From NCBI GenBank assembly GCA_046756385.1, contig JBHHWG010000002.1, positions 2,275 through 66,274 of the forward strand: a stretch of DNA of 64,000 nt. Direction: 5' to 3'. The stretch comes from Sphingomonadales bacterium (GTDB taxonomy: Bacteria > Pseudomonadota > Alphaproteobacteria > CAZZKF01). Within the stretch, counting starts at the first letter, position 1. Every line of letters starts with the position of its first letter. Below are positions 1 to 64,000 of the stretch, one piece after another. Position numbers and translations under genes: made by a program. The notes under the pieces are model-generated. The model did no database searches, had not been told where the DNA came from, and saw only the letters and a program-made list of their open reading frames with translations.

Positions 1-1
1 T

Positions 2-610
2 CGCGATATCGGCGTCAGCGGCAATAAACAAATTCGCCTCAGCAACCCGCGACTGGCTCTTTACGTACCGCTCGACAGCGACGCCGCCGTCTCGGTCGAT
101 CGCATCGACTATGATCGCAATGGCGGCCGGTTCGAGGCCTTCGTCGTTACCGGCGCCGACACCTCCTCGCGGCTCCGCGTAACCGGCCAGGCGGTGAGCG
201 TTCTTGAGGTGCCGGTCCTGCGCTCGGCGGTCACCACCGGCCAGCTTATTGAGCGCGGCAATATCACCTGGACCACAATTCCGATGAATCGGGTCAACGG
301 CAACGTGGTGACCGAATCCGCGTTGCTGATAAATCAGGCCGCCCGTCGCACCATAAGGCCGGGCGTCCCCGTGCGCTCATCAGACGTGAGACGGCCGGTC
401 ACGGTAGCCAAGGGCGCGCTCGTCACCATGATCGTCACCGCCCCCGCCATGACCCTGACGACAGTTGGCCGGGCCCTTGAGGACGGGGCCTCAGGCGACG
501 CCATCCGGGTGCTTAACACCGTCTCGCACACCACCGTCCAAGGGGTCGTGCTGTCGCCGAACAAGGTTCGCGTACCGATGATGGCCCGCTTTGTATCGGC
601 GGCGCGCTGA
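2..610 (+). CDS. flgA: Flagellar basal body P-ring formation chaperone FlgA (5'-truncated by window edge)
   Basis: Frame is open from position 2 to the stop at 610; C-terminal SAF/FlgA signature (V.KG..VT....GRALEDG..GD.IRVLN..S); directly upstream of flgH. Confidence 0.9.
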   Translation, partial: RDIGVSGNKQIRLSNPRLALYVPLDSDAAVSVDRIDYDRNGGRFEAFVVTGADTSSRLRVTGQAVSVLEVPVLRSAVTTGQLIERGNITWTTIPMNRVNGNVVTESALLINQAARRTIRPGVPVRSSDVRRPVTVAKGALVTMIVTAPAMTLTTVGRALEDGASGDAIRVLNTVSHTTVQGVVLSPNKVRVPMMARFVSAAR

Positions 611-640
611 AACGCAGGATGTCAAAAAGGGAGTTATTCC

Positions 641-1396
641 ATGATCAATTTTTTCACCAGCCCGCGAAATCTTCTGCTCGTACTGATGGCCGGTTCCCTC
701 GGCGCCTGCGGTTCCGTCGATCGGATCAGGAATATCGGCAAGGCCCCTGACCTCTCGCCGATAGAGAATGCGGTCGCCCAAAAGGGCTATAAGCCGGTCG
801 CATTGCCGATGCCGGCGCCTCATAAGGACATGCACCAGGCCAATTCCCTGTGGCGCGCGGGAGCGCGCGCCTTTTTCAAGGACCAGAGAGCGGCCAAGGT
901 AGGTGACATTTTGACGGTGTTCATCGACATTTCAGACGAGGCCTCGCTCGATAACAAAACCTCGCGCAAACGGACCTCCAGCGAGAAGTCGGACCTGTCC
1001 AGCTTCCTCGGCCTGGAAAGCAAACTCGGTAATATTCTGCCCGATGCCGTGGACCCGTCGTCCTTGACTTCTTTTGGCAGCACCGCGAACAGCGGCGGCG
1101 AAGGCACTGTCGACAGGAAGGAAGACATCAAACTCACCATCGCGGCGATTGTCACGCAGGTGCTCCCCAACGGCAATCTGGTGATCCAGGGTCGCCAGGA
1201 AGTCAGGGTCAATTTCGAGGCACGCGATCTGACAATTGTCGGCGTTGTGCGGCCCGAGGATATTACGGCCGGCAATAGCATCAACCACACCCAAATCGCC
1301 GAAGCCCGAATTGCCTATGGCGGCCGCGGCCAGCTAACCGACGTGCAACAGCCACGCTACGGTCAGCAACTATTCGATATCATCTTCCCCTTTTAG
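641..1396 (+). CDS. flgH: Flagellar L-ring lipoprotein FlgH
   Basis: Lipobox SLGAC; NSLW...FFKDQRA..VGDILTV; VLPNGNLVIQGRQEVRVNFE; IAEARIAYGGRG; C-terminal PF. Confidence 0.97.
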   Translation: MINFFTSPRNLLLVLMAGSLGACGSVDRIRNIGKAPDLSPIENAVAQKGYKPVALPMPAPHKDMHQANSLWRAGARAFFKDQRAAKVGDILTVFIDISDEASLDNKTSRKRTSSEKSDLSSFLGLESKLGNILPDAVDPSSLTSFGSTANSGGEGTVDRKEDIKLTIAAIVTQVLPNGNLVIQGRQEVRVNFEARDLTIVGVVRPEDITAGNSINHTQIAEARIAYGGRGQLTDVQQPRYGQQLFDIIFPF

Positions 1397-1406
1397 AGCG
1401 TGAACG

Positions 1407-1438
1407 AAAAAGGGCCGGTCAAGCGGAACCGGCCCTTT
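1407..1438. terminator. Bidirectional intrinsic terminator between convergent flgH and dksA
   Basis: Inverted repeat aaagggccggt...accggcccttt with A/T tails. Confidence 0.75.
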
Positions 1439-1462
1439 GTCTTGGAGGAGCCATCGCGATTA

Positions 1463-1879
1463 TCAGTCGTCGCGATGGACCTTTTCCATTTTTTCGTGGC
1501 GCTCCTGGGCTTCAAGAGACAGCGTCGCGACCGGCCGGGCATCGAGACGCTTGAGACTAATCGGCTCCCCGGTCACCTCGCAAAAGCCGTAAACACCGTC
1601 TTCGATGCGGCGTAAAGCGGCATCAATTTTGCTAATCAATTTCCTCTGACGGTCGCGGGTCCTTAATTCCAGCGACCAATCCGTCTCGGTCGACGCACGA
1701 TCGGCGATATCGGCTTCCTTTATGCCGCCTTCCTGAAGATGGTTCAGCGTCTCTCGGGACTCCAGCAGGATATCCTCCCGCCAGTTAAGAAGCTTTCGCC
1801 GAAAATACTCCTTTTGCCGATCGCTCATAAACGGTTCACTCGGCGATGGTTTGTATTCGGACGGTAGACTAACCCCCAT
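1463..1879 (-). CDS. dksA: RNA polymerase-binding transcription factor DksA
   Basis: DIADRAS.E...LELRTRDRQRKLISKID.AL.RI..G.YGFCE.TGEPI...RL.ARP (alphaproteobacterial one-Cys type); ATG at 1879 with GGAGG SD. Confidence 0.95.
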   Translation of the reverse strand: MGVSLPSEYKPSPSEPFMSDRQKEYFRRKLLNWREDILLESRETLNHLQEGGIKEADIADRASTETDWSLELRTRDRQRKLISKIDAALRRIEDGVYGFCEVTGEPISLKRLDARPVATLSLEAQERHEKMEKVHRDD

Positions 1880-2041
1880 TAAATTCCTCCGCGAAACTCT
1901 CAACGCAAGTGCAGTGCGGGCGCGCATTATAGTTAGCCCGCAAGCTCCCTTCAAGCGTCGAAAAACACATCCCGGAACTGTCGAAAAATCATCGCAAAAC
2001 CGCTTAGGGTAAACATGATCCCGCCGCCATGTTTCCTTTTA

Positions 2042-2458
2042 TTATGAGAGTCTTAGCTTGGCTAGTTCAACTTCTGCTCGAAGTTCAATCTCATCGAGTA
2101 TATCCGCCAGCCGTGGATCGTCGATCTGCTCGCGTCGGCTATGAACCATTTTGGAAATGGCCTCCAGGCGACCCATTGAGATTGATCCAAGCAACAAGCC
2201 GTTGCGGATTTCATCAAGGTGATCAAGGATATCATTGCCGCGTTTGAAGCCCTTCGCCCGTGATCCGTCACGTCTATCGACTTCCTGCAGTCCCAGCAGC
2301 GAGTCCACGGCAGTCAACGGGCCGGCACCGGAAATCGGCGCCGACGGCCTCGCCTCCGCCTGTTTCTCCACTGAAAAGCGTCGGCCAGCAACTTTTTTGC
2401 CGCGCCGCTTACTCGCAGCCTGGCTCTTGTTGACCTGTCCCGTACCCGAAATCTTCAT
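2042..2458 (-). CDS. fliX: Flagellar assembly regulator FliX
   Basis: LL.LQEV...RG..ILD.LDEIR.GLL.G...DP.L..ILDEIELRAEVELAKL; divergent from flgI as in Caulobacter. Confidence 0.9.
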   Translation of the reverse strand: MKISGTGQVNKSQAASKRRGKKVAGRRFSVEKQAEARPSAPISGAGPLTAVDSLLGLQEVDRRDGSRAKGFKRGNDILDHLDEIRNGLLLGSISMGRLEAISKMVHSRREQIDDPRLADILDEIELRAEVELAKLRLS

Positions 2459-2511
2459 AAAATATCGATGCTGGTCTTCTGTGAGTGCTGGTGAACCATG
2501 AATGTCGCCGA

Positions 2512-2526
2512 TTAAGATCGTGTTAA
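2512..2526. promoter_or_regulatory. CtrA binding box upstream of fliX
   Basis: Perfect TTAA-N7-TTAA (TTAAgatcgtgTTAA) about 55 nt upstream of fliX. Confidence 0.75.
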
Positions 2527-2561
2527 AGACATTGCCGGAACGGAATACCTTGCCTACCGGC

Positions 2562-2633
2562 CGGCTGATTTTGCCCTTTTGCCGGTACCGTCTGGCTCAT
2601 ATTATTTTTGCTGCGCTGAAAATCAACGACTTT
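2562..2633 (+). promoter_or_regulatory. ftr-like FlbD enhancer (2562-2576) and IHF-like site (2621-2633) upstream of the flgI promoter
   Basis: CGGCTGATTTTGCCC resembles the GGCA-N5-TGCC units found upstream of the flagellins; AATCAAcgacTTT resembles WATCAA-N4-TTR. Confidence 0.5.
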
Positions 2634-2647
2634 TGCACTGCTCATTG

Positions 2648-2664
2648 TTGGCACGTTTCTCGCA
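2648..2664 (+). promoter_or_regulatory. sigma54 (-24/-12) promoter of the flgI operon
   Basis: TTGGCACGTTTCTCGCA with GG-N10-GC spacing. Confidence 0.8.
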
Positions 2665-2741
2665 TCACATTTTTCGCATACGATTCTTAAAGGATGTGCC
2701 GTTGACATTGTATCTGGGCGTTCGAGCCGATCGTACAAGTC

Positions 2742-3920
2742 ATGGACACCGATAAAATGGTCCCTAAAGCGAGGCAAGCCGTGGCAAAAGCAACCCTGTT
2801 CCTCCGTGTTTTGATGTCCCTGGCGCTGGCGCCTGGCCTTCTTGGCTTCGCTTGCGATGCCGCATCGGCCGCCTCCCGGATCAAGGACATCGTGGACTTC
2901 GAAGGCGTGCGAGAGAATCACCTGCTTGGTTATGGCCTGGTTGTCGGCCTCGACGGCACCGGTGACACCTTGCAGAACGCTCCCTTCACCGAGCAAAGCC
3001 TGCAAGCGATGCTGGAGCGCCTCGGCATCAATACGCGGGGCGGCCAGAGCAAAATGCGAACGGAAAATGTTGCCGCCGTAATCGTGACCGCGAGCCTGCC
3101 GCCCTTCGCCCGCCATGGTTCGCGGATCGACGTCACGGTGAGCACGCTGGGAGACGCGGAAAGCCTTCTTGGCGGAACATTGCTTGCTACACCATTGAGG
3201 GGCGCGGACGGCGAGGTTTATTCGGTCGCCCAGGGCTCGGTAACCGTCGGCGGATTCAAGGCCCAGGGCGACGCCGGAACGGTCATCAAGGGAGTGATCA
3301 CAAGCGGCCGAATAGCCAATGGCGGCGTGATCGAACGCGAGATCGCATTCAATTTCGCGAGCATGCGCACCCTGCGCCTGTCCCTGCGCAATCCCGATAT
3401 CACAACGGCGAATCGGGTAGCCGGCGCGATCGACAGGTTCCTTGGCGGTCCGGCCGCCAAGACCCTGGACCCCGGCACCGTGCGCTTGAGCATACCCAAC
3501 GAGTTTAAAGGCGATATCGTCACCCTGCTGGCGGATGTGGAGCAGTTGCGTGTCGAGCCCGATCAGATCGCAAGGGTCGTGATCGACGAGGTTTCGGGTG
3601 TGATCGTCATGGGCAGCAACGTCCGGATCAGCACCGTGGCCATCGCCCAGGGCAATCTGACGATCCGGGTCACCGAAACACCCCAGGTTTCCCAACCCGC
3701 GCCGTTCTCGCAAGGTGGAGAGACCGTGACCGTCCCGCGCACCGAAATCGCGGTCGAAGAAGGGGACAAGAACAGGCTGACGGTTCTCGACCCCGGCGTC
3801 AGCCTCCAGGATCTTGTCGACGGTCTCAACGCGCTTGGCATTGGCCCGCGGGACATGATCTCCATTCTTCAGGCGCTCAAGGCCGCGGGCGCGCTGCAAG
3901 CGGACATCGAGATTTTATGA
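2742..3920 (+). CDS. flgI: Flagellar P-ring protein FlgI
   Basis: RIKDI..FEGVREN.L.GYGLVVGLDGTGD; NVAAV.VTA.LPPF; ILQALKAAGALQA; exact start uncertain. Confidence 0.97.
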   Translation: MDTDKMVPKARQAVAKATLFLRVLMSLALAPGLLGFACDAASAASRIKDIVDFEGVRENHLLGYGLVVGLDGTGDTLQNAPFTEQSLQAMLERLGINTRGGQSKMRTENVAAVIVTASLPPFARHGSRIDVTVSTLGDAESLLGGTLLATPLRGADGEVYSVAQGSVTVGGFKAQGDAGTVIKGVITSGRIANGGVIEREIAFNFASMRTLRLSLRNPDITTANRVAGAIDRFLGGPAAKTLDPGTVRLSIPNEFKGDIVTLLADVEQLRVEPDQIARVVIDEVSGVIVMGSNVRISTVAIAQGNLTIRVTETPQVSQPAPFSQGGETVTVPRTEIAVEEGDKNRLTVLDPGVSLQDLVDGLNALGIGPRDMISILQALKAAGALQADIEIL

Positions 3921-4231
3921 TGGCTGATAACACCTTGATATCGGGCGCGCTGGCCGCCGTTGACAACCGGACGATCGAGGCCCCACAGGCCACCGCCAAT
4001 CAGAAAAAAGCAAGCGAGACAGCGGAAACCTTCGAGGCCGTCTTCCTGGCGCAAATGCTCAATCAGATGTTCGAAAGCGTCAAGACCGACGGGCCGTTTG
4101 GCGGTGGATTCAGCGAAGGCATCTTCCGCTCGATGTTGAACGACCAATATGCGGAAACGCTTTCCAGTCGTGGCGGCATCGGCATTGCCGACGCGGTCTA
4201 TCGCGAAATCCTGAAAACGCAGGAGGTGTAG
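3917..4231 (+). CDS. flgJ: Rod-binding protein FlgJ (short form without muramidase domain)
   Basis: FEAVFLAQML..MF....TDGPFGGG..E..FRSML...YA.....GGIGIA; follows flgI. Confidence 0.88.
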   Translation: MMADNTLISGALAAVDNRTIEAPQATANQKKASETAETFEAVFLAQMLNQMFESVKTDGPFGGGFSEGIFRSMLNDQYAETLSSRGGIGIADAVYREILKTQEV

Positions 4232-4233
4232 CA

Positions 4234-4671
4234 ATGTCCGAAAATCCTGCCCCATTAGCCAGGGTTCTAACCCTTACCGAGCGACTGACCGCCCTGATCA
4301 CTCAGGAAAGCGCTCTCCTGCACGAGCGCCGCGCCCGCGAGATAACTGACTTTCATGCCGAAAAAATTCGGCTTTCAGAGCTTTATGCCAGGGAAATGGA
4401 AACCCTGAGACGCAATAGCTCCTTGATCAAAACCGCCCCGCCCGCCGAGATGGCCAGGTTCAAGCAGTTAACCGCCTTGTTTCGCGAGGCGCTGGCGGAG
4501 AACAAAAGGATTGTCCAAGCCCTCAAATCCGTCACCGAAGGCATGATCCGCTCAATCGCCGATGAAGTCACCAGGCGAAACAATCCGGTTAACGGTTACG
4601 GGGGCGATGCGGTCTTGAAACGCCAGGGCGCCCCTGCCCCGACCTCGATCGCGCTAAATCAGGTCATTTGA
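4234..4671 (+). CDS. FlgN-like flagellar export chaperone / flagellar basal-body protein
   Basis: 145-aa helical protein directly after flgJ; L..LI..E...L pattern and C-terminal GY motif typical of alphaproteobacterial FlgN-like proteins. Confidence 0.55.
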   Translation: MSENPAPLARVLTLTERLTALITQESALLHERRAREITDFHAEKIRLSELYAREMETLRRNSSLIKTAPPAEMARFKQLTALFREALAENKRIVQALKSVTEGMIRSIADEVTRRNNPVNGYGGDAVLKRQGAPAPTSIALNQVI

Positions 4672-4777
4672 GCTTGTGCCCAGAGAATTGGGTTCAGACC
4701 CTGACCAAAAGCCTTATGATCATTTCGATGCAGCTCATGCAACCAGAATGCGAGATTGTGGGAATTCGGACACCATA

Positions 4778-6079
4778 ATGGCTGACAAGCTTGCGATATC
4801 GGGCGGGACGCCGGTCCGCCGCCGCCCCTTTCCTCCCCGCCAGACCATCGGCGACGAGGAAAAGAAAGCGGTTCTCGAGGTTATGGACTCGGGCAATCTG
4901 TCGGCCTTTTTCGGCAGTCCCGGCCCGGAATTCATGGGCGGCGAGAAAATTCGCGCCTTCGAGAGCGCCTGGGCCCGAAAATTCGGCTACCGCCATGCCG
5001 TTACGGTCAATAGCTGGACGTCGGGTCTGGTGGCGGCGGTGGGCGCGGTGGGGATTGAGCCCGGCGACGAGGTGATTTGCACGCCCTACACCATGTCCGC
5101 CTCGGCGACCGCGATCCTGATGTGGGGTGGCATTCCGGTATTCGCGGATATCGACCCCGACAGCTTTTGCCTCGATCCCAAAGCCGTTGACGCGGCGATC
5201 ACGCCCCGGACCAAGGCAATCATGGTGGTTCATCTTTTCGGCTGCCCGGCCGATATGGATGAGATCATGGCGATAGCCCGGCGGCACGGGCTTCGTGTCA
5301 TCGAGGATGCGGCACAAGCCCCCGGGGCGACATACAAGGGCAAACCGGTCGGGGCGCTGGCCGACATTGGCGGCTTCAGCCTCAATTACCACAAGCATAT
5401 TCACACCGGCGAGGGCGGCGTAGTCGTATGCAATGACGATACCCTGGCGCGACGGTGCCAGATGATCCGCAATCACGGCGAAAACGTGGTGGAGGATTGG
5501 GGCGTCGACGACATCGGCAATATGATCGGGGCCAATTACCGGCTCACCGAATTGCAGGCCGCAATCGGGATTGAGCAACTCAAAAGACTCGACGGGCTGC
5601 TTGAATGGCGCCAGAAGCTCGCCCGGCGCCTTGACGGGAAGCTGAAGGATCTGCCGGGGATCAAGGTGCCGCGCCTGCCATCCGACCGGACCCATTCCTA
5701 CTACTGCTATCCAATCCGCTATGACCAGGATGTCACGGGTGTCAGCCGGGAGCATTTCATCGAGGCAGTGAATGCCGAACTGCCTGAGATGGTTACGAGT
5801 GACGACATGCCGCTGGGCGGCGGCTATGTCGAGCCGTTATATCTGAGCCCGCTTTATCAACGCCGGATCGCGTTCGGCAAGCGCCACTTCCCTTTCAGCC
5901 TGGTCGAAAACGGCCCGGATTACGCCAAGGGCCTGTGTCCGGTCACCGAACGCATGTTCGAGCGGGAACTGATGCTGTCAAGCATCGTTCGCGAACCGCT
6001 GACCACCGACGACATGGACGACTTCGCGGCCGCGATCGAGAAAGTGCTCGGCAACCTTGATGAATTGAGAGACCGCTGA
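4778..6079 (+). CDS. DegT/DnrJ/EryC1/StrS family PLP-dependent sugar aminotransferase
   Basis: LAI.GG.PVR; VIEDAAQAPGA; FSLNYHKHIHTGEGG (PLP lysine); NYRLTELQAAIG; start moved to in-frame ATG 4778. Confidence 0.92.
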   Translation: MADKLAISGGTPVRRRPFPPRQTIGDEEKKAVLEVMDSGNLSAFFGSPGPEFMGGEKIRAFESAWARKFGYRHAVTVNSWTSGLVAAVGAVGIEPGDEVICTPYTMSASATAILMWGGIPVFADIDPDSFCLDPKAVDAAITPRTKAIMVVHLFGCPADMDEIMAIARRHGLRVIEDAAQAPGATYKGKPVGALADIGGFSLNYHKHIHTGEGGVVVCNDDTLARRCQMIRNHGENVVEDWGVDDIGNMIGANYRLTELQAAIGIEQLKRLDGLLEWRQKLARRLDGKLKDLPGIKVPRLPSDRTHSYYCYPIRYDQDVTGVSREHFIEAVNAELPEMVTSDDMPLGGGYVEPLYLSPLYQRRIAFGKRHFPFSLVENGPDYAKGLCPVTERMFERELMLSSIVREPLTTDDMDDFAAAIEKVLGNLDELRDR

Positions 6080-7155
6080 TGACCGCGGGCGTCATCGTGT
6101 CGCGGCAGGCGGGCACGGCGGCGGCGTTTCACCCGTTGCTGAGGCTCCTCCGCGACGCCCGACCCGATCTCGATCTTTCGGTTTTCTGCTACCCGGATTC
6201 AAGGGATTTTCTGCCGTCGGGCTCGATCATCGAACGATTCGGGGATGCCCGCGAGACTCTGGACCAGCTTACCGATGTCGCGTTCGTGTTGACCGGCACC
6301 TCCGAGGAGGTGGCCGGCGATGCCCTGTGGTGGTCCTGGTCCCGGCAGCGCGGCGTGCGGTCCGTCGCCTTTGTCGACCAGTGGGTAAATTACTGGCAGC
6401 GCTTCACCTCCGACCCCGCCAGAGGCGACAGGTTCAACCACCTGCCCGATTGCGTGGCAGTGGTCGACGGCCTTGCGAAACGACGCCTGGAGGAATCCGG
6501 CCTCGCTTCCGGTATCATTGTCGAGACCGGTACGCCAGTACTCGACGACCTGTTTACCGCTCCCGGAAACGCGGGTGAACGGACACGAGCGCGCTACTTG
6601 AAAGACCACCGGGACATTTTGCTGCTTTACGCCTGCGAGGGTATTTGGCCGGATGATCGCACGGACCTGGAATTTCTCGATGCCGCGACGCTGGAGCGGT
6701 CACTTGCACTGTGCTGCGAAGCGGCAGGCTGGCACGCGGAGCGCGGGGACGGCAACCTTACGCTGCTGTTGAAACCCCATCCCAGGCAGATCCTTTCCGG
6801 CGCCTTGCCGGGAGCGCCCCGGTCGAGCGCCGATGGGCTGTCGATCCATATATGCGACCATGGGCGCGTCGAGATGCTGCACGCCGCCGATATCGTGCTG
6901 GGGGCGCACTCCATGCCCCTTTATGAAGCTTCAATGCTGGGAAAACCGGCGATCAGCATCCAGCCGGACAAGAAACATGTCCGCGACCTCACTGACGGCC
7001 GGGCCGGGATTGACGTCGTGACCGATATTGAGCAACTGAAACAAGCGCTGGGCCAGGCTCTGGACCTTGTCGCCCAAAGCGCTTCCCGACCGCGACCCGC
7101 GCCGGGTGAACCCAGCCATGCCAGGCGCTTTCTGTCGGCGCTGGATCTTTTGTAG
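6079..7155 (+). CDS. Putative GT-B fold protein; candidate nonulosonic-acid/CMP-sugar transferase
   Basis: VDQWVNY, TGTP.LD, LLLKPHPR and HSMPLYEASMLGKPAISI motifs resemble GT-B HP-motif enzymes; overlaps the upstream stop codon. Confidence 0.5.
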   Translation: MTAGVIVSRQAGTAAAFHPLLRLLRDARPDLDLSVFCYPDSRDFLPSGSIIERFGDARETLDQLTDVAFVLTGTSEEVAGDALWWSWSRQRGVRSVAFVDQWVNYWQRFTSDPARGDRFNHLPDCVAVVDGLAKRRLEESGLASGIIVETGTPVLDDLFTAPGNAGERTRARYLKDHRDILLLYACEGIWPDDRTDLEFLDAATLERSLALCCEAAGWHAERGDGNLTLLLKPHPRQILSGALPGAPRSSADGLSIHICDHGRVEMLHAADIVLGAHSMPLYEASMLGKPAISIQPDKKHVRDLTDGRAGIDVVTDIEQLKQALGQALDLVAQSASRPRPAPGEPSHARRFLSALDLL

Positions 7156-7169
7156 CGGGACTGGAAACT

Positions 7170-7937
7170 ATGAAAACCATTGGTGTGATCCAGGCAAGAC
7201 TCGGCTCCTCCCGCCTGCCCCGCAAGGTTCTGGCCGGCATCGCCGGCAAACCGATGCTTCTGCAAATCGTCGAGCGGTTGCGCGCCTGCCGGCGCCTTGA
7301 CGAAGTGGTGATTTCAACCTCGTCCTGCGACAGCGACGACGAACTTGTCTATTTCGCCAAACGCAATCAAATTCGTTGTTTCCGCGGCCCGGTCGACGAT
7401 ATCGCCGTGCGCCTGTATGAGGCCGCCAGGGGCGCCGGCGCTGATGTGTTCGCACGGGTTTGGGGCGACTGCCCGCTCATCGCGCCGGGTGTGATCGATC
7501 AGGTGGTGGACACGTTACACGACGGCCAGTTCGATTACGCCACCAACGTGATGCGCGGCCAGCTATCGTTCCCCGACGGTCAGGACGTCGAAGTCTATCG
7601 AACCGCGACCATCGCCGCCCTGATCCATGACGTCACCGACCCCAAACTGCGGGAATTCCCACAGGAATGGCTGGTCGCAAATCAACAGTTATTCAAACTC
7701 GGAAGCGTCAGCCGGGACGATGACCTTTCGGACTGGCATATCAGTGTCGATTATCCGGAGGATCTGGAGGCCATGCGGACAATATATGCAGCGCTCGCGG
7801 ATCGCGGCCTCGACAATGAACTGGACACGCTGGTTCGCCTGCTGCGCGAGGAGCCCGGCTTGTTGCAGGCGTTTTCGGGCGCGCCCCGAAATATCGAATA
7901 TCAGGCCTACTTGAAGGAAATGGCTACTCGCCGATAA
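7170..7937 (+). CDS. SpsF-type cytidylyltransferase (CMP-sugar synthetase) #1
   Basis: IQARLGSSRLPRKVL; RVWGDCPLI; SVDYPEDL. Confidence 0.9.
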   Translation: MKTIGVIQARLGSSRLPRKVLAGIAGKPMLLQIVERLRACRRLDEVVISTSSCDSDDELVYFAKRNQIRCFRGPVDDIAVRLYEAARGAGADVFARVWGDCPLIAPGVIDQVVDTLHDGQFDYATNVMRGQLSFPDGQDVEVYRTATIAALIHDVTDPKLREFPQEWLVANQQLFKLGSVSRDDDLSDWHISVDYPEDLEAMRTIYAALADRGLDNELDTLVRLLREEPGLLQAFSGAPRNIEYQAYLKEMATRR

Positions 7938-7973
7938 TGGGCGAGCAGGATTTACGGCAGTGAACAGGACAGT

Positions 7974-8579
7974 TTGGATATGACAGAACCGTTCATGGAC
8001 GGCACGAGCTTTTTCCTCCGCCCGGTGTGTCGCGACGATTATACCGACCACTATCTGGGCTGGATCAACGATCAGACCGTTACCCGTTTTCTCTCCCGCG
8101 GCATCTATCCCGTGACGCTTGAGGACCAGGTTGAGGATTTCGAAGCCTTACGCAACAGCACCGACGACGTCGAATTCTGTATCGTCGAGAAAGAGGATAA
8201 CAGGCCGGTCGGGCTCGTGGGGCTGCATGGCTTCCAGTGGGTCTATCGTTCGGCGGAATTCCGGATTCTGATCGGCGACCGCCGGTTCTGGGGCAAGGGC
8301 ATCGGCACCGAGGCGGCGCAACTGCTGTGCGCCTACGGCTTTGAGACCCTCAATCTCAACAAGGTATGGCTGGGCGTCAGCGCCGGAAACAAGGGCGCGG
8401 TTCGGTCCTATGAGAAGGCCGGCTTTACCCAGGAAGGCGCCCTGCGTCAGGAGATTTACCGCAACGGGCGCTATTACGATGTGGTGCGCATGAGCCTGCT
8501 GCGCTCGGAATATGAAGTGGTGTCGAAAACATGGCCAATTCACGATCTGATCGACCGGCAATTCCGCGCTTCGGACTGA
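7974..8579 (+). CDS. GNAT (RimJ/RimL-type) N-acetyltransferase
   Basis: WGKGIGTEA acetyl-CoA motif; N..AVRSYEKAGF..EG.LR. Confidence 0.88.
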   Translation: MDMTEPFMDGTSFFLRPVCRDDYTDHYLGWINDQTVTRFLSRGIYPVTLEDQVEDFEALRNSTDDVEFCIVEKEDNRPVGLVGLHGFQWVYRSAEFRILIGDRRFWGKGIGTEAAQLLCAYGFETLNLNKVWLGVSAGNKGAVRSYEKAGFTQEGALRQEIYRNGRYYDVVRMSLLRSEYEVVSKTWPIHDLIDRQFRASD

Positions 8580-9577
8580 TCGGCTGCGGCCGGATCGGCT
8601 CGCTTTACGACGAGGGAGCCCCGGACGGCCCGGCGCTTTCGGTGGCTGGCGCGCTCACCCGTTCGCCATGGGCCGAACTGGCGGCGGTGTGCGACGCGGA
8701 CCCGGCCCGGGCACGGACCTGTGCCGAAATAAGGGGCGTGGCCGCGTGTTTTTCCAACTACAGGGAGATGCTGGCCACTGAAAATCTCGACGCCATCGCC
8801 ATTTGCACGCCCCCCTCGCATCGGCCCGACATCGTTGAGGCGGCGCTGGAGAACGGCGTGCGCCTGATCTGGTGCGAGAAACCGGTGGCCGCGTCGCTCG
8901 ACGAGGCTCGCGCCATCGAGCGCCTGATCGCGGACAGGAACATCGTATTCGCCGTCAATTATCTTCGGCGCTGGGCACCGGTGACCGCACGCCTCGCGTC
9001 GCTTATCCAAACCGGCGAACTCGGCCCCGCCCAATCGGCGACGCTTACCTACTGCAAGGGCATCGCCAACAACGGTTCCCACTTCATCGACCTGATGACG
9101 CACTTCTTCGGCGTGCCACGCACCGCGACAGCATTGCGGCAATTGAATGATGGCCGGGAAGCCAGCGATCCCACCCTCGACGCCGTGATCACTTTTCAGG
9201 GATCGGCGGGCGCATTTCCTTTCCGCCTGATCGCCTTGGACCATCGCAATTTCACGGTTTGCGAGCTCGATATCGTGCTCGCCAAGGGCCGGATAAAACT
9301 GCTCGACGGGGGCGATGTCGTCGAGATCTTCCGCACCGCGCCCGACCCCGTGGTTCCGGGCTACACAACGCTGAGCCTTGCCGAGCGGCACGCCCACGCC
9401 CTTGATGATACGCTGGAGCGCACGGTCGAGCAGGTCGTGCGGGTCTATCACGGTGAAGAGAACGCGCCTTTGTGCGGCATCACCGACGGCATCAGCGCGC
9501 TCCATGCCGTCGACTGTTTACTCAGGTCATGGGACCTGCACGGCGCCCCAGTGAGCACATCCCCCATCAGCGGGTGA
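8531..9577 (+). CDS. Gfo/Idh/MocA family NAD(P)-dependent oxidoreductase
   Basis: GLIGCGRIG Rossmann motif; CEKPVA; VNYLRRW; NNGSHFID. Confidence 0.9.
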   Translation: MANSRSDRPAIPRFGLIGCGRIGSLYDEGAPDGPALSVAGALTRSPWAELAAVCDADPARARTCAEIRGVAACFSNYREMLATENLDAIAICTPPSHRPDIVEAALENGVRLIWCEKPVAASLDEARAIERLIADRNIVFAVNYLRRWAPVTARLASLIQTGELGPAQSATLTYCKGIANNGSHFIDLMTHFFGVPRTATALRQLNDGREASDPTLDAVITFQGSAGAFPFRLIALDHRNFTVCELDIVLAKGRIKLLDGGDVVEIFRTAPDPVVPGYTTLSLAERHAHALDDTLERTVEQVVRVYHGEENAPLCGITDGISALHAVDCLLRSWDLHGAPVSTSPISG

Positions 9578-9586
9578 TACCGCCGT

Positions 9587-10144
9587 TCATGCCGGGGCCA
9601 GCAATCCCTTTCCGCGCAAACGTTCCTCGATGCCGGGCTTAACGCTTTGCCACTCGGAGGCCAGCATGCTCAACGTCACGACATCAAGCCACTCTTCCCC
9701 TTTACATATGTGCTGGCGGAATATTCCTTCCTGGTGGAATCCGAACCGCTTGTGCATTTCCACCACCGCCGGATTATTGGCAAGCACCTCACAGCACAGC
9801 CTGTTCAGCCCAAGCTCCTCGAACACGTAGCGCAGGATGAAAAACTCGACGAATGAGCCAACGCCCTTGCCGCGCAAGTCGGATTTCGCGATGTAAAACG
9901 CCCAGTAACATCGACGATGGTCTTCATTGATACCGTAGACATTGGCCAAGCCCACATCTTCATCGTCACAGACGATGATCCAGTACTTCCTGGCCGGATC
10001 GGCCATCGCGTTTTCAAACCATCCCTCGTGTTCCCCTGGCGAGATAAAATGGTCCGAATACATATACCGGCCGACACTTGGCTGGTTTCGCCACGACCGA
10101 ACCATGTCCCGATCGCCGCTCGTTACGTCGCGTAGTTCAATCAT
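9587..10144 (-). CDS. pseH: UDP-4-amino-4,6-dideoxy-N-acetyl-beta-L-altrosamine N-acetyltransferase PseH
   Basis: WRN.P.V..YMYSDH.IS..EH..WF; CYWAFY; RGKGVGS; LCCEVL..N..V..MH..FGF; located in the pse cluster. Confidence 0.85.
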   Translation of the reverse strand: MIELRDVTSGDRDMVRSWRNQPSVGRYMYSDHFISPGEHEGWFENAMADPARKYWIIVCDDEDVGLANVYGINEDHRRCYWAFYIAKSDLRGKGVGSFVEFFILRYVFEELGLNRLCCEVLANNPAVVEMHKRFGFHQEGIFRQHICKGEEWLDVVTLSMLASEWQSVKPGIEERLRGKGLLAPA

Positions 10145-10278
10145 AGCTCAACTATTCCATTAAGAATTTGCAATGTACCACATACCTTGCGGCCAGCATG
10201 GTGCAAATCAGGCGTAGGGTGTCAACCCACGACCTAAAAACTATCGTAAAAACCATCGGTTGTGAACTTGGCACGGCA

Positions 10279-11760
10279 CTATTTCCTGGTTTCCCAGCAG
10301 GTCATCTCTCCCTTCTCGCTCACCAGCCGCAGGCCTGCCGCCTCGGCGATCCTTCGGGATGCGATATTGTCGGATTTTATTTCCGCCCGAATGACCCCGT
10401 CCAGGTCGCCCACCACCTGCCTGACCATGTGTGTGCCGATCCGCCGCCCCCGGGCCTCGGGCGCTACGGTCCAGGACAGCACCCAGCCTCCGGGCGCGCG
10501 GTCGGCCCGGGCGGTTCCCACCGGCCGGCCGTCCTGTTCGGCGGTAAAAAGAACGCGGTCCGGGTTGTTGAGCGTTTTTTTGAGCCATTCCAGGTGGCTG
10601 TCCCAAACCAGCGGGCCGCTATCTTTCGAGCTTTCCCGCGTCGCCGGATCGTTGCGCCAGTTAAAGAACAGCCGGGCGTCCTCGAGGCGCGCCGGACGCA
10701 GTGACAGATCCCCCGCCGCCCGCGCGCCGGTGACCGCCCGGTAAACCCGCTCGCGGCCCTTGCCGTCGATTGCCGCCATGCCGCTTTGCGCAAAAGAGCG
10801 CCGCGCCCCAGGGTCCCCGCACAGATTTCCGAGAGCACCAAGGATTGCGTTGAACGGCACGGCGGTGCGGGCGTCGAAAATTCGGCCACAGCCCTGACGC
10901 TCGAACCAGACGGCCGAGCCGTGCTGGTTATCGGCGACGACCAGCGCCAGGGAGGGCAGGCCCATATAAGCCGCCTCCCACATCGTCGTCCCCGCGCTGA
11001 TGATCCCGCTATCGGCCCAGGCCATGAGCGCGGCCATGTCCCTGGCATCCTCGCGGACCTCGATTTTCGCACCCCCGGCGCCGGTCAGCGCCCGGATCGC
11101 CTCGCGTCGGGGTGTTGCGCCGCCAATAACGGCGACAATCTCGAGCGCGTCGGCCGCCGCCGCAATGCTTCCGAGCAGCCTTTCCGTGATGGCGAGGGGG
11201 TCGGCCCCGCCGAGCGTGACGAGCACCCTTCGGGCGTGATCGGCTATTGCGCGGCTCGGTGGCCGGGCATCGCGAAACTCGTCGCGCAACAGCACATAAT
11301 CCGCGCCCAGCAACAGCGTGGCGTCCGGCGCCCGGCCCTGGTACATGGCCGGTTGGGCATTCAGGTTCTGATTGAGGATATAGTCGGCGTGATAGCAGGC
11401 CAGGGTGGCTTCATCGTCGATAATCAGGGTTTTGAGGTGCAAGTCCTTTACCGTCCTCTGGAACCGGCTGTCGAACCGATAGCCATCGATGACCACAAGA
11501 TCGCAACAAAGCCCGGCGGCGAGACCGGCGGTTTGTCTGGCGTCCGACTCGCTTCCCCGCAACGCGGCAATCGCTTGGCAATCGATGCCTTCGGCGGCCA
11601 GGCGATCTTCGAAACCCGGCACAAGTTGCTGGCATGCGAAGGTCACGCACGCGCCGTGTTGACGGAATTCCTGAGCCAGCGCCAGGCAGCGCATGAGGTG
11701 ACCCGCGCCTATTTCGCGGCCACCGTCCGCCCGGAACAGAACATGTGTCAGTTGTGACAT
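10279..11760 (-). CDS. pseG: PseG UDP-sugar hydrolase fused to a C-terminal GNAT domain
   Basis: FRADGG.EIGAGHLMRCLALA; DGY.F; TLGGADP; SAGTT.WE...G.P....VADNQ; C-terminal WRNDP.TR...H..W and RGRRIG GNAT motifs. Confidence 0.88.
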   Translation of the reverse strand: MSQLTHVLFRADGGREIGAGHLMRCLALAQEFRQHGACVTFACQQLVPGFEDRLAAEGIDCQAIAALRGSESDARQTAGLAAGLCCDLVVIDGYRFDSRFQRTVKDLHLKTLIIDDEATLACYHADYILNQNLNAQPAMYQGRAPDATLLLGADYVLLRDEFRDARPPSRAIADHARRVLVTLGGADPLAITERLLGSIAAAADALEIVAVIGGATPRREAIRALTGAGGAKIEVREDARDMAALMAWADSGIISAGTTMWEAAYMGLPSLALVVADNQHGSAVWFERQGCGRIFDARTAVPFNAILGALGNLCGDPGARRSFAQSGMAAIDGKGRERVYRAVTGARAAGDLSLRPARLEDARLFFNWRNDPATRESSKDSGPLVWDSHLEWLKKTLNNPDRVLFTAEQDGRPVGTARADRAPGGWVLSWTVAPEARGRRIGTHMVRQVVGDLDGVIRAEIKSDNIASRRIAEAAGLRLVSEKGEMTCWETRK

Positions 11761-11804
11761 GTCACCTCAGCAAAACAATTGACTAAGCTCGCGGCAAGCT
11801 GTCT

Positions 11805-11839
11805 GGTTAACGTTTCGCTATCTTGACTGTCTGTTTACC
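11805..11839. promoter_or_regulatory. Two imperfect CtrA-like boxes in the divergent pseG/pseC promoter region
   Basis: Minus strand ATAG-N7-TTAACC (11805-11821); plus strand TTGA-N7-TTTACC (11823-11839). Confidence 0.4.
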
Positions 11840-11904
11840 ATTTTACGAGGATAAATGGCTTGGATAGAAGCGTTACTGAGCCTGATACCCGCGGATATTA
11901 TTCC

Positions 11905-13113
11905 ATGACCCAGCCTTTTCTGCCCTACGGACGCCAAGTCATTGACGATGACGACATTGCCGCGGTGACCGCGGTACTGAAAGGCGACTGGCTGACTACC
12001 GGGCCGGCCGTCGCGGCGTTCGAGCAGGCGCTCGCGAACCGCGTCGGGGCCAGATACGCCGTGGCCTGTTCAAGCGGCACCGCGGCATTGCATCTGGCCG
12101 CGCTGGCCCTGGGTCTGGGGCCTGGCGACGCCATGGTTGTTCCCGCCATCACATTTCTCGCCACCGCCAATGCGGCGCGCTATGTCGGCGCCGACGTCGT
12201 GTTCGCCGACGTCGATCCCGATACGGGACTGATGACCCCCGAAACCCTTAACGCCGCACTAAAGCGCGCGGCCGGGCGCAATGTCCGCGCGATCGCGCCT
12301 GTGCATTTCGCCGGGCAATGCGAGGATCTGGCTGCATTTCGCAAAATCGCCGACGACCACGGCTTGGATATTGTAGAGGATGCCTGTCACGCGCTGGGTG
12401 CTGTGTATCAAACCGCTAACCGCGCACCGGCCCCGGTCGGCGGCTGTCAGTTCGGCAATATGGCGGTGTTTTCGTTCCATCCCGTCAAGACCGTGGCCAT
12501 GGGCGAAGGCGGCGCGGTCACCACCAACGATGACAGCTTGTTTGAACGGCTGACGACCCTTCGCAACCACGGCATGATCCGGAATCCGGAACGACTCGCC
12601 CACCGCGCCGATGCCTTCGATGACTCCGGCAAGCTGAACCCCTGGTATTACGAAATGACGGAGCCGGGCTTTAACTACCGCGCCTCGGACATTCATTGCG
12701 CGCTGGGGCTGAGCCAGATCGCCAGGCTCGACCATTTCATCGCATGCCGCCGCGAGCTCACCGGCCGCTATGACGAGCGGCTAGAGAGTTTGGCGCCCAG
12801 CGTGCGGCCATTGGCGCGGACCGCCGGCTGTCGGCCCGGCTGGCACCTTTATGTGGCGCTGATTGATTTCACCACGCTGGGCCTGGACCGCGCCGAGGTC
12901 ATGATAAAGTTGCGCGACAAGGGTATTGGCACCCAGGTCCATTATTATCCGGTCAACCGACAGCCCTATTACCGGGAACTATATGGCGACGCCGCTTTGC
13001 CTGGCGCCGATGCATACTACAATCGGGCCTTGTCATTGCCGCTGTTCGCGGGCATGGACATTGCCGATGTCGACCGCGTGGTCGATACATTTGGGCAGGT
13101 GCTGGGGTTATGA
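11905..13113 (+). CDS. pseC: UDP-4-amino-4,6-dideoxy-N-acetyl-beta-L-altrosamine transaminase PseC
   Basis: LPYGRQ.IDDDDI.AV..VL..DWLTTGP; EDACHALG; FSFHPVK; WYYEM..PGFNYR; GTQVHY. Confidence 0.93.
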
Positions 13114-14171
13114 CCGGAATCAAACATGAAATATCGATCGACGGCCGGGCGATCGGCCCCGATCATCGGCCCTATGTAATTGCCGAGATGTCCGGCAATC
13201 ATAACGGCGATATTAAGCGCGCCATGCGCCTGATTGAAGGCGCGAAGGAAGCCGGCGCCGATGCGGTCAAGATGCAGACCTATACTCCCGATACCATTAC
13301 CATTGATCACGATGGGCCGGGTTTTACCATCAAGGGCGGCCTGTGGGACGGTCGGACGCTCTATGACCTCTATCGCGAGGCCCACACGCCCTGGGACTGG
13401 CACGAGCCGCTTTTCGCCAAGGCCCGGGAGTTGGGTATCACAATTTTTTCCACCCCCTTCGATGACACCGCGGTTGACCTGCTGGAGGAATTAGGCAGCC
13501 CGGCGTACAAGATCGCTTCATTGGAGATTGTCGATCTGCCGCTCATCGAGCGCGTCGCGGCCACCGGAAAACCGATGATCATGTCCACCGGCACCGCCAC
13601 CCAGGACGAAATCGCCGAAGCGGTAGCGGCGGTACGAGGCGCGGGCTGCACCGATCTCGTCCTGCTACACTGCGTAAGCGGCTATCCGACGCCGCCTCAG
13701 GAGATCAACCTGCGAACGCTTGTCGATCTGGGGGACCGGTTCGACGCAATCGCCGGGCTGTCGGACCACACCCTGGGAACCTCGGTGTCGGTGGCGGCGG
13801 TGGCGCTTGGGGCGGCGATTGTCGAAAAACATGTGACCCTGCGCCGCGCCGACGGGGGGCCGGACGCCGCTTTCTCGCTGGAAATGGACGAGCTGGCGCA
13901 ACTCGCCGGCGACTGCCGGACAGCCTGGAGCGCGCTGGGCCAGGTCGATTACTCGACTAAGCCCAGCGAGGCCGGCAACAAGCTCTTTCGCCGCTCGCTT
14001 TATGTGGTCGCCGATATCGACGAGGGCGAGATTTTTACACGAGACAATGTTCGTTCCATCCGGCCCGGCCATGGTATCGCGCCGAAGCATATGGCTCAAA
14101 TACTGGGCCGCCGCGCCGCCAGGGCCATTGACAGGGGCACGCCGCTTTCCTGGAACCACATCCGCGACTAG
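13110..14171 (+). CDS. pseI: Pseudaminic acid synthase PseI (NeuB family)
   Basis: [10 protein letters not shown]; QTYTPDTIT; [20 protein letters not shown] (Pse-type); GLSDHTLG; EKH; C-terminal SAF domain RSIRPG.G. Confidence 0.95.
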
Positions 14172-14252
14172 CAGAGTTAGTGAAATTCTTTTTGACTTCA
14201 AGAAGTTGCCGCGCCATTCAATATTGACCCGGCAACCTTGTAACACTGAGTT

Positions 14253-14269
14253 TTCATCAGTTATTAACC
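14253..14269 (+). promoter_or_regulatory. CtrA-like box upstream of pseB
   Basis: TTCA-N7-TTAACC. Confidence 0.5.
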
Positions 14270-14345
14270 ACTAGCGGCCCATAAAGATCATGAATTATTC
14301 CGCTTTGGTTATACTCCGGTTCGCCGGTGCCTGGATGATCGCATA

Positions 14346-15422
14346 ATGGACAAAATGGCGAACGAGGAAATGCAGGAAACAGCCGGCCATCAATTTCTTT
14401 CGCCCGATGTCGACAAAATCATGGATGGCAAGGCGCTATTAGTAACTGGCGGCACGGGCTCGTTCGGCAAGAGCTTCATCCGAACGTTGCTGCGCCGATA
14501 CAACCTGCGCCGGCTGGTGATTTTTTCGCGCGACGAACTCAAACAATATGAAATGCAGTCGGACCCTGATTTCCGGAATCAGGATTGCCTGCGGTTTTTT
14601 ATCGGTGACGTGCGCGACCGGGCGCGTCTGGAAATGGCGTTTCGCGGCATCGATTATGTCGTTCACGCCGCCGCTATGAAGCATGTCCCGGCGGCCGAAT
14701 ATAACCCGTTCGAATGCATCCGCACCAATGTTCTTGGCGCCGAAAACGTGGTGTACGCCGCCATACATCAGGGCGTGAAAAAGGTATTGGCGCTGTCGAC
14801 CGACAAGGCCGCCAGCCCGATCAACCTTTATGGCGCCAGCAAACTTGCTTCGGACAAGATATTCACCGCCGCCAACAATTTGCGGGGCGAAGGCGGCACG
14901 GAGTTTTCCGTGGTCCGTTATGGCAACGTGGTCGGGAGCCGAGGCAGCGTCGTGCCTTTCTTCCGCAAGCTGGCCGCGGACGGCGTGGATAGTTTGCCGA
15001 TCACCGACGAGCGGATGACCCGGTTCTGGATTACCCTTCCCCAGGCGGTAAATTTCGTGCTGTCCACGATGGCGACCATGCGCGGCGGCGAGCTGTTCGT
15101 GCCAAAGATCCCGAGCATGCGCATTCTCGAACTTGCCGAAGCGATTGCCCCCGGTCACAAGACCCACGTCATCGGCATTCGGCCCGGCGAAAAGCTGCAC
15201 GAGGTTATGGTTCCCGTTGACGACGCCCGCTCGACGCTGGAGCTTGAGGATCGCTATATCATCAAGCCAAGCTACGAGGGCTGGAAATGCGGCGCCTATG
15301 ACGGTGCAACCCCACAACCGGCGCCGGAGGATTTCTACTACTCGAGCGACAATAATGACGACTGGCTGTCGGTTGACCGCATGCGGGAGCTACTGGCGTC
15401 TTCCCCGGTGGCAAGGATCTGA
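14346..15422 (+). CDS. pseB: UDP-N-acetylglucosamine 4,6-dehydratase (inverting) PseB/FlmA
   Basis: TGGTGSFG; SRDELKQ; HAAAMKHVPAAEYNPFECI; STDKA..P.NLYGASKL; VRYGNVVGSRGSVVP; MTRFWI; GIRPGEKLHE; exact start uncertain. Confidence 0.96.
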   Translation: MDKMANEEMQETAGHQFLSPDVDKIMDGKALLVTGGTGSFGKSFIRTLLRRYNLRRLVIFSRDELKQYEMQSDPDFRNQDCLRFFIGDVRDRARLEMAFRGIDYVVHAAAMKHVPAAEYNPFECIRTNVLGAENVVYAAIHQGVKKVLALSTDKAASPINLYGASKLASDKIFTAANNLRGEGGTEFSVVRYGNVVGSRGSVVPFFRKLAADGVDSLPITDERMTRFWITLPQAVNFVLSTMATMRGGELFVPKIPSMRILELAEAIAPGHKTHVIGIRPGEKLHEVMVPVDDARSTLELEDRYIIKPSYEGWKCGAYDGATPQPAPEDFYYSSDNNDDWLSVDRMRELLASSPVARI

Positions 15423-15455
15423 GCCAGTCGGCCCAAAGTCAGAGGCCGGCATAAC

Positions 15456-16385
15456 GTGAGGCAAGCGCCAAAATTAGGTTTGGGAACCGTCCAGTTCGGT
15501 ATGGACTATGGCGTGTCCAATCAACATGGACAATGCCCGCCTGAAGAGGTTGAACGCATTCTGGGCCATGCCGCCAAAGGCAATTTTGTGGTGCTCGACA
15601 CCGCTGCCGCATATGGCGCAAGTGAAGCGACACTGGGCAAATGCCTGCCGCCGGACCATGCCTTCCGGGTCGTCACGAAGGCGCCCCCTCTAAAGTGCCC
15701 TGAGGCCACACAATCCGCCGTCGAAATGCTGTTTGAGAACTTCGAGCGGTCGTTGGAGCGCCTCGGCCAGAAGTCGGTCCACGGCTTGCTGGTCCACCGT
15801 GGCAACGACCTCATGGGCCCCGGCGGGCAGGCTGTGTGGCAAGGGATGGAGCGGCTTCGCGACATGGGCCGCGTGACCAGGATCGGTGCATCAGCCTATT
15901 GCGCGGAGGAGATCGAGACGCTGATCGACTGCTACCCGCTGGAGATCATCCAAACCCCTTTCAACGCGTTCGACCAGAGCCTCGGCGAGTCCGGGTGTCT
16001 GCAACGGCTCAAGAATAGCGGGGTCGAAATTCACGTTCGCTCGGCGTTTTTGCAAGGCGTGCTGCTGATGGCGCCTGATGACCTGCCGGATCATCTGGCC
16101 CCTGCCCATCCGGCGCTTGAGGCATGGCGCAATGAATTGGCGAAACATGGCCTGTCGCCCCTCGAAGGCGCGCTCGCCTTCGTCCGTCAATGGCCGGCGA
16201 TTGACGTCATGGTGCTGGGTGTTACCCGCACCGCCGAGTTGTTGGAAATTGAACGCGCGGCGTCAGTGCCGATCCCCAAGGCGATCGACTGGTCCCAATT
16301 CGCGGTTCGTGACCCGGCGATCATCGACCCGCGTAGCTGGCCCACGGTCCGGCAGGATGCACAACAGGGGGATCACGCCGCGTGA
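15456..16385 (+). CDS. Aldo/keto reductase family oxidoreductase
   Basis: LGLGTVQFGMDYG; LDTAAAYG.SE; IHVRSAFLQG.L; IDPRSW. Confidence 0.9.
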   Translation: MRQAPKLGLGTVQFGMDYGVSNQHGQCPPEEVERILGHAAKGNFVVLDTAAAYGASEATLGKCLPPDHAFRVVTKAPPLKCPEATQSAVEMLFENFERSLERLGQKSVHGLLVHRGNDLMGPGGQAVWQGMERLRDMGRVTRIGASAYCAEEIETLIDCYPLEIIQTPFNAFDQSLGESGCLQRLKNSGVEIHVRSAFLQGVLLMAPDDLPDHLAPAHPALEAWRNELAKHGLSPLEGALAFVRQWPAIDVMVLGVTRTAELLEIERAASVPIPKAIDWSQFAVRDPAIIDPRSWPTVRQDAQQGDHAA

Positions 16386-17167
16386 TTATGGGTATCCTTC
16401 AGGCGCGGTGCTCATCAAGCCGCCTTCCGGGCAAGGTGCTCAAGCCAATCCTTGGCGAAGCCATGTTGGCGCGCCAGATAGAGCGGCTGGGCCGGGCCAA
16501 ACGGATCGAACGACTGGTCGTGGCGACCAGCACCGACGCTTCGGACAACACCCTTGAGGAATTATGCAGCACAATCGGCGTCCCCTGCTATCGCGGCGCG
16601 CTCGACGATGTTCTGGATCGCTTTTACGAGGCCGCGGCGTGTTACATGCCGGCCCATGTGATCCGGCTGACCGGCGATTGCCCGCTGTGCGATCCGGAAC
16701 TCATTGACCATCTGACCGCACGGCACCTTGAAGGCGGCTTCGATTATTCGAGTAACGCGCTCGAACCCACATTTCCGGACGGCCTCGACGCTGAAATCAT
16801 GACGTTCGATGCTTTGCGGCGGGCCTGGCGCGAGGCCGAACTACCATCCGACCGCGAGCATGTCACGCCATTCATCCACCAACGGCCCCAGCGGTTTCGG
16901 CTGTTCAATCTGACCAACGAGCGCGACCTGGCCCATCTGCGCTGGACCGTGGACGAGCCGGAGGATTTTGAAATGGTGAGCCGCGTTTACGAGGCGCTCT
17001 ATCCGGAGAACCCCGGCTTTGACACGGCTGAAATATTGGCGTTCCTCGATCGTCATCCCGAAATAGCGGCGCTAAACGCCGCTCGCGTCCGCAACGAAGG
17101 GCTGGACAAGTCGCGACAACAGGATCAAATCTTCCTGGCGGCCAAAGAAAAAGGGAGACCGGCGTGA
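16382..17167 (+). CDS. SpsF-type cytidylyltransferase #2 (candidate PseF/FlmC function)
   Basis: ILQARCSSSRLPGKVL; DDVLDRF; RLTGDCPL.DP; FPDGLD.E; REHVTPFI; RWTVDEPED. Confidence 0.9.
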   Translation: MIMGILQARCSSSRLPGKVLKPILGEAMLARQIERLGRAKRIERLVVATSTDASDNTLEELCSTIGVPCYRGALDDVLDRFYEAAACYMPAHVIRLTGDCPLCDPELIDHLTARHLEGGFDYSSNALEPTFPDGLDAEIMTFDALRRAWREAELPSDREHVTPFIHQRPQRFRLFNLTNERDLAHLRWTVDEPEDFEMVSRVYEALYPENPGFDTAEILAFLDRHPEIAALNAARVRNEGLDKSRQQDQIFLAAKEKGRPA

Positions 17168-18453
17168 GCAAGCGTTATTCCAAATCCGAAGCCCTTCAAA
17201 CCCGGGCCGAGCAGACCATTCCGCTCGGCGCCCAGACTTTTTCCAAGAGCAAAACCCAGTTGCCGTTCGGGGTCTCACCCTATTTCGCGACACGCGCCCG
17301 GGGCAGTCGCCTGTGGGACGTGGACGGCAACGAATATATCGACTTCATCAATGGCCTGTGCGCGGTGACGCTGGGCTATAGCGACCCGGATGTGACCGAA
17401 GCCGTCCGGTGTCAGCTCGAATCCGGGGTGATTTTTTCCCTGCCGCACGAACTTGAAATCCAGGTCGCCGAAAGAATCGTCGACATGGTGCCGTGCGCGA
17501 AAAAAGTGCGGTTTGGAAAAAACGGCTCCGACGCCACTGCTGGAGCGGTTCGGGTCGCCCGTGCTTTTACCGGCCGTGACCGCATTGCTGTTTGCGGCTA
17601 TCACGGCTGGCAGGACTGGTATATCGGCGCAACCACCCGGAATTTGGGCGTGCCCGAGGCCACACGGGCGCTTACCCACAGTTTCCCTTATGACAACCTC
17701 GGTGCACTTGAGACCTTGCTGGCGAGCCACCGCAATGAGTTCGCGGCCGTCATGCTTGAGCCGATGAACATCAGGGAACCCGGTGACGGTTATCTCCATG
17801 GCGTGATCGAGATGGCGCATCGGCATGGCGCGTTGGCGATCTTCGACGAAACGATCACCGGATTTCGCCTCGCCGCCGGGGGCGCACAGGAATATTTCGG
17901 CGCGATACCGGACCTGGCGACGTTCGGAAAAGGGCTCGCCAACGGCTATCCCCTGTCGGCCGTCGCCGGCCGCGCCGACGTGATGCGGCTGATGGAGGAG
18001 GTGTTCTTCTCCTTCACCATGGGTGGCGAGGCGCTGTCGTTGGCCGCGGCCCAGGCAGCGCTTGACAAAATTCATCGCGAGCCCGTGATCGACCGGCTTC
18101 ACAAAATGGGCAAGCTGTTGATGGAAGGCCTGAAACAATGCATCGAGGCGCATGGCAGCGGCGATTTCGCCGAAGTTTCGGGTCATCCGAGCTGGAGCTT
18201 CTTAAGCTTCCACGACGCGCCGGGCGCATCCCAAATCGAAATCAAAACACTCTTCCTTCAGGAAATGTTCGCCCGCGGCATCCTGACGCTGGGCACCCAC
18301 AATATGAGCTACGCCCACGACGAAACCGACGTCAAGGCCACCCTTGCCGTCTATGATGAAGTATTCCCGGTGCTAAGCCGCGCGGTCGCGGAAGGCGCTG
18401 TTCGCCAATATCTCGATTGCGAGCCCTTGACGCCGCTATTCAAAATCCGCTGA
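17164..18453 (+). CDS. Class III PLP aminotransferase (glutamate-1-semialdehyde aminomutase-like), glycan-cluster type
   Basis: QTFSKS; DVDGNEYID; KNGSDAT; CGYHGWQDW; FDE.ITGFR; PDLATFGKGLANGYP. Confidence 0.9.
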   Translation: MSKRYSKSEALQTRAEQTIPLGAQTFSKSKTQLPFGVSPYFATRARGSRLWDVDGNEYIDFINGLCAVTLGYSDPDVTEAVRCQLESGVIFSLPHELEIQVAERIVDMVPCAKKVRFGKNGSDATAGAVRVARAFTGRDRIAVCGYHGWQDWYIGATTRNLGVPEATRALTHSFPYDNLGALETLLASHRNEFAAVMLEPMNIREPGDGYLHGVIEMAHRHGALAIFDETITGFRLAAGGAQEYFGAIPDLATFGKGLANGYPLSAVAGRADVMRLMEEVFFSFTMGGEALSLAAAQAALDKIHREPVIDRLHKMGKLLMEGLKQCIEAHGSGDFAEVSGHPSWSFLSFHDAPGASQIEIKTLFLQEMFARGILTLGTHNMSYAHDETDVKATLAVYDEVFPVLSRAVAEGAVRQYLDCEPLTPLFKIR

Positions 18454-18610
18454 TTTAGTCACGCAACGCTGTGGTGACTAAATGCGGTGATGGGAAGTCC
18501 CCCGGTCCTGAGCCCAGATAATGGGCCAGATAATGGGAATATTGGCCCCGGGTGGGGAATAGCCGGGACCGCCCGTGCGGCCCCGGAACCCCGGAAAGTC
18601 CAAATCAGCC

Positions 18611-19441
18611 TTAGCCTCGGAACAGCGACAGGATCGACTGCGGCGACTGGTTGGCGATTGACAGCGCCTGAACGCCCAGTTGCTGCTTGACCTGCAAGGC
18701 CTGCAACCTCGCGCTCTCCTTGGCCAGGTCCGCGTCCACCAGGTTACCGACGCCGACCTCGATGGTATCGGAAAGTTTGCCTGTAAAGATCTTGTGCCGT
18801 TCCAGCGCCTTGACGCCTGTGCCGAGACGGGCCAAGGCGGCGTTGACATTGGTGATGCTGGTGTCGATTTCCGCAAGCACCGATGCGGCTGTCGTGGCGC
18901 TCGCCCCGATCGTGGTTGTGGTGGAAATCACCAGCGTCGTCCCGGTGAGGCTCAGATCCTCGGGCGAGACGTTAATGGTGGCGGTGCCGGTGTCGTTAGC
19001 CAAAGCCGTGATCGCATCGCCGCCATTCTTGATCATGTTGGTGCCGTTGAATTCGGCGTTTCCAACGATCGTATTGATCTGATCGCGTAACGAGATGAAT
19101 TCGTTATTTAGCGCCGCCCGGCTCGCGGTATCCAGACCGACGTCCGATGCCGCCGCCGCCTTGGCCTTTAAATCGATCAGCAGGTCGGAGATCGACTCGC
19201 CGGCGGCCAGTGCCACCGTGGAGACGCCGATACCACGATCGACACTGTTCATAACAGCGGTCAGGCCTGAAATGTCGGCGCGAAGGTTCTGGGCGATCGC
19301 GAAGATCGCGCCATTGTCTTTAGCGCCGGCCACTTTCAAACCGGTATTGACCCGGTCCTGGGTTTGTTCGAGTGCCCGGGTCGTCTTGTTCAAGTTTTGC
19401 AGGGCGACCAGCGCACTGGGATTTGTATTAATGGAGACCAT
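18611..19441 (-). CDS. Flagellin (short Caulobacter Flj-like) #1
   Basis: SINTN.SALVALQNL; TGLKVAGAKDNGA; FNG.N; GNLVDADLAKESARLQALQVKQQLG.QALSIANQ; AGGAG SD before ATG 19441. Confidence 0.96.
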   Translation of the reverse strand: MVSINTNPSALVALQNLNKTTRALEQTQDRVNTGLKVAGAKDNGAIFAIAQNLRADISGLTAVMNSVDRGIGVSTVALAAGESISDLLIDLKAKAAAASDVGLDTASRAALNNEFISLRDQINTIVGNAEFNGTNMIKNGGDAITALANDTGTATINVSPEDLSLTGTTLVISTTTTIGASATTAASVLAEIDTSITNVNAALARLGTGVKALERHKIFTGKLSDTIEVGVGNLVDADLAKESARLQALQVKQQLGVQALSIANQSPQSILSLFRG

Positions 19442-19511
19442 AGGTTTTCTCCTTGGACTTTCCGTTTCCAAACTCTGAGGCGCAGTCCTGTCTGCGCCAC
19501 GCCCAAGTAAC

Positions 19512-19528
19512 AGCAACAACCGTGCCAA
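19512..19528 (-). promoter_or_regulatory. sigma54 promoter of flagellin #1
   Basis: Minus strand TTGGCACGGTTGTTGCT. Confidence 0.88.
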
Positions 19529-19821
19529 ACCTCAAAACGACCTCTAAGCGATTGTTTTCACGTAATATTTTATTCCGCCCGCCGAGAAAAAGGGGGCCTC
19601 CACCAAGGTAAATATTTCCAACGGGGAAATTTTGTCTGGGCCGGTAGGCAAATCCGTTCCTGTTGCGTGGAGCGGTTTCCGGTCTAATGGAAAGATCGGG
19701 CGCGACCGATTAGCAGTGGAGGAACCTCGGTGCAAAATCGCTGCGGCTTTGGCAGTTGTGGAGCACGCATTGCTAGGCAGGAGGCTGTAACGGAGATCCG
19801 CCACAGGAAGATTTCTGGAAG

Positions 19822-19853
19822 AAAACGGGGAGGGATTGTGACGCCCCTCCCCC
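19822..19853 (-). terminator. Intrinsic terminator of flagellin #2
   Basis: Minus strand GGGGAGGG...CCCTCCCC hairpin followed by GTTTT just after the stop. Confidence 0.65.
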
Positions 19854-19860
19854 CAATTTC

Positions 19861-20688
19861 TTATCCGAATAGACTGACGATAATACCAGGTGCCTGGTTG
19901 GCGATCGCTAACGCCTGCGCGCCAAGTTGCTGCTTGACTTGCAGTGCTTGTAACTTGGCGCTTTCCTTTGCCAGATCGGCATCCACCAGAGAGCCAATTC
20001 CGATTTCAATCACATCAGCGAGTTTGTCGGTGAAAGTTCGCTGAGCCGTGAAGCTTCGGGAACCGGTTCCCAGTGTCGCCAACGCCTTGTTGACATTGGT
20101 GATCGAAGTCTCGAGCTGGGTTACCGCATCGCTGGCGAGTGTTGCAGTATTGATCTGCGTCGCCGCGGTAATCGCGAGGTTGGTTCCTGTCAGTGACAGA
20201 TCCTGCGCGGCAACCGTAATCGAGGACGTACCAACGTCATTAGTGATCGCGGTGACGTCTTTACCTGCATTTTTAATCGCATTGACGCCATTGAACTCCG
20301 CATTCTCGACGATTGTGATGATTTGATCACGCAAGGAGACAAAATCGTCATTGATGGCGGTCCGGCTTGCGGTATCGAGCGAAGAATCCGAGGCCGCAAC
20401 GGCCTTGGATTTAAGTTCGATAAGCAAATCGGATATCGACTCGCCGGCGGCGAGTGCGACATCGACGGTACTGGTAGCCCGGTCAAGACTTTGCTTAACC
20501 GCACTCAGGCCACTCAGATCAGAACGCAAATTTTGAGCAATCGCAAATATAGCGCCGTTATCCTTGGCGCTCGACACCGCAAGACCGGTGTTAATGCGCT
20601 GTTGGTTAACGGACATCTCCGCGGAGGTTTTATTCAGGTTCTGTAGTGCCACCAAAGCACCTGCATTCGTGTTGACAGACAAGGTCAT
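19861..20688 (-). CDS. Flagellin #2
   Basis: Same N- and C-terminal flagellin signatures; 275 aa; AAGGAG SD. Confidence 0.96.
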   Translation of the reverse strand: MTLSVNTNAGALVALQNLNKTSAEMSVNQQRINTGLAVSSAKDNGAIFAIAQNLRSDLSGLSAVKQSLDRATSTVDVALAAGESISDLLIELKSKAVAASDSSLDTASRTAINDDFVSLRDQIITIVENAEFNGVNAIKNAGKDVTAITNDVGTSSITVAAQDLSLTGTNLAITAATQINTATLASDAVTQLETSITNVNKALATLGTGSRSFTAQRTFTDKLADVIEIGIGSLVDADLAKESAKLQALQVKQQLGAQALAIANQAPGIIVSLFG

Positions 20689-20750
20689 GGTTCGCTCCTT
20701 TCTGGATTGATTTGCCGATATGGCATTGGCTTTTTGCCTGACCTTGCATT

Positions 20751-20767
20751 GGCAACAGACGTGCCAA
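20751..20767 (-). promoter_or_regulatory. sigma54 promoter of flagellin #2
   Basis: Minus strand TTGGCACGTCTGTTGCC. Confidence 0.88.
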
Positions 20768-20853
20768 CCCGCACGCGGACTGCATTCCGCTATAACATGT
20801 TGTTTTTATTTGACTTTATAAGCACCACCCAAATCGCCCTGGCACTGGAAGGG

Positions 20854-20868
20854 CGGCAGATATTGCCC
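20854..20868. promoter_or_regulatory. ftr-like FlbD enhancer for flagellin #2
   Basis: CGGCAGATATTGCCC (GGCA-N5-TGCC dyad) about 90 nt upstream of the -24 element, with AT-rich DNA in between. Confidence 0.6.
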
Positions 20869-21049
20869 AAAGGGGTGGAAATTGCCGGGAACACAGCGCC
20901 GGGCAAGTCGGACGAAAGATAAATATTTCTGGTTGTTTGGAGCGGCGGTGACGCTAAGTAAAGGGGCCGATTCGTGCTGGCCGCGGGCTGGGCCGAGCAT
21001 TAGCCACGGTGCTGGCGCGCCGCCTTGAATGGGGCCTGTTAACCGCCGA

Positions 21050-21496
21050 TTAGACCTCGTCGTCGTATATCAGTCCTTGAATCTCACGAAATGTCGCTAT
21101 CCGCTTAAGAATTTCCTCGGGCGGGAACTGCCTTTGGACCTCACCGGTCTCACGATCGATCGATTGATATACGAACTGTCCGGTTTCCTCGTCCCGATCA
21201 ATGTTCAACCGGGTTTCCGGGCCTTTGATCTCGTCGAGAAACTCGTCGATGACCTCCGACACTCTGGCGATCGGATCCTCAGGCACGGCCGAATCCACCC
21301 GATCGGCCGGTTCGGCCGGAACGACGATTTCCGATGCGACTGCCGTTTTCTCGACTTCGTTCGGAGGAATAACGACGCTGTCGCTTCGCTCAGTCTCACT
21401 TGACTCTCGCGGCGGCAACGCATCACGACGCGATTCCGAGGAGATCGACGCCCCTGGGAATCCCATTATATTTCCAAGACTCTTTACCGCTTCCAT
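21050..21496 (-). CDS. flaG: FlaG family flagellar protein
   Basis: C-terminal L.I..DEETG.FV...IDRETGEV.RQFPPEEIL......GLI.D signature. Confidence 0.85.
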   Translation of the reverse strand: MEAVKSLGNIMGFPGASISSESRRDALPPRESSETERSDSVVIPPNEVEKTAVASEIVVPAEPADRVDSAVPEDPIARVSEVIDEFLDEIKGPETRLNIDRDEETGQFVYQSIDRETGEVQRQFPPEEILKRIATFREIQGLIYDDEV

Positions 21497-21716
21497 TACG
21501 TTTTCCTATTTCCACATGGCCCTCGCCTTTATCATCGGCCAAGGCGCCATTCGTCGTAGAAACCCTCACAAATCTCCTTTGCTGCACCAACTTGCATCAA
21601 TACCCCGGTCGAAACTTTGCGTCCCAACGAACAACCTTGCGGCCCAGACTTAATATCCTGGCGATCACGAAGGTGGCGGGGTGAGGCCACGTAACGCCTC
21701 ACCCCTCCGAGCCCGA

Positions 21717-22541
21717 TTAGAATAGTCCGAGGACCGCCGAGGGCGCCTGGTTGGCGATCGACAGGGCCTGTACGCCAAGCTGCTGCTTGACCTGCAAGGC
21801 CTGCAATTTCGCACTTTCCTTCGCCAGATCGGCGTCGACAAGGTTTCCGATGCCAATTTCAATCACATCCGAAAGCTTATTGGTGAACGTCCGTTGCGAC
21901 GCAAAGCTATTGGAGGCGGTGCCGAGAGCACCCAGAGCCTTGTTGACATTGGTGATCGAAGTTTCGATCTGAGTCACCGCGTCGCCCGCCAACGTGGAAG
22001 TGTTGATAGCCGTGGCCGCCGTGATGGCGAGATTGGTACCTGTCAGTGACAGATCCTGAGCCGCCGCGGTAATGGTCGAGGTGCCAATATCGTTGGTGAT
22101 CGCGCTGACAGCCGAGCCACCATTCTTGATCATGTTGGTGCCGTTGAATTCGGCATTGTTGACGACTGTGGTAATTTGATCGCGCAAGGCGACGAAATCG
22201 TCGTTCAACGCGGTTCGACTGGCGGTGTCCAGCGAGGCGTCGGATGCGGCCACCGCCTTCGCTTTCAAGTCAATCAACAGATCCGAGATCGACTCACCAG
22301 CGGCCACCGCGACGTCAACCGTCGAAGCCGCCCGGTCAAGACTTTGCGTCACCGCGCTCAGACCCGAAAGGTCGGACCGCAGATTCTGCGCAATCGCGAA
22401 CACGGCGCCGTCGTCCTTGGCGCTCGCTACCGCCAAACCGGTATTGATGCGCTGTTGAACAGTGGAGAGTTCGGAACCTGTTTTGTTGAGGTTTTGCAGT
22501 GCGATAAGCGCACCAGGGTTCGTGTTAACAGAACCAACCAT
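21717..22541 (-). CDS. Flagellin #3
   Basis: Flagellin signatures; very similar to flagellin #2; AAAGGAG SD before ATG 22541. Confidence 0.96.
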   Translation of the reverse strand: MVGSVNTNPGALIALQNLNKTGSELSTVQQRINTGLAVASAKDDGAVFAIAQNLRSDLSGLSAVTQSLDRAASTVDVAVAAGESISDLLIDLKAKAVAASDASLDTASRTALNDDFVALRDQITTVVNNAEFNGTNMIKNGGSAVSAITNDIGTSTITAAAQDLSLTGTNLAITAATAINTSTLAGDAVTQIETSITNVNKALGALGTASNSFASQRTFTNKLSDVIEIGIGNLVDADLAKESAKLQALQVKQQLGVQALSIANQAPSAVLGLF

Positions 22542-22607
22542 GTGGTTTCTCCTTTCTGAGAAATGTTTGAGCCTTTTGCTCCCGGGCTTTTTGCCCAATC
22601 GCTGTTA

Positions 22608-22624
22608 TGCAACTGGCAGGCCAA
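22608..22624 (-). promoter_or_regulatory. sigma54 promoter of flagellin #3
   Basis: Minus strand TTGGCCTGCCAGTTGCA. Confidence 0.85.
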
Positions 22625-22729
22625 ACTGGGCAGTATTTGCCGTAAAACTCTATGTCATTGTTTTAACAATATTTTTAACACTACAATGCAGGAGGCGGCG
22701 CTGCTTAAAGTCCTAATTCCCATTAGAAG

Positions 22730-22808
22730 CGGCAGATTTTGCCCGGTAATTTTTGCCCACTCGGCAATTTTTGCCCGGCACAATGTGCCTGTTAGGCAAA
22801 AAATGCCG
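22730..22808. promoter_or_regulatory. Array of five ftr-like (FlbD enhancer) dyads
   Basis: CGGCAGATTTTGCCC, CGGTAATTTTTGCCC, CGGCAATTTTTGCCC, CGGCACAATGTGCCT, AGGCAAAAAATGCCG starting at 22730, 22744, 22762, 22776 and 22794. Confidence 0.7.
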
Positions 22809-22907
22809 CCTTTGAGCAGACCGGGGACCGGCAAATGCATAACCAAACCGTGGCCAGCGCCACGGTTAACCTGAGGGAATATAAAATCTAGAGAGTTTTG
22901 AGGGCGG

Positions 22908-23303
22908 TTAGGTGGAGACGGAGCTTCCCGAGACCGGCTGTGACGGGGTATTCGCCTGGCCTTGAGCCAACCCCTCCATGATCATCCTGTTGATGTCGAT
23001 CAGTGCGTCCATATCCGCCTTGCCGAGGGAGACCTGGGTCGAATACCGGCTGACCCACAAGCCGATCGAAATGATTTGCGCGCGCAACTGTTTGGGCAGG
23101 CCATTGCCGGTCGTGGCACAGTCTGTTGACAGCGCCGACCAAAGCCGCCGGTTCCAGTCTATCGCCTCGAAGAATTTCGCATTGCGTTCGCCGGCCTCAT
23201 CCGCCGCCATCAGGGCACGGGTAACCTGGGCAAAAAGCCTGTATTCGGTTTCCCTGGGAGAGCCAGCAATAGTTTGCGTACGCTGATACGCTTTAAGCGA
23301 CAT
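22908..23303 (-). CDS. flaF: Flagellar biosynthesis regulator FlaF
   Basis: MSLKAYQ...SPRETEYRLF; AIDWNRRLWS.L..DC....N.LP..LRA.IISI.LWV; LIDINR.IMEGL. Confidence 0.95.
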   Translation of the reverse strand: MSLKAYQRTQTIAGSPRETEYRLFAQVTRALMAADEAGERNAKFFEAIDWNRRLWSALSTDCATTGNGLPKQLRAQIISIGLWVSRYSTQVSLGKADMDALIDINRMIMEGLAQGQANTPSQPVSGSSVST

Positions 23304-23688
23304 ACTCGAGCCGCTCCCTCTCAAACTCGAACAGCTTCTTGCACTTCATCAGAGCGGGGTAAAAATTATGATTCATCACGTCGCGGCTGATCGCAAGGCA
23401 GTTGGCCAGCGCATCGGGATCCTCGATGACACTCATGAACTCGGTCATGCGGACCACGAAATCGTCGTAATATTCGCTGATCCTGGACGAATCCAGATAC
23501 ATCAGCATAATCGGGAAATAAATGCGCCGTGTCGGCGTATTGGCCTCCTCGGCTTGCATGATGTCCTTTTCCCGGAGCACCGATACCTTGTTTTGAATGA
23601 TCATGCTCGCGCGCCGGTCACCGTTGGTGATCACGGCGCCGTTGATGACCAGTTTTTCGCCTGGTTTAAGAGCAAGTTTGAGTGCCAT
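23293..23688 (-). CDS. flbT: Flagellar biosynthesis repressor FlbT
   Basis: LKL.LKPGEK.VINGAV..NGDRR; LREKDIMQ.EEANTP.RRIYF; Y.AL..C..L..FE. Confidence 0.95.
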   Translation of the reverse strand: MALKLALKPGEKLVINGAVITNGDRRASMIIQNKVSVLREKDIMQAEEANTPTRRIYFPIMLMYLDSSRISEYYDDFVVRMTEFMSVIEDPDALANCLAISRDVMNHNFYPALMKCKKLFEFERERLEYVA

Positions 23689-23987
23689 TTTACTGTCCCG
23701 CCGGTATCCGGCTGCCTCTTAGCAAAAACGGTCCCGTTCCCTTACCAAGGCGTCGTAACATGAATTGTTTCGCATACCTCTGCCTGGAGACTGTTTCTGA
23801 AACCTCGTTTCCTTGCCTCGACAAGCCCCCTAACAATAAAGCTGAAGGCGTGGACCCTAAGAAATAAACTCAAGTCATTGACATATGGTTAATATCTTTT
23901 ACGAGCACGCGCAGCCTGACCGCTCGCATCTCTAGAGATAGTACACGACCGTCAATCGACCCATTTGATCCTTCCGCGAATTCCAGC

Positions 23988-24003
23988 TTAGTTATTTCTT
24001 AAC
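23988..24003 (+). promoter_or_regulatory. CtrA-like box in the flbT/flmG divergent region
   Basis: TTAG-N7-TTAAC about 60 nt upstream of the TPR gene. Confidence 0.55.
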
Positions 24004-24061
24004 CCTACTCATGATCTTTTAAAAGTGTTAAAAGCGGCAACTGTTTTTTGAAAAAAACATC

Positions 24062-25774
24062 ATGGTCCGATCAACGGTAAAACGCGGCGGCGGCACGGGG
24101 ACGCGCGGAAAGCGGGGCTCTACGCGCGCGCGCGATATAAACAAGATTATTACCAAAGGATTGCGGTACGAAAAAAAGGGCAACAAAAAGGCTGCCGCGA
24201 ACTGCTATCTCGAAGCGTTTAACCTGGACCCGAGGAATCTCGATGCGCTCAAGCTGATCGGCAAGACATTGTCCGAACTTGGCAATCGCCACCTCGCCCT
24301 TCAGGTCTTCGAGCAGGCGCTGGCCGGTAACGAGAATGACACGGACGTGATTTCGGCCCTGGGCAACATGGCGCTGGATATGAACTATCCGGAGTTGGCG
24401 CTGAAAATGTTCAGTGTGTTCACGGCCCTCGAACCCGGCTCGTTTGTCGGATACAACAATCAGGCCACGGCGCTCCGGCAGTTGGAGCGCTTCGATGAAG
24501 CCATCGCGACGGTCCAACACGCAATTCCGCTGTTTCCCACCGCCGCCGAATTGTGGAACACCCTGGCGTCGATCGTGACCGAGCGCGACGGCCTTGAGGC
24601 GTCGCTGGTGTTTTATGAAGAAGCCCTCCGGCTCAATCCAAAAATGGTATCGGCGGCCAGCAACCTTGCGCGGGCCTATAATCACACCGGATATTTCGAC
24701 AAGACGATCGAGGTCGCCGGTCGGGCAATCGAGATCGATCCCGAGTTTATCGAAGCCCATTTCGTCATTTCGACGGCATTGCTGGCCACGGGCCAGCTAA
24801 AGCGCGGCTGGGCGGAATATGAATGGCGCAAGCACCCGGCGCGACGCGACGTAACCCTCTATACGCACGGCGTCAAAAGATGGGAGGGCGACGACCTGAC
24901 TGGCAAACGCCTGCTGATCTGTGCCGAACAGGGCATTGGCGACGAGCTGCTGTTCGCCAGTTGCTTTCCGGACATTATTGATAAAGCCGAACAGTTGGTG
25001 ATCGGATGCGATTCCAGGCTTGTTTCACTCTATGAGCGCTCGTTTCCGGGTTCCTTGGTCGGGCACTACGCCGATTTTTACGCCAACGGAACGCGCCACC
25101 GCCACTTCCCGTTTCTCGAGGAAGCCGGGCCGATCGACTTTGCGATCGAGTGCGGCAGCCTGCCCCGGTATCTGCGCTCCGACTTTGACAGCTTCCCGGA
25201 GCGCCGGTCGTTCCTGGAACCCGATCCAGCGCGCGTCGCTCATTGGCGTTCACGCCTCGACGCCATCGACGGCAATCTGAAAGTCGGGATCTGTTGGCGA
25301 AGCGGCGTGATTACCCACGAGCGCAGCAAGGAATATACGTCGCTGGAACAATGGGGACCCATCCTGACCACCCCTGGTGTCACCTTCGTCAATCTTCAAT
25401 ATGACGAGTGCACCGCCGAGCTCGATGCCGCAAAGGAAAAATTCGGCGTCACCATCCATGGCTGGGACGATCTTGACCTCAAAAACGATTTCGAGGCCAC
25501 CACTTCACTTTCCAGGGCGCTTGATCTGGTGATTTGCCCGACCACCGCACCGGGCATCACCGCCGCGTCGGTCGGCACCGAATGGTGGGCGCTGGCCAGA
25601 ATCCAGCCGTGGTGGTGTTACGGCCAGGAGCAAAGCCCGGAAGTCAAGGTCTGCACCATTATGCTGGTGCCCGAAGGCGGCGACTGGGGCGATGTGACAG
25701 CGGAACTCGGGCTCAAGCTTGACGCGCTGGTCAAGAGATCGGTCAACGGTTCCGATGCGGCCGACAACGGATAA
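24062..25774 (+). CDS. flmG: TPR + GT-B flagellin O-glycosyltransferase, FlmG-like
   Basis: N-terminal TPR repeats; GW.EYEWR; W.G.DL.GKRLL..AEQGIGDE..FA; VGICW.SG; FVNLQY; LDLVI; located next to flagellins, flaF/flbT and pse genes. Confidence 0.75.
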   Translation: MVRSTVKRGGGTGTRGKRGSTRARDINKIITKGLRYEKKGNKKAAANCYLEAFNLDPRNLDALKLIGKTLSELGNRHLALQVFEQALAGNENDTDVISALGNMALDMNYPELALKMFSVFTALEPGSFVGYNNQATALRQLERFDEAIATVQHAIPLFPTAAELWNTLASIVTERDGLEASLVFYEEALRLNPKMVSAASNLARAYNHTGYFDKTIEVAGRAIEIDPEFIEAHFVISTALLATGQLKRGWAEYEWRKHPARRDVTLYTHGVKRWEGDDLTGKRLLICAEQGIGDELLFASCFPDIIDKAEQLVIGCDSRLVSLYERSFPGSLVGHYADFYANGTRHRHFPFLEEAGPIDFAIECGSLPRYLRSDFDSFPERRSFLEPDPARVAHWRSRLDAIDGNLKVGICWRSGVITHERSKEYTSLEQWGPILTTPGVTFVNLQYDECTAELDAAKEKFGVTIHGWDDLDLKNDFEATTSLSRALDLVICPTTAPGITAASVGTEWWALARIQPWWCYGQEQSPEVKVCTIMLVPEGGDWGDVTAELGLKLDALVKRSVNGSDAADNG

Positions 25775-25844
25775 GCTTGAATAACAGCGTGCCAGCCCTT
25801 AGTTATTGGCCCCATTGAACCCCACGGAAATGCGGCCTGACACC

Positions 25845-26690
25845 ATGAAATTTACCGGCACTGACAGTTATGTAACCACCGACGACCTGATGGTCGCGGT
25901 TAATGCGGCGATCACGCTCGGCCGGCCATTGCTCGTTAAAGGCGAGCCTGGCACGGGCAAAACCATTCTTGCCGCCGAGATCGCGAAGGCGCTGGGCAAG
26001 CCCTTGATCGAGTGGCACGTAAAGTCGACGACCAAAGCCCAGCAGGGTTTGTACGAATATGACGCGGTGTCACGGCTGAGGGATTCCCAACTGGGAGATG
26101 ACCGGGTCCACGACATCGCCAATTACATCCAGCGCGGCAAGCTGTGGGAGGCGTTCGACGCCAATGAGCCGCCGGTGCTGCTGATCGACGAAATCGACAA
26201 GGCCGATATTGAGTTTCCCAACGATCTGCTGCTCGAACTCGATCGCATGGAGTTTTTCGTCTACGAGACCAAGCAGACGGTTAAGGCCGCGCATCGGCCG
26301 ATCATGCTGATAACCTCGAACAACGAGAAGGAACTGCCCGACGCTTTCCTGCGCCGCTGTTTCTTCCATTACATTCGCTTCCCCGACCAGGACACGATGA
26401 GAGATATCGTCAATGTACACTTTCCCGGCATTCACAGGAATTTGGTGAGGGAGGCACTGACCGTGTTCTACGAGGTGCGCGAAGTGCCGGGCCTGAAAAA
26501 GAAACCTTCGACTTCGGAACTGCTCGATTGGCTGAAACTGCTGTTGGCCGAGGATGTCGACCCGGCGGTACTGCGTGAGCGCGACCCGAACAAGGTGATC
26601 CCGCCCCTTCACGGCGCGCTCTTGAAAAACGAGCAGGACGTGCATCTGTTCGAGCGCCTGGCGTTCATGAACCGGCATCGGCAGGCCTGA
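25845..26690 (+). CDS. MoxR family AAA+ ATPase
   Basis: GEPGTGKT Walker A; LLIDEIDKAD Walker B; TSNNEKELPDAFLRRC. Confidence 0.93.
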   Translation: MKFTGTDSYVTTDDLMVAVNAAITLGRPLLVKGEPGTGKTILAAEIAKALGKPLIEWHVKSTTKAQQGLYEYDAVSRLRDSQLGDDRVHDIANYIQRGKLWEAFDANEPPVLLIDEIDKADIEFPNDLLLELDRMEFFVYETKQTVKAAHRPIMLITSNNEKELPDAFLRRCFFHYIRFPDQDTMRDIVNVHFPGIHRNLVREALTVFYEVREVPGLKKKPSTSELLDWLKLLLAEDVDPAVLRERDPNKVIPPLHGALLKNEQDVHLFERLAFMNRHRQA

Positions 26691-26738
26691 GCATCGAACA
26701 GCCTGGCTTAACGGCTCACAACGCGACAAGATAAGCCC

Positions 26739-27914
26739 ATGTTCATCAACTTCTTTTTCGAACTGAGGAATGCCCGGCTACCGGTGACGCTGCGCGAATA
26801 TCTGGCGCTGCTGGAGGGTCTTTCCAAGGGCGTGGCGAGTTATCGGGTTACGGATTTCTATTATCTGGCGCGCACGGCGCTGGTCAAGGACGAGAGCAAT
26901 CTCGACAAGTTCGACCGGGTGTTCGGTCACTGCTTCAAGGGGCTCGAATTCATCGCCGGGGAAGAGGAGCGCGAAATTCCCGAGGAATGGCTTCGCGCCC
27001 TGGCCGAAAAGTTCCTGACCGAGGAGGAAATGGCCCGGCTTGAGGCCATGGACTTCGACAAGCTGATGGAGACCCTCAAGCAACGCCTTGACGAGCAGAA
27101 GGAGCGCCACGAGGGCGGGTCGAAGTGGATCGGCACCGGCGGCACTTCGCCATTCGGCGCTTACGGATATAACCCGGCGGGCATCCGCATCGGCCAGAAC
27201 AAGGGCCGGCACGGTCGCGCGGTCAAGGTGTGGGACAAGCGCGAATACCGGAATCTCGATTCCACGGTTGAGCTGGGGACCCGCAATATCAAGGTCGCCC
27301 TTCGCCGCCTGCGCCGCTTTGCCCGGGAAGGCGTGGCCACCGAGCTTGATTTGCCCGACACCATCCGCTCAACCGCCCATAATGGCGGCTATCTGGACCT
27401 CAAGATGGTGCCGGAGCGCCATAACAAGGTCAAAGTGCTACTGTTTCTCGACGCCGGCGGCTCCATGGACTCCCACGTCAAGCTGTGTGAAGAGCTGTTC
27501 TCCGCCGCCCACACGGAATTCAAGCATCTGGAATATTTTTACTTCCATAATTGCCTTTATGAAGGGGTATGGAAGGACAATATCCGCCGCCACGCCGACA
27601 AAACCCCGACCTATGACGTTCTGCACACCTACCCTCACGACTATAAAGTGGTGTTCGTCGGCGACGCCTCGATGAGCCCCTACGAGATCGTCCACCCCGG
27701 CGGCAGCGTCGAACACTGGAACGAGGAGGCCGGCGAGGTCTGGATGCGCCGCCTGCTCGACGTTTACGACAAGGCCGTGTGGCTGAACCCGGTGCCCGGG
27801 CAATATTGGGACTACACGCCCTCGATCGGGATGATCAAACAGCTCATGGGCGACCGCATGTTCCCGATGACGATCGAGGGCCTGGACGGCGCGATGCGGG
27901 CGCTGAGCCGGTAA
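26739..27914 (+). CDS. VWA-domain (CoxE-like) partner of the MoxR ATPase
   Basis: KWIGTGGTSPFG; D.GGSM MIDAS-like motif; YFHNC.Y; GDASMSPYE; WLNP. Confidence 0.9.
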   Translation: MFINFFFELRNARLPVTLREYLALLEGLSKGVASYRVTDFYYLARTALVKDESNLDKFDRVFGHCFKGLEFIAGEEEREIPEEWLRALAEKFLTEEEMARLEAMDFDKLMETLKQRLDEQKERHEGGSKWIGTGGTSPFGAYGYNPAGIRIGQNKGRHGRAVKVWDKREYRNLDSTVELGTRNIKVALRRLRRFAREGVATELDLPDTIRSTAHNGGYLDLKMVPERHNKVKVLLFLDAGGSMDSHVKLCEELFSAAHTEFKHLEYFYFHNCLYEGVWKDNIRRHADKTPTYDVLHTYPHDYKVVFVGDASMSPYEIVHPGGSVEHWNEEAGEVWMRRLLDVYDKAVWLNPVPGQYWDYTPSIGMIKQLMGDRMFPMTIEGLDGAMRALSR

Positions 27915-28123
27915 CCGTCGCACCCTGTCGCGTGCCGCTTAGAGCACTGAATCCCAGTCAATCGGCAACCCACGTCAGACCTTAATCATCCCGCTGGGGT
28001 TGTATACTTTTTTCCGGCATCTCTTGCGTTACGCCTTTTACTGGCATTGTCAGTAACTCCGTCATTGCTCATTTCCGATTATATGCATTATTCGATGACC
28101 CTTCATATGTATTTCAGGGTAAC

Positions 28124-28202
28124 CGTTTTACATATTGTAAGATGATTTTTCGTTATTTTTCCGTTATTTTTCAATGCATTGCTGCGTTTTACATGAAGTA
28201 AG
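28124..28202. promoter_or_regulatory. Pair of 18-bp operator-like repeats separated by phased T-tracts
   Basis: CGTTTTACATattGTAAG (28124-28141) and CGTTTTACATgaaGTAAG (28185-28202), each with a TTAC-N5-GTAA dyad; T5 tracts at 28146, 28156 and 28167. Confidence 0.6.
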
Positions 28203-28467
28203 GTTGCATTAAAAATAGCTATATTTACTCATTGCAGCAATCCACATCCTTTGGTAGAGTTTACACTCTTAAAACGCGAGTATGTGGGGGCATCTAATGC
28301 GAGCAGTTTTGGAAACACAGGGAGAAGCGCCAGAAGCTGACTGGCGACCGCAAGCCCTTTTCTCATTGCACGCACCATCGGCCTTGCCCGGCCTCGCGCA
28401 AGCCTTTCCGAGCCTGATTTCGCCACGAAACTGGACCGACCGTTCGGAACGGCGAACGAAACCCCAA

Positions 28468-28505
28468 CCAGGGACACCAAACAACAATAACAATCGTGTC
28501 CCTGG
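28468..28505 (+). promoter_or_regulatory. Leader hairpin with (AAN)n loop
   Basis: Perfect 10-bp stem CCAGGGACAC/GTGTCCCTGG enclosing CAAACAACAATAACAATC. Confidence 0.5.
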
Positions 28506-28604
28506 CCCCTCAACATCAGCAACAGCAGAGAAGGAACTGAATGGAGAAATGAAAAACAGAAGCAGACTAGGAGAAACCAGGTTTATATTCCATGGAGAAT
28601 CTAA

Positions 28605-30203
28605 ATGCATAAAGTAGTAACACCAACATTGCTTGGTTTGCTGACCATCGGCCTGGCTGCACCGGCCGCGTTGGCGCAGCATCCTAATCCGGAGCCCCGT
28701 CCCGGGTTTTCGACACAAACGACCGTGACGAACCCGGACGGCAGCAAAACAACGACCGTGATCAGCCCGGAGAGCTTGCGCGCCGTGGGAGACAATGAAC
28801 TCCCCTATGTCGAAAGCAACATTTTCGACAAGAACGGCAACGAGATGGTCAACACCCTTCCCAGCACGCCGACGGTCGACTGGAACCTTCATGACGGCCC
28901 GGTCATCGAGACCGCGATCTCGGAACAATCCCCGGCCGACGATCTGTCGGACGTGCTGAATGGCGTCCTGACCGCCGCTCAGGGCGGCACGGTCGATCAG
29001 GCCCTGATTCAGTTCGGCCTCGACGTTCTGGAAGGCAACCCGATCGCACGGACCTATTCCGGCATGCCCATGCTTCATTACAACGGCCCGGAGAAGGTCA
29101 GGAAAGTCACCCCGATCTTCGACGGCCTGGGCAACAAGATCGGCGGCAACGTCGATGTGCACCAGGTATGGTGGGACGGACGGATCGAGTCCGACGTCGC
29201 CTTCATCGACCCGACCGACGTGCAGGACGTCGAGTGGACGATCACCTATACCATCGATGTCCTTAAAGGCGGTCAGGACGACTTCTCGCCCTGGACCATG
29301 TATTTCGACGACCTGCCGGATCCGGTGGGCGCGCCGAACGCCTTTGTCGATAGCGGCACCCATGGCCCGCCCCATATCGCGTTTGACGCCACCTTCTTCC
29401 CGATGAAGCAGGGACAGCAGAGCATCTTCAAGATCAAGCACGCCCCGGGCAAATACTTCAACCTGGTCTACAGCTGGGGCTGGCGGATCCATCCGCCGCG
29501 CGTTCAGGTGATGGAGAACTCGCTGAAAATGGCCGGTCCCGGCTGTGGCGGCGGCACCGCTCCGTGCAAGCGCCTCCCGCAGTGGGAAATCGACGTCTTC
29601 GGCGCCGACCCGCGGGCCAACAAGGCGGCGGCCATCGCCCAGATTGGCGAACTCGCCCCGGCGAAGCGGATGTGGCAGGCCCTGATCGACGCCCAGACCG
29701 CGACCGCAGCCGAAGTCGTCACCCTGATGAACGACGCTCTGTTGTCCTTCACGGACTGGCAGGACCGCCGCAATCTGCCGCGGGATGTCGTGGGTGACCC
29801 GACCGCCGACGTCAACCTGGTGTTCCTGAATAACACCATCTACGGCGACGCCAAAGACTTCCTGGGCTGGACTGGCCGCGGTTCGGTGTTCAAGACCACC
29901 GTGCAAAACGGTGACCATTTCCTTCACGGCTATGTCAATGTCGACTTCGGTGGCTCGCGTGGCTGGGAACCGCAATTCCAGTTCACCGGCGGCCCGACCC
30001 AATCGCACACTTTCGGTCGTGCGCACTGGTGGGTCACCGCCGGCGGCCCGAATGGCCCGATTGGCGTCCCGCCGATCGCCGCGGACGGCACATTGGGTCG
30101 TCATGACGTGGAGATCACGCTCAACTTCGACGCGCCAGAGGCTCTGGCTCTTTATCAGTTCGATCCCCTGCACCATGATGTAGCGGTCTACTCGCTGCAC
30201 TAG
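28605..30203 (+). CDS. Secreted hypothetical protein, 532 aa (family not recognised)
   Basis: Strong GC3 codon bias; GGAGA SD; Sec-type signal peptide (...LAAPAALA|Q); followed by a terminator. Confidence 0.85.
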   Translation: MHKVVTPTLLGLLTIGLAAPAALAQHPNPEPRPGFSTQTTVTNPDGSKTTTVISPESLRAVGDNELPYVESNIFDKNGNEMVNTLPSTPTVDWNLHDGPVIETAISEQSPADDLSDVLNGVLTAAQGGTVDQALIQFGLDVLEGNPIARTYSGMPMLHYNGPEKVRKVTPIFDGLGNKIGGNVDVHQVWWDGRIESDVAFIDPTDVQDVEWTITYTIDVLKGGQDDFSPWTMYFDDLPDPVGAPNAFVDSGTHGPPHIAFDATFFPMKQGQQSIFKIKHAPGKYFNLVYSWGWRIHPPRVQVMENSLKMAGPGCGGGTAPCKRLPQWEIDVFGADPRANKAAAIAQIGELAPAKRMWQALIDAQTATAAEVVTLMNDALLSFTDWQDRRNLPRDVVGDPTADVNLVFLNNTIYGDAKDFLGWTGRGSVFKTTVQNGDHFLHGYVNVDFGGSRGWEPQFQFTGGPTQSHTFGRAHWWVTAGGPNGPIGVPPIAADGTLGRHDVEITLNFDAPEALALYQFDPLHHDVAVYSLH

Positions 30204-30246
30204 TCGAGCGTTCGCTAAAGTTGAGGCGTATTTTCTCAACTGCTAC

Positions 30247-30286
30247 GGCCCGGGGTCCCTGGTTGTTTTCAGGGGCCCCGGGTTTC
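30247..30286. terminator. Hairpin terminator between convergent genes
   Basis: ggcccggggtccctg...caggggccccgggtt stem followed by T-rich tail. Confidence 0.65.
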
Positions 30287-30291
30287 TTACC

Positions 30292-30990
30292 TCAGAAAGT
30301 GGCGTCCACCAGAACCAGCACCGGGTCCGCCATATCCTTATCCGGCAGCAACCTGCCGAGGCTCGCCTTGGCGAACTCCGCCAATATCGGCCCCATGCGG
30401 TTGGCGCGATCGTCCTTCGAGAACGGGAAATCAGAGCCGCGATAGTTGGGATTGCTGGTGAAATTGGGGCTCAGTTGGGCGGAAACCTTGTGGGTCTCGA
30501 TCACCGCCCCGCTGGCCGGGTCCAGCCGCTCAACGGTTCCCATCGCATAAGTATTTCCCCCGGCGAGCACCGAAAGCGCGTGATTGGCCACATGCAGGCG
30601 CTCCAGCGTGACCCGAATGCGATCGCTGTACCCGGCCGGCGCCGCCCGGCCCAGATTTTCCCGCAACATGGCGGCGAGCAGGTTTTTCACGCCATAGGCC
30701 TCGACATCTTCAACCAGGGATTCATTGGCCCATTTGACGTTGGTGAAGCGGCTTGCCGTAAACCGCCGGGCGGTTCGCGTCGGCAAGCCGTGACTGTCGC
30801 GATATTGCCGGAACCGCTGTTCCTGCGCCCGCTCGACCCGGTCGATTCTGGGCAGCAGCTTTTGCAGTGAGCTTGAGAACACCACCTCAACGGCGAAATC
30901 TCCATTGTCGCCCGCCGCCGAATGAGCGGGCACCGGCGCGGCAAGGGCGATAACGGCCCCGCAAAGAAAGCTTAAAACCGCTTTGTTCAT
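30292..30990 (-). CDS. Exported hypothetical protein
   Basis: Start moved to MNKAVLSFLCGAVIALAAPVPAHS (signal peptide, AGGGG SD); about 232 aa. Confidence 0.7.
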   Translation of the reverse strand: MNKAVLSFLCGAVIALAAPVPAHSAAGDNGDFAVEVVFSSSLQKLLPRIDRVERAQEQRFRQYRDSHGLPTRTARRFTASRFTNVKWANESLVEDVEAYGVKNLLAAMLRENLGRAAPAGYSDRIRVTLERLHVANHALSVLAGGNTYAMGTVERLDPASGAVIETHKVSAQLSPNFTSNPNYRGSDFPFSKDDRANRMGPILAEFAKASLGRLLPDKDMADPVLVLVDATF

Positions 30991-31378
30991 GGCAATACCC
31001 CTTCGATTTTTGTGATTTGAGGAGATGCCAACTGTCCAAACTTCCCGGACGGGAACACAGTCGGCACCCTCATACCTTGCGCCGCTTCGCCAGCCCGCGC
31101 AAATCAATTCCGCACAACGGTTTGTGAAAAAGCAACGACGACAGCGTCCGGCGCTTGCCCCGCGCGCTGCCGTCAATCCCCCCATCAAGCAGGGGAATTC
31201 AGGGAACATACCCTTACTGCTCCCTGCCACCGAATTTTGGAATTTCTAAGCATCTCGAAATATTCACTATGCGATTCCCCTAATTTGAGAGGGCTTTTTG
31301 AGTGGACTCTCGCAGCCATCAGCATTAGCCTCTCGCGCCTACGTTGAAGCAACATCAATTTCTAATCGGGAGGAAACG

Positions 31379-31777
31379 ATGAAAACCACAATTATGAGAA
31401 TTACGGTTGTATCAGTATTGGGGGTTAGCTTAGGGGCCTGCTCTGTGGCAATGGCATCGAAAAAGAAAGGCGTCGACGTTCAGGATATCATGGATTGCCA
31501 GAACGAATCTTGCCTACTTTCCTTGAAGGACACAGAAGAGTTGAAGACCCAAGAGAGCGAAGAGGGCAAGATTGTCACCTATCGCTCTCTCCAAAAACAG
31601 GGCTCTACAGGACGCGCTGTGATGCATGGCCTCTTGGATGTCGCGACGCTGGGCATCTGGGAGATTGCCGGCACGCCAATTGAGGCCTCAAAGAATAATG
31701 ATAAGTTCTACGTATACAGCGTGACTTACGATCAAGAAGGCAACGTAGTCAAAGCCAGCATCGACGGCGCAAACTAG
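31379..31777 (+). CDS. Hypothetical lipoprotein
   Basis: GGAGG SD before ATG 31379; lipobox SLGAC; GRAVMHGLLDVATLGIWEIAGTPIE core; visibly lower GC than flanking genes. Confidence 0.75.
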   Translation: MKTTIMRITVVSVLGVSLGACSVAMASKKKGVDVQDIMDCQNESCLLSLKDTEELKTQESEEGKIVTYRSLQKQGSTGRAVMHGLLDVATLGIWEIAGTPIEASKNNDKFYVYSVTYDQEGNVVKASIDGAN

Positions 31778-31898
31778 GCGGGGCTCTCTTTCAGTACAAT
31801 TTAGGGGACATGGCGTAATTGGGGCATGGTCAATCTCCACTGATTAATCGCGATGTCGGTTTGCATCGCCTCAGGGGGAGCGACCACGCTCTGACTGA

Positions 31899-34262
31899 TT
31901 ACAACTCGACCCTTCTCAGCCGGAGCGCGTTTCCGATTACCGAGACTGAGCTCAGGCTCATGGCCATGCTGGCGATGATGGGGCTCAGGAGCAGGCCGAA
32001 CACCGGGTAGAGCGCCCCGGCGGCGATGGGGACGCCGACCGAGTTATAGACAAAGGCCAGGAACAGGTTCTGGCGGATGTTCGTCATCGCGGCGCGGCTA
32101 AGGCGTCTGGCGCGTACGATGCCTTCGAGATTGCCCTTTAACAGCGTCACGTCAGCGGCTTCCATGGCGATGTCGGCGCCCGTGCCCATGGCGATTCCGA
32201 CATCCGCCTGGGCCAGGGCCGGGGCGTCGTTGACCCCGTCCCCGGCCATCGCCACCCGTCGCCCGCTTTCGCGCAGCTTTTTCACCACCTCGCCCTTGCG
32301 CCCGGGCAGCACACCGGCCTCGACCTCGGTGATGCCGAGCTTGTCCGCCACCGCCTGCGCGGTCGCCGGGGCGTCGCCGGTCAACATGACGATTCTGATG
32401 CCCTCGCGACGCAAAGCCTCCAGCGCGCCTGTAGCGGCGGGTTTGATCGGATCCGACACCGCAATCAGCCCGGCCGGGGCGCCATCCACCGATATGTGAA
32501 CCACCGTCGCGCCACCGCGCCGCCGTCCCTCGGCCTCGGCCGCCAGCGATCCCAGCTCGCATCCCCGATCAGCGAAATATCCGCCATTGCCGAGCTCGAC
32601 ATGATGACCGTCGACACGGCCGGAAATTCCCTTGCCGGTCTCGGACATGAAGTCGCTCACCTCCGTCAGTTCCAGCCCCCGCTCAAGGGCCCCGGCGACA
32701 ATCGCCTCGGCCAGCGGATGCCCGGAAGCGCGCTCAACGCTGGCCGCAAGGCGCAACAGCCGGTCCTGGTCCCAGCCATCGTCGCATATCACCGCGCTGA
32801 GTTGAGGCCGGCCCTCGGTCAGGGTTCCGGTCTTGTCGACCACCAGAACGTCGGCTTTCTCCATATGTTCCAGCGCCTCGGCATTGCGGATCAATACCCC
32901 CGCCTGTGCCCCGCGACCGGTGCCGACCATGATCGACATCGGCGTCGCCAGCCCCAGCGCGCACGGGCAGGCGATAATCAGAACCGCCACCGCATTGACG
33001 ACCGCAAAGGCTAGCCGGGGCTCGGGACCGAACAGGCCCCAAACAATCGCCGCGACGATCGCGGAGGCGATGACAGCCGGCACGAAATAGCCCGCGACCC
33101 GATCGGCCAACCCCTGAATCGGGGCCCGGCTTCTTTGCGCCTCCCCGACCAGTCGCACGATCTGCGACAACATGGTGTCGCGGCCAACCCGCTCGGCCCG
33201 CATCACGAAACCGCCGGTCTGGTTCACCGTGCCGCCGGTGACCCCCGCCCCCTCGCCTTTCTCGACCGCCACCGATTCGCCGGTAATCATCGACTCGTCA
33301 ACCGCGCTGTGGCCCGACACAATGACCCCGTCCACCGGAACATGATCCCCCGGCCGCACCCGCAAAAGGTCGCCGCGGATCACTTCGTCAAGCGGCACAT
33401 CGCGCTCGGCGCCATCGTCGCCGACGACCCGCGCGGTCCTGGGCGCCAGATCCAACAGGGCGCGGATCGCGCTACCGGTCTGCGCGCGGGCCTTGAGCTC
33501 CAACACCTGCCCCAGAAGCACCAGGGTCGTGATGACAGCCGCGGCCTCGAAATAAACATCGACCCGCCCTGACACCCGCATGGATGGCGGGAACAATCCC
33601 GGCGCCAGCGCCGCCACCGCGCTGTATAGATAAGCCACCCCCGTGCCCATGGCGATCAGCGTGAACATATTGAGATTGCCGGTCCGCACCGACGCCAGGG
33701 CGCGTTCGAAAAACGGCCGGCCGGCCCACAGCACCACCGGACTGGCGAGCGCGAATTGAATCCAAACCGAAAACTCGGGCGACACCAGATGATGGAGATC
33801 GAGCCCCGGAATATGACCGCCCATCGCCAATATCAGCACCGGGGCGGAAAAGGCCGCGCTCCACCAAAAGCGGCGCGAAAAATCGGCGAGTTCCGGGTTG
33901 TCCGCCTCCACCGCCGGATCGAACTCCTTGGGCTCCAGCGCCATGCCGCAGAATGGGCAGGTTCCGGGGCCCACTTGCTCGACCTCCAGATGCATCGGGC
34001 AGGTGTAAACGGCTCCGGCATCGGTTTCCGGGGACCCTGCCGGGTCCGGGCTCAGAAACCGATCCGGATCGCCCGCGAATTTGGCGCGGCACCGGCCCGA
34101 GCAGAAATAGTAGGTTTCTCCGCCATGGTCGAATTTGTGAATCGCCGTATCATGATCGACGGACATGCCGCAGACCGGGTCGATTTGGTGTCCGTCCCGC
34201 GCTAGCGTGGCGGCGTCAGTTTGGCGGCACGGCGGCTTTTGGGGCGGTGTTGGCTCGGTCAT
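31899..34262 (-). CDS. copA: Cu(I)-translocating P1B-type ATPase with N-terminal YHS and YTCPMH domains
   Basis: DPVCGM/YYFCS..C (YHS); YTCPMH..CP.CGM.LEP; TGES; [10 protein letters not shown]; DKTGT; HP; [10 protein letters not shown]; YN..G.P and MSLSS Cu ligands. Confidence 0.93.
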
Positions 34263-34371
34263 TCTGGAATCCCTGGACGATTGGTTGACGCACTTTCATG
34301 CGCGCTATTTTTCTTATAAAAACTAACTTCGATCCTCAACAAATACCAGCTTTGACAGACGGAGGTTCAAG

Positions 34372-34848
34372 GTGCCGCGACTATCACATCTCGATGACAA
34401 GGGCCGCGCCCGGATGGTCGACGTCTCGGACAAGGACGTGACCAGGCGCGTCGCCACTGCGGTCGGCTCGGTGAGAATGGCGCCCAAGACGCTGGCCCTG
34501 ATTCTGGAAGGAAAGGTGGCCAAGGGCGACGTGCTCACGACTGCCCGGCTGGCCGGCGTCATGGCCGCCAAACGGACCGCCGATCTCATTCCGCTGTGCC
34601 ATCCACTAAGCCCTGACGGCATATTCGTCGAGCTTAAAGGCGACCCCGAACGTTCGGCCGTTGATATCGAAGCGACCGTCAAACTCTCCGGCCGCACCGG
34701 GGTCGAGATGGAAGCGCTTACCGCGGTCAGCGTCGCGGCGCTCACGGTTTACGACATGTGCAAGGCGGCCGATAAGTCCATGGTAATCGGCGGCATTCAT
34801 GTGATATTCAAATCGGGCGGACGCTCGGGCACTTTTCGCGCCGAATGA
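34372..34848 (+). CDS. moaC: Cyclic pyranopterin monophosphate synthase MoaC
   Basis: [15 protein letters not shown]; LIPLCHP; TGVEMEALT; YDMCKA.D; KSGG.SG. Confidence 0.97.
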
Positions 34849-34857
34849 GGAAATAAT

Positions 34858-36075
34858 ATGATCCCGGTTGAACAAGCGCTGGAGCGCATTTTGGCGAGCT
34901 TCACCCCCTTGCCCGCGGAAACCGTGGCTTTGAGCGCATCGGTGGGGCGCGGGTTGGCGGAAGACGTGGTCGCCCGACGATCTCAGCCGCCGAGCGCGGT
35001 CTCCGCCATGGACGGCTATGCGGTTCGCGCCTCGGACATTTCACAAACGCCGGTGACACTGACCTGCGTTGGCGAGGCGCCGGCTGGCGGGGCGTTCGAA
35101 GGCGTTGTCGCCCCCGGCCAGGCGGTTCGGATCTTTACCGGCGGCCCGGTTCCGGCCGGCTCCGATGCCGTGGTCATGCAGGAAGATGTCGACGCGGGCG
35201 ATTTCCCGGCAATCGTGATCCGCGAGCCCGCGACGCAAGGAAAGTTCATCCGGCCCGCCGGGCTCGATTTCACCGAAGGGACCGTGGGCGTTAAAGCCGG
35301 TCGCAAACTTGCGCCGAGCGACATCGGCCTGGCGGCCGCGATGAATGTTCCGTGGGTTCAGGTGCGGCGCAAACCGCGGGTGGCCCTGCTGGCCAATGGC
35401 GATGAACTGGTCCGCCCCGGCGAGCCGATCGAGCCCAATCAGATCGTCAGTTCCAATTCGCTGGCGCTTGCCGCGCTGGTGAAGGAAGCGGGGGGCGAGC
35501 CGATCGACCTGGGGATTTCGGCGGATAACGAACTGTCGCTAAAGGCGCTGGCACGCGGCGCGGCCGGCGCGGACATGCTGGTGACGATGGGGGGCGCGTC
35601 GGTGGGCGATCATGACCTGATCCGCTCGGTCCTGGGGCCCGAAGGGCTTGAGGTCGATTTCTGGCGGATCGCCATGCGCCCGGGCAAGCCGCTGATCTTC
35701 GGCCGCTTCGGCGCCACCCCGATGATCGGGGTTCCGGGAAATCCGGTTTCAGCCCTGGTGTGCGCGCTCGTCTTCATGGTCCCGGCGATACAGAAGATGT
35801 TGGGGCACGACACCGGACAGCGTGCTTATGGCGCCGCCCTGCTCGGCCGCGATCTCAGGGAAAACGATCGCCGGCAGGATTACATGCGCGCCAAACTCGC
35901 CCTCGATGATGCCGGCAATCTGGTCGCAACCCCGTTTGATGTTCAGGACAGCTCCGTGCTCTCCGGCTTGTCACAGGCCGATTGCCTGGTGGTTCGCCCC
36001 CCATTCGCGCCGGCGGCCGAGGCCGGATCGCCGGTGTCCATCCTCCCCCTGAAACTGCCCTGGCTGCCGCTTTAA
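34858..36075 (+). CDS. moeA: Molybdopterin molybdotransferase MoeA
   Basis: SAMDGYAV; RIFTG.PVP.G.DAVVMQE; GDEL; GGASVGDHD; MRPGKP; PGNPVS; QDSS. Confidence 0.96.
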   Translation: MIPVEQALERILASFTPLPAETVALSASVGRGLAEDVVARRSQPPSAVSAMDGYAVRASDISQTPVTLTCVGEAPAGGAFEGVVAPGQAVRIFTGGPVPAGSDAVVMQEDVDAGDFPAIVIREPATQGKFIRPAGLDFTEGTVGVKAGRKLAPSDIGLAAAMNVPWVQVRRKPRVALLANGDELVRPGEPIEPNQIVSSNSLALAALVKEAGGEPIDLGISADNELSLKALARGAAGADMLVTMGGASVGDHDLIRSVLGPEGLEVDFWRIAMRPGKPLIFGRFGATPMIGVPGNPVSALVCALVFMVPAIQKMLGHDTGQRAYGAALLGRDLRENDRRQDYMRAKLALDDAGNLVATPFDVQDSSVLSGLSQADCLVVRPPFAPAAEAGSPVSILPLKLPWLPL

Positions 36076-36123
36076 AACTGGTTCCAACAACCTCGCGTCG
36101 CAAATGCCCTTGACGACACGGGA

Positions 36124-36138
36124 GAACCAAAGTAGAAC
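36124..36138 (+). promoter_or_regulatory. Alphaproteobacterial SOS (LexA) box
   Basis: GAAC-N7-GAAC (GAACcaaagtaGAAC) upstream of lexA. Confidence 0.88.
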
Positions 36139-36182
36139 ATAGGAGCACTGGGACCGACAATCGAAACCATGGGATGGGCGCC

Positions 36183-36896
36183 ATGCTGACCAAAAAGCAG
36201 CACGAGTTGTTAACGTTCATTGCTGGCCATCTCGAACAAAAAGGGATATCTCCCTCGTTCGAGGAGATGAAGGACGCGCTCGATCTGCGGTCGAAATCGG
36301 GCGTTCATCGGTTGATCACCGCGCTGGAAGAGCGCGGATTCATTCGGCGTCTGAAGCATCGCGCCCGTGCGCTTGAGATCCTCAAGCTGCCGGACCGGCA
36401 GCCCCCCCGGTCAGGTGTCGGCTCCGGGCGCGAATTCGTGCCCAACGTGATCGAAACCGACTTCACGGCAAAACAGATCCCCGCGACGAATAAGCCGTAT
36501 CCCGAAACCGACGATTTCGCTGCAGTGCCTCTTTATGGCCGCATCGCGGCGGGCACGCCGATTGAAGCGTTGCAAAACAATCTGGCCTCGATTCCAGTGC
36601 CGGCCTCGATGATGGGCCGGGGCGAGCATTACGCGCTGGAAATAGCAGGTGATTCGATGATCGGCGCCGGCATTCTCGACGGTGATACCGCGATCATAGA
36701 GCGCTGCAACACCGCCGACAATGGAACCATCGTCGTGGCCCTCGTCGACAATGAAGAGGCCACCTTGAAACGCGTTCGCCGGAAGGGAAATTCGATCGCG
36801 CTTGAAGCCGCGAACGAAGCGTATGAGACCCGGATTTTCGGCCCCGACCGGGTCAAGATTCAGGGACGGCTGAAAGGCATCATTCGCAGCTATTAG
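36183..36896 (+). CDS. lexA: SOS repressor LexA
   Basis: MLTKKQ.ELL; [29 protein letters not shown]; GRIAAG cleavage site; GDSM; ATLK. Confidence 0.97.
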
Positions 36897-36927
36897 ACAT
36901 ACCATCCGCAGCCGTTAGGTATGGTCG

Positions 36928-39207
36928 TTACCGTCCCTTGTTCGGTGGATAAGCGGACCACGGCCGGGCGCCGGTAACATCGCCTACAGTTCTGACTCGA
37001 ACGCCTTTGCTCTTGAACCAACTTTTTTCCTCGAACCAAATCGCATGAGCGCCCTCCCGCCAAAGGTCGAACCGATCGATGATCAGGCCGGCCGATGGGC
37101 ATTCACCACGTAGCGGCACAAGGCTGATGATCAGCCTGGCGGTGCGGCAATCCTCCTCAAATGCCCGGGGGTCCTTGACGATGGCGATAACGGCTGATTG
37201 CTCGACAGCCTGGGCCCCACCATCACTACGCGGCCTTGAAACCGGCCGGTACAGGCAACCAAGATTGTCGCATGCCAGCCATGGGTCCTTGTCCATCGCA
37301 TCGCGCGCAAACCGGTTATCATCAGGCCATGCCGCCGCATGGGCCTGCCCCGCTTGACGAAGCCAGGCCTTGCCGACCCGCCGGGGCTTGCGAGCCGAGG
37401 ACAATACGAGTTGCCCCGAGGGGTTGCGTACCGCAAACAGCCTGGCGGAGCCATCAACGATGATATCCGGTGAACGCGTCCCCGTCGCCACCAGCAGCCC
37501 CAGACCTATGACTGCGATCCCCGCCAGACGCCATGGCCGGCCCCACAGACACAGCCAAAGTCCGCCCAGCGTGATCAGGCCAAGACTTTGGATCGGCAGC
37601 CCTGGCGCCAGTTGAACCGCGCCCGGCCAGGCCGAGACTGTATCGGCGACCGAAATCACGACCTTTATTCCCCACAACATCGGGGTCAGGCTCCACTCCT
37701 CCAGCCCCAGTGGCATGAGCAGGTAACTCACCACTGCCCACGGCATGACCCACATCGCCATGATTGGCACCGCGACCAGATTCGCCGCCAGGCCAAAAGT
37801 CACGACGCGACCAAAATGGAACACAGTGAACGGTGCGATCGCAAGCTCGGCAATGACCGTGGTCAACGCGGCAAACGCAAAATAAGAACCCACATAACCA
37901 ATCCCGGATCGGGACCTCAGCCACCGGCCCAGCGGCTGCTCACGAAGGAATTCATAAGCGGCGACCAGACCGATGACAGCCGCGAACGATAACTGAAAAC
38001 CGACGCTTAGAAGGCTTTCCGGTCTGAAAAGTAGAATAACCACGGCGGCCAGCGCGACGGGGCGCATGGCGATGGCCGTTCGGTCGGTGATTACCGCCAA
38101 AAGGACGATGCCCGTCATGACGAGCGCCCTTTGTGTGGGAACGGTGGCGCCGCTGATCGCCAAGTAAAGGACGGCGGCGGCAAATGCGGCGCAGGCCGAC
38201 CACTTCTTGATCGGGTAATTGAGCGCCGCTTTCTCCCACAGCGCCAGCCCGGCGCGCACCAGGAAAAATACAAATCCCGCTACAAGACCGATGTGCAACC
38301 CGGAAATCGCCAGTAAATGCGCAAGCCCTGAATCACGCAGGTCAGTAACCACATTATCCGGTATCGCGTTGCGATGACCGGTCATCAATGCCGCCGCGAC
38401 CGCACCCGCCGGTCCCGGATCGTGGCCGCGGATCCGGGTTGCCAGGCGTTCTCTGAACCAGGCTAAATCCTCGCGGCCCCAAAGGCTGCTCCCGGATGCC
38501 TTTTGGTCCAGGATCGTTGGACTGCCCAGCGCATAGCCAAGACCGCCCAGTTGCTGGAACCAGGCCTGGCGGGCGAAATCGAACGTGCCCGGCGCCACCG
38601 GCGGCGACGGCGGCATCACGACGGCCATAACCCGGACCCGGTCCCCGGGATGGACTTTGTCCGCGCCGGTTTTAACCGTTACTCTGATCCGACGCGGTGT
38701 TTTGTCAGCCGCAAGGCGCGGAATACCCGGCCGATCCAACACCAGGCGCGCCGCCCCGGTGTCATTGCGCAGCACATCCTGGACCACGCCGGTTATCGGC
38801 ACCGGTCCGATGCGCTTGGCAAGCGCCGGGGCCGCCACCGTCTGAGTTCGCCATTGGGCCGCGCCGAAGCCCAGCAGAACGATGGCGACGCTGGTTGCCG
38901 CCACGAATGGCCAGCCATAATGTCGCCGCAGGCTAAATGCGATAAAAGCGAACGCCGCCCATGCATATTTAAAAAATGCCGGTGGCTCACTTGCAAGCAT
39001 GAAATACGATGCGATCCCCAGGCCCAGAAGCACCGGCAGCCAATTGGGCCAGCGCCCTCGCTCGGCCCAGAAATTATTGACAGCAGCAGCCGCGACGGTC
39101 GTCATGGCAGCGCGGGCGTATGGTAAAATGCCCACTGCCGCCAGGTCCGGCCTGGTCTGGGTGTCGCCTCCGTCCCGTGATCCGTGGATTCGACCGTTAT
39201 CGGTCAT
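36928..39207 (-). CDS. comEC: ComEC/Rec2 DNA uptake channel protein
   Basis: PG.FDF.R..WF; SGLAHLLAISGLH; VPTQRA..M; GFQLSFAAV; exact start uncertain. Confidence 0.92.
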   Translation of the reverse strand: MTDNGRIHGSRDGGDTQTRPDLAAVGILPYARAAMTTVAAAAVNNFWAERGRWPNWLPVLLGLGIASYFMLASEPPAFFKYAWAAFAFIAFSLRRHYGWPFVAATSVAIVLLGFGAAQWRTQTVAAPALAKRIGPVPITGVVQDVLRNDTGAARLVLDRPGIPRLAADKTPRRIRVTVKTGADKVHPGDRVRVMAVVMPPSPPVAPGTFDFARQAWFQQLGGLGYALGSPTILDQKASGSSLWGREDLAWFRERLATRIRGHDPGPAGAVAAALMTGHRNAIPDNVVTDLRDSGLAHLLAISGLHIGLVAGFVFFLVRAGLALWEKAALNYPIKKWSACAAFAAAVLYLAISGATVPTQRALVMTGIVLLAVITDRTAIAMRPVALAAVVILLFRPESLLSVGFQLSFAAVIGLVAAYEFLREQPLGRWLRSRSGIGYVGSYFAFAALTTVIAELAIAPFTVFHFGRVVTFGLAANLVAVPIMAMWVMPWAVVSYLLMPLGLEEWSLTPMLWGIKVVISVADTVSAWPGAVQLAPGLPIQSLGLITLGGLWLCLWGRPWRLAGIAVIGLGLLVATGTRSPDIIVDGSARLFAVRNPSGQLVLSSARKPRRVGKAWLRQAGQAHAAAWPDDNRFARDAMDKDPWLACDNLGCLYRPVSRPRSDGGAQAVEQSAVIAIVKDPRAFEEDCRTARLIISLVPLRGECPSAGLIIDRFDLWREGAHAIWFEEKSWFKSKGVRVRTVGDVTGARPWSAYPPNKGR

Positions 39208-39331
39208 AAATGGTCGAGCCCTCGTTCCCCACCTTAAATCCGGGCGACCGATGTGTTACAACACGCCCGGCGGCGCACCCGCCGACAACCGATAGTACAA
39301 ACAAACTGTGTAAACTGAAACCCATCAAGCC

Positions 39332-40744
39332 ATGTCACATCATTCCAGAGTCGTAACGCGTTTTGCCCCCTCCCCGACCGGATTCCTGCATATCGGCGGG
39401 GCGCGGACCGCTCTTTTCAACTGGCTGTTCGCCCGCCATCACGGCGGCCAGTTTCTGCTTCGCATCGAAGACACCGATCGCAAACGGTCGACGGCGGAAG
39501 CCATTGAGGCGATCGGCAAAGGGCTGGAATGGCTGGGAACCGATTGGGACGGCGAGATCGTCTTTCAGTCGCGGCGGGCCGGCCGCCACGTCGAAATCGC
39601 CCAGTCGCTTCTAAGTCAGGGCAAGGCCTACCGGTGCTATTGCAGCCCCGAAGAGCTGGCGGAGATGCGCGATAAAGCCCGCGCCGAGGGCCGACCGATG
39701 CGGTATGACGGCCGCTGGCGGGACCGTGACCCAGCCGACGCCCCCAGGGACGCCGCACCCGTAGTCCGTTTCAAAGCCCCGTCACAGGGGGAGACGCTGA
39801 TCCCGGATCTAGTCCAGGGCGACGTAAAGTTCTCGCACGATCAGCTCGACGACATGATCCTGTTGCGCAGCGATGGAACCCCAACCTATATGCTGTCGGT
39901 CGTTGTCGACGATCATGACATGGGAATCACCCACATCATCCGAGGTGACGACCATCTGAACAACGCGGCGCGCCAGACGCAGCTTTACCTTGCGCTTGGC
40001 TGGGACGCACCCGAATTCGCCCATATCCCGCTGATACATGGCCCCGACGGGGCCAAGCTTTCCAAGCGCCATGGGGCATTGGGGGTCGATGCCTATGAGG
40101 AGATGGGCTATCTGCCGGAGGCGATGCGAAACTACCTGTTGCGGCTCGGTTGGGCCCATGGCGACGAGGAAATCATTTCGACGCAACAGGCGATCGAGTG
40201 GTTTTCGCTCGATGCCATCGGACGCTCCGCCGCGCGATTCGACTTCGCCAAGCTTGAAAGTCTCAACGGCCATTATATTCGTCACGCCAAAGAGGAGCGG
40301 CTCCGCGACGTGATCGCCCCGAGAATGCAGGAATTTGTCGGCCGGGAAATTACGCAAATCGAGCGCGAGCGCCTGCTGCGCGCCATGCCCGGCCTTAAAC
40401 AACGAGCCAAGACCGTGATCGAACTGGCGGAAAATGCACGGTTTTGTGTCGCCACCAGGCCACTTGACCTAGACGACAGGGCCAAAAAACTGCTAAATAA
40501 AGACAGCAAGTTGATCTTGGCCCAGGCAAGCGAAGCGCTGCGGGCAATTCCTGAGTGGACGGCGGAAGCTTTGGAGTCATCGCTGCGCGATTTCAGCGAT
40601 GCCAAGGCAATCAAGTTTGGCAAAATCGCCCAGCCCCTGCGAGCCGCACTCACAGGCCGCGCGACGTCCCCGGGGATCTTCGATGTGCTCACCGTGTTGG
40701 GACGATCGGAGAGCTTGGCCAGGATCGACGATCAGGCGGGTTAA
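39332..40744 (+). CDS. gltX: Glutamate--tRNA ligase
   Basis: [14 protein letters not shown] (HIGH motif); LRIEDTD; KLSKR. Confidence 0.97.
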
Positions 40745-40861
40745 GGTGCAAAGGGCCGGTCAGTTCACGGACTGATTTCGATCAGGTCCGCGACCCTTGA
40801 GTGACGGGCAACAGCGTCACCCCGCGATTTGTGACGAGAAACAAGAAAGGGAAAAGACTCC

Positions 40862-42178
40862 ATGGCAGATGACGTGAAGAAACCAACGACCGCCGGCAAC
40901 GTATTGTTAAGCCATGGTGACAGTTCACTCGATCTCGAGGTGTTTGAGGGATCGGTTGGGCCAAAGGTTATCGACGTTCGCAGACTTTACGCCGAGACCG
41001 GAATGTTCACCTACGATCCGGGTTTCACGTCCACGGCCAGCTGTGAGTCAAAAATTACTTATATCGATGGTGAGGAAGGCACCCTCCTCTATCGCGGCTA
41101 TGCAATTGACGATCTCGCGGTGCACAGCGACTTCATGGAAGTGGCGTGCCTGTTGCTCTATGGTGAGTTGCCCACCGCCGGACAGAAAAGCGAATTTGTT
41201 CGTTCGATCACCTATCACACGATGGTCCATGAACAACTCAACCACTTTTTCAACGGCTTCCGCCGCGACGCCCATCCCATGGCGATCATGGTCGGCGTGG
41301 TGGGCGCCCTGTCGGCTTTCTACCACGACAGCACCGATATCAACGACCCGCGGCAGCGCCAGATCGCGTCACACCGGCTAGTCGCCAAAATGCCGACGAT
41401 CGCGGCCATGGCCTACAAATATTCGGTCGGGCAGCCCTTCGTCTATCCGCGCAACGATTTGAACTACACCGAAAACTTCCTCCATATGACCTTCGGCGTT
41501 CCGTGCGAGGATTATAAGATCAGCCCCACAATCGCCCGCGCGATGGACCGGATTTTCATCCTCCATGCCGATCACGAGCAAAACGCCTCGACCTCCACGG
41601 TGCGTTTGGCGGGCTCCTCCGGCGCCAATCCGTTCGCCTGTATCGCCGCCGGCATTGCCTGCCTGTGGGGTCCGGCACACGGGGGCGCAAACGAGGCGGT
41701 CCTCTCGATGCTGCGGCAAATCGGATCGAAGGATCGGATCGGCGAGTTCATCAACAAGGCCAAGGACAAGAACGATCCGTTCCGTCTCATGGGATTTGGC
41801 CATCGGGTCTACAAGAACTACGATCCCCGGGCCACCGTATTGCGGCAAACCTGTCATGAAGTGCTCGATGAGCTGGGAATGCGTGACGACCCGTTGCTTG
41901 AACTGGCGATGGAGCTTGAGCGGATCGCCCTCGAGGACGAATATTTCGTCGCCAAGAAGCTCTATCCGAATGTCGACTTTTATTCCGGCATCATTTTGCA
42001 GGCCATCGGCTTCCCAACCACCATGTTCACGGTGCTCTTCGCCCTCGCCCGGACCGTCGGCTGGATCGCCCAGTGGAGCGAAATGATCGAGGATCCCACC
42101 CAGAGAATCGGTCGCCCGCGCCAACTATATACAGGCATCGGTCGGCGCGATTATGTACCGCTCGATCAGCGCAGGTAA
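40862..42178 (+). CDS. gltA: Citrate synthase (type II)
   Basis: YDPGF.STASC; [10 protein letters not shown]; WGPAHGGAN; GFGHRVYK; YPNVDFYSG; RPRQLY. Confidence 0.98.
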
Positions 42179-42201
42179 CGCCGGCGCACGGAACAAAGAA
42201 T

Positions 42202-42234
42202 GCCCCGCTTCCGATTTCCGGAGCGGGGCTTTTT
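42202..42234 (+). terminator. Intrinsic terminator after gltA
   Basis: gccccgcttccg...cggagcggggc stem followed by TTTTT. Confidence 0.75.
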
Positions 42235-42255
42235 CCTGGAACGATAAATGTTGGA

Positions 42256-42579
42256 CTAAGGCTGGATCAGCTCGATCTTGTAACCGTCCGGATCCTCGAC
42301 AAAGGCGATCACGGTGGAGCCGTGTTTCATCGGGCCCGGCGGTCGCGGCACCGGCACGCCGTCCTGCTCAAGCCTCCTGCAAAGCCCATAAATGTCGTCA
42401 GTGGCAATGGCAACAAGCGTGAAACGCCCGCCCGGGAAATCCCTGCGGCGCAAAAGCGACATGCCCAAATGACGGCGATAAAAATCAATTGATTTGTCGA
42501 GATCCGCGACCCGGATCATGGTATGCAGCAGCCGGAACGCTCCCGCATTGGCAGGTTGGGCCGGGATATCCGACGTCAT
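42256..42579 (-). pseudogene. gloA: Lactoylglutathione lyase (glyoxalase I) with an in-frame internal deletion; possibly non-functional
   Basis: N-terminus LLHTMIRV.DLDKSIDFY...GM.LLRR.DFP.GRFTL is joined directly to VAIATDDIY...PGPMKHG.TVIAFVEDPDGYKIELI; the central F.GYG...ELT.NW...G..FGH segment is missing. Confidence 0.7.
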
Positions 42580-42612
42580 TTCGCCTTCCCCTTCGCACCT
42601 TGGGCGGTGCGG

Positions 42613-43101
42613 CTATCCATCCACGATCATTGCCGTAAATGTTGCCTCGCAAACCAGTTTATCATCGACTTTGGCCTCGGCCGAAAATTTCCAGACCGAT
42701 CGCCGGCTCCGTTCCTTGTTCACGAACAGACGCAGTGTGTCGCCCGGCGTCACCGGTTTGCGGAACCGGGCATTGTCGATCGACATGAAATAGACGAGCT
42801 TACCCTCGGCCTGTTCCCCGATGGTATGAGCCGCCAAAACCGCTGCGGTTTGCGCCATAGCCTCGACAATGAGCACCCCGGGCATAACCGGGTGGCCAGG
42901 AAAATGGCCCTCAAAAAACGGCTCGTTGATTGTAACGTTCTTAATTCCGGTCGCCGACTGATCGGCGATCATGTCGACGACCTTATCGACCAGTAACATC
43001 GGATAGCGATGGGGGATCAGTTCCATTATTCGGGCCAGATCCGCCGTTACCGCTGATATGCCCTCGCCCTGCTCATTGGTGGCCCGGTCGTTCATGGGCA
43101 T
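42613..43101 (-). CDS. fabZ: 3-hydroxyacyl-ACP dehydratase FabZ
   Basis: [11 protein letters not shown]; [28 protein letters not shown]; FRKPV.PGD. Confidence 0.97.
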
Positions 43102-43220
43102 ATATTTCCTCATCTGGCCTTCATCTGGAGCCGCCGCTTCGGCCAGCGGCGAACGCGAACAGGCGGGTGCCGCGCGGTTCGATGCCGCTACGTCACCCGC
43201 CCCAATTTAAGACCTGAGTC

Positions 43221-43808
43221 TTATTGCTCAGTCGGCAGCTCAACCTTCAGGCTCGGCAACTTTCGGTTCAGTTCCTCAATGACTTCGGTGGTGATGTCGA
43301 GGCCACCGGCCTGCAACACGATCTGGTTCTTGTCGACCACCAGCGTGACCGATTTCTTTTTCATGATGTCCTGAAGTACGGGCACCAACGCGCGCTGCAA
43401 GTCATTGGAAGAGGCCCGAAGCGCCAGCTCAAGTTGTCGGCGCTTTTCCTGCGCCAGCCGCTGTGCGGCCGCGAGCTTTTCCTCAAAGGCACGAGTACGG
43501 GCCTGAATCGCCTCGGGGGCCAAAATGTCCTTTTGCCGCTCCAGATCATCCCGCTCAGCGCGAATTTTTTCTTCTTCTTTCTGCATCTCGACCTGGAATT
43601 TGGCTCTCATGGCGTCGAGCTGCACCTGGATATCCTTGCCGGCCAGCGAAGTCCGGTGGATATGCTGGGTGTCAATCACCGCAATCACCGCCGATGAAAG
43701 ACTCTCGGCCTGCGCCGGCTCGCCGCGCCACGCGACAAGCGCGGTAATCGCGAGCGTCGCTACAACCAGTTTTCTAATCGATATTTTGGTCATCATCCTG
43801 CTCATCAA
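43221..43808 (-). CDS. skp: OmpH/Skp periplasmic chaperone
   Basis: Signal peptide; IAVID; coiled coil; DIT.EVI..LN; directly after bamA. Confidence 0.85.
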   Translation of the reverse strand: MMSRMMTKISIRKLVVATLAITALVAWRGEPAQAESLSSAVIAVIDTQHIHRTSLAGKDIQVQLDAMRAKFQVEMQKEEEKIRAERDDLERQKDILAPEAIQARTRAFEEKLAAAQRLAQEKRRQLELALRASSNDLQRALVPVLQDIMKKKSVTLVVDKNQIVLQAGGLDITTEVIEELNRKLPSLKVELPTEQ

Positions 43809-46123
43809 AATTGTGCCCCAATGTTGAATTGGAAAAATTCAGTTTCATCGAACGGTTCTTTCACAATTGCCTTGGCAAAGTCAAATCGTATCGGGCCAAA
43901 CGGCGAGTCCCACGCCAGGCTGATACCGGCCGACACGCGTGGGTCACCGGTCGCCAGAACACTGGTGCCGGACTCCTCAACCTTACCCAACGCGCCGAAA
44001 TCAACGAACGCGCTGGTTCTAATTCCGAATTCCTCCGCCGGGCCCAGCGGAATCAGAACCGCCATTGTGCCGGTATACATGATATTGCCACCGAGCGCGT
44101 CCAGCGTGACGGCGTCGCGCGGTCCAATGCCGGCAATGTCGAAGCCGCGCATGGTCGGGTTACCCAGGAAGAACCGGTCGTTGATCCTAACATCCTGCCC
44201 AAGGCCAATAATCCATCCCTGTTGAAGGCGCAGGTTGAAAATGAACTTCTCAAGAGGCGCCAGCGGTAACGGATGATAGTACTCGTAATTCAGGCGGCTG
44301 CGAATGTAGCGAATGTTACCGCCCAGACCGGCAAGGTCCTGGGACCACACAAACAGTGAGCCCAAGGTCGGCTTGAGCCTGTCGTTACGCGAATCGTAAG
44401 CGAGGCTGTAGCTAAGCGACGATGTTGTAAATGTGCCCTCGGACGCCTGGACGAAAGGCGACGCGAAAATACTGACATTCGTCAACTCGTCGACGCGGAG
44501 CGTATACCGGGTCGACATGGCGACCAACTCCGTCACCGGGAAAATCGTTCGCAGCGACGCACCATATGACTTCTGGTCGAACGACGCCTGCCTCTGGAAG
44601 TCCGTCCTGTTCGCGAAAAGATCGAACCCCGCCGCCAGATTGCGGCCCATGAATCGCGGCTCGGTAAATCCGAGGTCGACCGTTTGACGGCGGCTTGAAA
44701 CGCTTAACGCCAGCCGCAAATCCTGACCACGCCCCAGAAGGTTGCGTTCTCGAACACTGAGTTCACCGACAATATTGTCGACGCTTGAGAAGCCCGCGCC
44801 GATACTCAGTTCGCCCGTGGCGCGCTCCTCAACCGTGACGTCGATCACCGTGCGGTCGGGTTTGGTCCCGACCCGTTCCTCCACCTCGACTTCCTCGAAG
44901 AAGCCCAGACCACGGATGCGCACCTGCGAGCGTCGCAGCTTGGCGGTGTTGAACGCGTCCCCTTCGACCAGCCGAAATTCGCGCCTGATGACCCGGTCCA
45001 GCGTCCGGCTGTTGCCGCGGATGTTTATCCGCTCAACATACACCCGTGGAGCCTCAAGGATCCGGTAGGTGATGTTCATCTCGCGGGCCTCGCGATCACG
45101 GGTAATCCGCGGCCTGACATTGAGGAAGGCATAGCCCTGAAGACCCGCTACCGCGGTCAGCGCATCAATGGTTTGATCGATGTGTTCCGCGTTGTACCGC
45201 TTGCCTTCGCGATTTCGGATCAACGGCCGTAGGGTTTCGGGATCGAGGTCGCGGATCTGGCTTTCTACATCCACCTTCCCGATATCATAGATTTCTCCCT
45301 CCTCCAACGTGACGGTGATGAAGAAGTCCCGACGATCGGGTGTAAGCTCGGCGATTGCCGAGATCACACGGAAATCCGCATAGCCGCGCGTCAGATAGTG
45401 CTGGCGCAGCAACTCCCGGTCGAACGCCAGGCGATCGGGATCGTAGGTATCGTTGGAGGTCAGAAAGCGCCACCAGCGCTTCTCTTTTGTTGCGATGACA
45501 TCGGACAAATCGCCACCCGAGAAGTCCTTGTTGCCGATGAAGTTAATCCGACGCACGCCCGACTTCGGCCCCTCGTTGATCTCATAGACCAGATCAACCC
45601 GGTTCTGCGGCAAACGGATGACCTTGGGCTCGACCGTGGCGGCGAACCGCCCGGACCGACGGTACAATTCGATCATCCGCTGAACGTCGTTGCGCACCTT
45701 GGCCCGCGTATAAACCACACGCGGCCCTAACTGGGCTTCCTCCAGCAGGTCATCTTCCTTGAGTTGCTTGTTCCCTTCCAGCGCCACGCGGTTGATGATC
45801 GGGTTTTCAACGACCGTAACCGTGACAATCCCGTCATCGCGCCGAATTGTCACGTCCGCGAACAACCCCGTTGCGAACAATGCCTTCAGGGAGTGATCGA
45901 CGTAATCCGGCGCATAATCGTCGCCCGGCGCCACCAGCATATAGGAGCGAATGGTGTCCGCCTCGATCCTCTGATTGCCCTCGACCCTGATCTCGGTGAT
46001 TGCCGGACCGGCGGCCTGGGCCGCCACGGGCCGCGCCGTCATGCCTCCCAGCGTCAGGACGGAAATGCCAACAAAAACGACTGAGGCAGCCGCCAGAACC
46101 AGGTTTCGAATTAACCGCAACAC
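43805..46123 (-). CDS. bamA: Outer membrane protein assembly factor BamA
   Basis: POTRA repeats (I.VEGNQRIE, GN.RT.DRVIRRE); MRGF lid loop; W.SPFGPIRFD; C-terminal F. Confidence 0.97.
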   Translation of the reverse strand: MLRLIRNLVLAAASVVFVGISVLTLGGMTARPVAAQAAGPAITEIRVEGNQRIEADTIRSYMLVAPGDDYAPDYVDHSLKALFATGLFADVTIRRDDGIVTVTVVENPIINRVALEGNKQLKEDDLLEEAQLGPRVVYTRAKVRNDVQRMIELYRRSGRFAATVEPKVIRLPQNRVDLVYEINEGPKSGVRRINFIGNKDFSGGDLSDVIATKEKRWWRFLTSNDTYDPDRLAFDRELLRQHYLTRGYADFRVISAIAELTPDRRDFFITVTLEEGEIYDIGKVDVESQIRDLDPETLRPLIRNREGKRYNAEHIDQTIDALTAVAGLQGYAFLNVRPRITRDREAREMNITYRILEAPRVYVERINIRGNSRTLDRVIRREFRLVEGDAFNTAKLRRSQVRIRGLGFFEEVEVEERVGTKPDRTVIDVTVEERATGELSIGAGFSSVDNIVGELSVRERNLLGRGQDLRLALSVSSRRQTVDLGFTEPRFMGRNLAAGFDLFANRTDFQRQASFDQKSYGASLRTIFPVTELVAMSTRYTLRVDELTNVSIFASPFVQASEGTFTTSSLSYSLAYDSRNDRLKPTLGSLFVWSQDLAGLGGNIRYIRSRLNYEYYHPLPLAPLEKFIFNLRLQQGWIIGLGQDVRINDRFFLGNPTMRGFDIAGIGPRDAVTLDALGGNIMYTGTMAVLIPLGPAEEFGIRTSAFVDFGALGKVEESGTSVLATGDPRVSAGISLAWDSPFGPIRFDFAKAIVKEPFDETEFFQFNIGAQF

Positions 46124-46141
46124 TGCAAACTTACCCGTATT

Positions 46142-47275
46142 TTAGGAAAACAAGTCCGAGAAATAGTTAAAGACCTTGAGTTTCAGCAGGTCCTGCCATG
46201 TGACGAAGACCGTCAGTGTCAGAACAGCCGCCAACCCGATCCGCACGCCATATTCCTGCGCCCGTTCGCCCAGCGGTTTACCGCGAATCCCCTCGAAAGC
46301 ATAGAAAAGCAGATGCCCCCCATCCAACATTGGTATCGGGAACAGATTGAGAAGTCCCAGATTGATCGACAAAAGCGCGACAAAAACGATCAGATTGCCA
46401 GGGCCTGCCTCGGCCGCCTGACCTGACATCTTGGCGATCATCAGCGGTCCGCCCAACTCCTCCGCCGATCGCGTTCCGACTATAATCTGCCCCAGATACC
46501 GCAAAATCAGTTTTATATATCGACCGGTTTCGGCCGTCCCGTACCACACGGCTTCCAGCGGGCCGCGCTCGCGGATTTCGTACCCTTCCGCCTCGATACC
46601 GAGCCTGCCACCTTCATGAGGTTTGCCGAAATTATCGGTATATCTGACGATATCGGGCACGGCCGTCAATTTTACTTCCGCACCGTCGCGCAAAACGAAA
46701 ATATCAAGGGTCCGGCCAGGACTATCATCGACAATGTCCTTGACGTCCTCAAATCGTTTGATTTCCTCATCACCTATCCGGACGATGAGATCCCCCGCGA
46801 CGAAGCCCGCGCTCTCCGCCGCGCTGTCCGGTGCTATATTCTTGACCTGCGCGGCCAGAAACGGTTGCCCGACAATCGCGAACATGCCGGCAAAAACGAT
46901 GATCGCGAAGAGCAGATTCGAAATTGGCCCCGCGGCGACCACCGCGGCCCGACGCGCCAAACTTTTGTGATGGAAAGAAACTTCCTTTTCTTCGTCGGTC
47001 AGCTCGTCAACGGCGTCGCCGGGCATGCTGGCCGCATTCTCGTCGCCGAAAAACTTCACATAGCCACCGAGCGGAATCCAGCTAATCTTCCAGCGGGTTC
47101 CCGATCCATCTGTCCAGCCGAAAATTTCCGGCCCAAAACCGATCGAAAAAACGTCAATCCTGATATTGTTGCGGCGCGCGACCCAGAAGTGCCCCAACTC
47201 GTGCACGAACACGAGTATGGTGAACACCAGAATAAACATCAGAATTGAAAACAGAGCACTCATCGTCAGTTCCAT
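46142..47275 (-). CDS. rseP: RIP metalloprotease RseP
   Basis: HELGH; FSIGFG; PLGGYVK; PDZ domain; NLFPIP.LDGGH. Confidence 0.96.
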   Translation of the reverse strand: MELTMSALFSILMFILVFTILVFVHELGHFWVARRNNIRIDVFSIGFGPEIFGWTDGSGTRWKISWIPLGGYVKFFGDENAASMPGDAVDELTDEEKEVSFHHKSLARRAAVVAAGPISNLLFAIIVFAGMFAIVGQPFLAAQVKNIAPDSAAESAGFVAGDLIVRIGDEEIKRFEDVKDIVDDSPGRTLDIFVLRDGAEVKLTAVPDIVRYTDNFGKPHEGGRLGIEAEGYEIRERGPLEAVWYGTAETGRYIKLILRYLGQIIVGTRSAEELGGPLMIAKMSGQAAEAGPGNLIVFVALLSINLGLLNLFPIPMLDGGHLLFYAFEGIRGKPLGERAQEYGVRIGLAAVLTLTVFVTWQDLLKLKVFNYFSDLFS

Positions 47276-47290
47276 CGGGCCAAGGGGTTT

Positions 47291-48478
47291 CTAAACATGG
47301 TGTGCGATCAAGTCTTCCGCGATCCGGCGCGCATCCCCGTCAGCCCGGGCAACATCCTCCAGACTGTCCAGCGATCCACCGGGGGTCTTCTCCAGCGCGC
47401 CCTCCACCATACGGGCAATATCAAGGAAGCCAATCCGACCGTTTAGAAATCCCTGAACCGCGATCTCGTTCGCGGCGTTGAGGATAGTAGGTGCGCATCC
47501 CCCGGTTTGCAAGGCTTCCCGCGCAAGCCGGATGGCGGGAAAGCGCTCCGGGTCCGGTTGCTCGAATGACAGCTCCCCAATCTCCCCAAGATTCAGACGG
47601 GGCGCGGGCGCGGGAATGCGTTCCGGCCACCCCAGGGCGTAGGCAATGGGCGTCCGCATGTCGGGCGAGCCCAGCTGAGCCAGAACCGACCCGTCCACAT
47701 AGGCCACCATACTGTGAACAACCGATTGCGGGTGAACGAGAATCTCGATTTGATCGATCTCCAGGAGAAACAGGTGATAGGCCTCAACGACTTCCAGCCC
47801 CTTGTTCATCATGGTGGCGGAATCGACCGATATCTTCGCCCCCATGTCCCAGTTTGGATGATTAACCGCCTGGGCGGGGGTCACCGTCGCCATCTGGGGC
47901 CGGGTAAATTCTCGAAATGGCCCGCCGGACGCGGTCAGAATAATTTTTTCGACGGCGCCGGTCCGCTTGAAGTCGAATACCTGGAAAATCGCATTGTGTT
48001 CCGAATCAACCGGCAGCAACGTCGCCCCATGGCTTGCAACCTCTCGCATGAACAGCGACCCGCTGCAAACCAGGCATTCCTTGTTGGCGAGGGCGACCAT
48101 GGCGCCGCGCCTAATCGCCTCAAGGGTCGGTCGAAGCCCCGCCGCGCCGACAATTGCGCCCATCACCCAGTCCGACGGGCGGCCGGCGGCCTCGATAATC
48201 GCGTCGCGACCGGCGGCCACCTCAATGTCGGTGCCGGCCAGCGCCTCTTTCAGTTGAGAATATTTTTCGGCGTCGCCAATTACCGCCAGCCGGGGCCGGA
48301 CTTCAAGGGCCTGCTCGGCCAGCAGTTCAACATTCCGATATGCCGTCAAGGCCTCGACACGATAATTGCCGGGATTGCGCCGGATCAAATCGATGGTGCT
48401 GCAACCGACTGACCCCGTGGAACCCAGTATGGTCACACTCCGGGGATTGGTCGTTATCTGGCGTCCCTCAAAATTCAT
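47291..48478 (-). CDS. dxr: 1-deoxy-D-xylulose-5-phosphate reductoisomerase
   Basis: LGSTGSVG; LANKE; PVDSEH; TASGGPF; HPNW.MG.KISVDSATMMNKGLE; NAANE. Confidence 0.98.
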   Translation of the reverse strand: MNFEGRQITTNPRSVTILGSTGSVGCSTIDLIRRNPGNYRVEALTAYRNVELLAEQALEVRPRLAVIGDAEKYSQLKEALAGTDIEVAAGRDAIIEAAGRPSDWVMGAIVGAAGLRPTLEAIRRGAMVALANKECLVCSGSLFMREVASHGATLLPVDSEHNAIFQVFDFKRTGAVEKIILTASGGPFREFTRPQMATVTPAQAVNHPNWDMGAKISVDSATMMNKGLEVVEAYHLFLLEIDQIEILVHPQSVVHSMVAYVDGSVLAQLGSPDMRTPIAYALGWPERIPAPAPRLNLGEIGELSFEQPDPERFPAIRLAREALQTGGCAPTILNAANEIAVQGFLNGRIGFLDIARMVEGALEKTPGGSLDSLEDVARADGDARRIAEDLIAHHV

Positions 48479-48490
48479 TTCAGCTCCCGT

Positions 48491-49309
48491 TTACGCCAAC
48501 CAATAAGCGGCGGCCGCCGCGACCGGGGCCGCGAAAAGCAGGCTGTCAAGCCGGTCGAGCAGGCCGCCATGTCCAGGTAGCAGAGTGCCGGAGTCCTTTG
48601 CTCCAAACCGCCTCTTTACGGCGGATTCCATCAGATCACCGAACTGCGCCCATGCAGCGAGACCGACCCCCATCGCCCCCATAATCGGAATCGTGCCCCA
48701 ACCCTGTATATGAGCGGCGCCCGCGCCGACCAGCCCCCCGGCGATCGCCCCCCCGATTGCGCCCGACCAGGTCTTGTTCGGGCTGATAGCGGGCGCAAGC
48801 TTGGGTCCGCCGAGATTTTTACCGGCGAAATAAGCGCCGGTGTCACAGAGCCAGATCAGGACCAGCAGCCAAATGATGGCCTCCATTCCATAGACAGTGT
48901 TTTTGCGCAGCCATATCAGCGATATCAGGGCCGGACCGAGATAGAGCAGCGCCAGAAATCCCCAGATCGCCGATCGGCCACCCAGATGCGCCAGCAAGCC
49001 GGAAACGAAGGCAGACGCGACCAGGACCGCGAACGCCACTTGGGTCAGGCCTCCATGGGCCAACCACAGGACGCCCAGCAAAGCCACGACCTGGAATCCC
49101 GCACCCACCGTCTTCCAGTGCGTGGCGGTCAATCTGTTCCATTCCCATGTCATGACCACGGCCGCCACCATCAACGTAGCGACGAAAATCCAGCCCCCGA
49201 GCCAGACCGCGATCAGTGTCAAAGGCACGAAAACCGCCACCGAAACGGCCCTGGGCTTGAGGCTGTTTTGCCCTTGCCGCTCCCGCGCCCTGGTTTGGCG
49301 GTCAACCAC
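48491..49309 (-). CDS. cdsA: Phosphatidate cytidylyltransferase
   Basis: D.GAYFAG..LGGPKLAP.ISPNKTWSG; GDL.ES..KR..G.KDSG.LLPGHGG.LDRLDS; start approximate. Confidence 0.95.
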   Translation of the reverse strand: MVDRQTRARERQGQNSLKPRAVSVAVFVPLTLIAVWLGGWIFVATLMVAAVVMTWEWNRLTATHWKTVGAGFQVVALLGVLWLAHGGLTQVAFAVLVASAFVSGLLAHLGGRSAIWGFLALLYLGPALISLIWLRKNTVYGMEAIIWLLVLIWLCDTGAYFAGKNLGGPKLAPAISPNKTWSGAIGGAIAGGLVGAGAAHIQGWGTIPIMGAMGVGLAAWAQFGDLMESAVKRRFGAKDSGTLLPGHGGLLDRLDSLLFAAPVAAAAAYWLA

Positions 49310-50036
49310 GCGCGGCCCCAAAACGGCGATCCCGCGAATGATATTCCTGAATCGCGCCGATTAAGCTGTCGCGATCGAAATCGGGCCAGTACAGGTCGAG
49401 AAATACAAGCTCGGAATATGCCGATTGCCAAAGAAGAAAGTTGCTGAGCCGCTTCTCGCCGCTCGTTCTGATTATAAGATCCGGATCGGGCATGTCGGCA
49501 GTGTCCAAACTGGCCGCGAACATGCCTTCGTCAATATCCCGTGCGCTCAAGCGGCCTGCCGCCACCTCCGCCGCAAGCCGCCGTGTTGCACTCACGATCT
49601 CGGCATGGGCGCCATAATTAAGCGCGATCACCAGGGTCATCGCCTTGTTTTCGCGGGTTGAGCTTTCCGCCTGCTCAATCAGATCGATGATATCGGGCGC
49701 CAGCCGCTCACGATCGCCAATGAAACAAATGCGAATATTTTTTCGGTCGAGTTCTTTAATTTCCCTTCTCAGATACACTCTGAGAAGGGTCATCAAGTCA
49801 TCGACCTCTCCGGTCGGACGGTTCCAGTTTTCCGAGGAAAATGCGTAGAGCGTAAGATACGAGACCCCGAGCTGGCGGCAAGCCTCGACGGTTTTGCGGA
49901 CCGTGTCCGCGCCACGACGATGCCCTTCGACCCGAGGCAGATTGCGCGCCCTGGCCCACCGGCCATTGCCGTCCATGATGATCGCAATATGCTTCGGCGC
50001 CCGCATGCGCGCCTGCTCCAATTCAGCGGTCAACAT
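49302..50036 (-). CDS. uppS: Undecaprenyl diphosphate synthase
   Basis: HIAIIMDGNGRWA; YAFSSENW.R; PDLIIRTSGE.RLSNFLLWQ.AYSE. Confidence 0.97.
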   Translation of the reverse strand: MLTAELEQARMRAPKHIAIIMDGNGRWARARNLPRVEGHRRGADTVRKTVEACRQLGVSYLTLYAFSSENWNRPTGEVDDLMTLLRVYLRREIKELDRKNIRICFIGDRERLAPDIIDLIEQAESSTRENKAMTLVIALNYGAHAEIVSATRRLAAEVAAGRLSARDIDEGMFAASLDTADMPDPDLIIRTSGEKRLSNFLLWQSAYSELVFLDLYWPDFDRDSLIGAIQEYHSRDRRFGAARG

Positions 50037-50040
50037 GCCC

Positions 50041-50601
50041 CTATACCCGGAGAATGTCTTCCTCCTTGACGGCGAATTCACGGTCTATTTCCCCAATCAT
50101 CGAATCAGTCATCCGCTGGACTTCTTCGGCCCAAAGCTTGTGCTCATCCTGACTCATGTCACCGTCTTTTTCCATGTGCTTGAGCATATCCATGCCGTCG
50201 CGGCGCACGTTCCTGACCGCCACCCGAGCCTGCTCGGCATATTTCGCGGCGACTTTCGACAACTCCTGCCGGCGCTCCTCGTTCAGCTCTGGAATCGGCA
50301 CCCTGACCAGCAGCCCGTCCACCACCGGATTTAGCCCCAGGCCCGATGATCGAATGGCTTTGTCGACCGCCCCGACCATCGACTTGTCCCAAACCTGCAC
50401 TGAAAGCATCCGGGGCTCCGGCACGCTGATGGTGCCGACCTGATTGAGCGGCATTTGGCTGCCATAGGCCTCCACCGTAATCGGCTCTAGCAAACTGATG
50501 GAGGCGCGACCGGTTCGAAGACCGGCAAACTCGGTATGGAGGACATCGACCGCTCCCTGCATGCGGCGCTTGATGTCTGCAAGATCTGGGTCCTGGCCCA
50601 T
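50041..50601 (-). CDS. frr: Ribosome recycling factor
   Basis: LRTGRAS; AYG..MPLNQ; LGLNP; PELNEERR; VAVRNVRRD. Confidence 0.97.
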
Positions 50602-50602
50602 A

Positions 50603-51328
50603 TTAAATCCTTTCGCGAATTGTCGTGCATCGCCCCTCACCCGAGAGCACCCGCATCAACGACCCTGGCTCATGGATCGAGAACACAACGATGGGAATTC
50701 CATTTTCCCGCGCCAGCGAAATCGCCGAGGCGTCCATCACTCTCAGATCCTTTGATAACACATCCAGATAACTCAACGTATCGTATCTGGTGGCATCAGA
50801 GTCGGTCTTTGGGTCCGCCGAATAAACACCATCGACCTGCGTGCCCTTGAGCAAGCCATCGCATTGCATCTCCGCCGCGCGCAATGCGGCGGCAGTGTCG
50901 GTGGTAAAAAATGGATTGCCTGTCCCGGCGGCAAAAATAACGACGCGCCCTTTTTCCAAATGGCGCATCGCCCGGCGGCGGATATAAGGCTCGCACACCG
51001 AGGCCATTGGAATCGCGGACAGCACGCGGGTGGCGACGTGTTTGCTCTCAAGCGCATTCTGGAAGGCCAGCGCGTTCATCACCGTGGCCAACATGCCGAT
51101 ATAGTCAGCGGAGGAACGATCCATGCCTTCCGCCGCCCCGGACAGGCCGCGAAAAATGTTGCCCCCACCGATAACGAGACAGACCTGCCGCCCGCTCTCC
51201 ACCGCCATGGCAATCTCGGCCGCGAACTGGTCAACTGCCTTCAGATCGATGCCAAAGCCCTGATCTCCCATCAAGGCTTCGCCGGACAACTTGAGCAGTA
51301 CACGATTGTAAGACTTGGGGTGTCCCAT
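50603..51328 (-). CDS. pyrH: Uridylate kinase
   Basis: LLKLSGEAL; GGGNIFRG; [16 protein letters not shown]; VMDA.A. Confidence 0.98.
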
Positions 51329-51504
51329 ATCCGCCCTCGGCTTGCGCTATGCCGCCGGGAAGCGGCGCGCCACAGATTGGCCCGCCCCGTCCCCGCAGTT
51401 GTTCTACCGGCAGATGCCACTCGCGCGCAACACCTTAGCGCTTCGGCCCTGCAGCGTACGTTCTCGGATCGCTGGCAAACCCGGTGGCCGGCCGGGGTCG
51501 GAAA

Positions 51505-52434
51505 TCAGCCGTTGCCGGCGACCGCCGCGACTTCGGCTGCAAAATCGCCTTCCTCGCGCTCGATACCCTCGCCCAGGCCATAGCGGACAAAGCCAATGAG
51601 TTCGACGGACGTGCCGAGTTCCTTGGCGACCGTCTCGACCGCCTGCGAAACCTTGCTTTCGCCGTCGATGACCCAGGTCTGATTGAGCAGCACAGCCTCT
51701 TCGAAGAACTTGCGCATCCGGCCTTCCACCATTTTCTCGATGATGTTTTCCGGACGGCCCGATTCGCGAGCCTGTTGCGCCAGGACTTCGCGCTCGCGTT
51801 CGACAATCTCGGGATCGAGATCCTCGACCGAAAGCGACTGCGGATTCGCCGCGGCGATATGCATCGCAATCTGCTTGCCGAGTCCCAAAAGCCTGTCAGC
51901 GTCGCCGTCCGATTTCAAAGCCACCAGAACGCCGATCTTGCCCATGCCGGGCGCGGTGGCGTTGTGGATATAGCTGGCAACGACACCGGGATTGACCGAG
52001 AGCGACGCGCAACGGCGCAAATTCATGTTCTCGCCAATCGTCGCGATGATGTCGGTGAGCTCAGCCTCGACCGTCCGGTCCTTATCCGGATAACCGGTTT
52101 TGACCACGGTATCGAGCTCCCCACCCTGGGCCAGCGCCACTTCGGCGACGGTATTCACGAACGCCTGGAACTGTTCGTTACGCGCCACGAAATCAGTCTC
52201 GGCGTTCACCTCGACGATTGCGCCGGCGCCGCCGTTGACAGCGACCGCGACCAGACCTTCAGCCGCCACCCGGCCTGCCTTCTTGGCGGCAGTCGCCAGA
52301 CCCTTGGTGCGCAGCCAATCAACCGCGGCCTCGAGATCGCCGCCGCATTCGACAAGCGCTTTCTTGCAGTCCATCATGCCGGCACCCGACTTGGTGCGAA
52401 GCTCCTTGACCAGAGCCGCGGTTATTTCCGCCAT
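51505..52434 (-). CDS. tsf: Elongation factor Ts
   Basis: [18 protein letters not shown]; [10 protein letters not shown]; MHIAA..P. Confidence 0.98.
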
Positions 52435-52510
52435 AATTAACCCCTTTGGTAAAAAGATGCATATTGGGATTTAAAATCCCGAACGATTTACAATCCTCGC
52501 CCCGCTTCGC

Positions 52511-53356
52511 TTACGAAGCGGCCTCGGCCTCCGCGGCGTCGGGCGTACTTTCGCCTTCGGCAGCCGCCTGCTCCGGCGCGGCCGCTTTATCGGCTTCAGC
52601 AACCGGCTCGGCCGGAATTTCCACAACGGGCTCCAGCTCAGCACCGACATCGACGCCGCGTTCGACCATCTCCTGTTCGATTCCATCGAGAACCGCCAGG
52701 CACATCAGGTCGCAGTAAAGGTTAATGGCGCGGATCGCGTCGTCGTTGCCTGGAATCGGATAGTCGATCAAGGCCGGATCGGAATTGCTGTCGACGATGC
52801 CGGCGATTGGAATGCCAAGCTTCTTGGCCTCCGCAATGGCGATCGATTCTTTATTCGTATCGATGACAAACAACACGTCCGGCAAGCCGCCCATTTCGCG
52901 GATGCCGCCCAAGGACCGCTCCAGCTTGTCGCGCTCGCGTGTAAACTTCAGCAACTCTTTCTTGGTCAGGCCGACCTTTTCGCCTTCCATCATCTCGTCC
53001 AGCGACCGCAGACGCTTGATCGACTCGGAAATCGTTGTCCAGTTGGTCAGCATGCCGCCGAGCCAGCGGTGGTTGACGTAATATTGCCCGCAGCGCTTGG
53101 CCGCTTCCGCAATCGGTCCCGACGCTTGACGCTTGGTGCCGACGAACAGCACCCGCCCGCCCGACGCCGCGGCGTCGCGCACAGCGGCAAGGGCGCGGTG
53201 CAGCAAGGGAACGGTCAGCGAGAGATCGATGATATGAACTTTATTCCGGCTTCCGAAAATGTACTCACCCATTTTCGGGTTCCAGCGATGGGTTTGATGG
53301 CCGAAATGCACGCCTGCCTCAAGCAATTGGCGCATCGTGAAGGTGGGCATAACCAT
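52511..53356 (-). CDS. rpsB: 30S ribosomal protein S2
   Basis: [18 protein letters not shown]; RWLGGMLTN; [11 protein letters not shown]; GGAG SD before ATG 53356. Confidence 0.98.
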
Positions 53357-53359
53357 GCC

Positions 53360-53480
53360 TTGTTTACTCCTGTTCCGGTTAATCCTCCGCGGAATTTTGG
53401 CCGGCTTTTCTGACCGGCACCGGATCGACCCGCGAGCTATTGCTCCGGGCCGCACTTCCGCGCGCGAAATATGGATGCGG
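53360..53480 (-). promoter_or_regulatory. rpsB 5' leader (probable S2 autoregulatory, t44-like element)
   Basis: Long GC-rich leader ending GCGGAGGATTAACCGG before the rpsB SD; supported by position and recalled similarity only. Confidence 0.4.
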
Positions 53481-53549
53481 TAATAGGCTGAACATTCTGC
53501 CAATGCAAGTCGAAATCACGATGATCCAACGAAAGGCGACCGAGCGCAA

Positions 53550-54383
53550 TCAGATCGATGTTTTCGGCTTCATCCTGGCGAGAACCGGATCCACCGGCCC
53601 CTCGATCGTCTCATATCCCACATCGTCGGGAATTCTTAGCCAGGCGCCCTGGTCGGTGTTGAATACCGTGGGCAGCACCCGGACGATCGGCTCCCGGCGC
53701 GCTTTTTCGATTGCCTCCGCCACCGTATTGGCGCGCGCCAGCTTTTCCAGATTGAGGCGGGTCGGGAACACAATGACGGCATCACCGTCTTCGGCCGCCG
53801 TCAGGGCATCCGCCGGTCTGATCCACAGCGAGTCGACGGACTCCGAACCGTCATGCTCGGGCCGATGATCATCGTGCGCGCCAACAAGGAAAAACCGGGT
53901 TTCAAATCTCTTGGGCACGATTTCCGGCGTAACCCAGTGGGCAAACGGAACCAGCAAATCACAAGCCAAAATCAAATCCTCGTCAGCCACCATGTCCGCC
54001 AGCGTCCCTACGCCGGACGCAATGTCGTCGCGGTATTTAACCCTGATCTCAGTCAACCGGTCGCCGGTAATCAGTTCCCCATATCCGCGCCCCCGGGCCA
54101 GCAGGACGCCGCTTTCCTCAAACGCCTCGCGGATCGCCGCGACGGCATAACCGAGACCGTGCTCGCGGAAATGTTCGGCGCCCGCGCACCGGCTCCCGAG
54201 CGCGGGGTCCATGTCGCCAGGGTCGACCTTGCCGCCGGGAAACACCAGGGCGCCAGAGGCAAAATCAATTTGATGGTGCCGCTTGACCATGAACACTTCG
54301 AGCCCCCGATCACTGTCCCGCAACAGCAGAATGGTGGCCGAGGGAATCGGCGGTCCAATTTCGGCGGGCTTCGTTGCACTCAT
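53550..54383 (-). CDS. NUDIX hydrolase (NUDT19-like)
   Basis: SATILLLRD; VFPGGKVD..D; AAIRE.FEE.GVLLA; WVTP...KRF.TRFF; FPT..NL. Confidence 0.85.
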   Translation of the reverse strand: MSATKPAEIGPPIPSATILLLRDSDRGLEVFMVKRHHQIDFASGALVFPGGKVDPGDMDPALGSRCAGAEHFREHGLGYAVAAIREAFEESGVLLARGRGYGELITGDRLTEIRVKYRDDIASGVGTLADMVADEDLILACDLLVPFAHWVTPEIVPKRFETRFFLVGAHDDHRPEHDGSESVDSLWIRPADALTAAEDGDAVIVFPTRLNLEKLARANTVAEAIEKARREPIVRVLPTVFNTDQGAWLRIPDDVGYETIEGPVDPVLARMKPKTSI

Positions 54384-54407
54384 CAGCTTTCACCGTTTGT
54401 CGGGATT

Positions 54408-57400
54408 TCACATCTCGCGGGTATCGACCACTCCGGGAATGGTCGTGATCGCGTCTCGCACCTTTGGCGAAATCGCATACCGTCCCGGTAATGCAATCTC
54501 CACCTCGCGCCGGCCTTCATCGAGGTTTACCACAAAAGCGACAGAGCCTTTTCTGCCAGGACATTTATCCAGTATCCGCTTAATCCCGGCGAGCGTTTTT
54601 TCGCTGTCGATGAAAATTTTCAGCCCGGCGGCAGAGTCGGTTACGACCTGATCCAGAGACTGGATGCGTTGCCCGATCATCTTGAGGGTATCGTCACTGA
54701 GGCTGGCCTCGACAGTGACGATCACCGCCTGGTTAGCGTCCAGAAGCTCCCGGCTGGCATTGAGGACTTCAGAAAACAAAGTGACCTCGAAACCGCCGCT
54801 CGCATCGGACAATGTCGCAAACGCATACGGGTTGCCGCGCGCCGATTTGCGCTCCTGGAATTTTGACACGACACCGGCCAGCTTGAACCGGCTGGCGCCC
54901 TTGGCGACCCGGGCCATGACTTCGGCGGCCGCAACAATGCCCTGCTTTTCCAGCGTTTGGGCATAACCGTCCAACGGGTGTCCACTCAGATAAAATCCGA
55001 TCGCCTCGCGCTCGCGCTCAAGCTTGTCGATTGATTGCCAGTCGGGCACATCGGGCAGGTTTGGCCGGTCGTGGACGGCGGCGTCGCCCCCGAACAAATT
55101 GGTCTGCTGTGACGCCCGCTCAGCGGTCACGCTGACGGCATGCCGTAACAGCATCTCGATCGAGTCATAGGTCTGGGCACGGTTGGCCGCCATGGAATCG
55201 AAGGCGCCGGCCTTGATCAGGTTTTCCATCAGCCTCTTATTGATCGCCCTGGGGTCGACCCGCTCCGCAAAATCGATCATATCCTTGAAACGCCCGTTGA
55301 TGGCCCGCTCCTCCACCAGCATTTCAATCGCCTGTTTGCCGACATTCTTGATCGCCGCCATCGCATAGCGCACGCAAAGCGCCGGCTCGGTCCCACAATC
55401 GCCGCGTTCCGCATACGTTTGCTGGTCGCTCTCCACCGCGAACCCGGCGAACGAATAGTTGACATCGGGCGGCAGCAGCCGGATTTCCAGCCGCTCCAGT
55501 TCAGCGGCGAAAATCGCAAGCTTGTCCGTGTTACCGAGGTCGAGCGTCATCAACGCCGCCATGAACTCGACCGGATAGTTGGCCTTTAGCCATGCCGTCT
55601 GGTAGGCGACCAGCGCGTAAGCCGCGGCATGCGATTTGTTAAATCCGTAGCCCGCGAATTTCGCCACCAGATCGAAAATAAAGCTGGCCTGTTTCTTCTC
55701 GACCCCCTTCTCCACGGCGCCTGAAACGAACCGCTCCCTTTGGGCGTCCATCTCGGCGGCGATTTTCTTGCCCATCGCTCGACGCAACAGGTCGGCTTCG
55801 CCCAGCGAATAGCCGGCGAGAACCTGCGCGATTTGCATCACCTGTTCCTGATAGATGATGACGCCGTTGGTCTCCTTGAGAATGTCGGTCAGCGTCTGAT
55901 GAAGATAATCCGGTTTCTCTTCCCCATGCTTGCGCTTGATATAGGTCGGAATGTTATCCATTGGCCCCGGTCGATACAGGGCGACGAGCGCGATGATGTC
56001 TTCGAAGGCGTCCGGCTTGAGCTGGCGCAAAACATCGCGCATGCCCGACCCTTCGAGCTGGAAAATACCGACCGAATCGCCGTGGCTCAAAAGCTCATAA
56101 GTCGACCTGTCGTCGAGTGGCAGCGTCGCGATGTCGATTTCAATGCCGCGATCCCGGATCAGCTTGACCGCGTGGTCAATGACCGTCAGCGTCTTGAGGC
56201 CCAGAAAGTCGAACTTCACCAGACCGGCCTTTTCCACCCACTTCATGTCAAACTGCGTGACCGGCAAATCGGAACGCGGATCGCTGTAAAGGGGCACCAG
56301 TTCGTCAAGCGGCCGATCGCCGATCACCACGCCGGCGGCATGGGTCGAGGTGTGGCGGAACATGCCTTCAAGCCGCAGGGCGATATCCAGCATTCGGGCC
56401 ACCGATGCGTCGGTATCCCGCTCGTCTTGAAGACGCGGCTCGTTCTCCAGCGCTTCGCTCAGCGTGACCGGATTGGCCGGATTATTGGGCACCATTTTGC
56501 AAAGCCGATCGACCTGACCGTGCGGCATTTCCAGCACCCGCCCCACATCGCGCATCACGGCGCGGGCCTTGAGCTTTCCGAATGTGATGATCTGGGCGAC
56601 CCGGGTCGATCCATATTTCTCCTGGACATAGCGGATCACCCGATCCCGCTTGTCCTGGCAGAAGTCGATGTCAAAGTCGGGCATCGACACGCGTTCCGGG
56701 TTCAGAAAACGCTCGAACAGCAATCCGAAACGCAACGGATCGAGGTCGGTGATCGTCAGCGCCCAGGCCACAACGGATCCCGCGCCCGAGCCACGGCCCG
56801 GCCCCACGGGCACATCGTTTTTCTTGGCCCAGCGGATGAAGTCGGCGACGATCAGAAAGTATCCGGGAAAATCCATCTCGATGATGATCCCGAGTTCCTT
56901 TTCCAATCTTTCCCGATAGGGTTTGGTCGCCTCGGCACGCGCCGCGTCGTCAAGATCGTCGGGCAGTGCCACCTTCAGCCGCGCCTCCAGCCCCGCGTTC
57001 GCCTGTTTGCGCAACTGGTCGGCTTCGCTCAGTCCATCGTTGGCCGGGAATTTCGGAAGGATCGGCGCATGAAACTGGACGCCGAAGCCACATCGCCGGG
57101 CGATCACAAGGGTATTGCCGATAGCCTCGGGCAAGTCGGTGAACAGCGCCTTCATCTCAGCGGCTGACTTGAACCGGTGATCGGACGTCAGCCTGCGACG
57201 GTCCTGCTGACCGACATACACACTATCGGCGATGCACAGCAACGCGTCCTGAGCGCTAAACATCGACTCGTCGACAAAATACGCCTCGTTCGTCGCAACC
57301 AGCGGCAAGTCGTGGTCATAGGCGAAGTCCAGGAATGCCGCTTCCGTGGCGCTCTCCTCCCCCATGCCGTGGCGCAGGATTTCGACATAAAGGCGGCCAG

Positions 57401-57911
57401 GGAAAATCTCCGCCAGTTCCCGCAGCAAGCGCTCGGCCTCTTCCATCTGGCCGTCAAGAATGCGCGCGCCGACCGGCCCGCCTGGCCCCCCTGTCAGGGC
57501 GATCAGTCCACCGGCATCGGCGCGCAATTCGTCGAGCGTGACATGAGGCGGCTGCACGCCGTCGGTGCCCAAATGGGCGTGGCTCACCAGCTTCATCAGA
57601 TTGCGGTAGCCGGTCTCGTTCTGGGTCAGCAGAACAATCGGTTCGGCGACTGCCTTCTGGCCGGTGCTGTCGCCCGGTTTGCCGACCATAAGGCCCAGGG
57701 TGCATCCGACAATCGGTTGCACGCCGGCGGCCGCCATCGTGTTCGAGAACTGTAGTGAGCCGAACAGGTTGTTGGTGTCGGTGATCGCCACCGCCGGCAT
57801 GTCGTGCCGACCGCACAGCTCCGCCAACTCGTTTATGTGGATCGCGCCCTCAGAGAGCGAGAAAGCGGTGTGGACCCGCAAATGAACGAAATCCGCATGT
57901 GCCACTGGCAC
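54408..57911 (-). CDS. dnaE: DNA polymerase III alpha subunit
   Basis: FVHLRVHT.FSL.EG (PHP domain); GPGRGSGAGS; FERFLNPERVSMPDFDIDF; YGFNKSH; OB fold. Confidence 0.98.
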   Translation of the reverse strand: MPVAHADFVHLRVHTAFSLSEGAIHINELAELCGRHDMPAVAITDTNNLFGSLQFSNTMAAAGVQPIVGCTLGLMVGKPGDSTGQKAVAEPIVLLTQNETGYRNLMKLVSHAHLGTDGVQPPHVTLDELRADAGGLIALTGGPGGPVGARILDGQMEEAERLLRELAEIFPGRLYVEILRHGMGEESATEAAFLDFAYDHDLPLVATNEAYFVDESMFSAQDALLCIADSVYVGQQDRRRLTSDHRFKSAAEMKALFTDLPEAIGNTLVIARRCGFGVQFHAPILPKFPANDGLSEADQLRKQANAGLEARLKVALPDDLDDAARAEATKPYRERLEKELGIIIEMDFPGYFLIVADFIRWAKKNDVPVGPGRGSGAGSVVAWALTITDLDPLRFGLLFERFLNPERVSMPDFDIDFCQDKRDRVIRYVQEKYGSTRVAQIITFGKLKARAVMRDVGRVLEMPHGQVDRLCKMVPNNPANPVTLSEALENEPRLQDERDTDASVARMLDIALRLEGMFRHTSTHAAGVVIGDRPLDELVPLYSDPRSDLPVTQFDMKWVEKAGLVKFDFLGLKTLTVIDHAVKLIRDRGIEIDIATLPLDDRSTYELLSHGDSVGIFQLEGSGMRDVLRQLKPDAFEDIIALVALYRPGPMDNIPTYIKRKHGEEKPDYLHQTLTDILKETNGVIIYQEQVMQIAQVLAGYSLGEADLLRRAMGKKIAAEMDAQRERFVSGAVEKGVEKKQASFIFDLVAKFAGYGFNKSHAAAYALVAYQTAWLKANYPVEFMAALMTLDLGNTDKLAIFAAELERLEIRLLPPDVNYSFAGFAVESDQQTYAERGDCGTEPALCVRYAMAAIKNVGKQAIEMLVEERAINGRFKDMIDFAERVDPRAINKRLMENLIKAGAFDSMAANRAQTYDSIEMLLRHAVSVTAERASQQTNLFGGDAAVHDRPNLPDVPDWQSIDKLEREREAIGFYLSGHPLDGYAQTLEKQGIVAAAEVMARVAKGASRFKLAGVVSKFQERKSARGNPYAFATLSDASGGFEVTLFSEVLNASRELLDANQAVIVTVEASLSDDTLKMIGQRIQSLDQVVTDSAAGLKIFIDSEKTLAGIKRILDKCPGRKGSVAFVVNLDEGRREVEIALPGRYAISPKVRDAITTIPGVVDTREM

Positions 57912-57971
57912 GCCTCCTGAGGTCGCAACCCGAAAACGCGGACGCCGCCAGGCGCCCGCGGGAAGTGAAAT

Positions 57972-58376
57972 TTACCGCCAGGCCGCGATGATGACGCCCA
58001 TGGCGATATAGGTCACAACGGGCTGGCCGGCATTAATGAGGTAAAGTTTGAAGGGCGTGCCGCTGAACAGCGCTCCCATCCCCATCGTGGTGGCGACGAA
58101 ACCAAGGCCCACCACCAGGCCGACATGCGCCCCCGCGGCCAGTGTGGTTGCGCCGGCCCAATGAATGGCCACCGCAATCGCGGTCGCCTGCACCAGCGAT
58201 AGCAGGGTCGAAATCACATAAGCCTTTTTAGGATCGCCGAACCCTTCCTTGGGCATTTCAACCAGCTTCATCCAGGCCTTGCCGAACAGCAGCGGCGAAT
58301 ACCACAGACCGCCGATCACCATCCCCGCGACAGCCGAAACCACAATCGCCAGATAATTCAGTTCCATACCAAACAT
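57972..58376 (-). CDS. DUF1761 family membrane protein
   Basis: NYLAI.V.A...M.IG.LWYSPLLFGK.W; four hydrophobic segments; LYLINAG. Confidence 0.8.
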   Translation of the reverse strand: MFGMELNYLAIVVSAVAGMVIGGLWYSPLLFGKAWMKLVEMPKEGFGDPKKAYVISTLLSLVQATAIAVAIHWAGATTLAAGAHVGLVVGLGFVATTMGMGALFSGTPFKLYLINAGQPVVTYIAMGVIIAAWR

Positions 58377-58396
58377 GATCGCCCCCTTTGGTTGTG

Positions 58397-59086
58397 TCAG
58401 TCCTCTATCAGGACCCCGTTGTGAAGCACAACACGGCGGTCCATCCGGTCCGCCAATTCGCTGTTGTGCGTCGCGATCAGTGCCGCGGCCCCCTGCTCGC
58501 GCACCAGCGTCAGAAGCTCCGCAAACACCAATTCCGCCGTTCTCTCGTCCAGATTGCCCGTGGGCTCGTCGGCCAGTAAAACCTTTGGATCATTGGCCAT
58601 GGCCCGCGCGATCGCGACCCGCTGCTGCTCGCCGCCGGACAACTGCGCCGGCCGATGGTCCAGCCGCTCGGCGAGGCCAAGCCTGGCCAGCATGTCGGCC
58701 GCTTTTTCACGAGCCTGATCGCGGGATTTACCGGCGATCATCTGCGGCATCACGACATTTTCGACCGCCGAGAACTCGGGCATGAGGTGGTGAAACTGAT
58801 AGACGAACCCCAGTTCATGCCGCCGGGTCACCGTGCGCCGACTTTCGCGCATCACCCCGCATGCGGAACCATCGATCCATATCTCCCCCTCGTCGGCATG
58901 TTCCAACAGCCCGACAATATGCAAGAGCGTGGATTTGCCCGCGCCCGAGGGGCCCAACAGGCCAACGATCTCCCCGGGTTTGATGGCCAGGGAAACGCCC
59001 GTCAACACTTCAAGGTCATTTGATCCCTGACGGAAGGTCCGAACTATGCCTTCGAATTTAAGCGCATCACGGTTCATGGCCATCAC
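58397..59086 (-). CDS. lolD: Lipoprotein-releasing ABC transporter ATP-binding protein LolD
   Basis: GPSGAGKST; GFVYQFHHL; LSGGEQQRVAIARA; LADEPTGNLD; ATH. Confidence 0.95.
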   Translation of the reverse strand: MMAMNRDALKFEGIVRTFRQGSNDLEVLTGVSLAIKPGEIVGLLGPSGAGKSTLLHIVGLLEHADEGEIWIDGSACGVMRESRRTVTRRHELGFVYQFHHLMPEFSAVENVVMPQMIAGKSRDQAREKAADMLARLGLAERLDHRPAQLSGGEQQRVAIARAMANDPKVLLADEPTGNLDERTAELVFAELLTLVREQGAAALIATHNSELADRMDRRVVLHNGVLIED

Positions 59087-60327
59087 TCGTACCGAAGAGC
59101 CTCAACAGGGTCGAGCCGGGCCGCGCGCCAGGAGGGATAAAATGTGGCGAGAAAGGTGAGCAGCAGTGCAATCACGGTAACCGAAATCACTTCGCCAGTA
59201 TTGACCACGGCCGGCAACTGGCTGAGGAAATAGACCTCCTCACTAAACAGGTCCGTCCCGATCAGCCCCTCAAGCGCGCGCTGGATATTCTCGATATAGG
59301 CGCAGAACAGCAACCCCACGGCGACACCGATTGCGGTTCCGGCCACACCGATACTGGCCCCGGCGATAAAGAAGACTCGCATTACCGAGCCCTGGCTCGC
59401 GCCCATGGTGCGCAGGATCGCAATGTCGCTCCCCTTGTCCTTGACCAGCATGATCAGGCTGGAGACGATATTGAAGGCCGCCACCAGGATGATCAGCGTC
59501 AGGATGATGAACATCACGTTCCGTTCAGTCTGGATCGCGTTGAAGAAGCTGGCGTTGATGCGTCGCCAATCGACGATATGGGCATTCGGTCCCGCGACCT
59601 CCATCAGGGGGACATGGAACCCGCCCGCCCGGTCGGGATCGGCGATCATCACTTCCAGCCCGCTCACCCGACCGCCGAGCCGGAAATAGAGCTGCGCCTC
59701 TTCGAGCGGCAGGAAGACAAAGCTCGAATCATACTCGTACATGCCCATCTCAAAGGTCGCGACGATCTCGTAGGAGCGCGTCCGCGGCGCGCTGCCGAAC
59801 GGCGTATAGGTGGGTTGCGGCGACACCAGTTGCACGCTGTTTCCGACTCTGAGCCCCAGTTTCTCGGCGAGTGCACCGCCGATCACGACCGCGTCACGCC
59901 CTTCGAACAATTCAAGATCACCGCCGGTGATATTGCCTGAAATGACTTCCAGCGCCGCCAGATCCGACGGGCGAATGCCGCGGGTCAAGGCGCCGGCCGC
60001 CTGGCGAGGGCCGATCGCCATCACCTGCCCTTCGACGATTGGAGTCACCGTGACGATGCCGTCGATGCTACGCGCCCGTTGCGCCAGCGCATCATAATCT
60101 TGCAAATTCTCGCCAATCCCCTGAATCATCAAATGGCCGTTAAGACCGAGTATCCGGTTCAAAAGCTCAATCCGGAATCCGTTCATCACTGCCATGACGA
60201 TGATCAGGGTCGCGACGCCCAGCATGATCCCGACCAGCGAAAAGCCGGCAATCACTGAAATCGCCCCTTCCTTGCGCCGTGCCCGCAGATACCGCGCCGC
60301 GATCATCCATTCGAAGGCCGAAAACAT
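59083..60327 (-). CDS. lolC: Lipoprotein-releasing ABC transporter permease LolC/E
   Basis: MFSAFEWMIA.RYLRARR; LGVATLIIVMAVMNGF; IAILRTMGA; YPSWRAARLDPVEALRYE; start moved to ATG 60327. Confidence 0.93.
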   Translation of the reverse strand: MFSAFEWMIAARYLRARRKEGAISVIAGFSLVGIMLGVATLIIVMAVMNGFRIELLNRILGLNGHLMIQGIGENLQDYDALAQRARSIDGIVTVTPIVEGQVMAIGPRQAAGALTRGIRPSDLAALEVISGNITGGDLELFEGRDAVVIGGALAEKLGLRVGNSVQLVSPQPTYTPFGSAPRTRSYEIVATFEMGMYEYDSSFVFLPLEEAQLYFRLGGRVSGLEVMIADPDRAGGFHVPLMEVAGPNAHIVDWRRINASFFNAIQTERNVMFIILTLIILVAAFNIVSSLIMLVKDKGSDIAILRTMGASQGSVMRVFFIAGASIGVAGTAIGVAVGLLFCAYIENIQRALEGLIGTDLFSEEVYFLSQLPAVVNTGEVISVTVIALLLTFLATFYPSWRAARLDPVEALRYE

Positions 60328-60335
60328 ATCCCCCG

Positions 60336-61649
60336 CTACCCGATCAGTTGCGACAGCGCCGCGTCCACCGACAGCTCCTGACGCTCGCCGGTCGCGCGGT
60401 TCTTGAGCTCGACCACGCCGGCCGCCAGCCCCCGGGGGCCGACCATGAGCTGCCAGGGCAACCCGATGAGATCCATATTGGCGAACTTGGCCCCGGCGCG
60501 ATCTGCCGTATCGTCGTATAGAACCTCGACACCGGCGTTTCGAAGCCTGGCATGGAGATCGTCGCAAGCCTGCACACAGGCATCGTCGCGAACCTTCAGG
60601 TTCAACAGCCCGACCTTGAACGGCGCCACCGAATCGGGCCAGATAATGCCATTCTCGTCATGGCTGGCTTCGACCACCGCGCCCACCAGACGCGACACAC
60701 CGATCCCGTAGGACCCCATTTCAAGCTGAATATCCTCGCCGTCGGGACCGGCCACCGTGGCGCCCATGGCTTTTGAGTATTTGGCGCCAAAATAGAAGAT
60801 ATGCCCGACCTCAATGCCCCGGGCCGACTTCAACCGCTCCGCCGGGACCGGGCAGTTCGCCGGGTCGTGCTGCTCGTCGGCGGCGGCGTAGAAAGAGCGC
60901 ATGCGTTCGACGAGATCGCCGTCCGCACTGGCGTTGGCCAGTTCATCGAGGCCGATCGCGCCAAGCGCTTCATCGTAAAACACCTCACCCTCGCCGGTTT
61001 TGGCGAGAACATGGAATTCATGACTCAAGTTGCCGCCGATCGCACCGGGGTCAGCCCGCACCGGCACCGCCTTTAGCCCCATTCGCGCAAAGGTACGCAG
61101 GTAAGCCGCATACATTCTGTCATAGGATCGGCACGCGCCGGCATAATCGAGATCGAACGAGTAGGCGTCTTTCATCAGGAATTCCCGACCCCGCATGACG
61201 CCAAAGCGCGGCCGGATTTCGTCGCGGAATTTCCACTGAATGTGATACAGCATCTTAGGCAGGTATCGGTAGGTCCTGACATTGTCCCGGAATATCTGAG
61301 TGATTTGCTCTTCATTGGTCGGACCATAGAGCATGTCGCGGTCGTGCCGGTCGACGATGCGCAGCATTTCCTTGCCATAGTCGTCATAGCGGCCGCTTTC
61401 CCGCCACAGGTCGGCGGGTTGAATAGTGGGCATGAGCATTTCCTGGGCACCCGCCCGGTCCTGCTCCTCGCGCACGATCTGCTCGATCTTCTTGAGCACC
61501 TTGAAACCGAGCGGCAACCAGGAATAGATTCCGGCGCTCGACTGCCGCACCATACCGGCGCGCAGCATATATCTGTGGGAAACGATTTGCGCCTCGCTGG
61601 GCGTTTCTTTCAGCGTGGGCAGGAAAAACTCTGACAGGCGCATCGACAC
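60336..61649 (-). CDS. proS: Proline--tRNA ligase (short alphaproteobacterial type)
   Basis: LW.ESGRY; GPTNEE; [26 protein letters not shown]; GIEVGHIF; [10 protein letters not shown]. Confidence 0.97.
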
Positions 61650-61812
61650 CTCAACTCAATGATAACGGGAACTCAGGTCGCCCGGCCTCACTGTCCCGGT
61701 TCGATGAACAGCGGTCAGGTGCGACGGCTTGCTGACTTTAGAGCGTTTTCGGATCTAATGGAATCGATTTGATGGGCGGGAGCGGTTCGCCCGGCCAGGT
61801 GCAACACGGCGC

Positions 61813-62253
61813 TCAGTCGGAAGATACGGCCTTGTCCTCGCAGGCCGCCGCCAGCGCTCTTTGCTCGGGCGCGTCGAGCCGCTGACCATCGAAATAAACA
61901 TGCTCGCCCCGGACTTCGATGACGCCGATATTGGCCTGATTTCGAAACAGTGGCGAACCAGCTGGAATTCCGAATCTCTCTTCCAGATCAAGTTCGATGT
62001 CGATGGTAAACACCTGACGCGGCTTTAGTGCCGGACCCGATCCGAGATCGGCGGGCGTCACCGGGTTACCGCGCACATCCACACCCGGTTCAAACCGGAT
62101 GTCAGGCGCGGGGACGTGCCGGGTCAGAAAGCGGCAAGCCGCGTCGTCAATTCTTACCGTCACGCCGGCCCAGCCCACCGGCGACGCCGACACCGCAAGA
62201 ACCGGAATCAATGCGAAAACATACCGAAATCCGAGCAAGTGCTTCATCTTCAC
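61813..62253 (-). CDS. Exported hypothetical protein
   Basis: Signal peptide; C..L..HVP.PD....PGVDV.G.PV.PADL motif; second Cys near the C-terminus. Confidence 0.7.
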   Translation of the reverse strand: MKMKHLLGFRYVFALIPVLAVSASPVGWAGVTVRIDDAACRFLTRHVPAPDIRFEPGVDVRGNPVTPADLGSGPALKPRQVFTIDIELDLEERFGIPAGSPLFRNQANIGVIEVRGEHVYFDGQRLDAPEQRALAAACEDKAVSSD

Positions 62254-62396
62254 GACATAATTCCTCCCGGAAATCTGCGATTCTTACCCGGTCGACAGTG
62301 CATTTGTGCTATTTATGCCACATTCTGGCAGAAACGCAACGGTTGCGCCTTTTCAGGCCTGTTTCAAGCGTGACTCCTGAAAATGAATCAACTACG

Positions 62397-62592
62397 CTCG
62401 CGACAATTATAAGAAAAAACGACCCAACGTGGCGCTAAAACAACGGCCCGGAGAGGCCCAAGTTTGGGGAGGCAGCCTAATTGGGGATGATGCTCCGCCA
62501 TCGGGGGCGATAAGTCGTCGCCGGAACTAGAAGCAAGAACGCGAGCAGGAATTCCAAAAGCAAGGTTCGGAAACGAACCTTGCTTTTTTTTG
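62397..62592 (+). ncRNA. Probable trans-acting sRNA (alpha-r9/Smr9C-like by position)
   Basis: Non-coding gap, antisense to the flanking genes, ending in a strong plus-strand terminator with a 9-T tail that no plus-strand CDS explains; located upstream of proS; 5' end is a guess. Confidence 0.5.
62557..62591. terminator. Strong bidirectional intrinsic terminator
   Basis: AAAAGCAAGGTTCG-gaaa-CGAACCTTGCTTTT followed by further Ts. Confidence 0.85.
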
Positions 62593-62614
62593 TCCCTACA
62601 CATGATCCCTGCTG

Positions 62615-62869
62615 TCAGCTCGCCAGGTCGCGCAGCGAAAACAGCTCGGCTCGCACCACAAGCCAGCCCAACAGCCAAACGATGCCAGCGACCACGCTGG
62701 TTGCGGCAAGTTTGAGCCAGATCCTGGGCTTGACGGGCGCGCTGCTGATGGTGCCGGGTTCAATGCCTCCGCCGGCCTCGTCCTGCGTGGTCACTCCGAT
62801 GGGGAGCACCATGAACAGGACCAGCCACCAGATAATGGCATAAATGGCCAGCCCGCTGACCCAGCTCAT
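62615..62869 (-). CDS. DUF1467 family small membrane protein
   Basis: AIY.IIWWLVLF.VLPIGV.TQ.E.....PGT..SAP..P....K...T. Confidence 0.88.
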   Translation of the reverse strand: MSWVSGLAIYAIIWWLVLFMVLPIGVTTQDEAGGGIEPGTISSAPVKPRIWLKLAATSVVAGIVWLLGWLVVRAELFSLRDLAS

Positions 62870-63279
62870 TTTTCGCCGATCTGTTCGAGTTCGATAAGGG
62901 TGCCGTTGAAATCCCTGGGTGACAAAAACAGCACCGGATTCCCGTGGGCGCCGATCTTCGGCTCACCATCGCCGAGCACCGCCATCCCGGCCCCGACAAG
63001 CCGGTCCCGGGCAAGCGCGACATCATCGACCTCATAGCAGATGTGATGCATGCCGCCATTGGGATTGCGCGCCAGGAATTTCGCGACCGGAGACCCCTCG
63101 CCCAACGGCTGCATCAGCTCGATCTTGGAATTGGGCAGGTCGACGAAAACCACGCTGACGCCGTGCTCGGGCAGCGCCACCGGCGCGGAGACCTTGGCGC
63201 CCAGTGTTTCAGCATAAGTCCGGGCGGCCTGACCCAGGTCAGGCACCGCGATTGCGACATGATTGAGACGGCCGATCAT
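62866..63279 (-). CDS. mce: Methylmalonyl-CoA epimerase
   Basis: MIGRLNHVAIAVPDL; PEHGV.VVFV.L.N.KIEL; GGMHHICYEV; GAHG.PVLFL.P.DF.GTLIELEQ. Confidence 0.95.
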   Translation of the reverse strand: MIGRLNHVAIAVPDLGQAARTYAETLGAKVSAPVALPEHGVSVVFVDLPNSKIELMQPLGEGSPVAKFLARNPNGGMHHICYEVDDVALARDRLVGAGMAVLGDGEPKIGAHGNPVLFLSPRDFNGTLIELEQIGEK

Positions 63280-63320
63280 CTGTCCTTCTCCCCTTTTGGG
63301 CGGGCACCCGGCCGACCGTG

Positions 63321-63998
63321 TCAGGTCGCGGGCTTCACCTTCAGTCTGATTACCTGCACCTCAGCTATCGGCTTCTTGCCTGTCATCAGGCGGCATGTCC
63401 GCCGCGCCGCGATACGAGCGGTCTCGCCGACCGCGTCGTCGGATCTTGCCTGTTTGCCGCCCAGACCGGCCAACGCGGCTTCGATTGCCTGCTGGACGGC
63501 AATAATGATCTCGCTGGAATCGCCTTCCCAGGGAACGCCCATCATGGTCACCCGCGGCTCGCTCAGCAGCCGGCACTTGGCATCAACCGCCAGACTGACC
63601 GATATATGGCCATTATACATGAGCCGCCGACGCTCAACCATCGCCTGGCCATCCGAGTGCACGATCCGGGTTCCGTCGACCACCAGGCGATCGACGGACA
63701 GTTGTTCGACTATTCGGGCGCCGTCACGGCACAGCTCCACCAGCGAGCCGTTTTCCGGCACGATCGTTGTCGGCACTTGCAGCATTTTCGCGAACTTGGC
63801 ATGTTCGACCAGATGGCGTCCTTCGCCATGAACCGGAACCGCTATTTGCGGCCTCACCCACTGGTACATGTCGGCCAGCTCGTCGCGACAGGGATGACCT
63901 GAGACATGCACCGCATGGTCTTGCTCGGTGATCACCTGGACACCGCAGTGGACGAGCTGATTGTACAGCGCATAAATCGCCCGCTCGTTGCCCGGAAT
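63321..63998 (-). CDS. rnj: Ribonuclease J (5'-truncated by window edge)
   Basis: Frame open to the window end; IPGNE; HVSGHP; VPVHGE.RH; ERRRL..NG; GKKP. Confidence 0.93.
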   Translation of the reverse strand: MPGNERAIYALYNQLVHCGVQVITEQDHAVHVSGHPCRDELADMYQWVRPQIAVPVHGEGRHLVEHAKFAKMLQVPTTIVPENGSLVELCRDGARIVEQLSVDRLVVDGTRIVHSDGQAMVERRRLMYNGHISVSLAVDAKCRLLSEPRVTMMGVPWEGDSSEIIIAVQQAIEAALAGLGGKQARSDDAVGETARIAARRTCRLMTGKKPIAEVQVIRLKVKPAT

Positions 63999-64000
63999 CT

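Follow-up and report, generated by a model that had tools for sequence, protein, structure and literature searches.

A predicted pseudaminic acid core and two conserved accessory modules beside the flagellin genes of a Sphingomonadales bacterium

Organisation of the locus

The window, a stretch of 64,000 nucleotides from a Sphingomonadales genome, carries an island between flgI/flgJ and three flagellin genes, as identified from the ORF list and by Pfam and NCBIfam scans: it comprises the genes for PseB, PseC, PseH, PseG-GNAT and PseI, and nine others. The left flank comprises flgI (P-ring protein; 2742..3920, plus strand; PF02119, E = 1.3e-139), a flgJ-like gene for a rod-binding protein (3917..4231, plus strand; PF10135, E = 3e-17; 90.8 bits to NF009431, under its cut-off of 110) and unk145 (4234..4671, plus strand), which encodes 145 residues matching no Pfam or NCBIfam family. 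In tblastn, unk145 shows 46% identity in the sister genus G001 and 36% in G357, where the match lies directly upstream of a DegT gene; it is conserved in relatives, adjoining flgJ or the island. The earlier note had placed the island between flgIJ and three flagellins, in agreement with the ORF list and Pfam, and its tally of one NeuB-type synthase, two cytidylyltransferases, three PLP aminotransferases, two extra oxidoreductases and three GNAT domains is reproduced by Pfam and NCBIfam. The gene content is as it had given, and the strand is corrected to minus for PseH and PseG-GNAT.

The right flank contains, on the minus strand, flagellins 1 (18611..19528), 2 (19861..20688) and 3 (21717..22598), each with Flagellin_N and Flagellin_C domains, together with FlaG (21050..21496; PF03646, E = 5e-12), FlaF (22908..23324; PF07309, E = 1.4e-34) and FlbT (23293..23688; PF07378, E = 1.2e-44). 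Adjoining flaF and flbT on the plus strand is the gene (24062..25774) that had been called FlmG-like, a name that suits its product, which contains N-terminal TPR families in Pfam and a C-terminal GT9-like GT-B fold; the C-terminal 331 residues have an AF2 pLDDT of 93.5 and retrieve in Foldseek the GT9 structure 3tov first (8.8e-8), followed by WaaC, WaaF and TibC. Elsewhere, the same genome contains the gene for a second FlmG-like transferase. In the sister genus G001 a copy with 62% identity to the protein at 24062..25774 stands beside the flagellins. This TPR/GT-B protein is likely to glycosylate the three flagellins in the manner of Caulobacter FlmG.

The pseudaminic acid core

The core assignments rest on NCBIfam equivalog cut-offs, which all five proteins exceed: PseH (9587..10144, minus strand; TIGR03585, 161 bits against 93.1), PseG with a C-terminal GNAT fusion (10279..11760, minus strand; TIGR03590, 222 bits against 153.55 over residues 6-283, with the GNAT domain at residues 352-478), PseC (11860..13113, plus strand; TIGR03588, 494 bits against 423.5), PseI (13110..14171, plus strand; TIGR03586, 502 bits against 340) and PseB (14346..15422, plus strand; TIGR03589, 505 bits against 407.75). 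By these family thresholds, they cover every step of the pathway leading to free pseudaminic acid (Pse). PseI is the sole NeuB-family synthase of the genome, being the single whole-genome match to both TIGR03586 and PF03102, while KdsA, KdsB, WaaA and LpxC were not found in this genome, which is 97% complete. With one ulosonic-acid synthase and no Kdo or lipid A genes found, any second sugar activated with CMP would need to originate from Pse, and an O-antigen role is unlikely here.

Module 2 and the CMP-Pse synthetase

This module consists of an aldo/keto reductase, a cytidylyltransferase and a PLP enzyme, all on the plus strand. The reductase, AKR (15456..16385; PF00248, E = 1.7e-26; 187 bits to the KidO model, below 244), retains the catalytic D-Y-K-H positions as aligned with 1pz1. 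CTP2 (16382..17167; PF02348, E = 6e-33; 20 bits to the PseF model, below 205.7) is an SpsF/FlmC-type cytidylyltransferase; SpsF is the label that the earlier note gave to both cytidylyltransferases of the island, whose matches are to PF02348. AT3 (17164..18453; PF00202, E = 5e-49; 406 bits to PRK06209, below 486) is a class-III PLP enzyme resembling glutamate-1-semialdehyde (GSA) aminomutases, with which it scores about 195 bits in the PDB, and has its PLP lysine in the motif FGK. The tight coupling claimed earlier is real at both junctions: the stop of AKR is at a distance of 4-6 nt from the start of CTP2, and that of CTP2 overlaps the GTG of AT3.

A canonical PseF (TIGR03584, cut-off 205.7) was not found in the 97%-complete genome, in which CTP1 (25 bits) and CTP2 (21 bits) are the only matches to that model, and none of the five other genomes with the layout PseB-PseC-AKR-CTP2-AT3-PseG-PseI has a PseF above the cut-off. 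As PseF is missing, CTP2 most likely serves this pathway as its CMP-Pse synthetase, a role to which we assign high confidence and for which FlmC of Caulobacter is the precedent. CTP2 had been counted among the surplus enzymes; it is very probably required and hence not surplus. The spsF gene of B. subtilis is described in the cited account as required for the transfer of legionaminic acid (Leg), not for its synthesis (PMC7439481).

In genome_contigs, at least 596 relatives of AT3 occur, distributed over different phyla. Of the best 80 of these at least 596 loci, 69 contain CTP2 (57 of them immediately upstream of AT3 and in the same orientation), 68 a NeuB-family gene, 51 PseC, 47 PseB, 45 PseG and 43 AKR, so that this arrangement, previously regarded as an extra cassette, is among the most frequent ones that pse-type operons show across phyla. 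Module 2 is a widespread unit in which translation of the CMP-synthetase is coupled to that of a redox enzyme and a PLP enzyme. It is mostly non-flagellar, with a flagellin close by in 3 of the best 80 AT3 loci; it is also present in Hymenobacter-type loci that have neither PseB nor PseC, and 15 of 27 class genomes carry it with no PseI above cut-off. The module may therefore not be dedicated to Pse. The Legionella Sg6/Sg12 O-antigen cluster is listed with the same gene set (PMC3694923).

A Vibrio pse cluster is reported to carry an SpsF-AKR fusion, and Vibrio sp. B9-25K2, which has the fusion cluster, yielded a DMB derivative with the mass of PseAc2 and a differing MS/MS pattern, read by its authors as a possible epimer or another substitution pattern (PMC7371886). 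The mass of that sugar equals that of di-N-acetyl-Pse and so includes no additional nitrogen, which argues against AKR alone adding nitrogen. It also agrees with a reading in which the redox enzymes (AKR, perhaps also Gfo) epimerise, giving a Pse stereoisomer of unchanged mass, such as a C4 or C8 epimer, with the class-III PLP enzyme and DegT1 in other roles, for example acyl donor supply. We consider this reading improbable. The Vibrio cluster is a different module, as a dehydrogenase follows the fusion there in place of AT3 and the cluster carries no class-III aminotransferase (PMC7371886). Each redox enzyme of the island, moreover, has an intact aminotransferase as its partner, with one GNAT to spare for each, and the direct coupling of AT3 to CTP2 recurs in the 57 loci of the best 80 noted above. 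The combination of redox enzyme, aminotransferase and GNAT is the usual signature of a hydroxyl-to-acylamine conversion.

Module 1

Five plus-strand genes make up this module. DegT1 (4778..6079; PF01041, E = 7e-94; 230 bits to the PseC model, below 423.5) is a long-type DegT/DnrJ/EryC1 aminotransferase. Its ORF is open from a GTG at 4676, and the start at 4778 given previously is an in-frame ATG (M35, 'MADKLAISGG') and probably the true one. Its lysine is found in the motif YHKH, and its best PDB matches are 8gyh (2e-70), 2-deoxy-scyllo-inosose aminotransferase (5e-63), KdnA (6e-56) and WbpE (2e-42); it resembles 2-deoxy-scyllo-inosose aminotransferase and KdnA, which act on substrates without a bound nucleotide. 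Downstream are unk358 (6079..7155), CTP1 (7170..7937; PF02348, E = 3.5e-23; PDB 6oew, 9e-27), a GNAT N-acyltransferase (7974..8579; PF13302, E = 2e-25; 56 bits to the PseH model, below 93), with orthologues 45-58% identical in other module 1 loci, and the Gfo/Idh/MocA oxidoreductase Gfo (8531..9577; PF01408, E = 5e-21). Gfo resembles inositol and sugar dehydrogenases (best PDB match, inositol 2-dehydrogenase, 4e-14) and is matched by an archaeal UDP-GlcNAc 3-dehydrogenase model at 2e-16. CTP1 represents a separate lineage: it is 35% identical to CTP2, falls within a clade of seven rows holding module 1 copies only (SH-aLRT 99), and all 19 module 1 cytidylyltransferases belong to one group of 21, apart from the AT3-adjacent ones (SH-aLRT 93 in a quick tree). 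From these families, the module may be a self-contained unit that oxidises, transaminates, N-acylates, activates and hands on a sugar.

The 358-residue unk358 has 26 relatives and no Pfam match at 1e-3. Its AF2 model (pLDDT 90) matches best in Foldseek/VIA to UDP-GlcNAc 2-epimerase (Z 22.0) and NeuC (Z 21.1), which lead generic GT-B transferases (Z 20-18) by only 1-2 Z units, and its Atlas neighbours are mixed (Epimerase_2/Glyphos_transf/Capsule_synth/polyST). It had been described as transferase-like; the GT-B fold stands, while in Foldseek/VIA a transferase is indistinguishable from a 2-epimerase or hydrolase. By its modelled fold, unk358 would be either a 2-epimerase/NeuC-like enzyme or a CMP/CDP-dependent transferase.

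The epimerase-like features bear on another reading, in which the product of module 1 is a second sugar unrelated to Pse, a 2,3-diacetamido sugar of a di- or oligosaccharide. By analogy with the WbpB/WbpE/WbpD/WbpI pathway to UDP-ManNAc3NAc(A), Gfo would oxidise C3 of UDP-GlcNAc(A), DegT1 aminate it, the GNAT acetylate it and unk358 serve as 2-epimerase or hydrolase, with the role of CTP1 elsewhere. The Gfo, DegT, acetyltransferase and 2-epimerase families all fit the UDP-ManNAc3NAcA pathway at the family level, WbpE- and WlbA-type chains occur among the DegT1 and Gfo matches in the PDB, the UDP-GlcNAc 3-dehydrogenase model matches Gfo, and the best PDB profile match of the unk358 family, whose fold is matched most closely by 2-epimerases and NeuC, is UDP-2,3-diacetamido-2,3-dideoxy-glucuronic acid 2-epimerase (E = 0.015), with the HP(R) and E motifs aligned to the WbpI-type epimerase. 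However, DegT1 is far closer to the long-type aminotransferases of non-nucleotide substrates than to WbpE, Gfo is closest to inositol dehydrogenases, and the module nearly always has its own cytidylyltransferase of distinct lineage, which is superfluous in the UDP-ManNAc3NAc(A) route. Furthermore, the module travels with NeuB-family genes, and a 3-acetamido hexose is incapable of giving a pyranose nonulosonic acid (NulO), a point of established chemistry that would apply here. The second sugar is therefore hardly likely.

Module 1 is rarer than module 2, being found at 16 metagenome loci and in about 6% of the sampled genomes of the class, and its company is Pse- or Leg-type genes. DegT1 orthologues (54-62% identical) lie directly upstream of unk358 at 13 of the 16 metagenome loci, the upstream sequence being absent at the remaining three; Gfo is present at 11, GNAT at six and CTP1 at five. 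PseI is directly upstream at four and in the same cluster at a fifth, and one module 1 locus lies within a Leg-type cluster with a GT52. In alphaproteobacterial genomes related modules adjoin PseB/PseC, and one has both modules and a weak FlmG-like match. The unk358 family occurs in 24 of the 401 sampled genomes of the class, at least 23 of which have a NeuB-family gene, within about 25 kb of unk358 in 15 of the 24 as counted from coordinates.

Predicted product of the island

Caulobacter manages with six enzymes and needs neither AKR, AT3 nor module 1. The flagellins may accordingly carry plain Pse5Ac7Ac, the accessory genes being dispensable or serving a capsule, an S-layer or another glycoprotein that shares the CMP-sugar supply. 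Several observations agree with this: module 2 is mostly away from flagellins, in O-antigen clusters and in Hymenobacter; G357, the genome with the closest unk358 relative, has module 1 at 0.7 Mb from PseI; there is the second FlmG-like transferase; and the stretch from unk145 to pseB is wholly different in the sister genus G001, which lacks module 1 and has no PseI above cut-off. We nevertheless regard it as unlikely, as the accessory genes are intact, keep their catalytic residues, are translationally coupled to core genes and lie between flgJ and the flagellins, and the ORFs scanned across 4234-18453 gave no match to a Pfam family of polysaccharide exporters, polymerases or polyprenyl-phosphate transferases. 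The lack of detected lipid A/Kdo genes also speaks against O-antigen use, and G001 keeps PseB-AKR-CTP2-AT3 adjoining its flagellins, so that this block has the same flagellin neighbours in each of the family's two genera.

Both cassettes are genuine conserved modules travelling with NulO genes in the metagenome, genome_contigs and class genomes, and both occur together with PseI in 5 of the 401 sampled class genomes, a co-occurrence that the earlier note had proposed to look for. It is on balance probable that they are tailoring modules of NulO clusters. Given this conservation and the recurring combination with PseI, a Pse derivative is a reasonable inference: the island probably makes a modified pseudaminic acid, and an aminated/acylated form is plausible, as predicted from family membership and gene neighbourhood. 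PseI being the sole ulosonic-acid synthase and no Kdo pathway having been found, module 1 would act on core-made Pse and turn a single secondary hydroxyl, at C4 or C8, into an acetamido group; activation of the new sugar would fall to CTP1 and its addition to unk358 or FlmG, leaving the flagellin with a modified Pse or a pair of Pse and modified Pse. This exact chemistry is tentative and rather doubtful in its details. The roles of AKR and AT3 are the least certain: the two enzymes may replace another hydroxyl by an amine in an analogous way, or may bring about a redox epimerisation. Flexibacter maritimus is described as a natural source of an 8-amino nonulosonic acid (PMC3210612).

Taken as a whole, the best explanation, to which we give an even chance, is that the region serves a Caulobacter-like alphaproteobacterium as an island for the O-glycosylation of its flagellins.

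Gene content of the island and the Pse core

The island in G000, the Sphingomonadales genome to which the window belongs, is bordered on the left by flgA, flgH, dksA, fliX, flgI and a flgJ-like rod-binding gene, and on the right by three flagellins with flaG, flaF and flbT, followed by a 570-aa TPR protein (24062–25774). Between these flanks lie unk145 (145 aa; 4234–4671, plus strand), module 1 (DegT1, unk358, the cytidylyltransferase CTP1, a GNAT protein and a Gfo/Idh/MocA oxidoreductase; 4778–9577), the Pse core (9587–15422) and module 2, which comprises an aldo/keto reductase (AKR; 15456–16385), the cytidylyltransferase CTP2 (16382–17167) and the class-III PLP enzyme AT3 (17164–18453). Within each module the genes abut or overlap, and the GC content is even across the island. 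In the core, PseH and PseG-GNAT are encoded on the minus strand, and PseC, PseI and PseB on the plus strand. The ORF list and the Pfam and NCBIfam scans bear out the gene content and coordinates of the island in an earlier note on this DNA, which had described a Pse core with two surplus cassettes leading to a modified flagellin nonulosonic-acid glycan.

All five core genes exceed the NCBIfam equivalog cut-offs: PseB (TIGR03589, 505.3 bits against 407.75), PseC (11860–13113; TIGR03588, 493.8 against 423.5), PseH (9587–10144; TIGR03585, 161.1 against 93.1), PseG (TIGR03590, 222.4 against 153.55) and PseI (TIGR03586, 501.6 against 340.25), the last being present in a single copy in the genome. 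The second DegT gene (DegT1; 4676–6079) scores only 230.4 bits against the PseC model TIGR03588 (cut-off 423.5), the two DegT proteins of the island being 34% identical to each other, and against the PseH model TIGR03585 the remaining GNAT domains reach 56.4 and 26.9 bits. The route to free Pse is complete, the two accessory modules are intact, and a TPR GT-B transferase stands beside the likely acceptors.

The unk145 gene has no family match, but is kept after flgJ in the sister genus G001 (46% identity), and a homologue (36%) directly precedes the module-1 DegT gene in G357, another genome of the class; it may be a flagellar or island-boundary gene. Directly after the TPR protein, the region 25806–27914 (plus strand) encodes an AAA ATPase, with a weak MadB-family match (114 bits, below 475), and a VWA-domain protein. 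Two further regions match neither Pfam nor NCBIfam, namely long overlapping ORFs on both strands at 28269–30239 (656 aa minus, 532 aa plus) and a 312-aa ORF at 30292–31230 (minus strand).

The absence of a canonical PseF and the probable CMP-Pse synthetase

The G000 assembly is a 97% complete draft of 2.8 Mb in 156 contigs, to which all absences stated here refer. No canonical PseF was found genome-wide, as the best matches to TIGR03584 are CTP1 (25.3 bits) and CTP2 (20.3 bits), against a cut-off of 205.7, with no others. CTP1 and CTP2 share 35% identity, both match PF02348, and their pairwise alignment displays the N-terminal motif ARxxSxRLPxK, the nucleotide-binding consensus of SpsF/FlmC-type CTP_transf_3 enzymes. 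Two precedents exist for such an enzyme at this position of the pathway: Caulobacter FlmC is described as cytidylyltransferase-like and without homology to PseF (PMC7591256), and spsF of B. subtilis is stated to be required for legionaminic acid transfer and not for synthesis (PMC7439481). With no PseF in the genome and these precedents, CTP1 or CTP2 would have to be the CMP-Pse synthetase, and the step is thus presumably performed by an SpsF/FlmC-type enzyme, where CTP2 is likened to FlmC/SpsF by the papers' descriptions and by gene context. PseF is also above cut-off in none of five genomes sharing the layout PseB-PseC-AKR-CTP2-AT3-PseG-PseI, so that CTP2 is likely the PseF substitute and would then not be surplus. 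In the proposed pathway, CTP2 would make CMP-Pse and the FlmG-like TPR protein would transfer it.

Some relatives of CTP2 lie in open frames of 550–1154 aa, but these contain only the cytidylyltransferase domain and unmatched sequence, one with a terminal GNAT. Since they are stop-to-stop frames of high-GC DNA, no fusion evidence is drawn from them.

Module 2: AKR, CTP2 and AT3

The species-genome collection contains at least 596 relatives of AT3. Around the best 80 of these, all window proteins were mapped by tblastn (E ≤ 1e-8, ≥50% query coverage, best query per place), so the labels are those of the best window query, and 'PseI' in other loci means a NeuB-family gene with 27–63% identity. 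A CTP2-type gene is present in 69/80 of these best loci and lies directly upstream of AT3 on the same strand in 57/80, while a NeuB-family gene is found in 68/80, PseC in 51/80, PseB in 47/80, PseG in 45/80 and AKR in 43/80. PseB, PseC, the NeuB-family gene, CTP2 and AKR occur together in 27/80, and a flagellin in 3/80. The usual gene order is PseB-PseC-AKR-CTP2-AT3-PseG-PseI, and the hosts belong to Pseudomonadota, Acidobacteriota, Actinomycetota, Chloroflexota, Bacteroidota and Bacillota, together with two archaeal MAGs.

AKR retains the D-Y-K-H positions and AT3 the PLP lysine; against the PDB, AKR has no match at 1e-10 and only distant AKRs at 1e-3. AT3 is not HemL, as it falls below the cut-offs of TIGR00713 (252 against 527 bits) and PRK06209 (406.5 against 486) and lies in a NulO operon context in 68/80 best loci. 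Nor does it replace PseC, which is present in 51 of the best 80 loci and, among the 63 that extend 5 kb or more to either side, in 45. Hymenobacter-type loci contain the cytidylyltransferase, AT3, an SDR and a short NeuB, and neither PseB nor PseC; that of Hymenobacter negativus (L085:7098-13160) also has an unknown gene, and its short NeuB is without the SAF domain. This combination of AT3, cytidylyltransferase, reductase and NeuB-type synthase in Bacteroidota suggests a self-contained pathway to another ulosonic acid.

Module 2 is common across pse-type operons and has earlier been annotated in passing. The pse-type clusters of Legionella pneumophila Sg6/Sg12 and of Vibrio sp. B9-25K2 (nab), without NeuA/PseF, contain genes for AKR, an SpsF-like cytidylyltransferase and a 'glutamate-1-semialdehyde aminomutase'; they serve LPS or unknown glycans, not flagellin, and the enzymes are known there by annotation. 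For the Legionella O-antigen cluster, the source tabulates the same gene set and passes no comment on its function (PMC3694923). In the Vibrio cluster the SpsF-like domain is fused to AKR, a dehydrogenase stands in place of AT3, and the product is reported to match di-N-acetyl-Pse in mass while differing from it in MS/MS pattern (PMC7371886). The Vibrio product favours a reading in which the island makes an epimer of Pse, although the AT3 position is differently filled there, and this reading is considered distinctly unlikely. AKR and AT3 may bring about either such an epimerisation, as the Vibrio data hint, or the oxidation and amination proposed for module 1, at the other of the C4 and C8 hydroxyls of Pse.

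Module 1 and its cytidylyltransferase lineage

Module 1 is rarer than module 2, yet conserved. A word-limited search of 5.8 billion proteins returned 26 relatives of unk358 (6079–7155) at E ≤ 1e-3, and a metagenome scan with an alignment of these relatives yielded 16 loci. A DegT1 orthologue (54–62% identical) is directly upstream of unk358 in 13 of them, and the remaining three begin at unk358 or within 0.5 kb of it; Gfo is found in 11/16, GNAT in 6/16 and CTP1 in 5/16. Four of the 16 loci have a PseI-like gene (52–54% identical) directly upstream of DegT1, and a fifth has one elsewhere in its cluster. The order is PseB-PseC-CTP2-PseG...PseI-DegT1-unk358-[3 kb]-CTP1-GNAT-Gfo in two loci, with AKR and AT3 absent, while one has Gfo-DegT1-unk358 inside a legionaminic-type cluster with a PtmE-like CBS-nucleotidyltransferase, a dehydratase, DegT, CTP_transf_3 and GT52. 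Separately, L099:39-1577 and the matching start of L111 encode a fusion of a NeuB-family synthase with an AP_endonuc_2 domain, a TIM barrel resembling xylose isomerase. The pse cluster downstream of it also includes PseG joined to a formyltransferase, another formyltransferase and a PIG-L deacetylase.

A quick maximum-likelihood tree, built from 96 cytidylyltransferase segments, places every one of the 19 module-1 enzymes in a single group of 21 (SH-aLRT 93), CTP1 being inside a 7-row clade of module-1 copies (SH-aLRT 99), and CTP2 groups with the sister-genus copy among AT3-adjacent cytidylyltransferases. The best solved relative of CTP1 is the uncharacterised cytidylyltransferase 6oew, followed by KdsB enzymes, and its family suggests a CMP-ulosonic-acid synthetase. 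PseI is the sole NeuB-family gene in G000. In this 97% complete genome, LpxC, KdsA and WaaA gave no family match at E ≤ 0.001, and Kdo is therefore apparently not made; no KdsB was found above cut-off, the best matches being CTP1 and CTP2. CTP1 is thus not the cell's KdsB, as KdsA, WaaA and LpxC were not found either. If CTP1 is a CMP-ulosonic-acid synthetase, its substrate must then derive from the PseI product.

The organism seems to be without lipid A/Kdo-type LPS. Sphingolipid-bearing alphaproteobacteria likewise are without it. As no lipid A/Kdo genes were found, an O-antigen role for the island is unlikely.

The unk358 family and other module-1 proteins

The AlphaFold model of unk358 (24-sequence alignment, pLDDT 90.2) has a GT-B fold, and its top structural matches in Foldseek and in the Foldseek-independent VIA are UDP-GlcNAc 2-epimerases and NeuC (TM ≤0.65; Z 22.0, 21.1 and 20.6), followed by ordinary GT-B glycosyltransferases (Z 20.1–18) and TarL/TagF (Z 17.8–16.8). 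The protein is below the threshold of Epimerase_2 (PF02350, 17.1 against 30.6 bits) and below the cut-off of TIGR03568. Weak matches across the family are to Epimerase_2 (22/24, best 9e-7), BFO_1060 glycosyltransferase domain (12/24), DUF354 (10/24), TagF-like (8/24), NeuC (7/24) and polysialyltransferase (6/24), and the Atlas neighbours show the same mixture. The family profile has a weak match to WbpI-type 2-epimerase (E 0.015), in which the invariant His-Pro (HP(R)) and a Glu are aligned; an HP motif is likewise characteristic of GT-B transferases that depend on CMP or CDP. As modelled, unk358 would be either an epimerase/hydrolase or a CMP/CDP-dependent transferase, between which the fold comparison (Foldseek, VIA, Atlas) does not separate.

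The best solved relatives of DegT1 are 8gyh (2e-70), for which no describing paper was found in the open-access literature, 2-deoxy-scyllo-inosose aminotransferases (5e-63), perosamine synthases, KdnA (6e-56) and then WbpE (2e-42), while those of the Gfo protein are inositol and sugar dehydrogenases.

Co-occurrence in the class and the variable slot

In a sample of 401 evenly drawn genomes of the class, including G000 and used for all four features, the unk358 family (E ≤ 1e-10) is present in 24, AT3 (E ≤ 1e-80) in 27, PseI above cut-off in 58 and the FlmG-like GT domain (E ≤ 1e-15) in 128. The unk358 gene occurs with PseI in 10/24 genomes, with AT3 in 8/24 and with the FlmG-like domain in 14/24, and AT3 with PseI in 12/27. 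The joint occurrence of the cassettes with pseI and flmG, a search for which the earlier note had proposed, is seen for unk358, AT3 and PseI in 5/401 genomes and for all four in 4/401; these counts are descriptions rather than tests, because related genomes do not count as independent and the set is small. Of the unk358-positive genomes, 14 have no PseI above cut-off; 13 of these contain a different NeuB-family gene, and the one that does not is 89% complete. In 15/24 genomes, unk358 and a NeuB-family gene are no more than about 25 kb apart (coordinates read by eye). Loci from ten unk358 genomes show CTP-Gfo-DegT1-unk358-GNAT adjoining PseB/PseC. G345 contains both modules and a weak FlmG-like match, and in G357, which has the closest relative of unk358, module 1 follows the unk145 homologue, 0.7 Mb from PseI.

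FlmG, three flagellins and AT3-CTP2-AKR-PseB are retained in the sister genus G001, which has neither module 1 nor a PseI above cut-off. Its slot between pseB and the unk145 homologue (L132, G001:C22:1-20000, about 11500–19100) holds a GDP-mannose 4,6-dehydratase, GT2, a C-methyltransferase, a second dehydratase/epimerase, a GNAT, an RmlD-like reductase and a methyltransferase, together with a NeuB-type synthase only 32% identical to PseI. The stretch from unk145 to pseB is therefore a variable slot, which points to a swappable glycan cassette.

The FlmG-like transferase

The TPR protein (24062–25774) matches TPR families at residues ~24–231, and the model of its C-terminal domain (pLDDT 93.5) best matches GT9 GT-B enzymes. 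It adjoins flbT, flaF and three flagellins, as in G001, and is likened to Caulobacter FlmG by architecture and context. The C-terminal domain has 1164 relatives, and among the 120 listed none bears the name FlmG, the entries being unnamed or generic, mostly 'TPR repeat protein'. G000 also encodes a second FlmG-like TPR and GT-B protein (G000:C1:23233-24804; L133:9234-10805, plus strand; 523 aa), with a C-terminal domain 43% identical, with pyruvate-dehydrogenase genes and genes for a response regulator and an Hpt protein as neighbours, and away from any glycan genes. G001 likewise has two FlmG-like copies.

Comparison with known systems and proposed chemistry

The textbook Pse pathway consists of six enzymes. 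The pathway of Caulobacter crescentus comprises FlmA/PseB, FlmB/PseC, FlmH/PseH, FlmD/PseG, NeuB/PseI, FlmC and the transferase FlmG; by locus tag its genes lie at several loci, and six enzymes suffice (PMC7591256). It resembles the island in the enzyme families of the core, in having a cytidylyltransferase of another kind where PseF would be expected, in its TPR and GT-B flagellin transferase, and in its several flagellins of ~275–305 aa, with flaF, flbT and fliX-flgI nearby. In G000, by contrast, the genes are gathered in a single island, which has nine genes in addition (AKR, AT3, the module-1 set of five, unk145 and the PseG-fused GNAT). The sufficiency of six enzymes in Caulobacter is in line with a reading in which plain Pse is placed on the flagellin and the accessory genes serve something else, whereas the nine additional genes of the island set it apart from that system; this reading is held to be unlikely.

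In module 1, a secondary alcohol would be oxidised, the ketone transaminated, the amine N-acylated and the product activated by the module's own enzyme. The Kdo8N pathway of Shewanella, in which the KdnB oxidoreductase and the KdnA aminotransferase act before CMP activation, is a precedent for this logic, as a hydroxyl of a free ulosonic acid is oxidised, transaminated and CMP-activated and KdnA (PDB 5k8b) matches DegT1 at 6e-56. Module 1 does not belong to the Kdo8N type itself, as KdnA is not the best match of DegT1, neither KdsA nor KdsB was found in G000, and the partner is a Gfo/Idh/MocA enzyme, KdnB belonging to another oxidoreductase family. Moreover, the Kdo8N target is the primary C8 alcohol of Kdo, whereas Pse has secondary hydroxyls only and no Kdo pathway was found in G000, and module 1 adds a GNAT, a dedicated cytidylyltransferase and a GT-B protein.

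Module 1 also shares the Gfo/Idh/MocA, DegT, N-acetyltransferase and 2-epimerase fold with WbpB/WbpE/WbpD/WbpI (WlbA-D), which make UDP-2,3-diacetamido-2,3-dideoxy-mannuronic acid, and might thus make a Wbp-like 2,3-diacetamido sugar. However, no Wbp member is the best match of its module-1 counterpart, the acetyltransferase is a GNAT rather than a hexapeptide-repeat enzyme, and the module has its own cytidylyltransferase and travels with NeuB-type genes; a Wbp-like product is judged quite improbable.

The simplest reading, tentative in its exact chemistry, is that the glycan would be Pse with the C4 or C8 hydroxyl turned into an acetamido group, because PseI is the only source of ulosonic acid; the expected oxonium ion is m/z 358.16, against 317.13 (own arithmetic). 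A precedent for the product is the O-antigen of Flexibacter (Tenacibaculum) maritimus, for which a review gives a natural nonulosonic acid with a third amino group, an 8-amino-3,5,7,8,9-pentadeoxy-nonulosonic acid (PMC3210612). This is the product type expected from an oxidise-transaminate module on Pse/Leg and is known from structure alone.

A wider proposal, speculative and on balance doubtful, is a new class of poly-amino nonulosonic acids, in which, after PseI, Gfo with DegT1 and AKR with AT3 would aminate C4 and/or C8, the spare GNATs would acylate, and each product would have its own SpsF-type CMP-synthetase lineage. Here unk358, whose HP motif resembles that of TagF, KpsC and polysialyltransferases, would attach a second sugar to the one installed by FlmG. 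In hundreds of uncultured bacteria the same modules would then account for the biosynthesis of 8-amino nonulosonic acids, of which that of Tenacibaculum maritimum is an example.

Significance

Islands that combine flagellin glycosylation with tailoring genes are a well-known type, and the instance in the window is not unique; in the main texts of the open-access literature, no characterised member of module 1 or module 2 was found. When present on flagellins and surface glycans, Pse influences motility, the assembly of filaments, and host and phage recognition. In a large share of natural pse-type operons the place of PseF is taken by another cytidylyltransferase, whose gene is closely coupled to those of an aldo/keto reductase and a class-III PLP enzyme. 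Next to Pse and Leg genes, a further module of five genes, one of them a cytidylyltransferase of its own, is found repeatedly. G000 is an unusually clean test case, with one ulosonic-acid synthase, no Kdo/LPS genes found, and all parts in one 14-kb island adjoining the acceptor proteins and the transferase. If the modules indeed add amino or acyl groups or change stereochemistry, they would lead to new nonulosonic acids and new CMP-sugar synthetases, which would be of use in glyco-engineering and in deducing glycan diversity from genome sequences.
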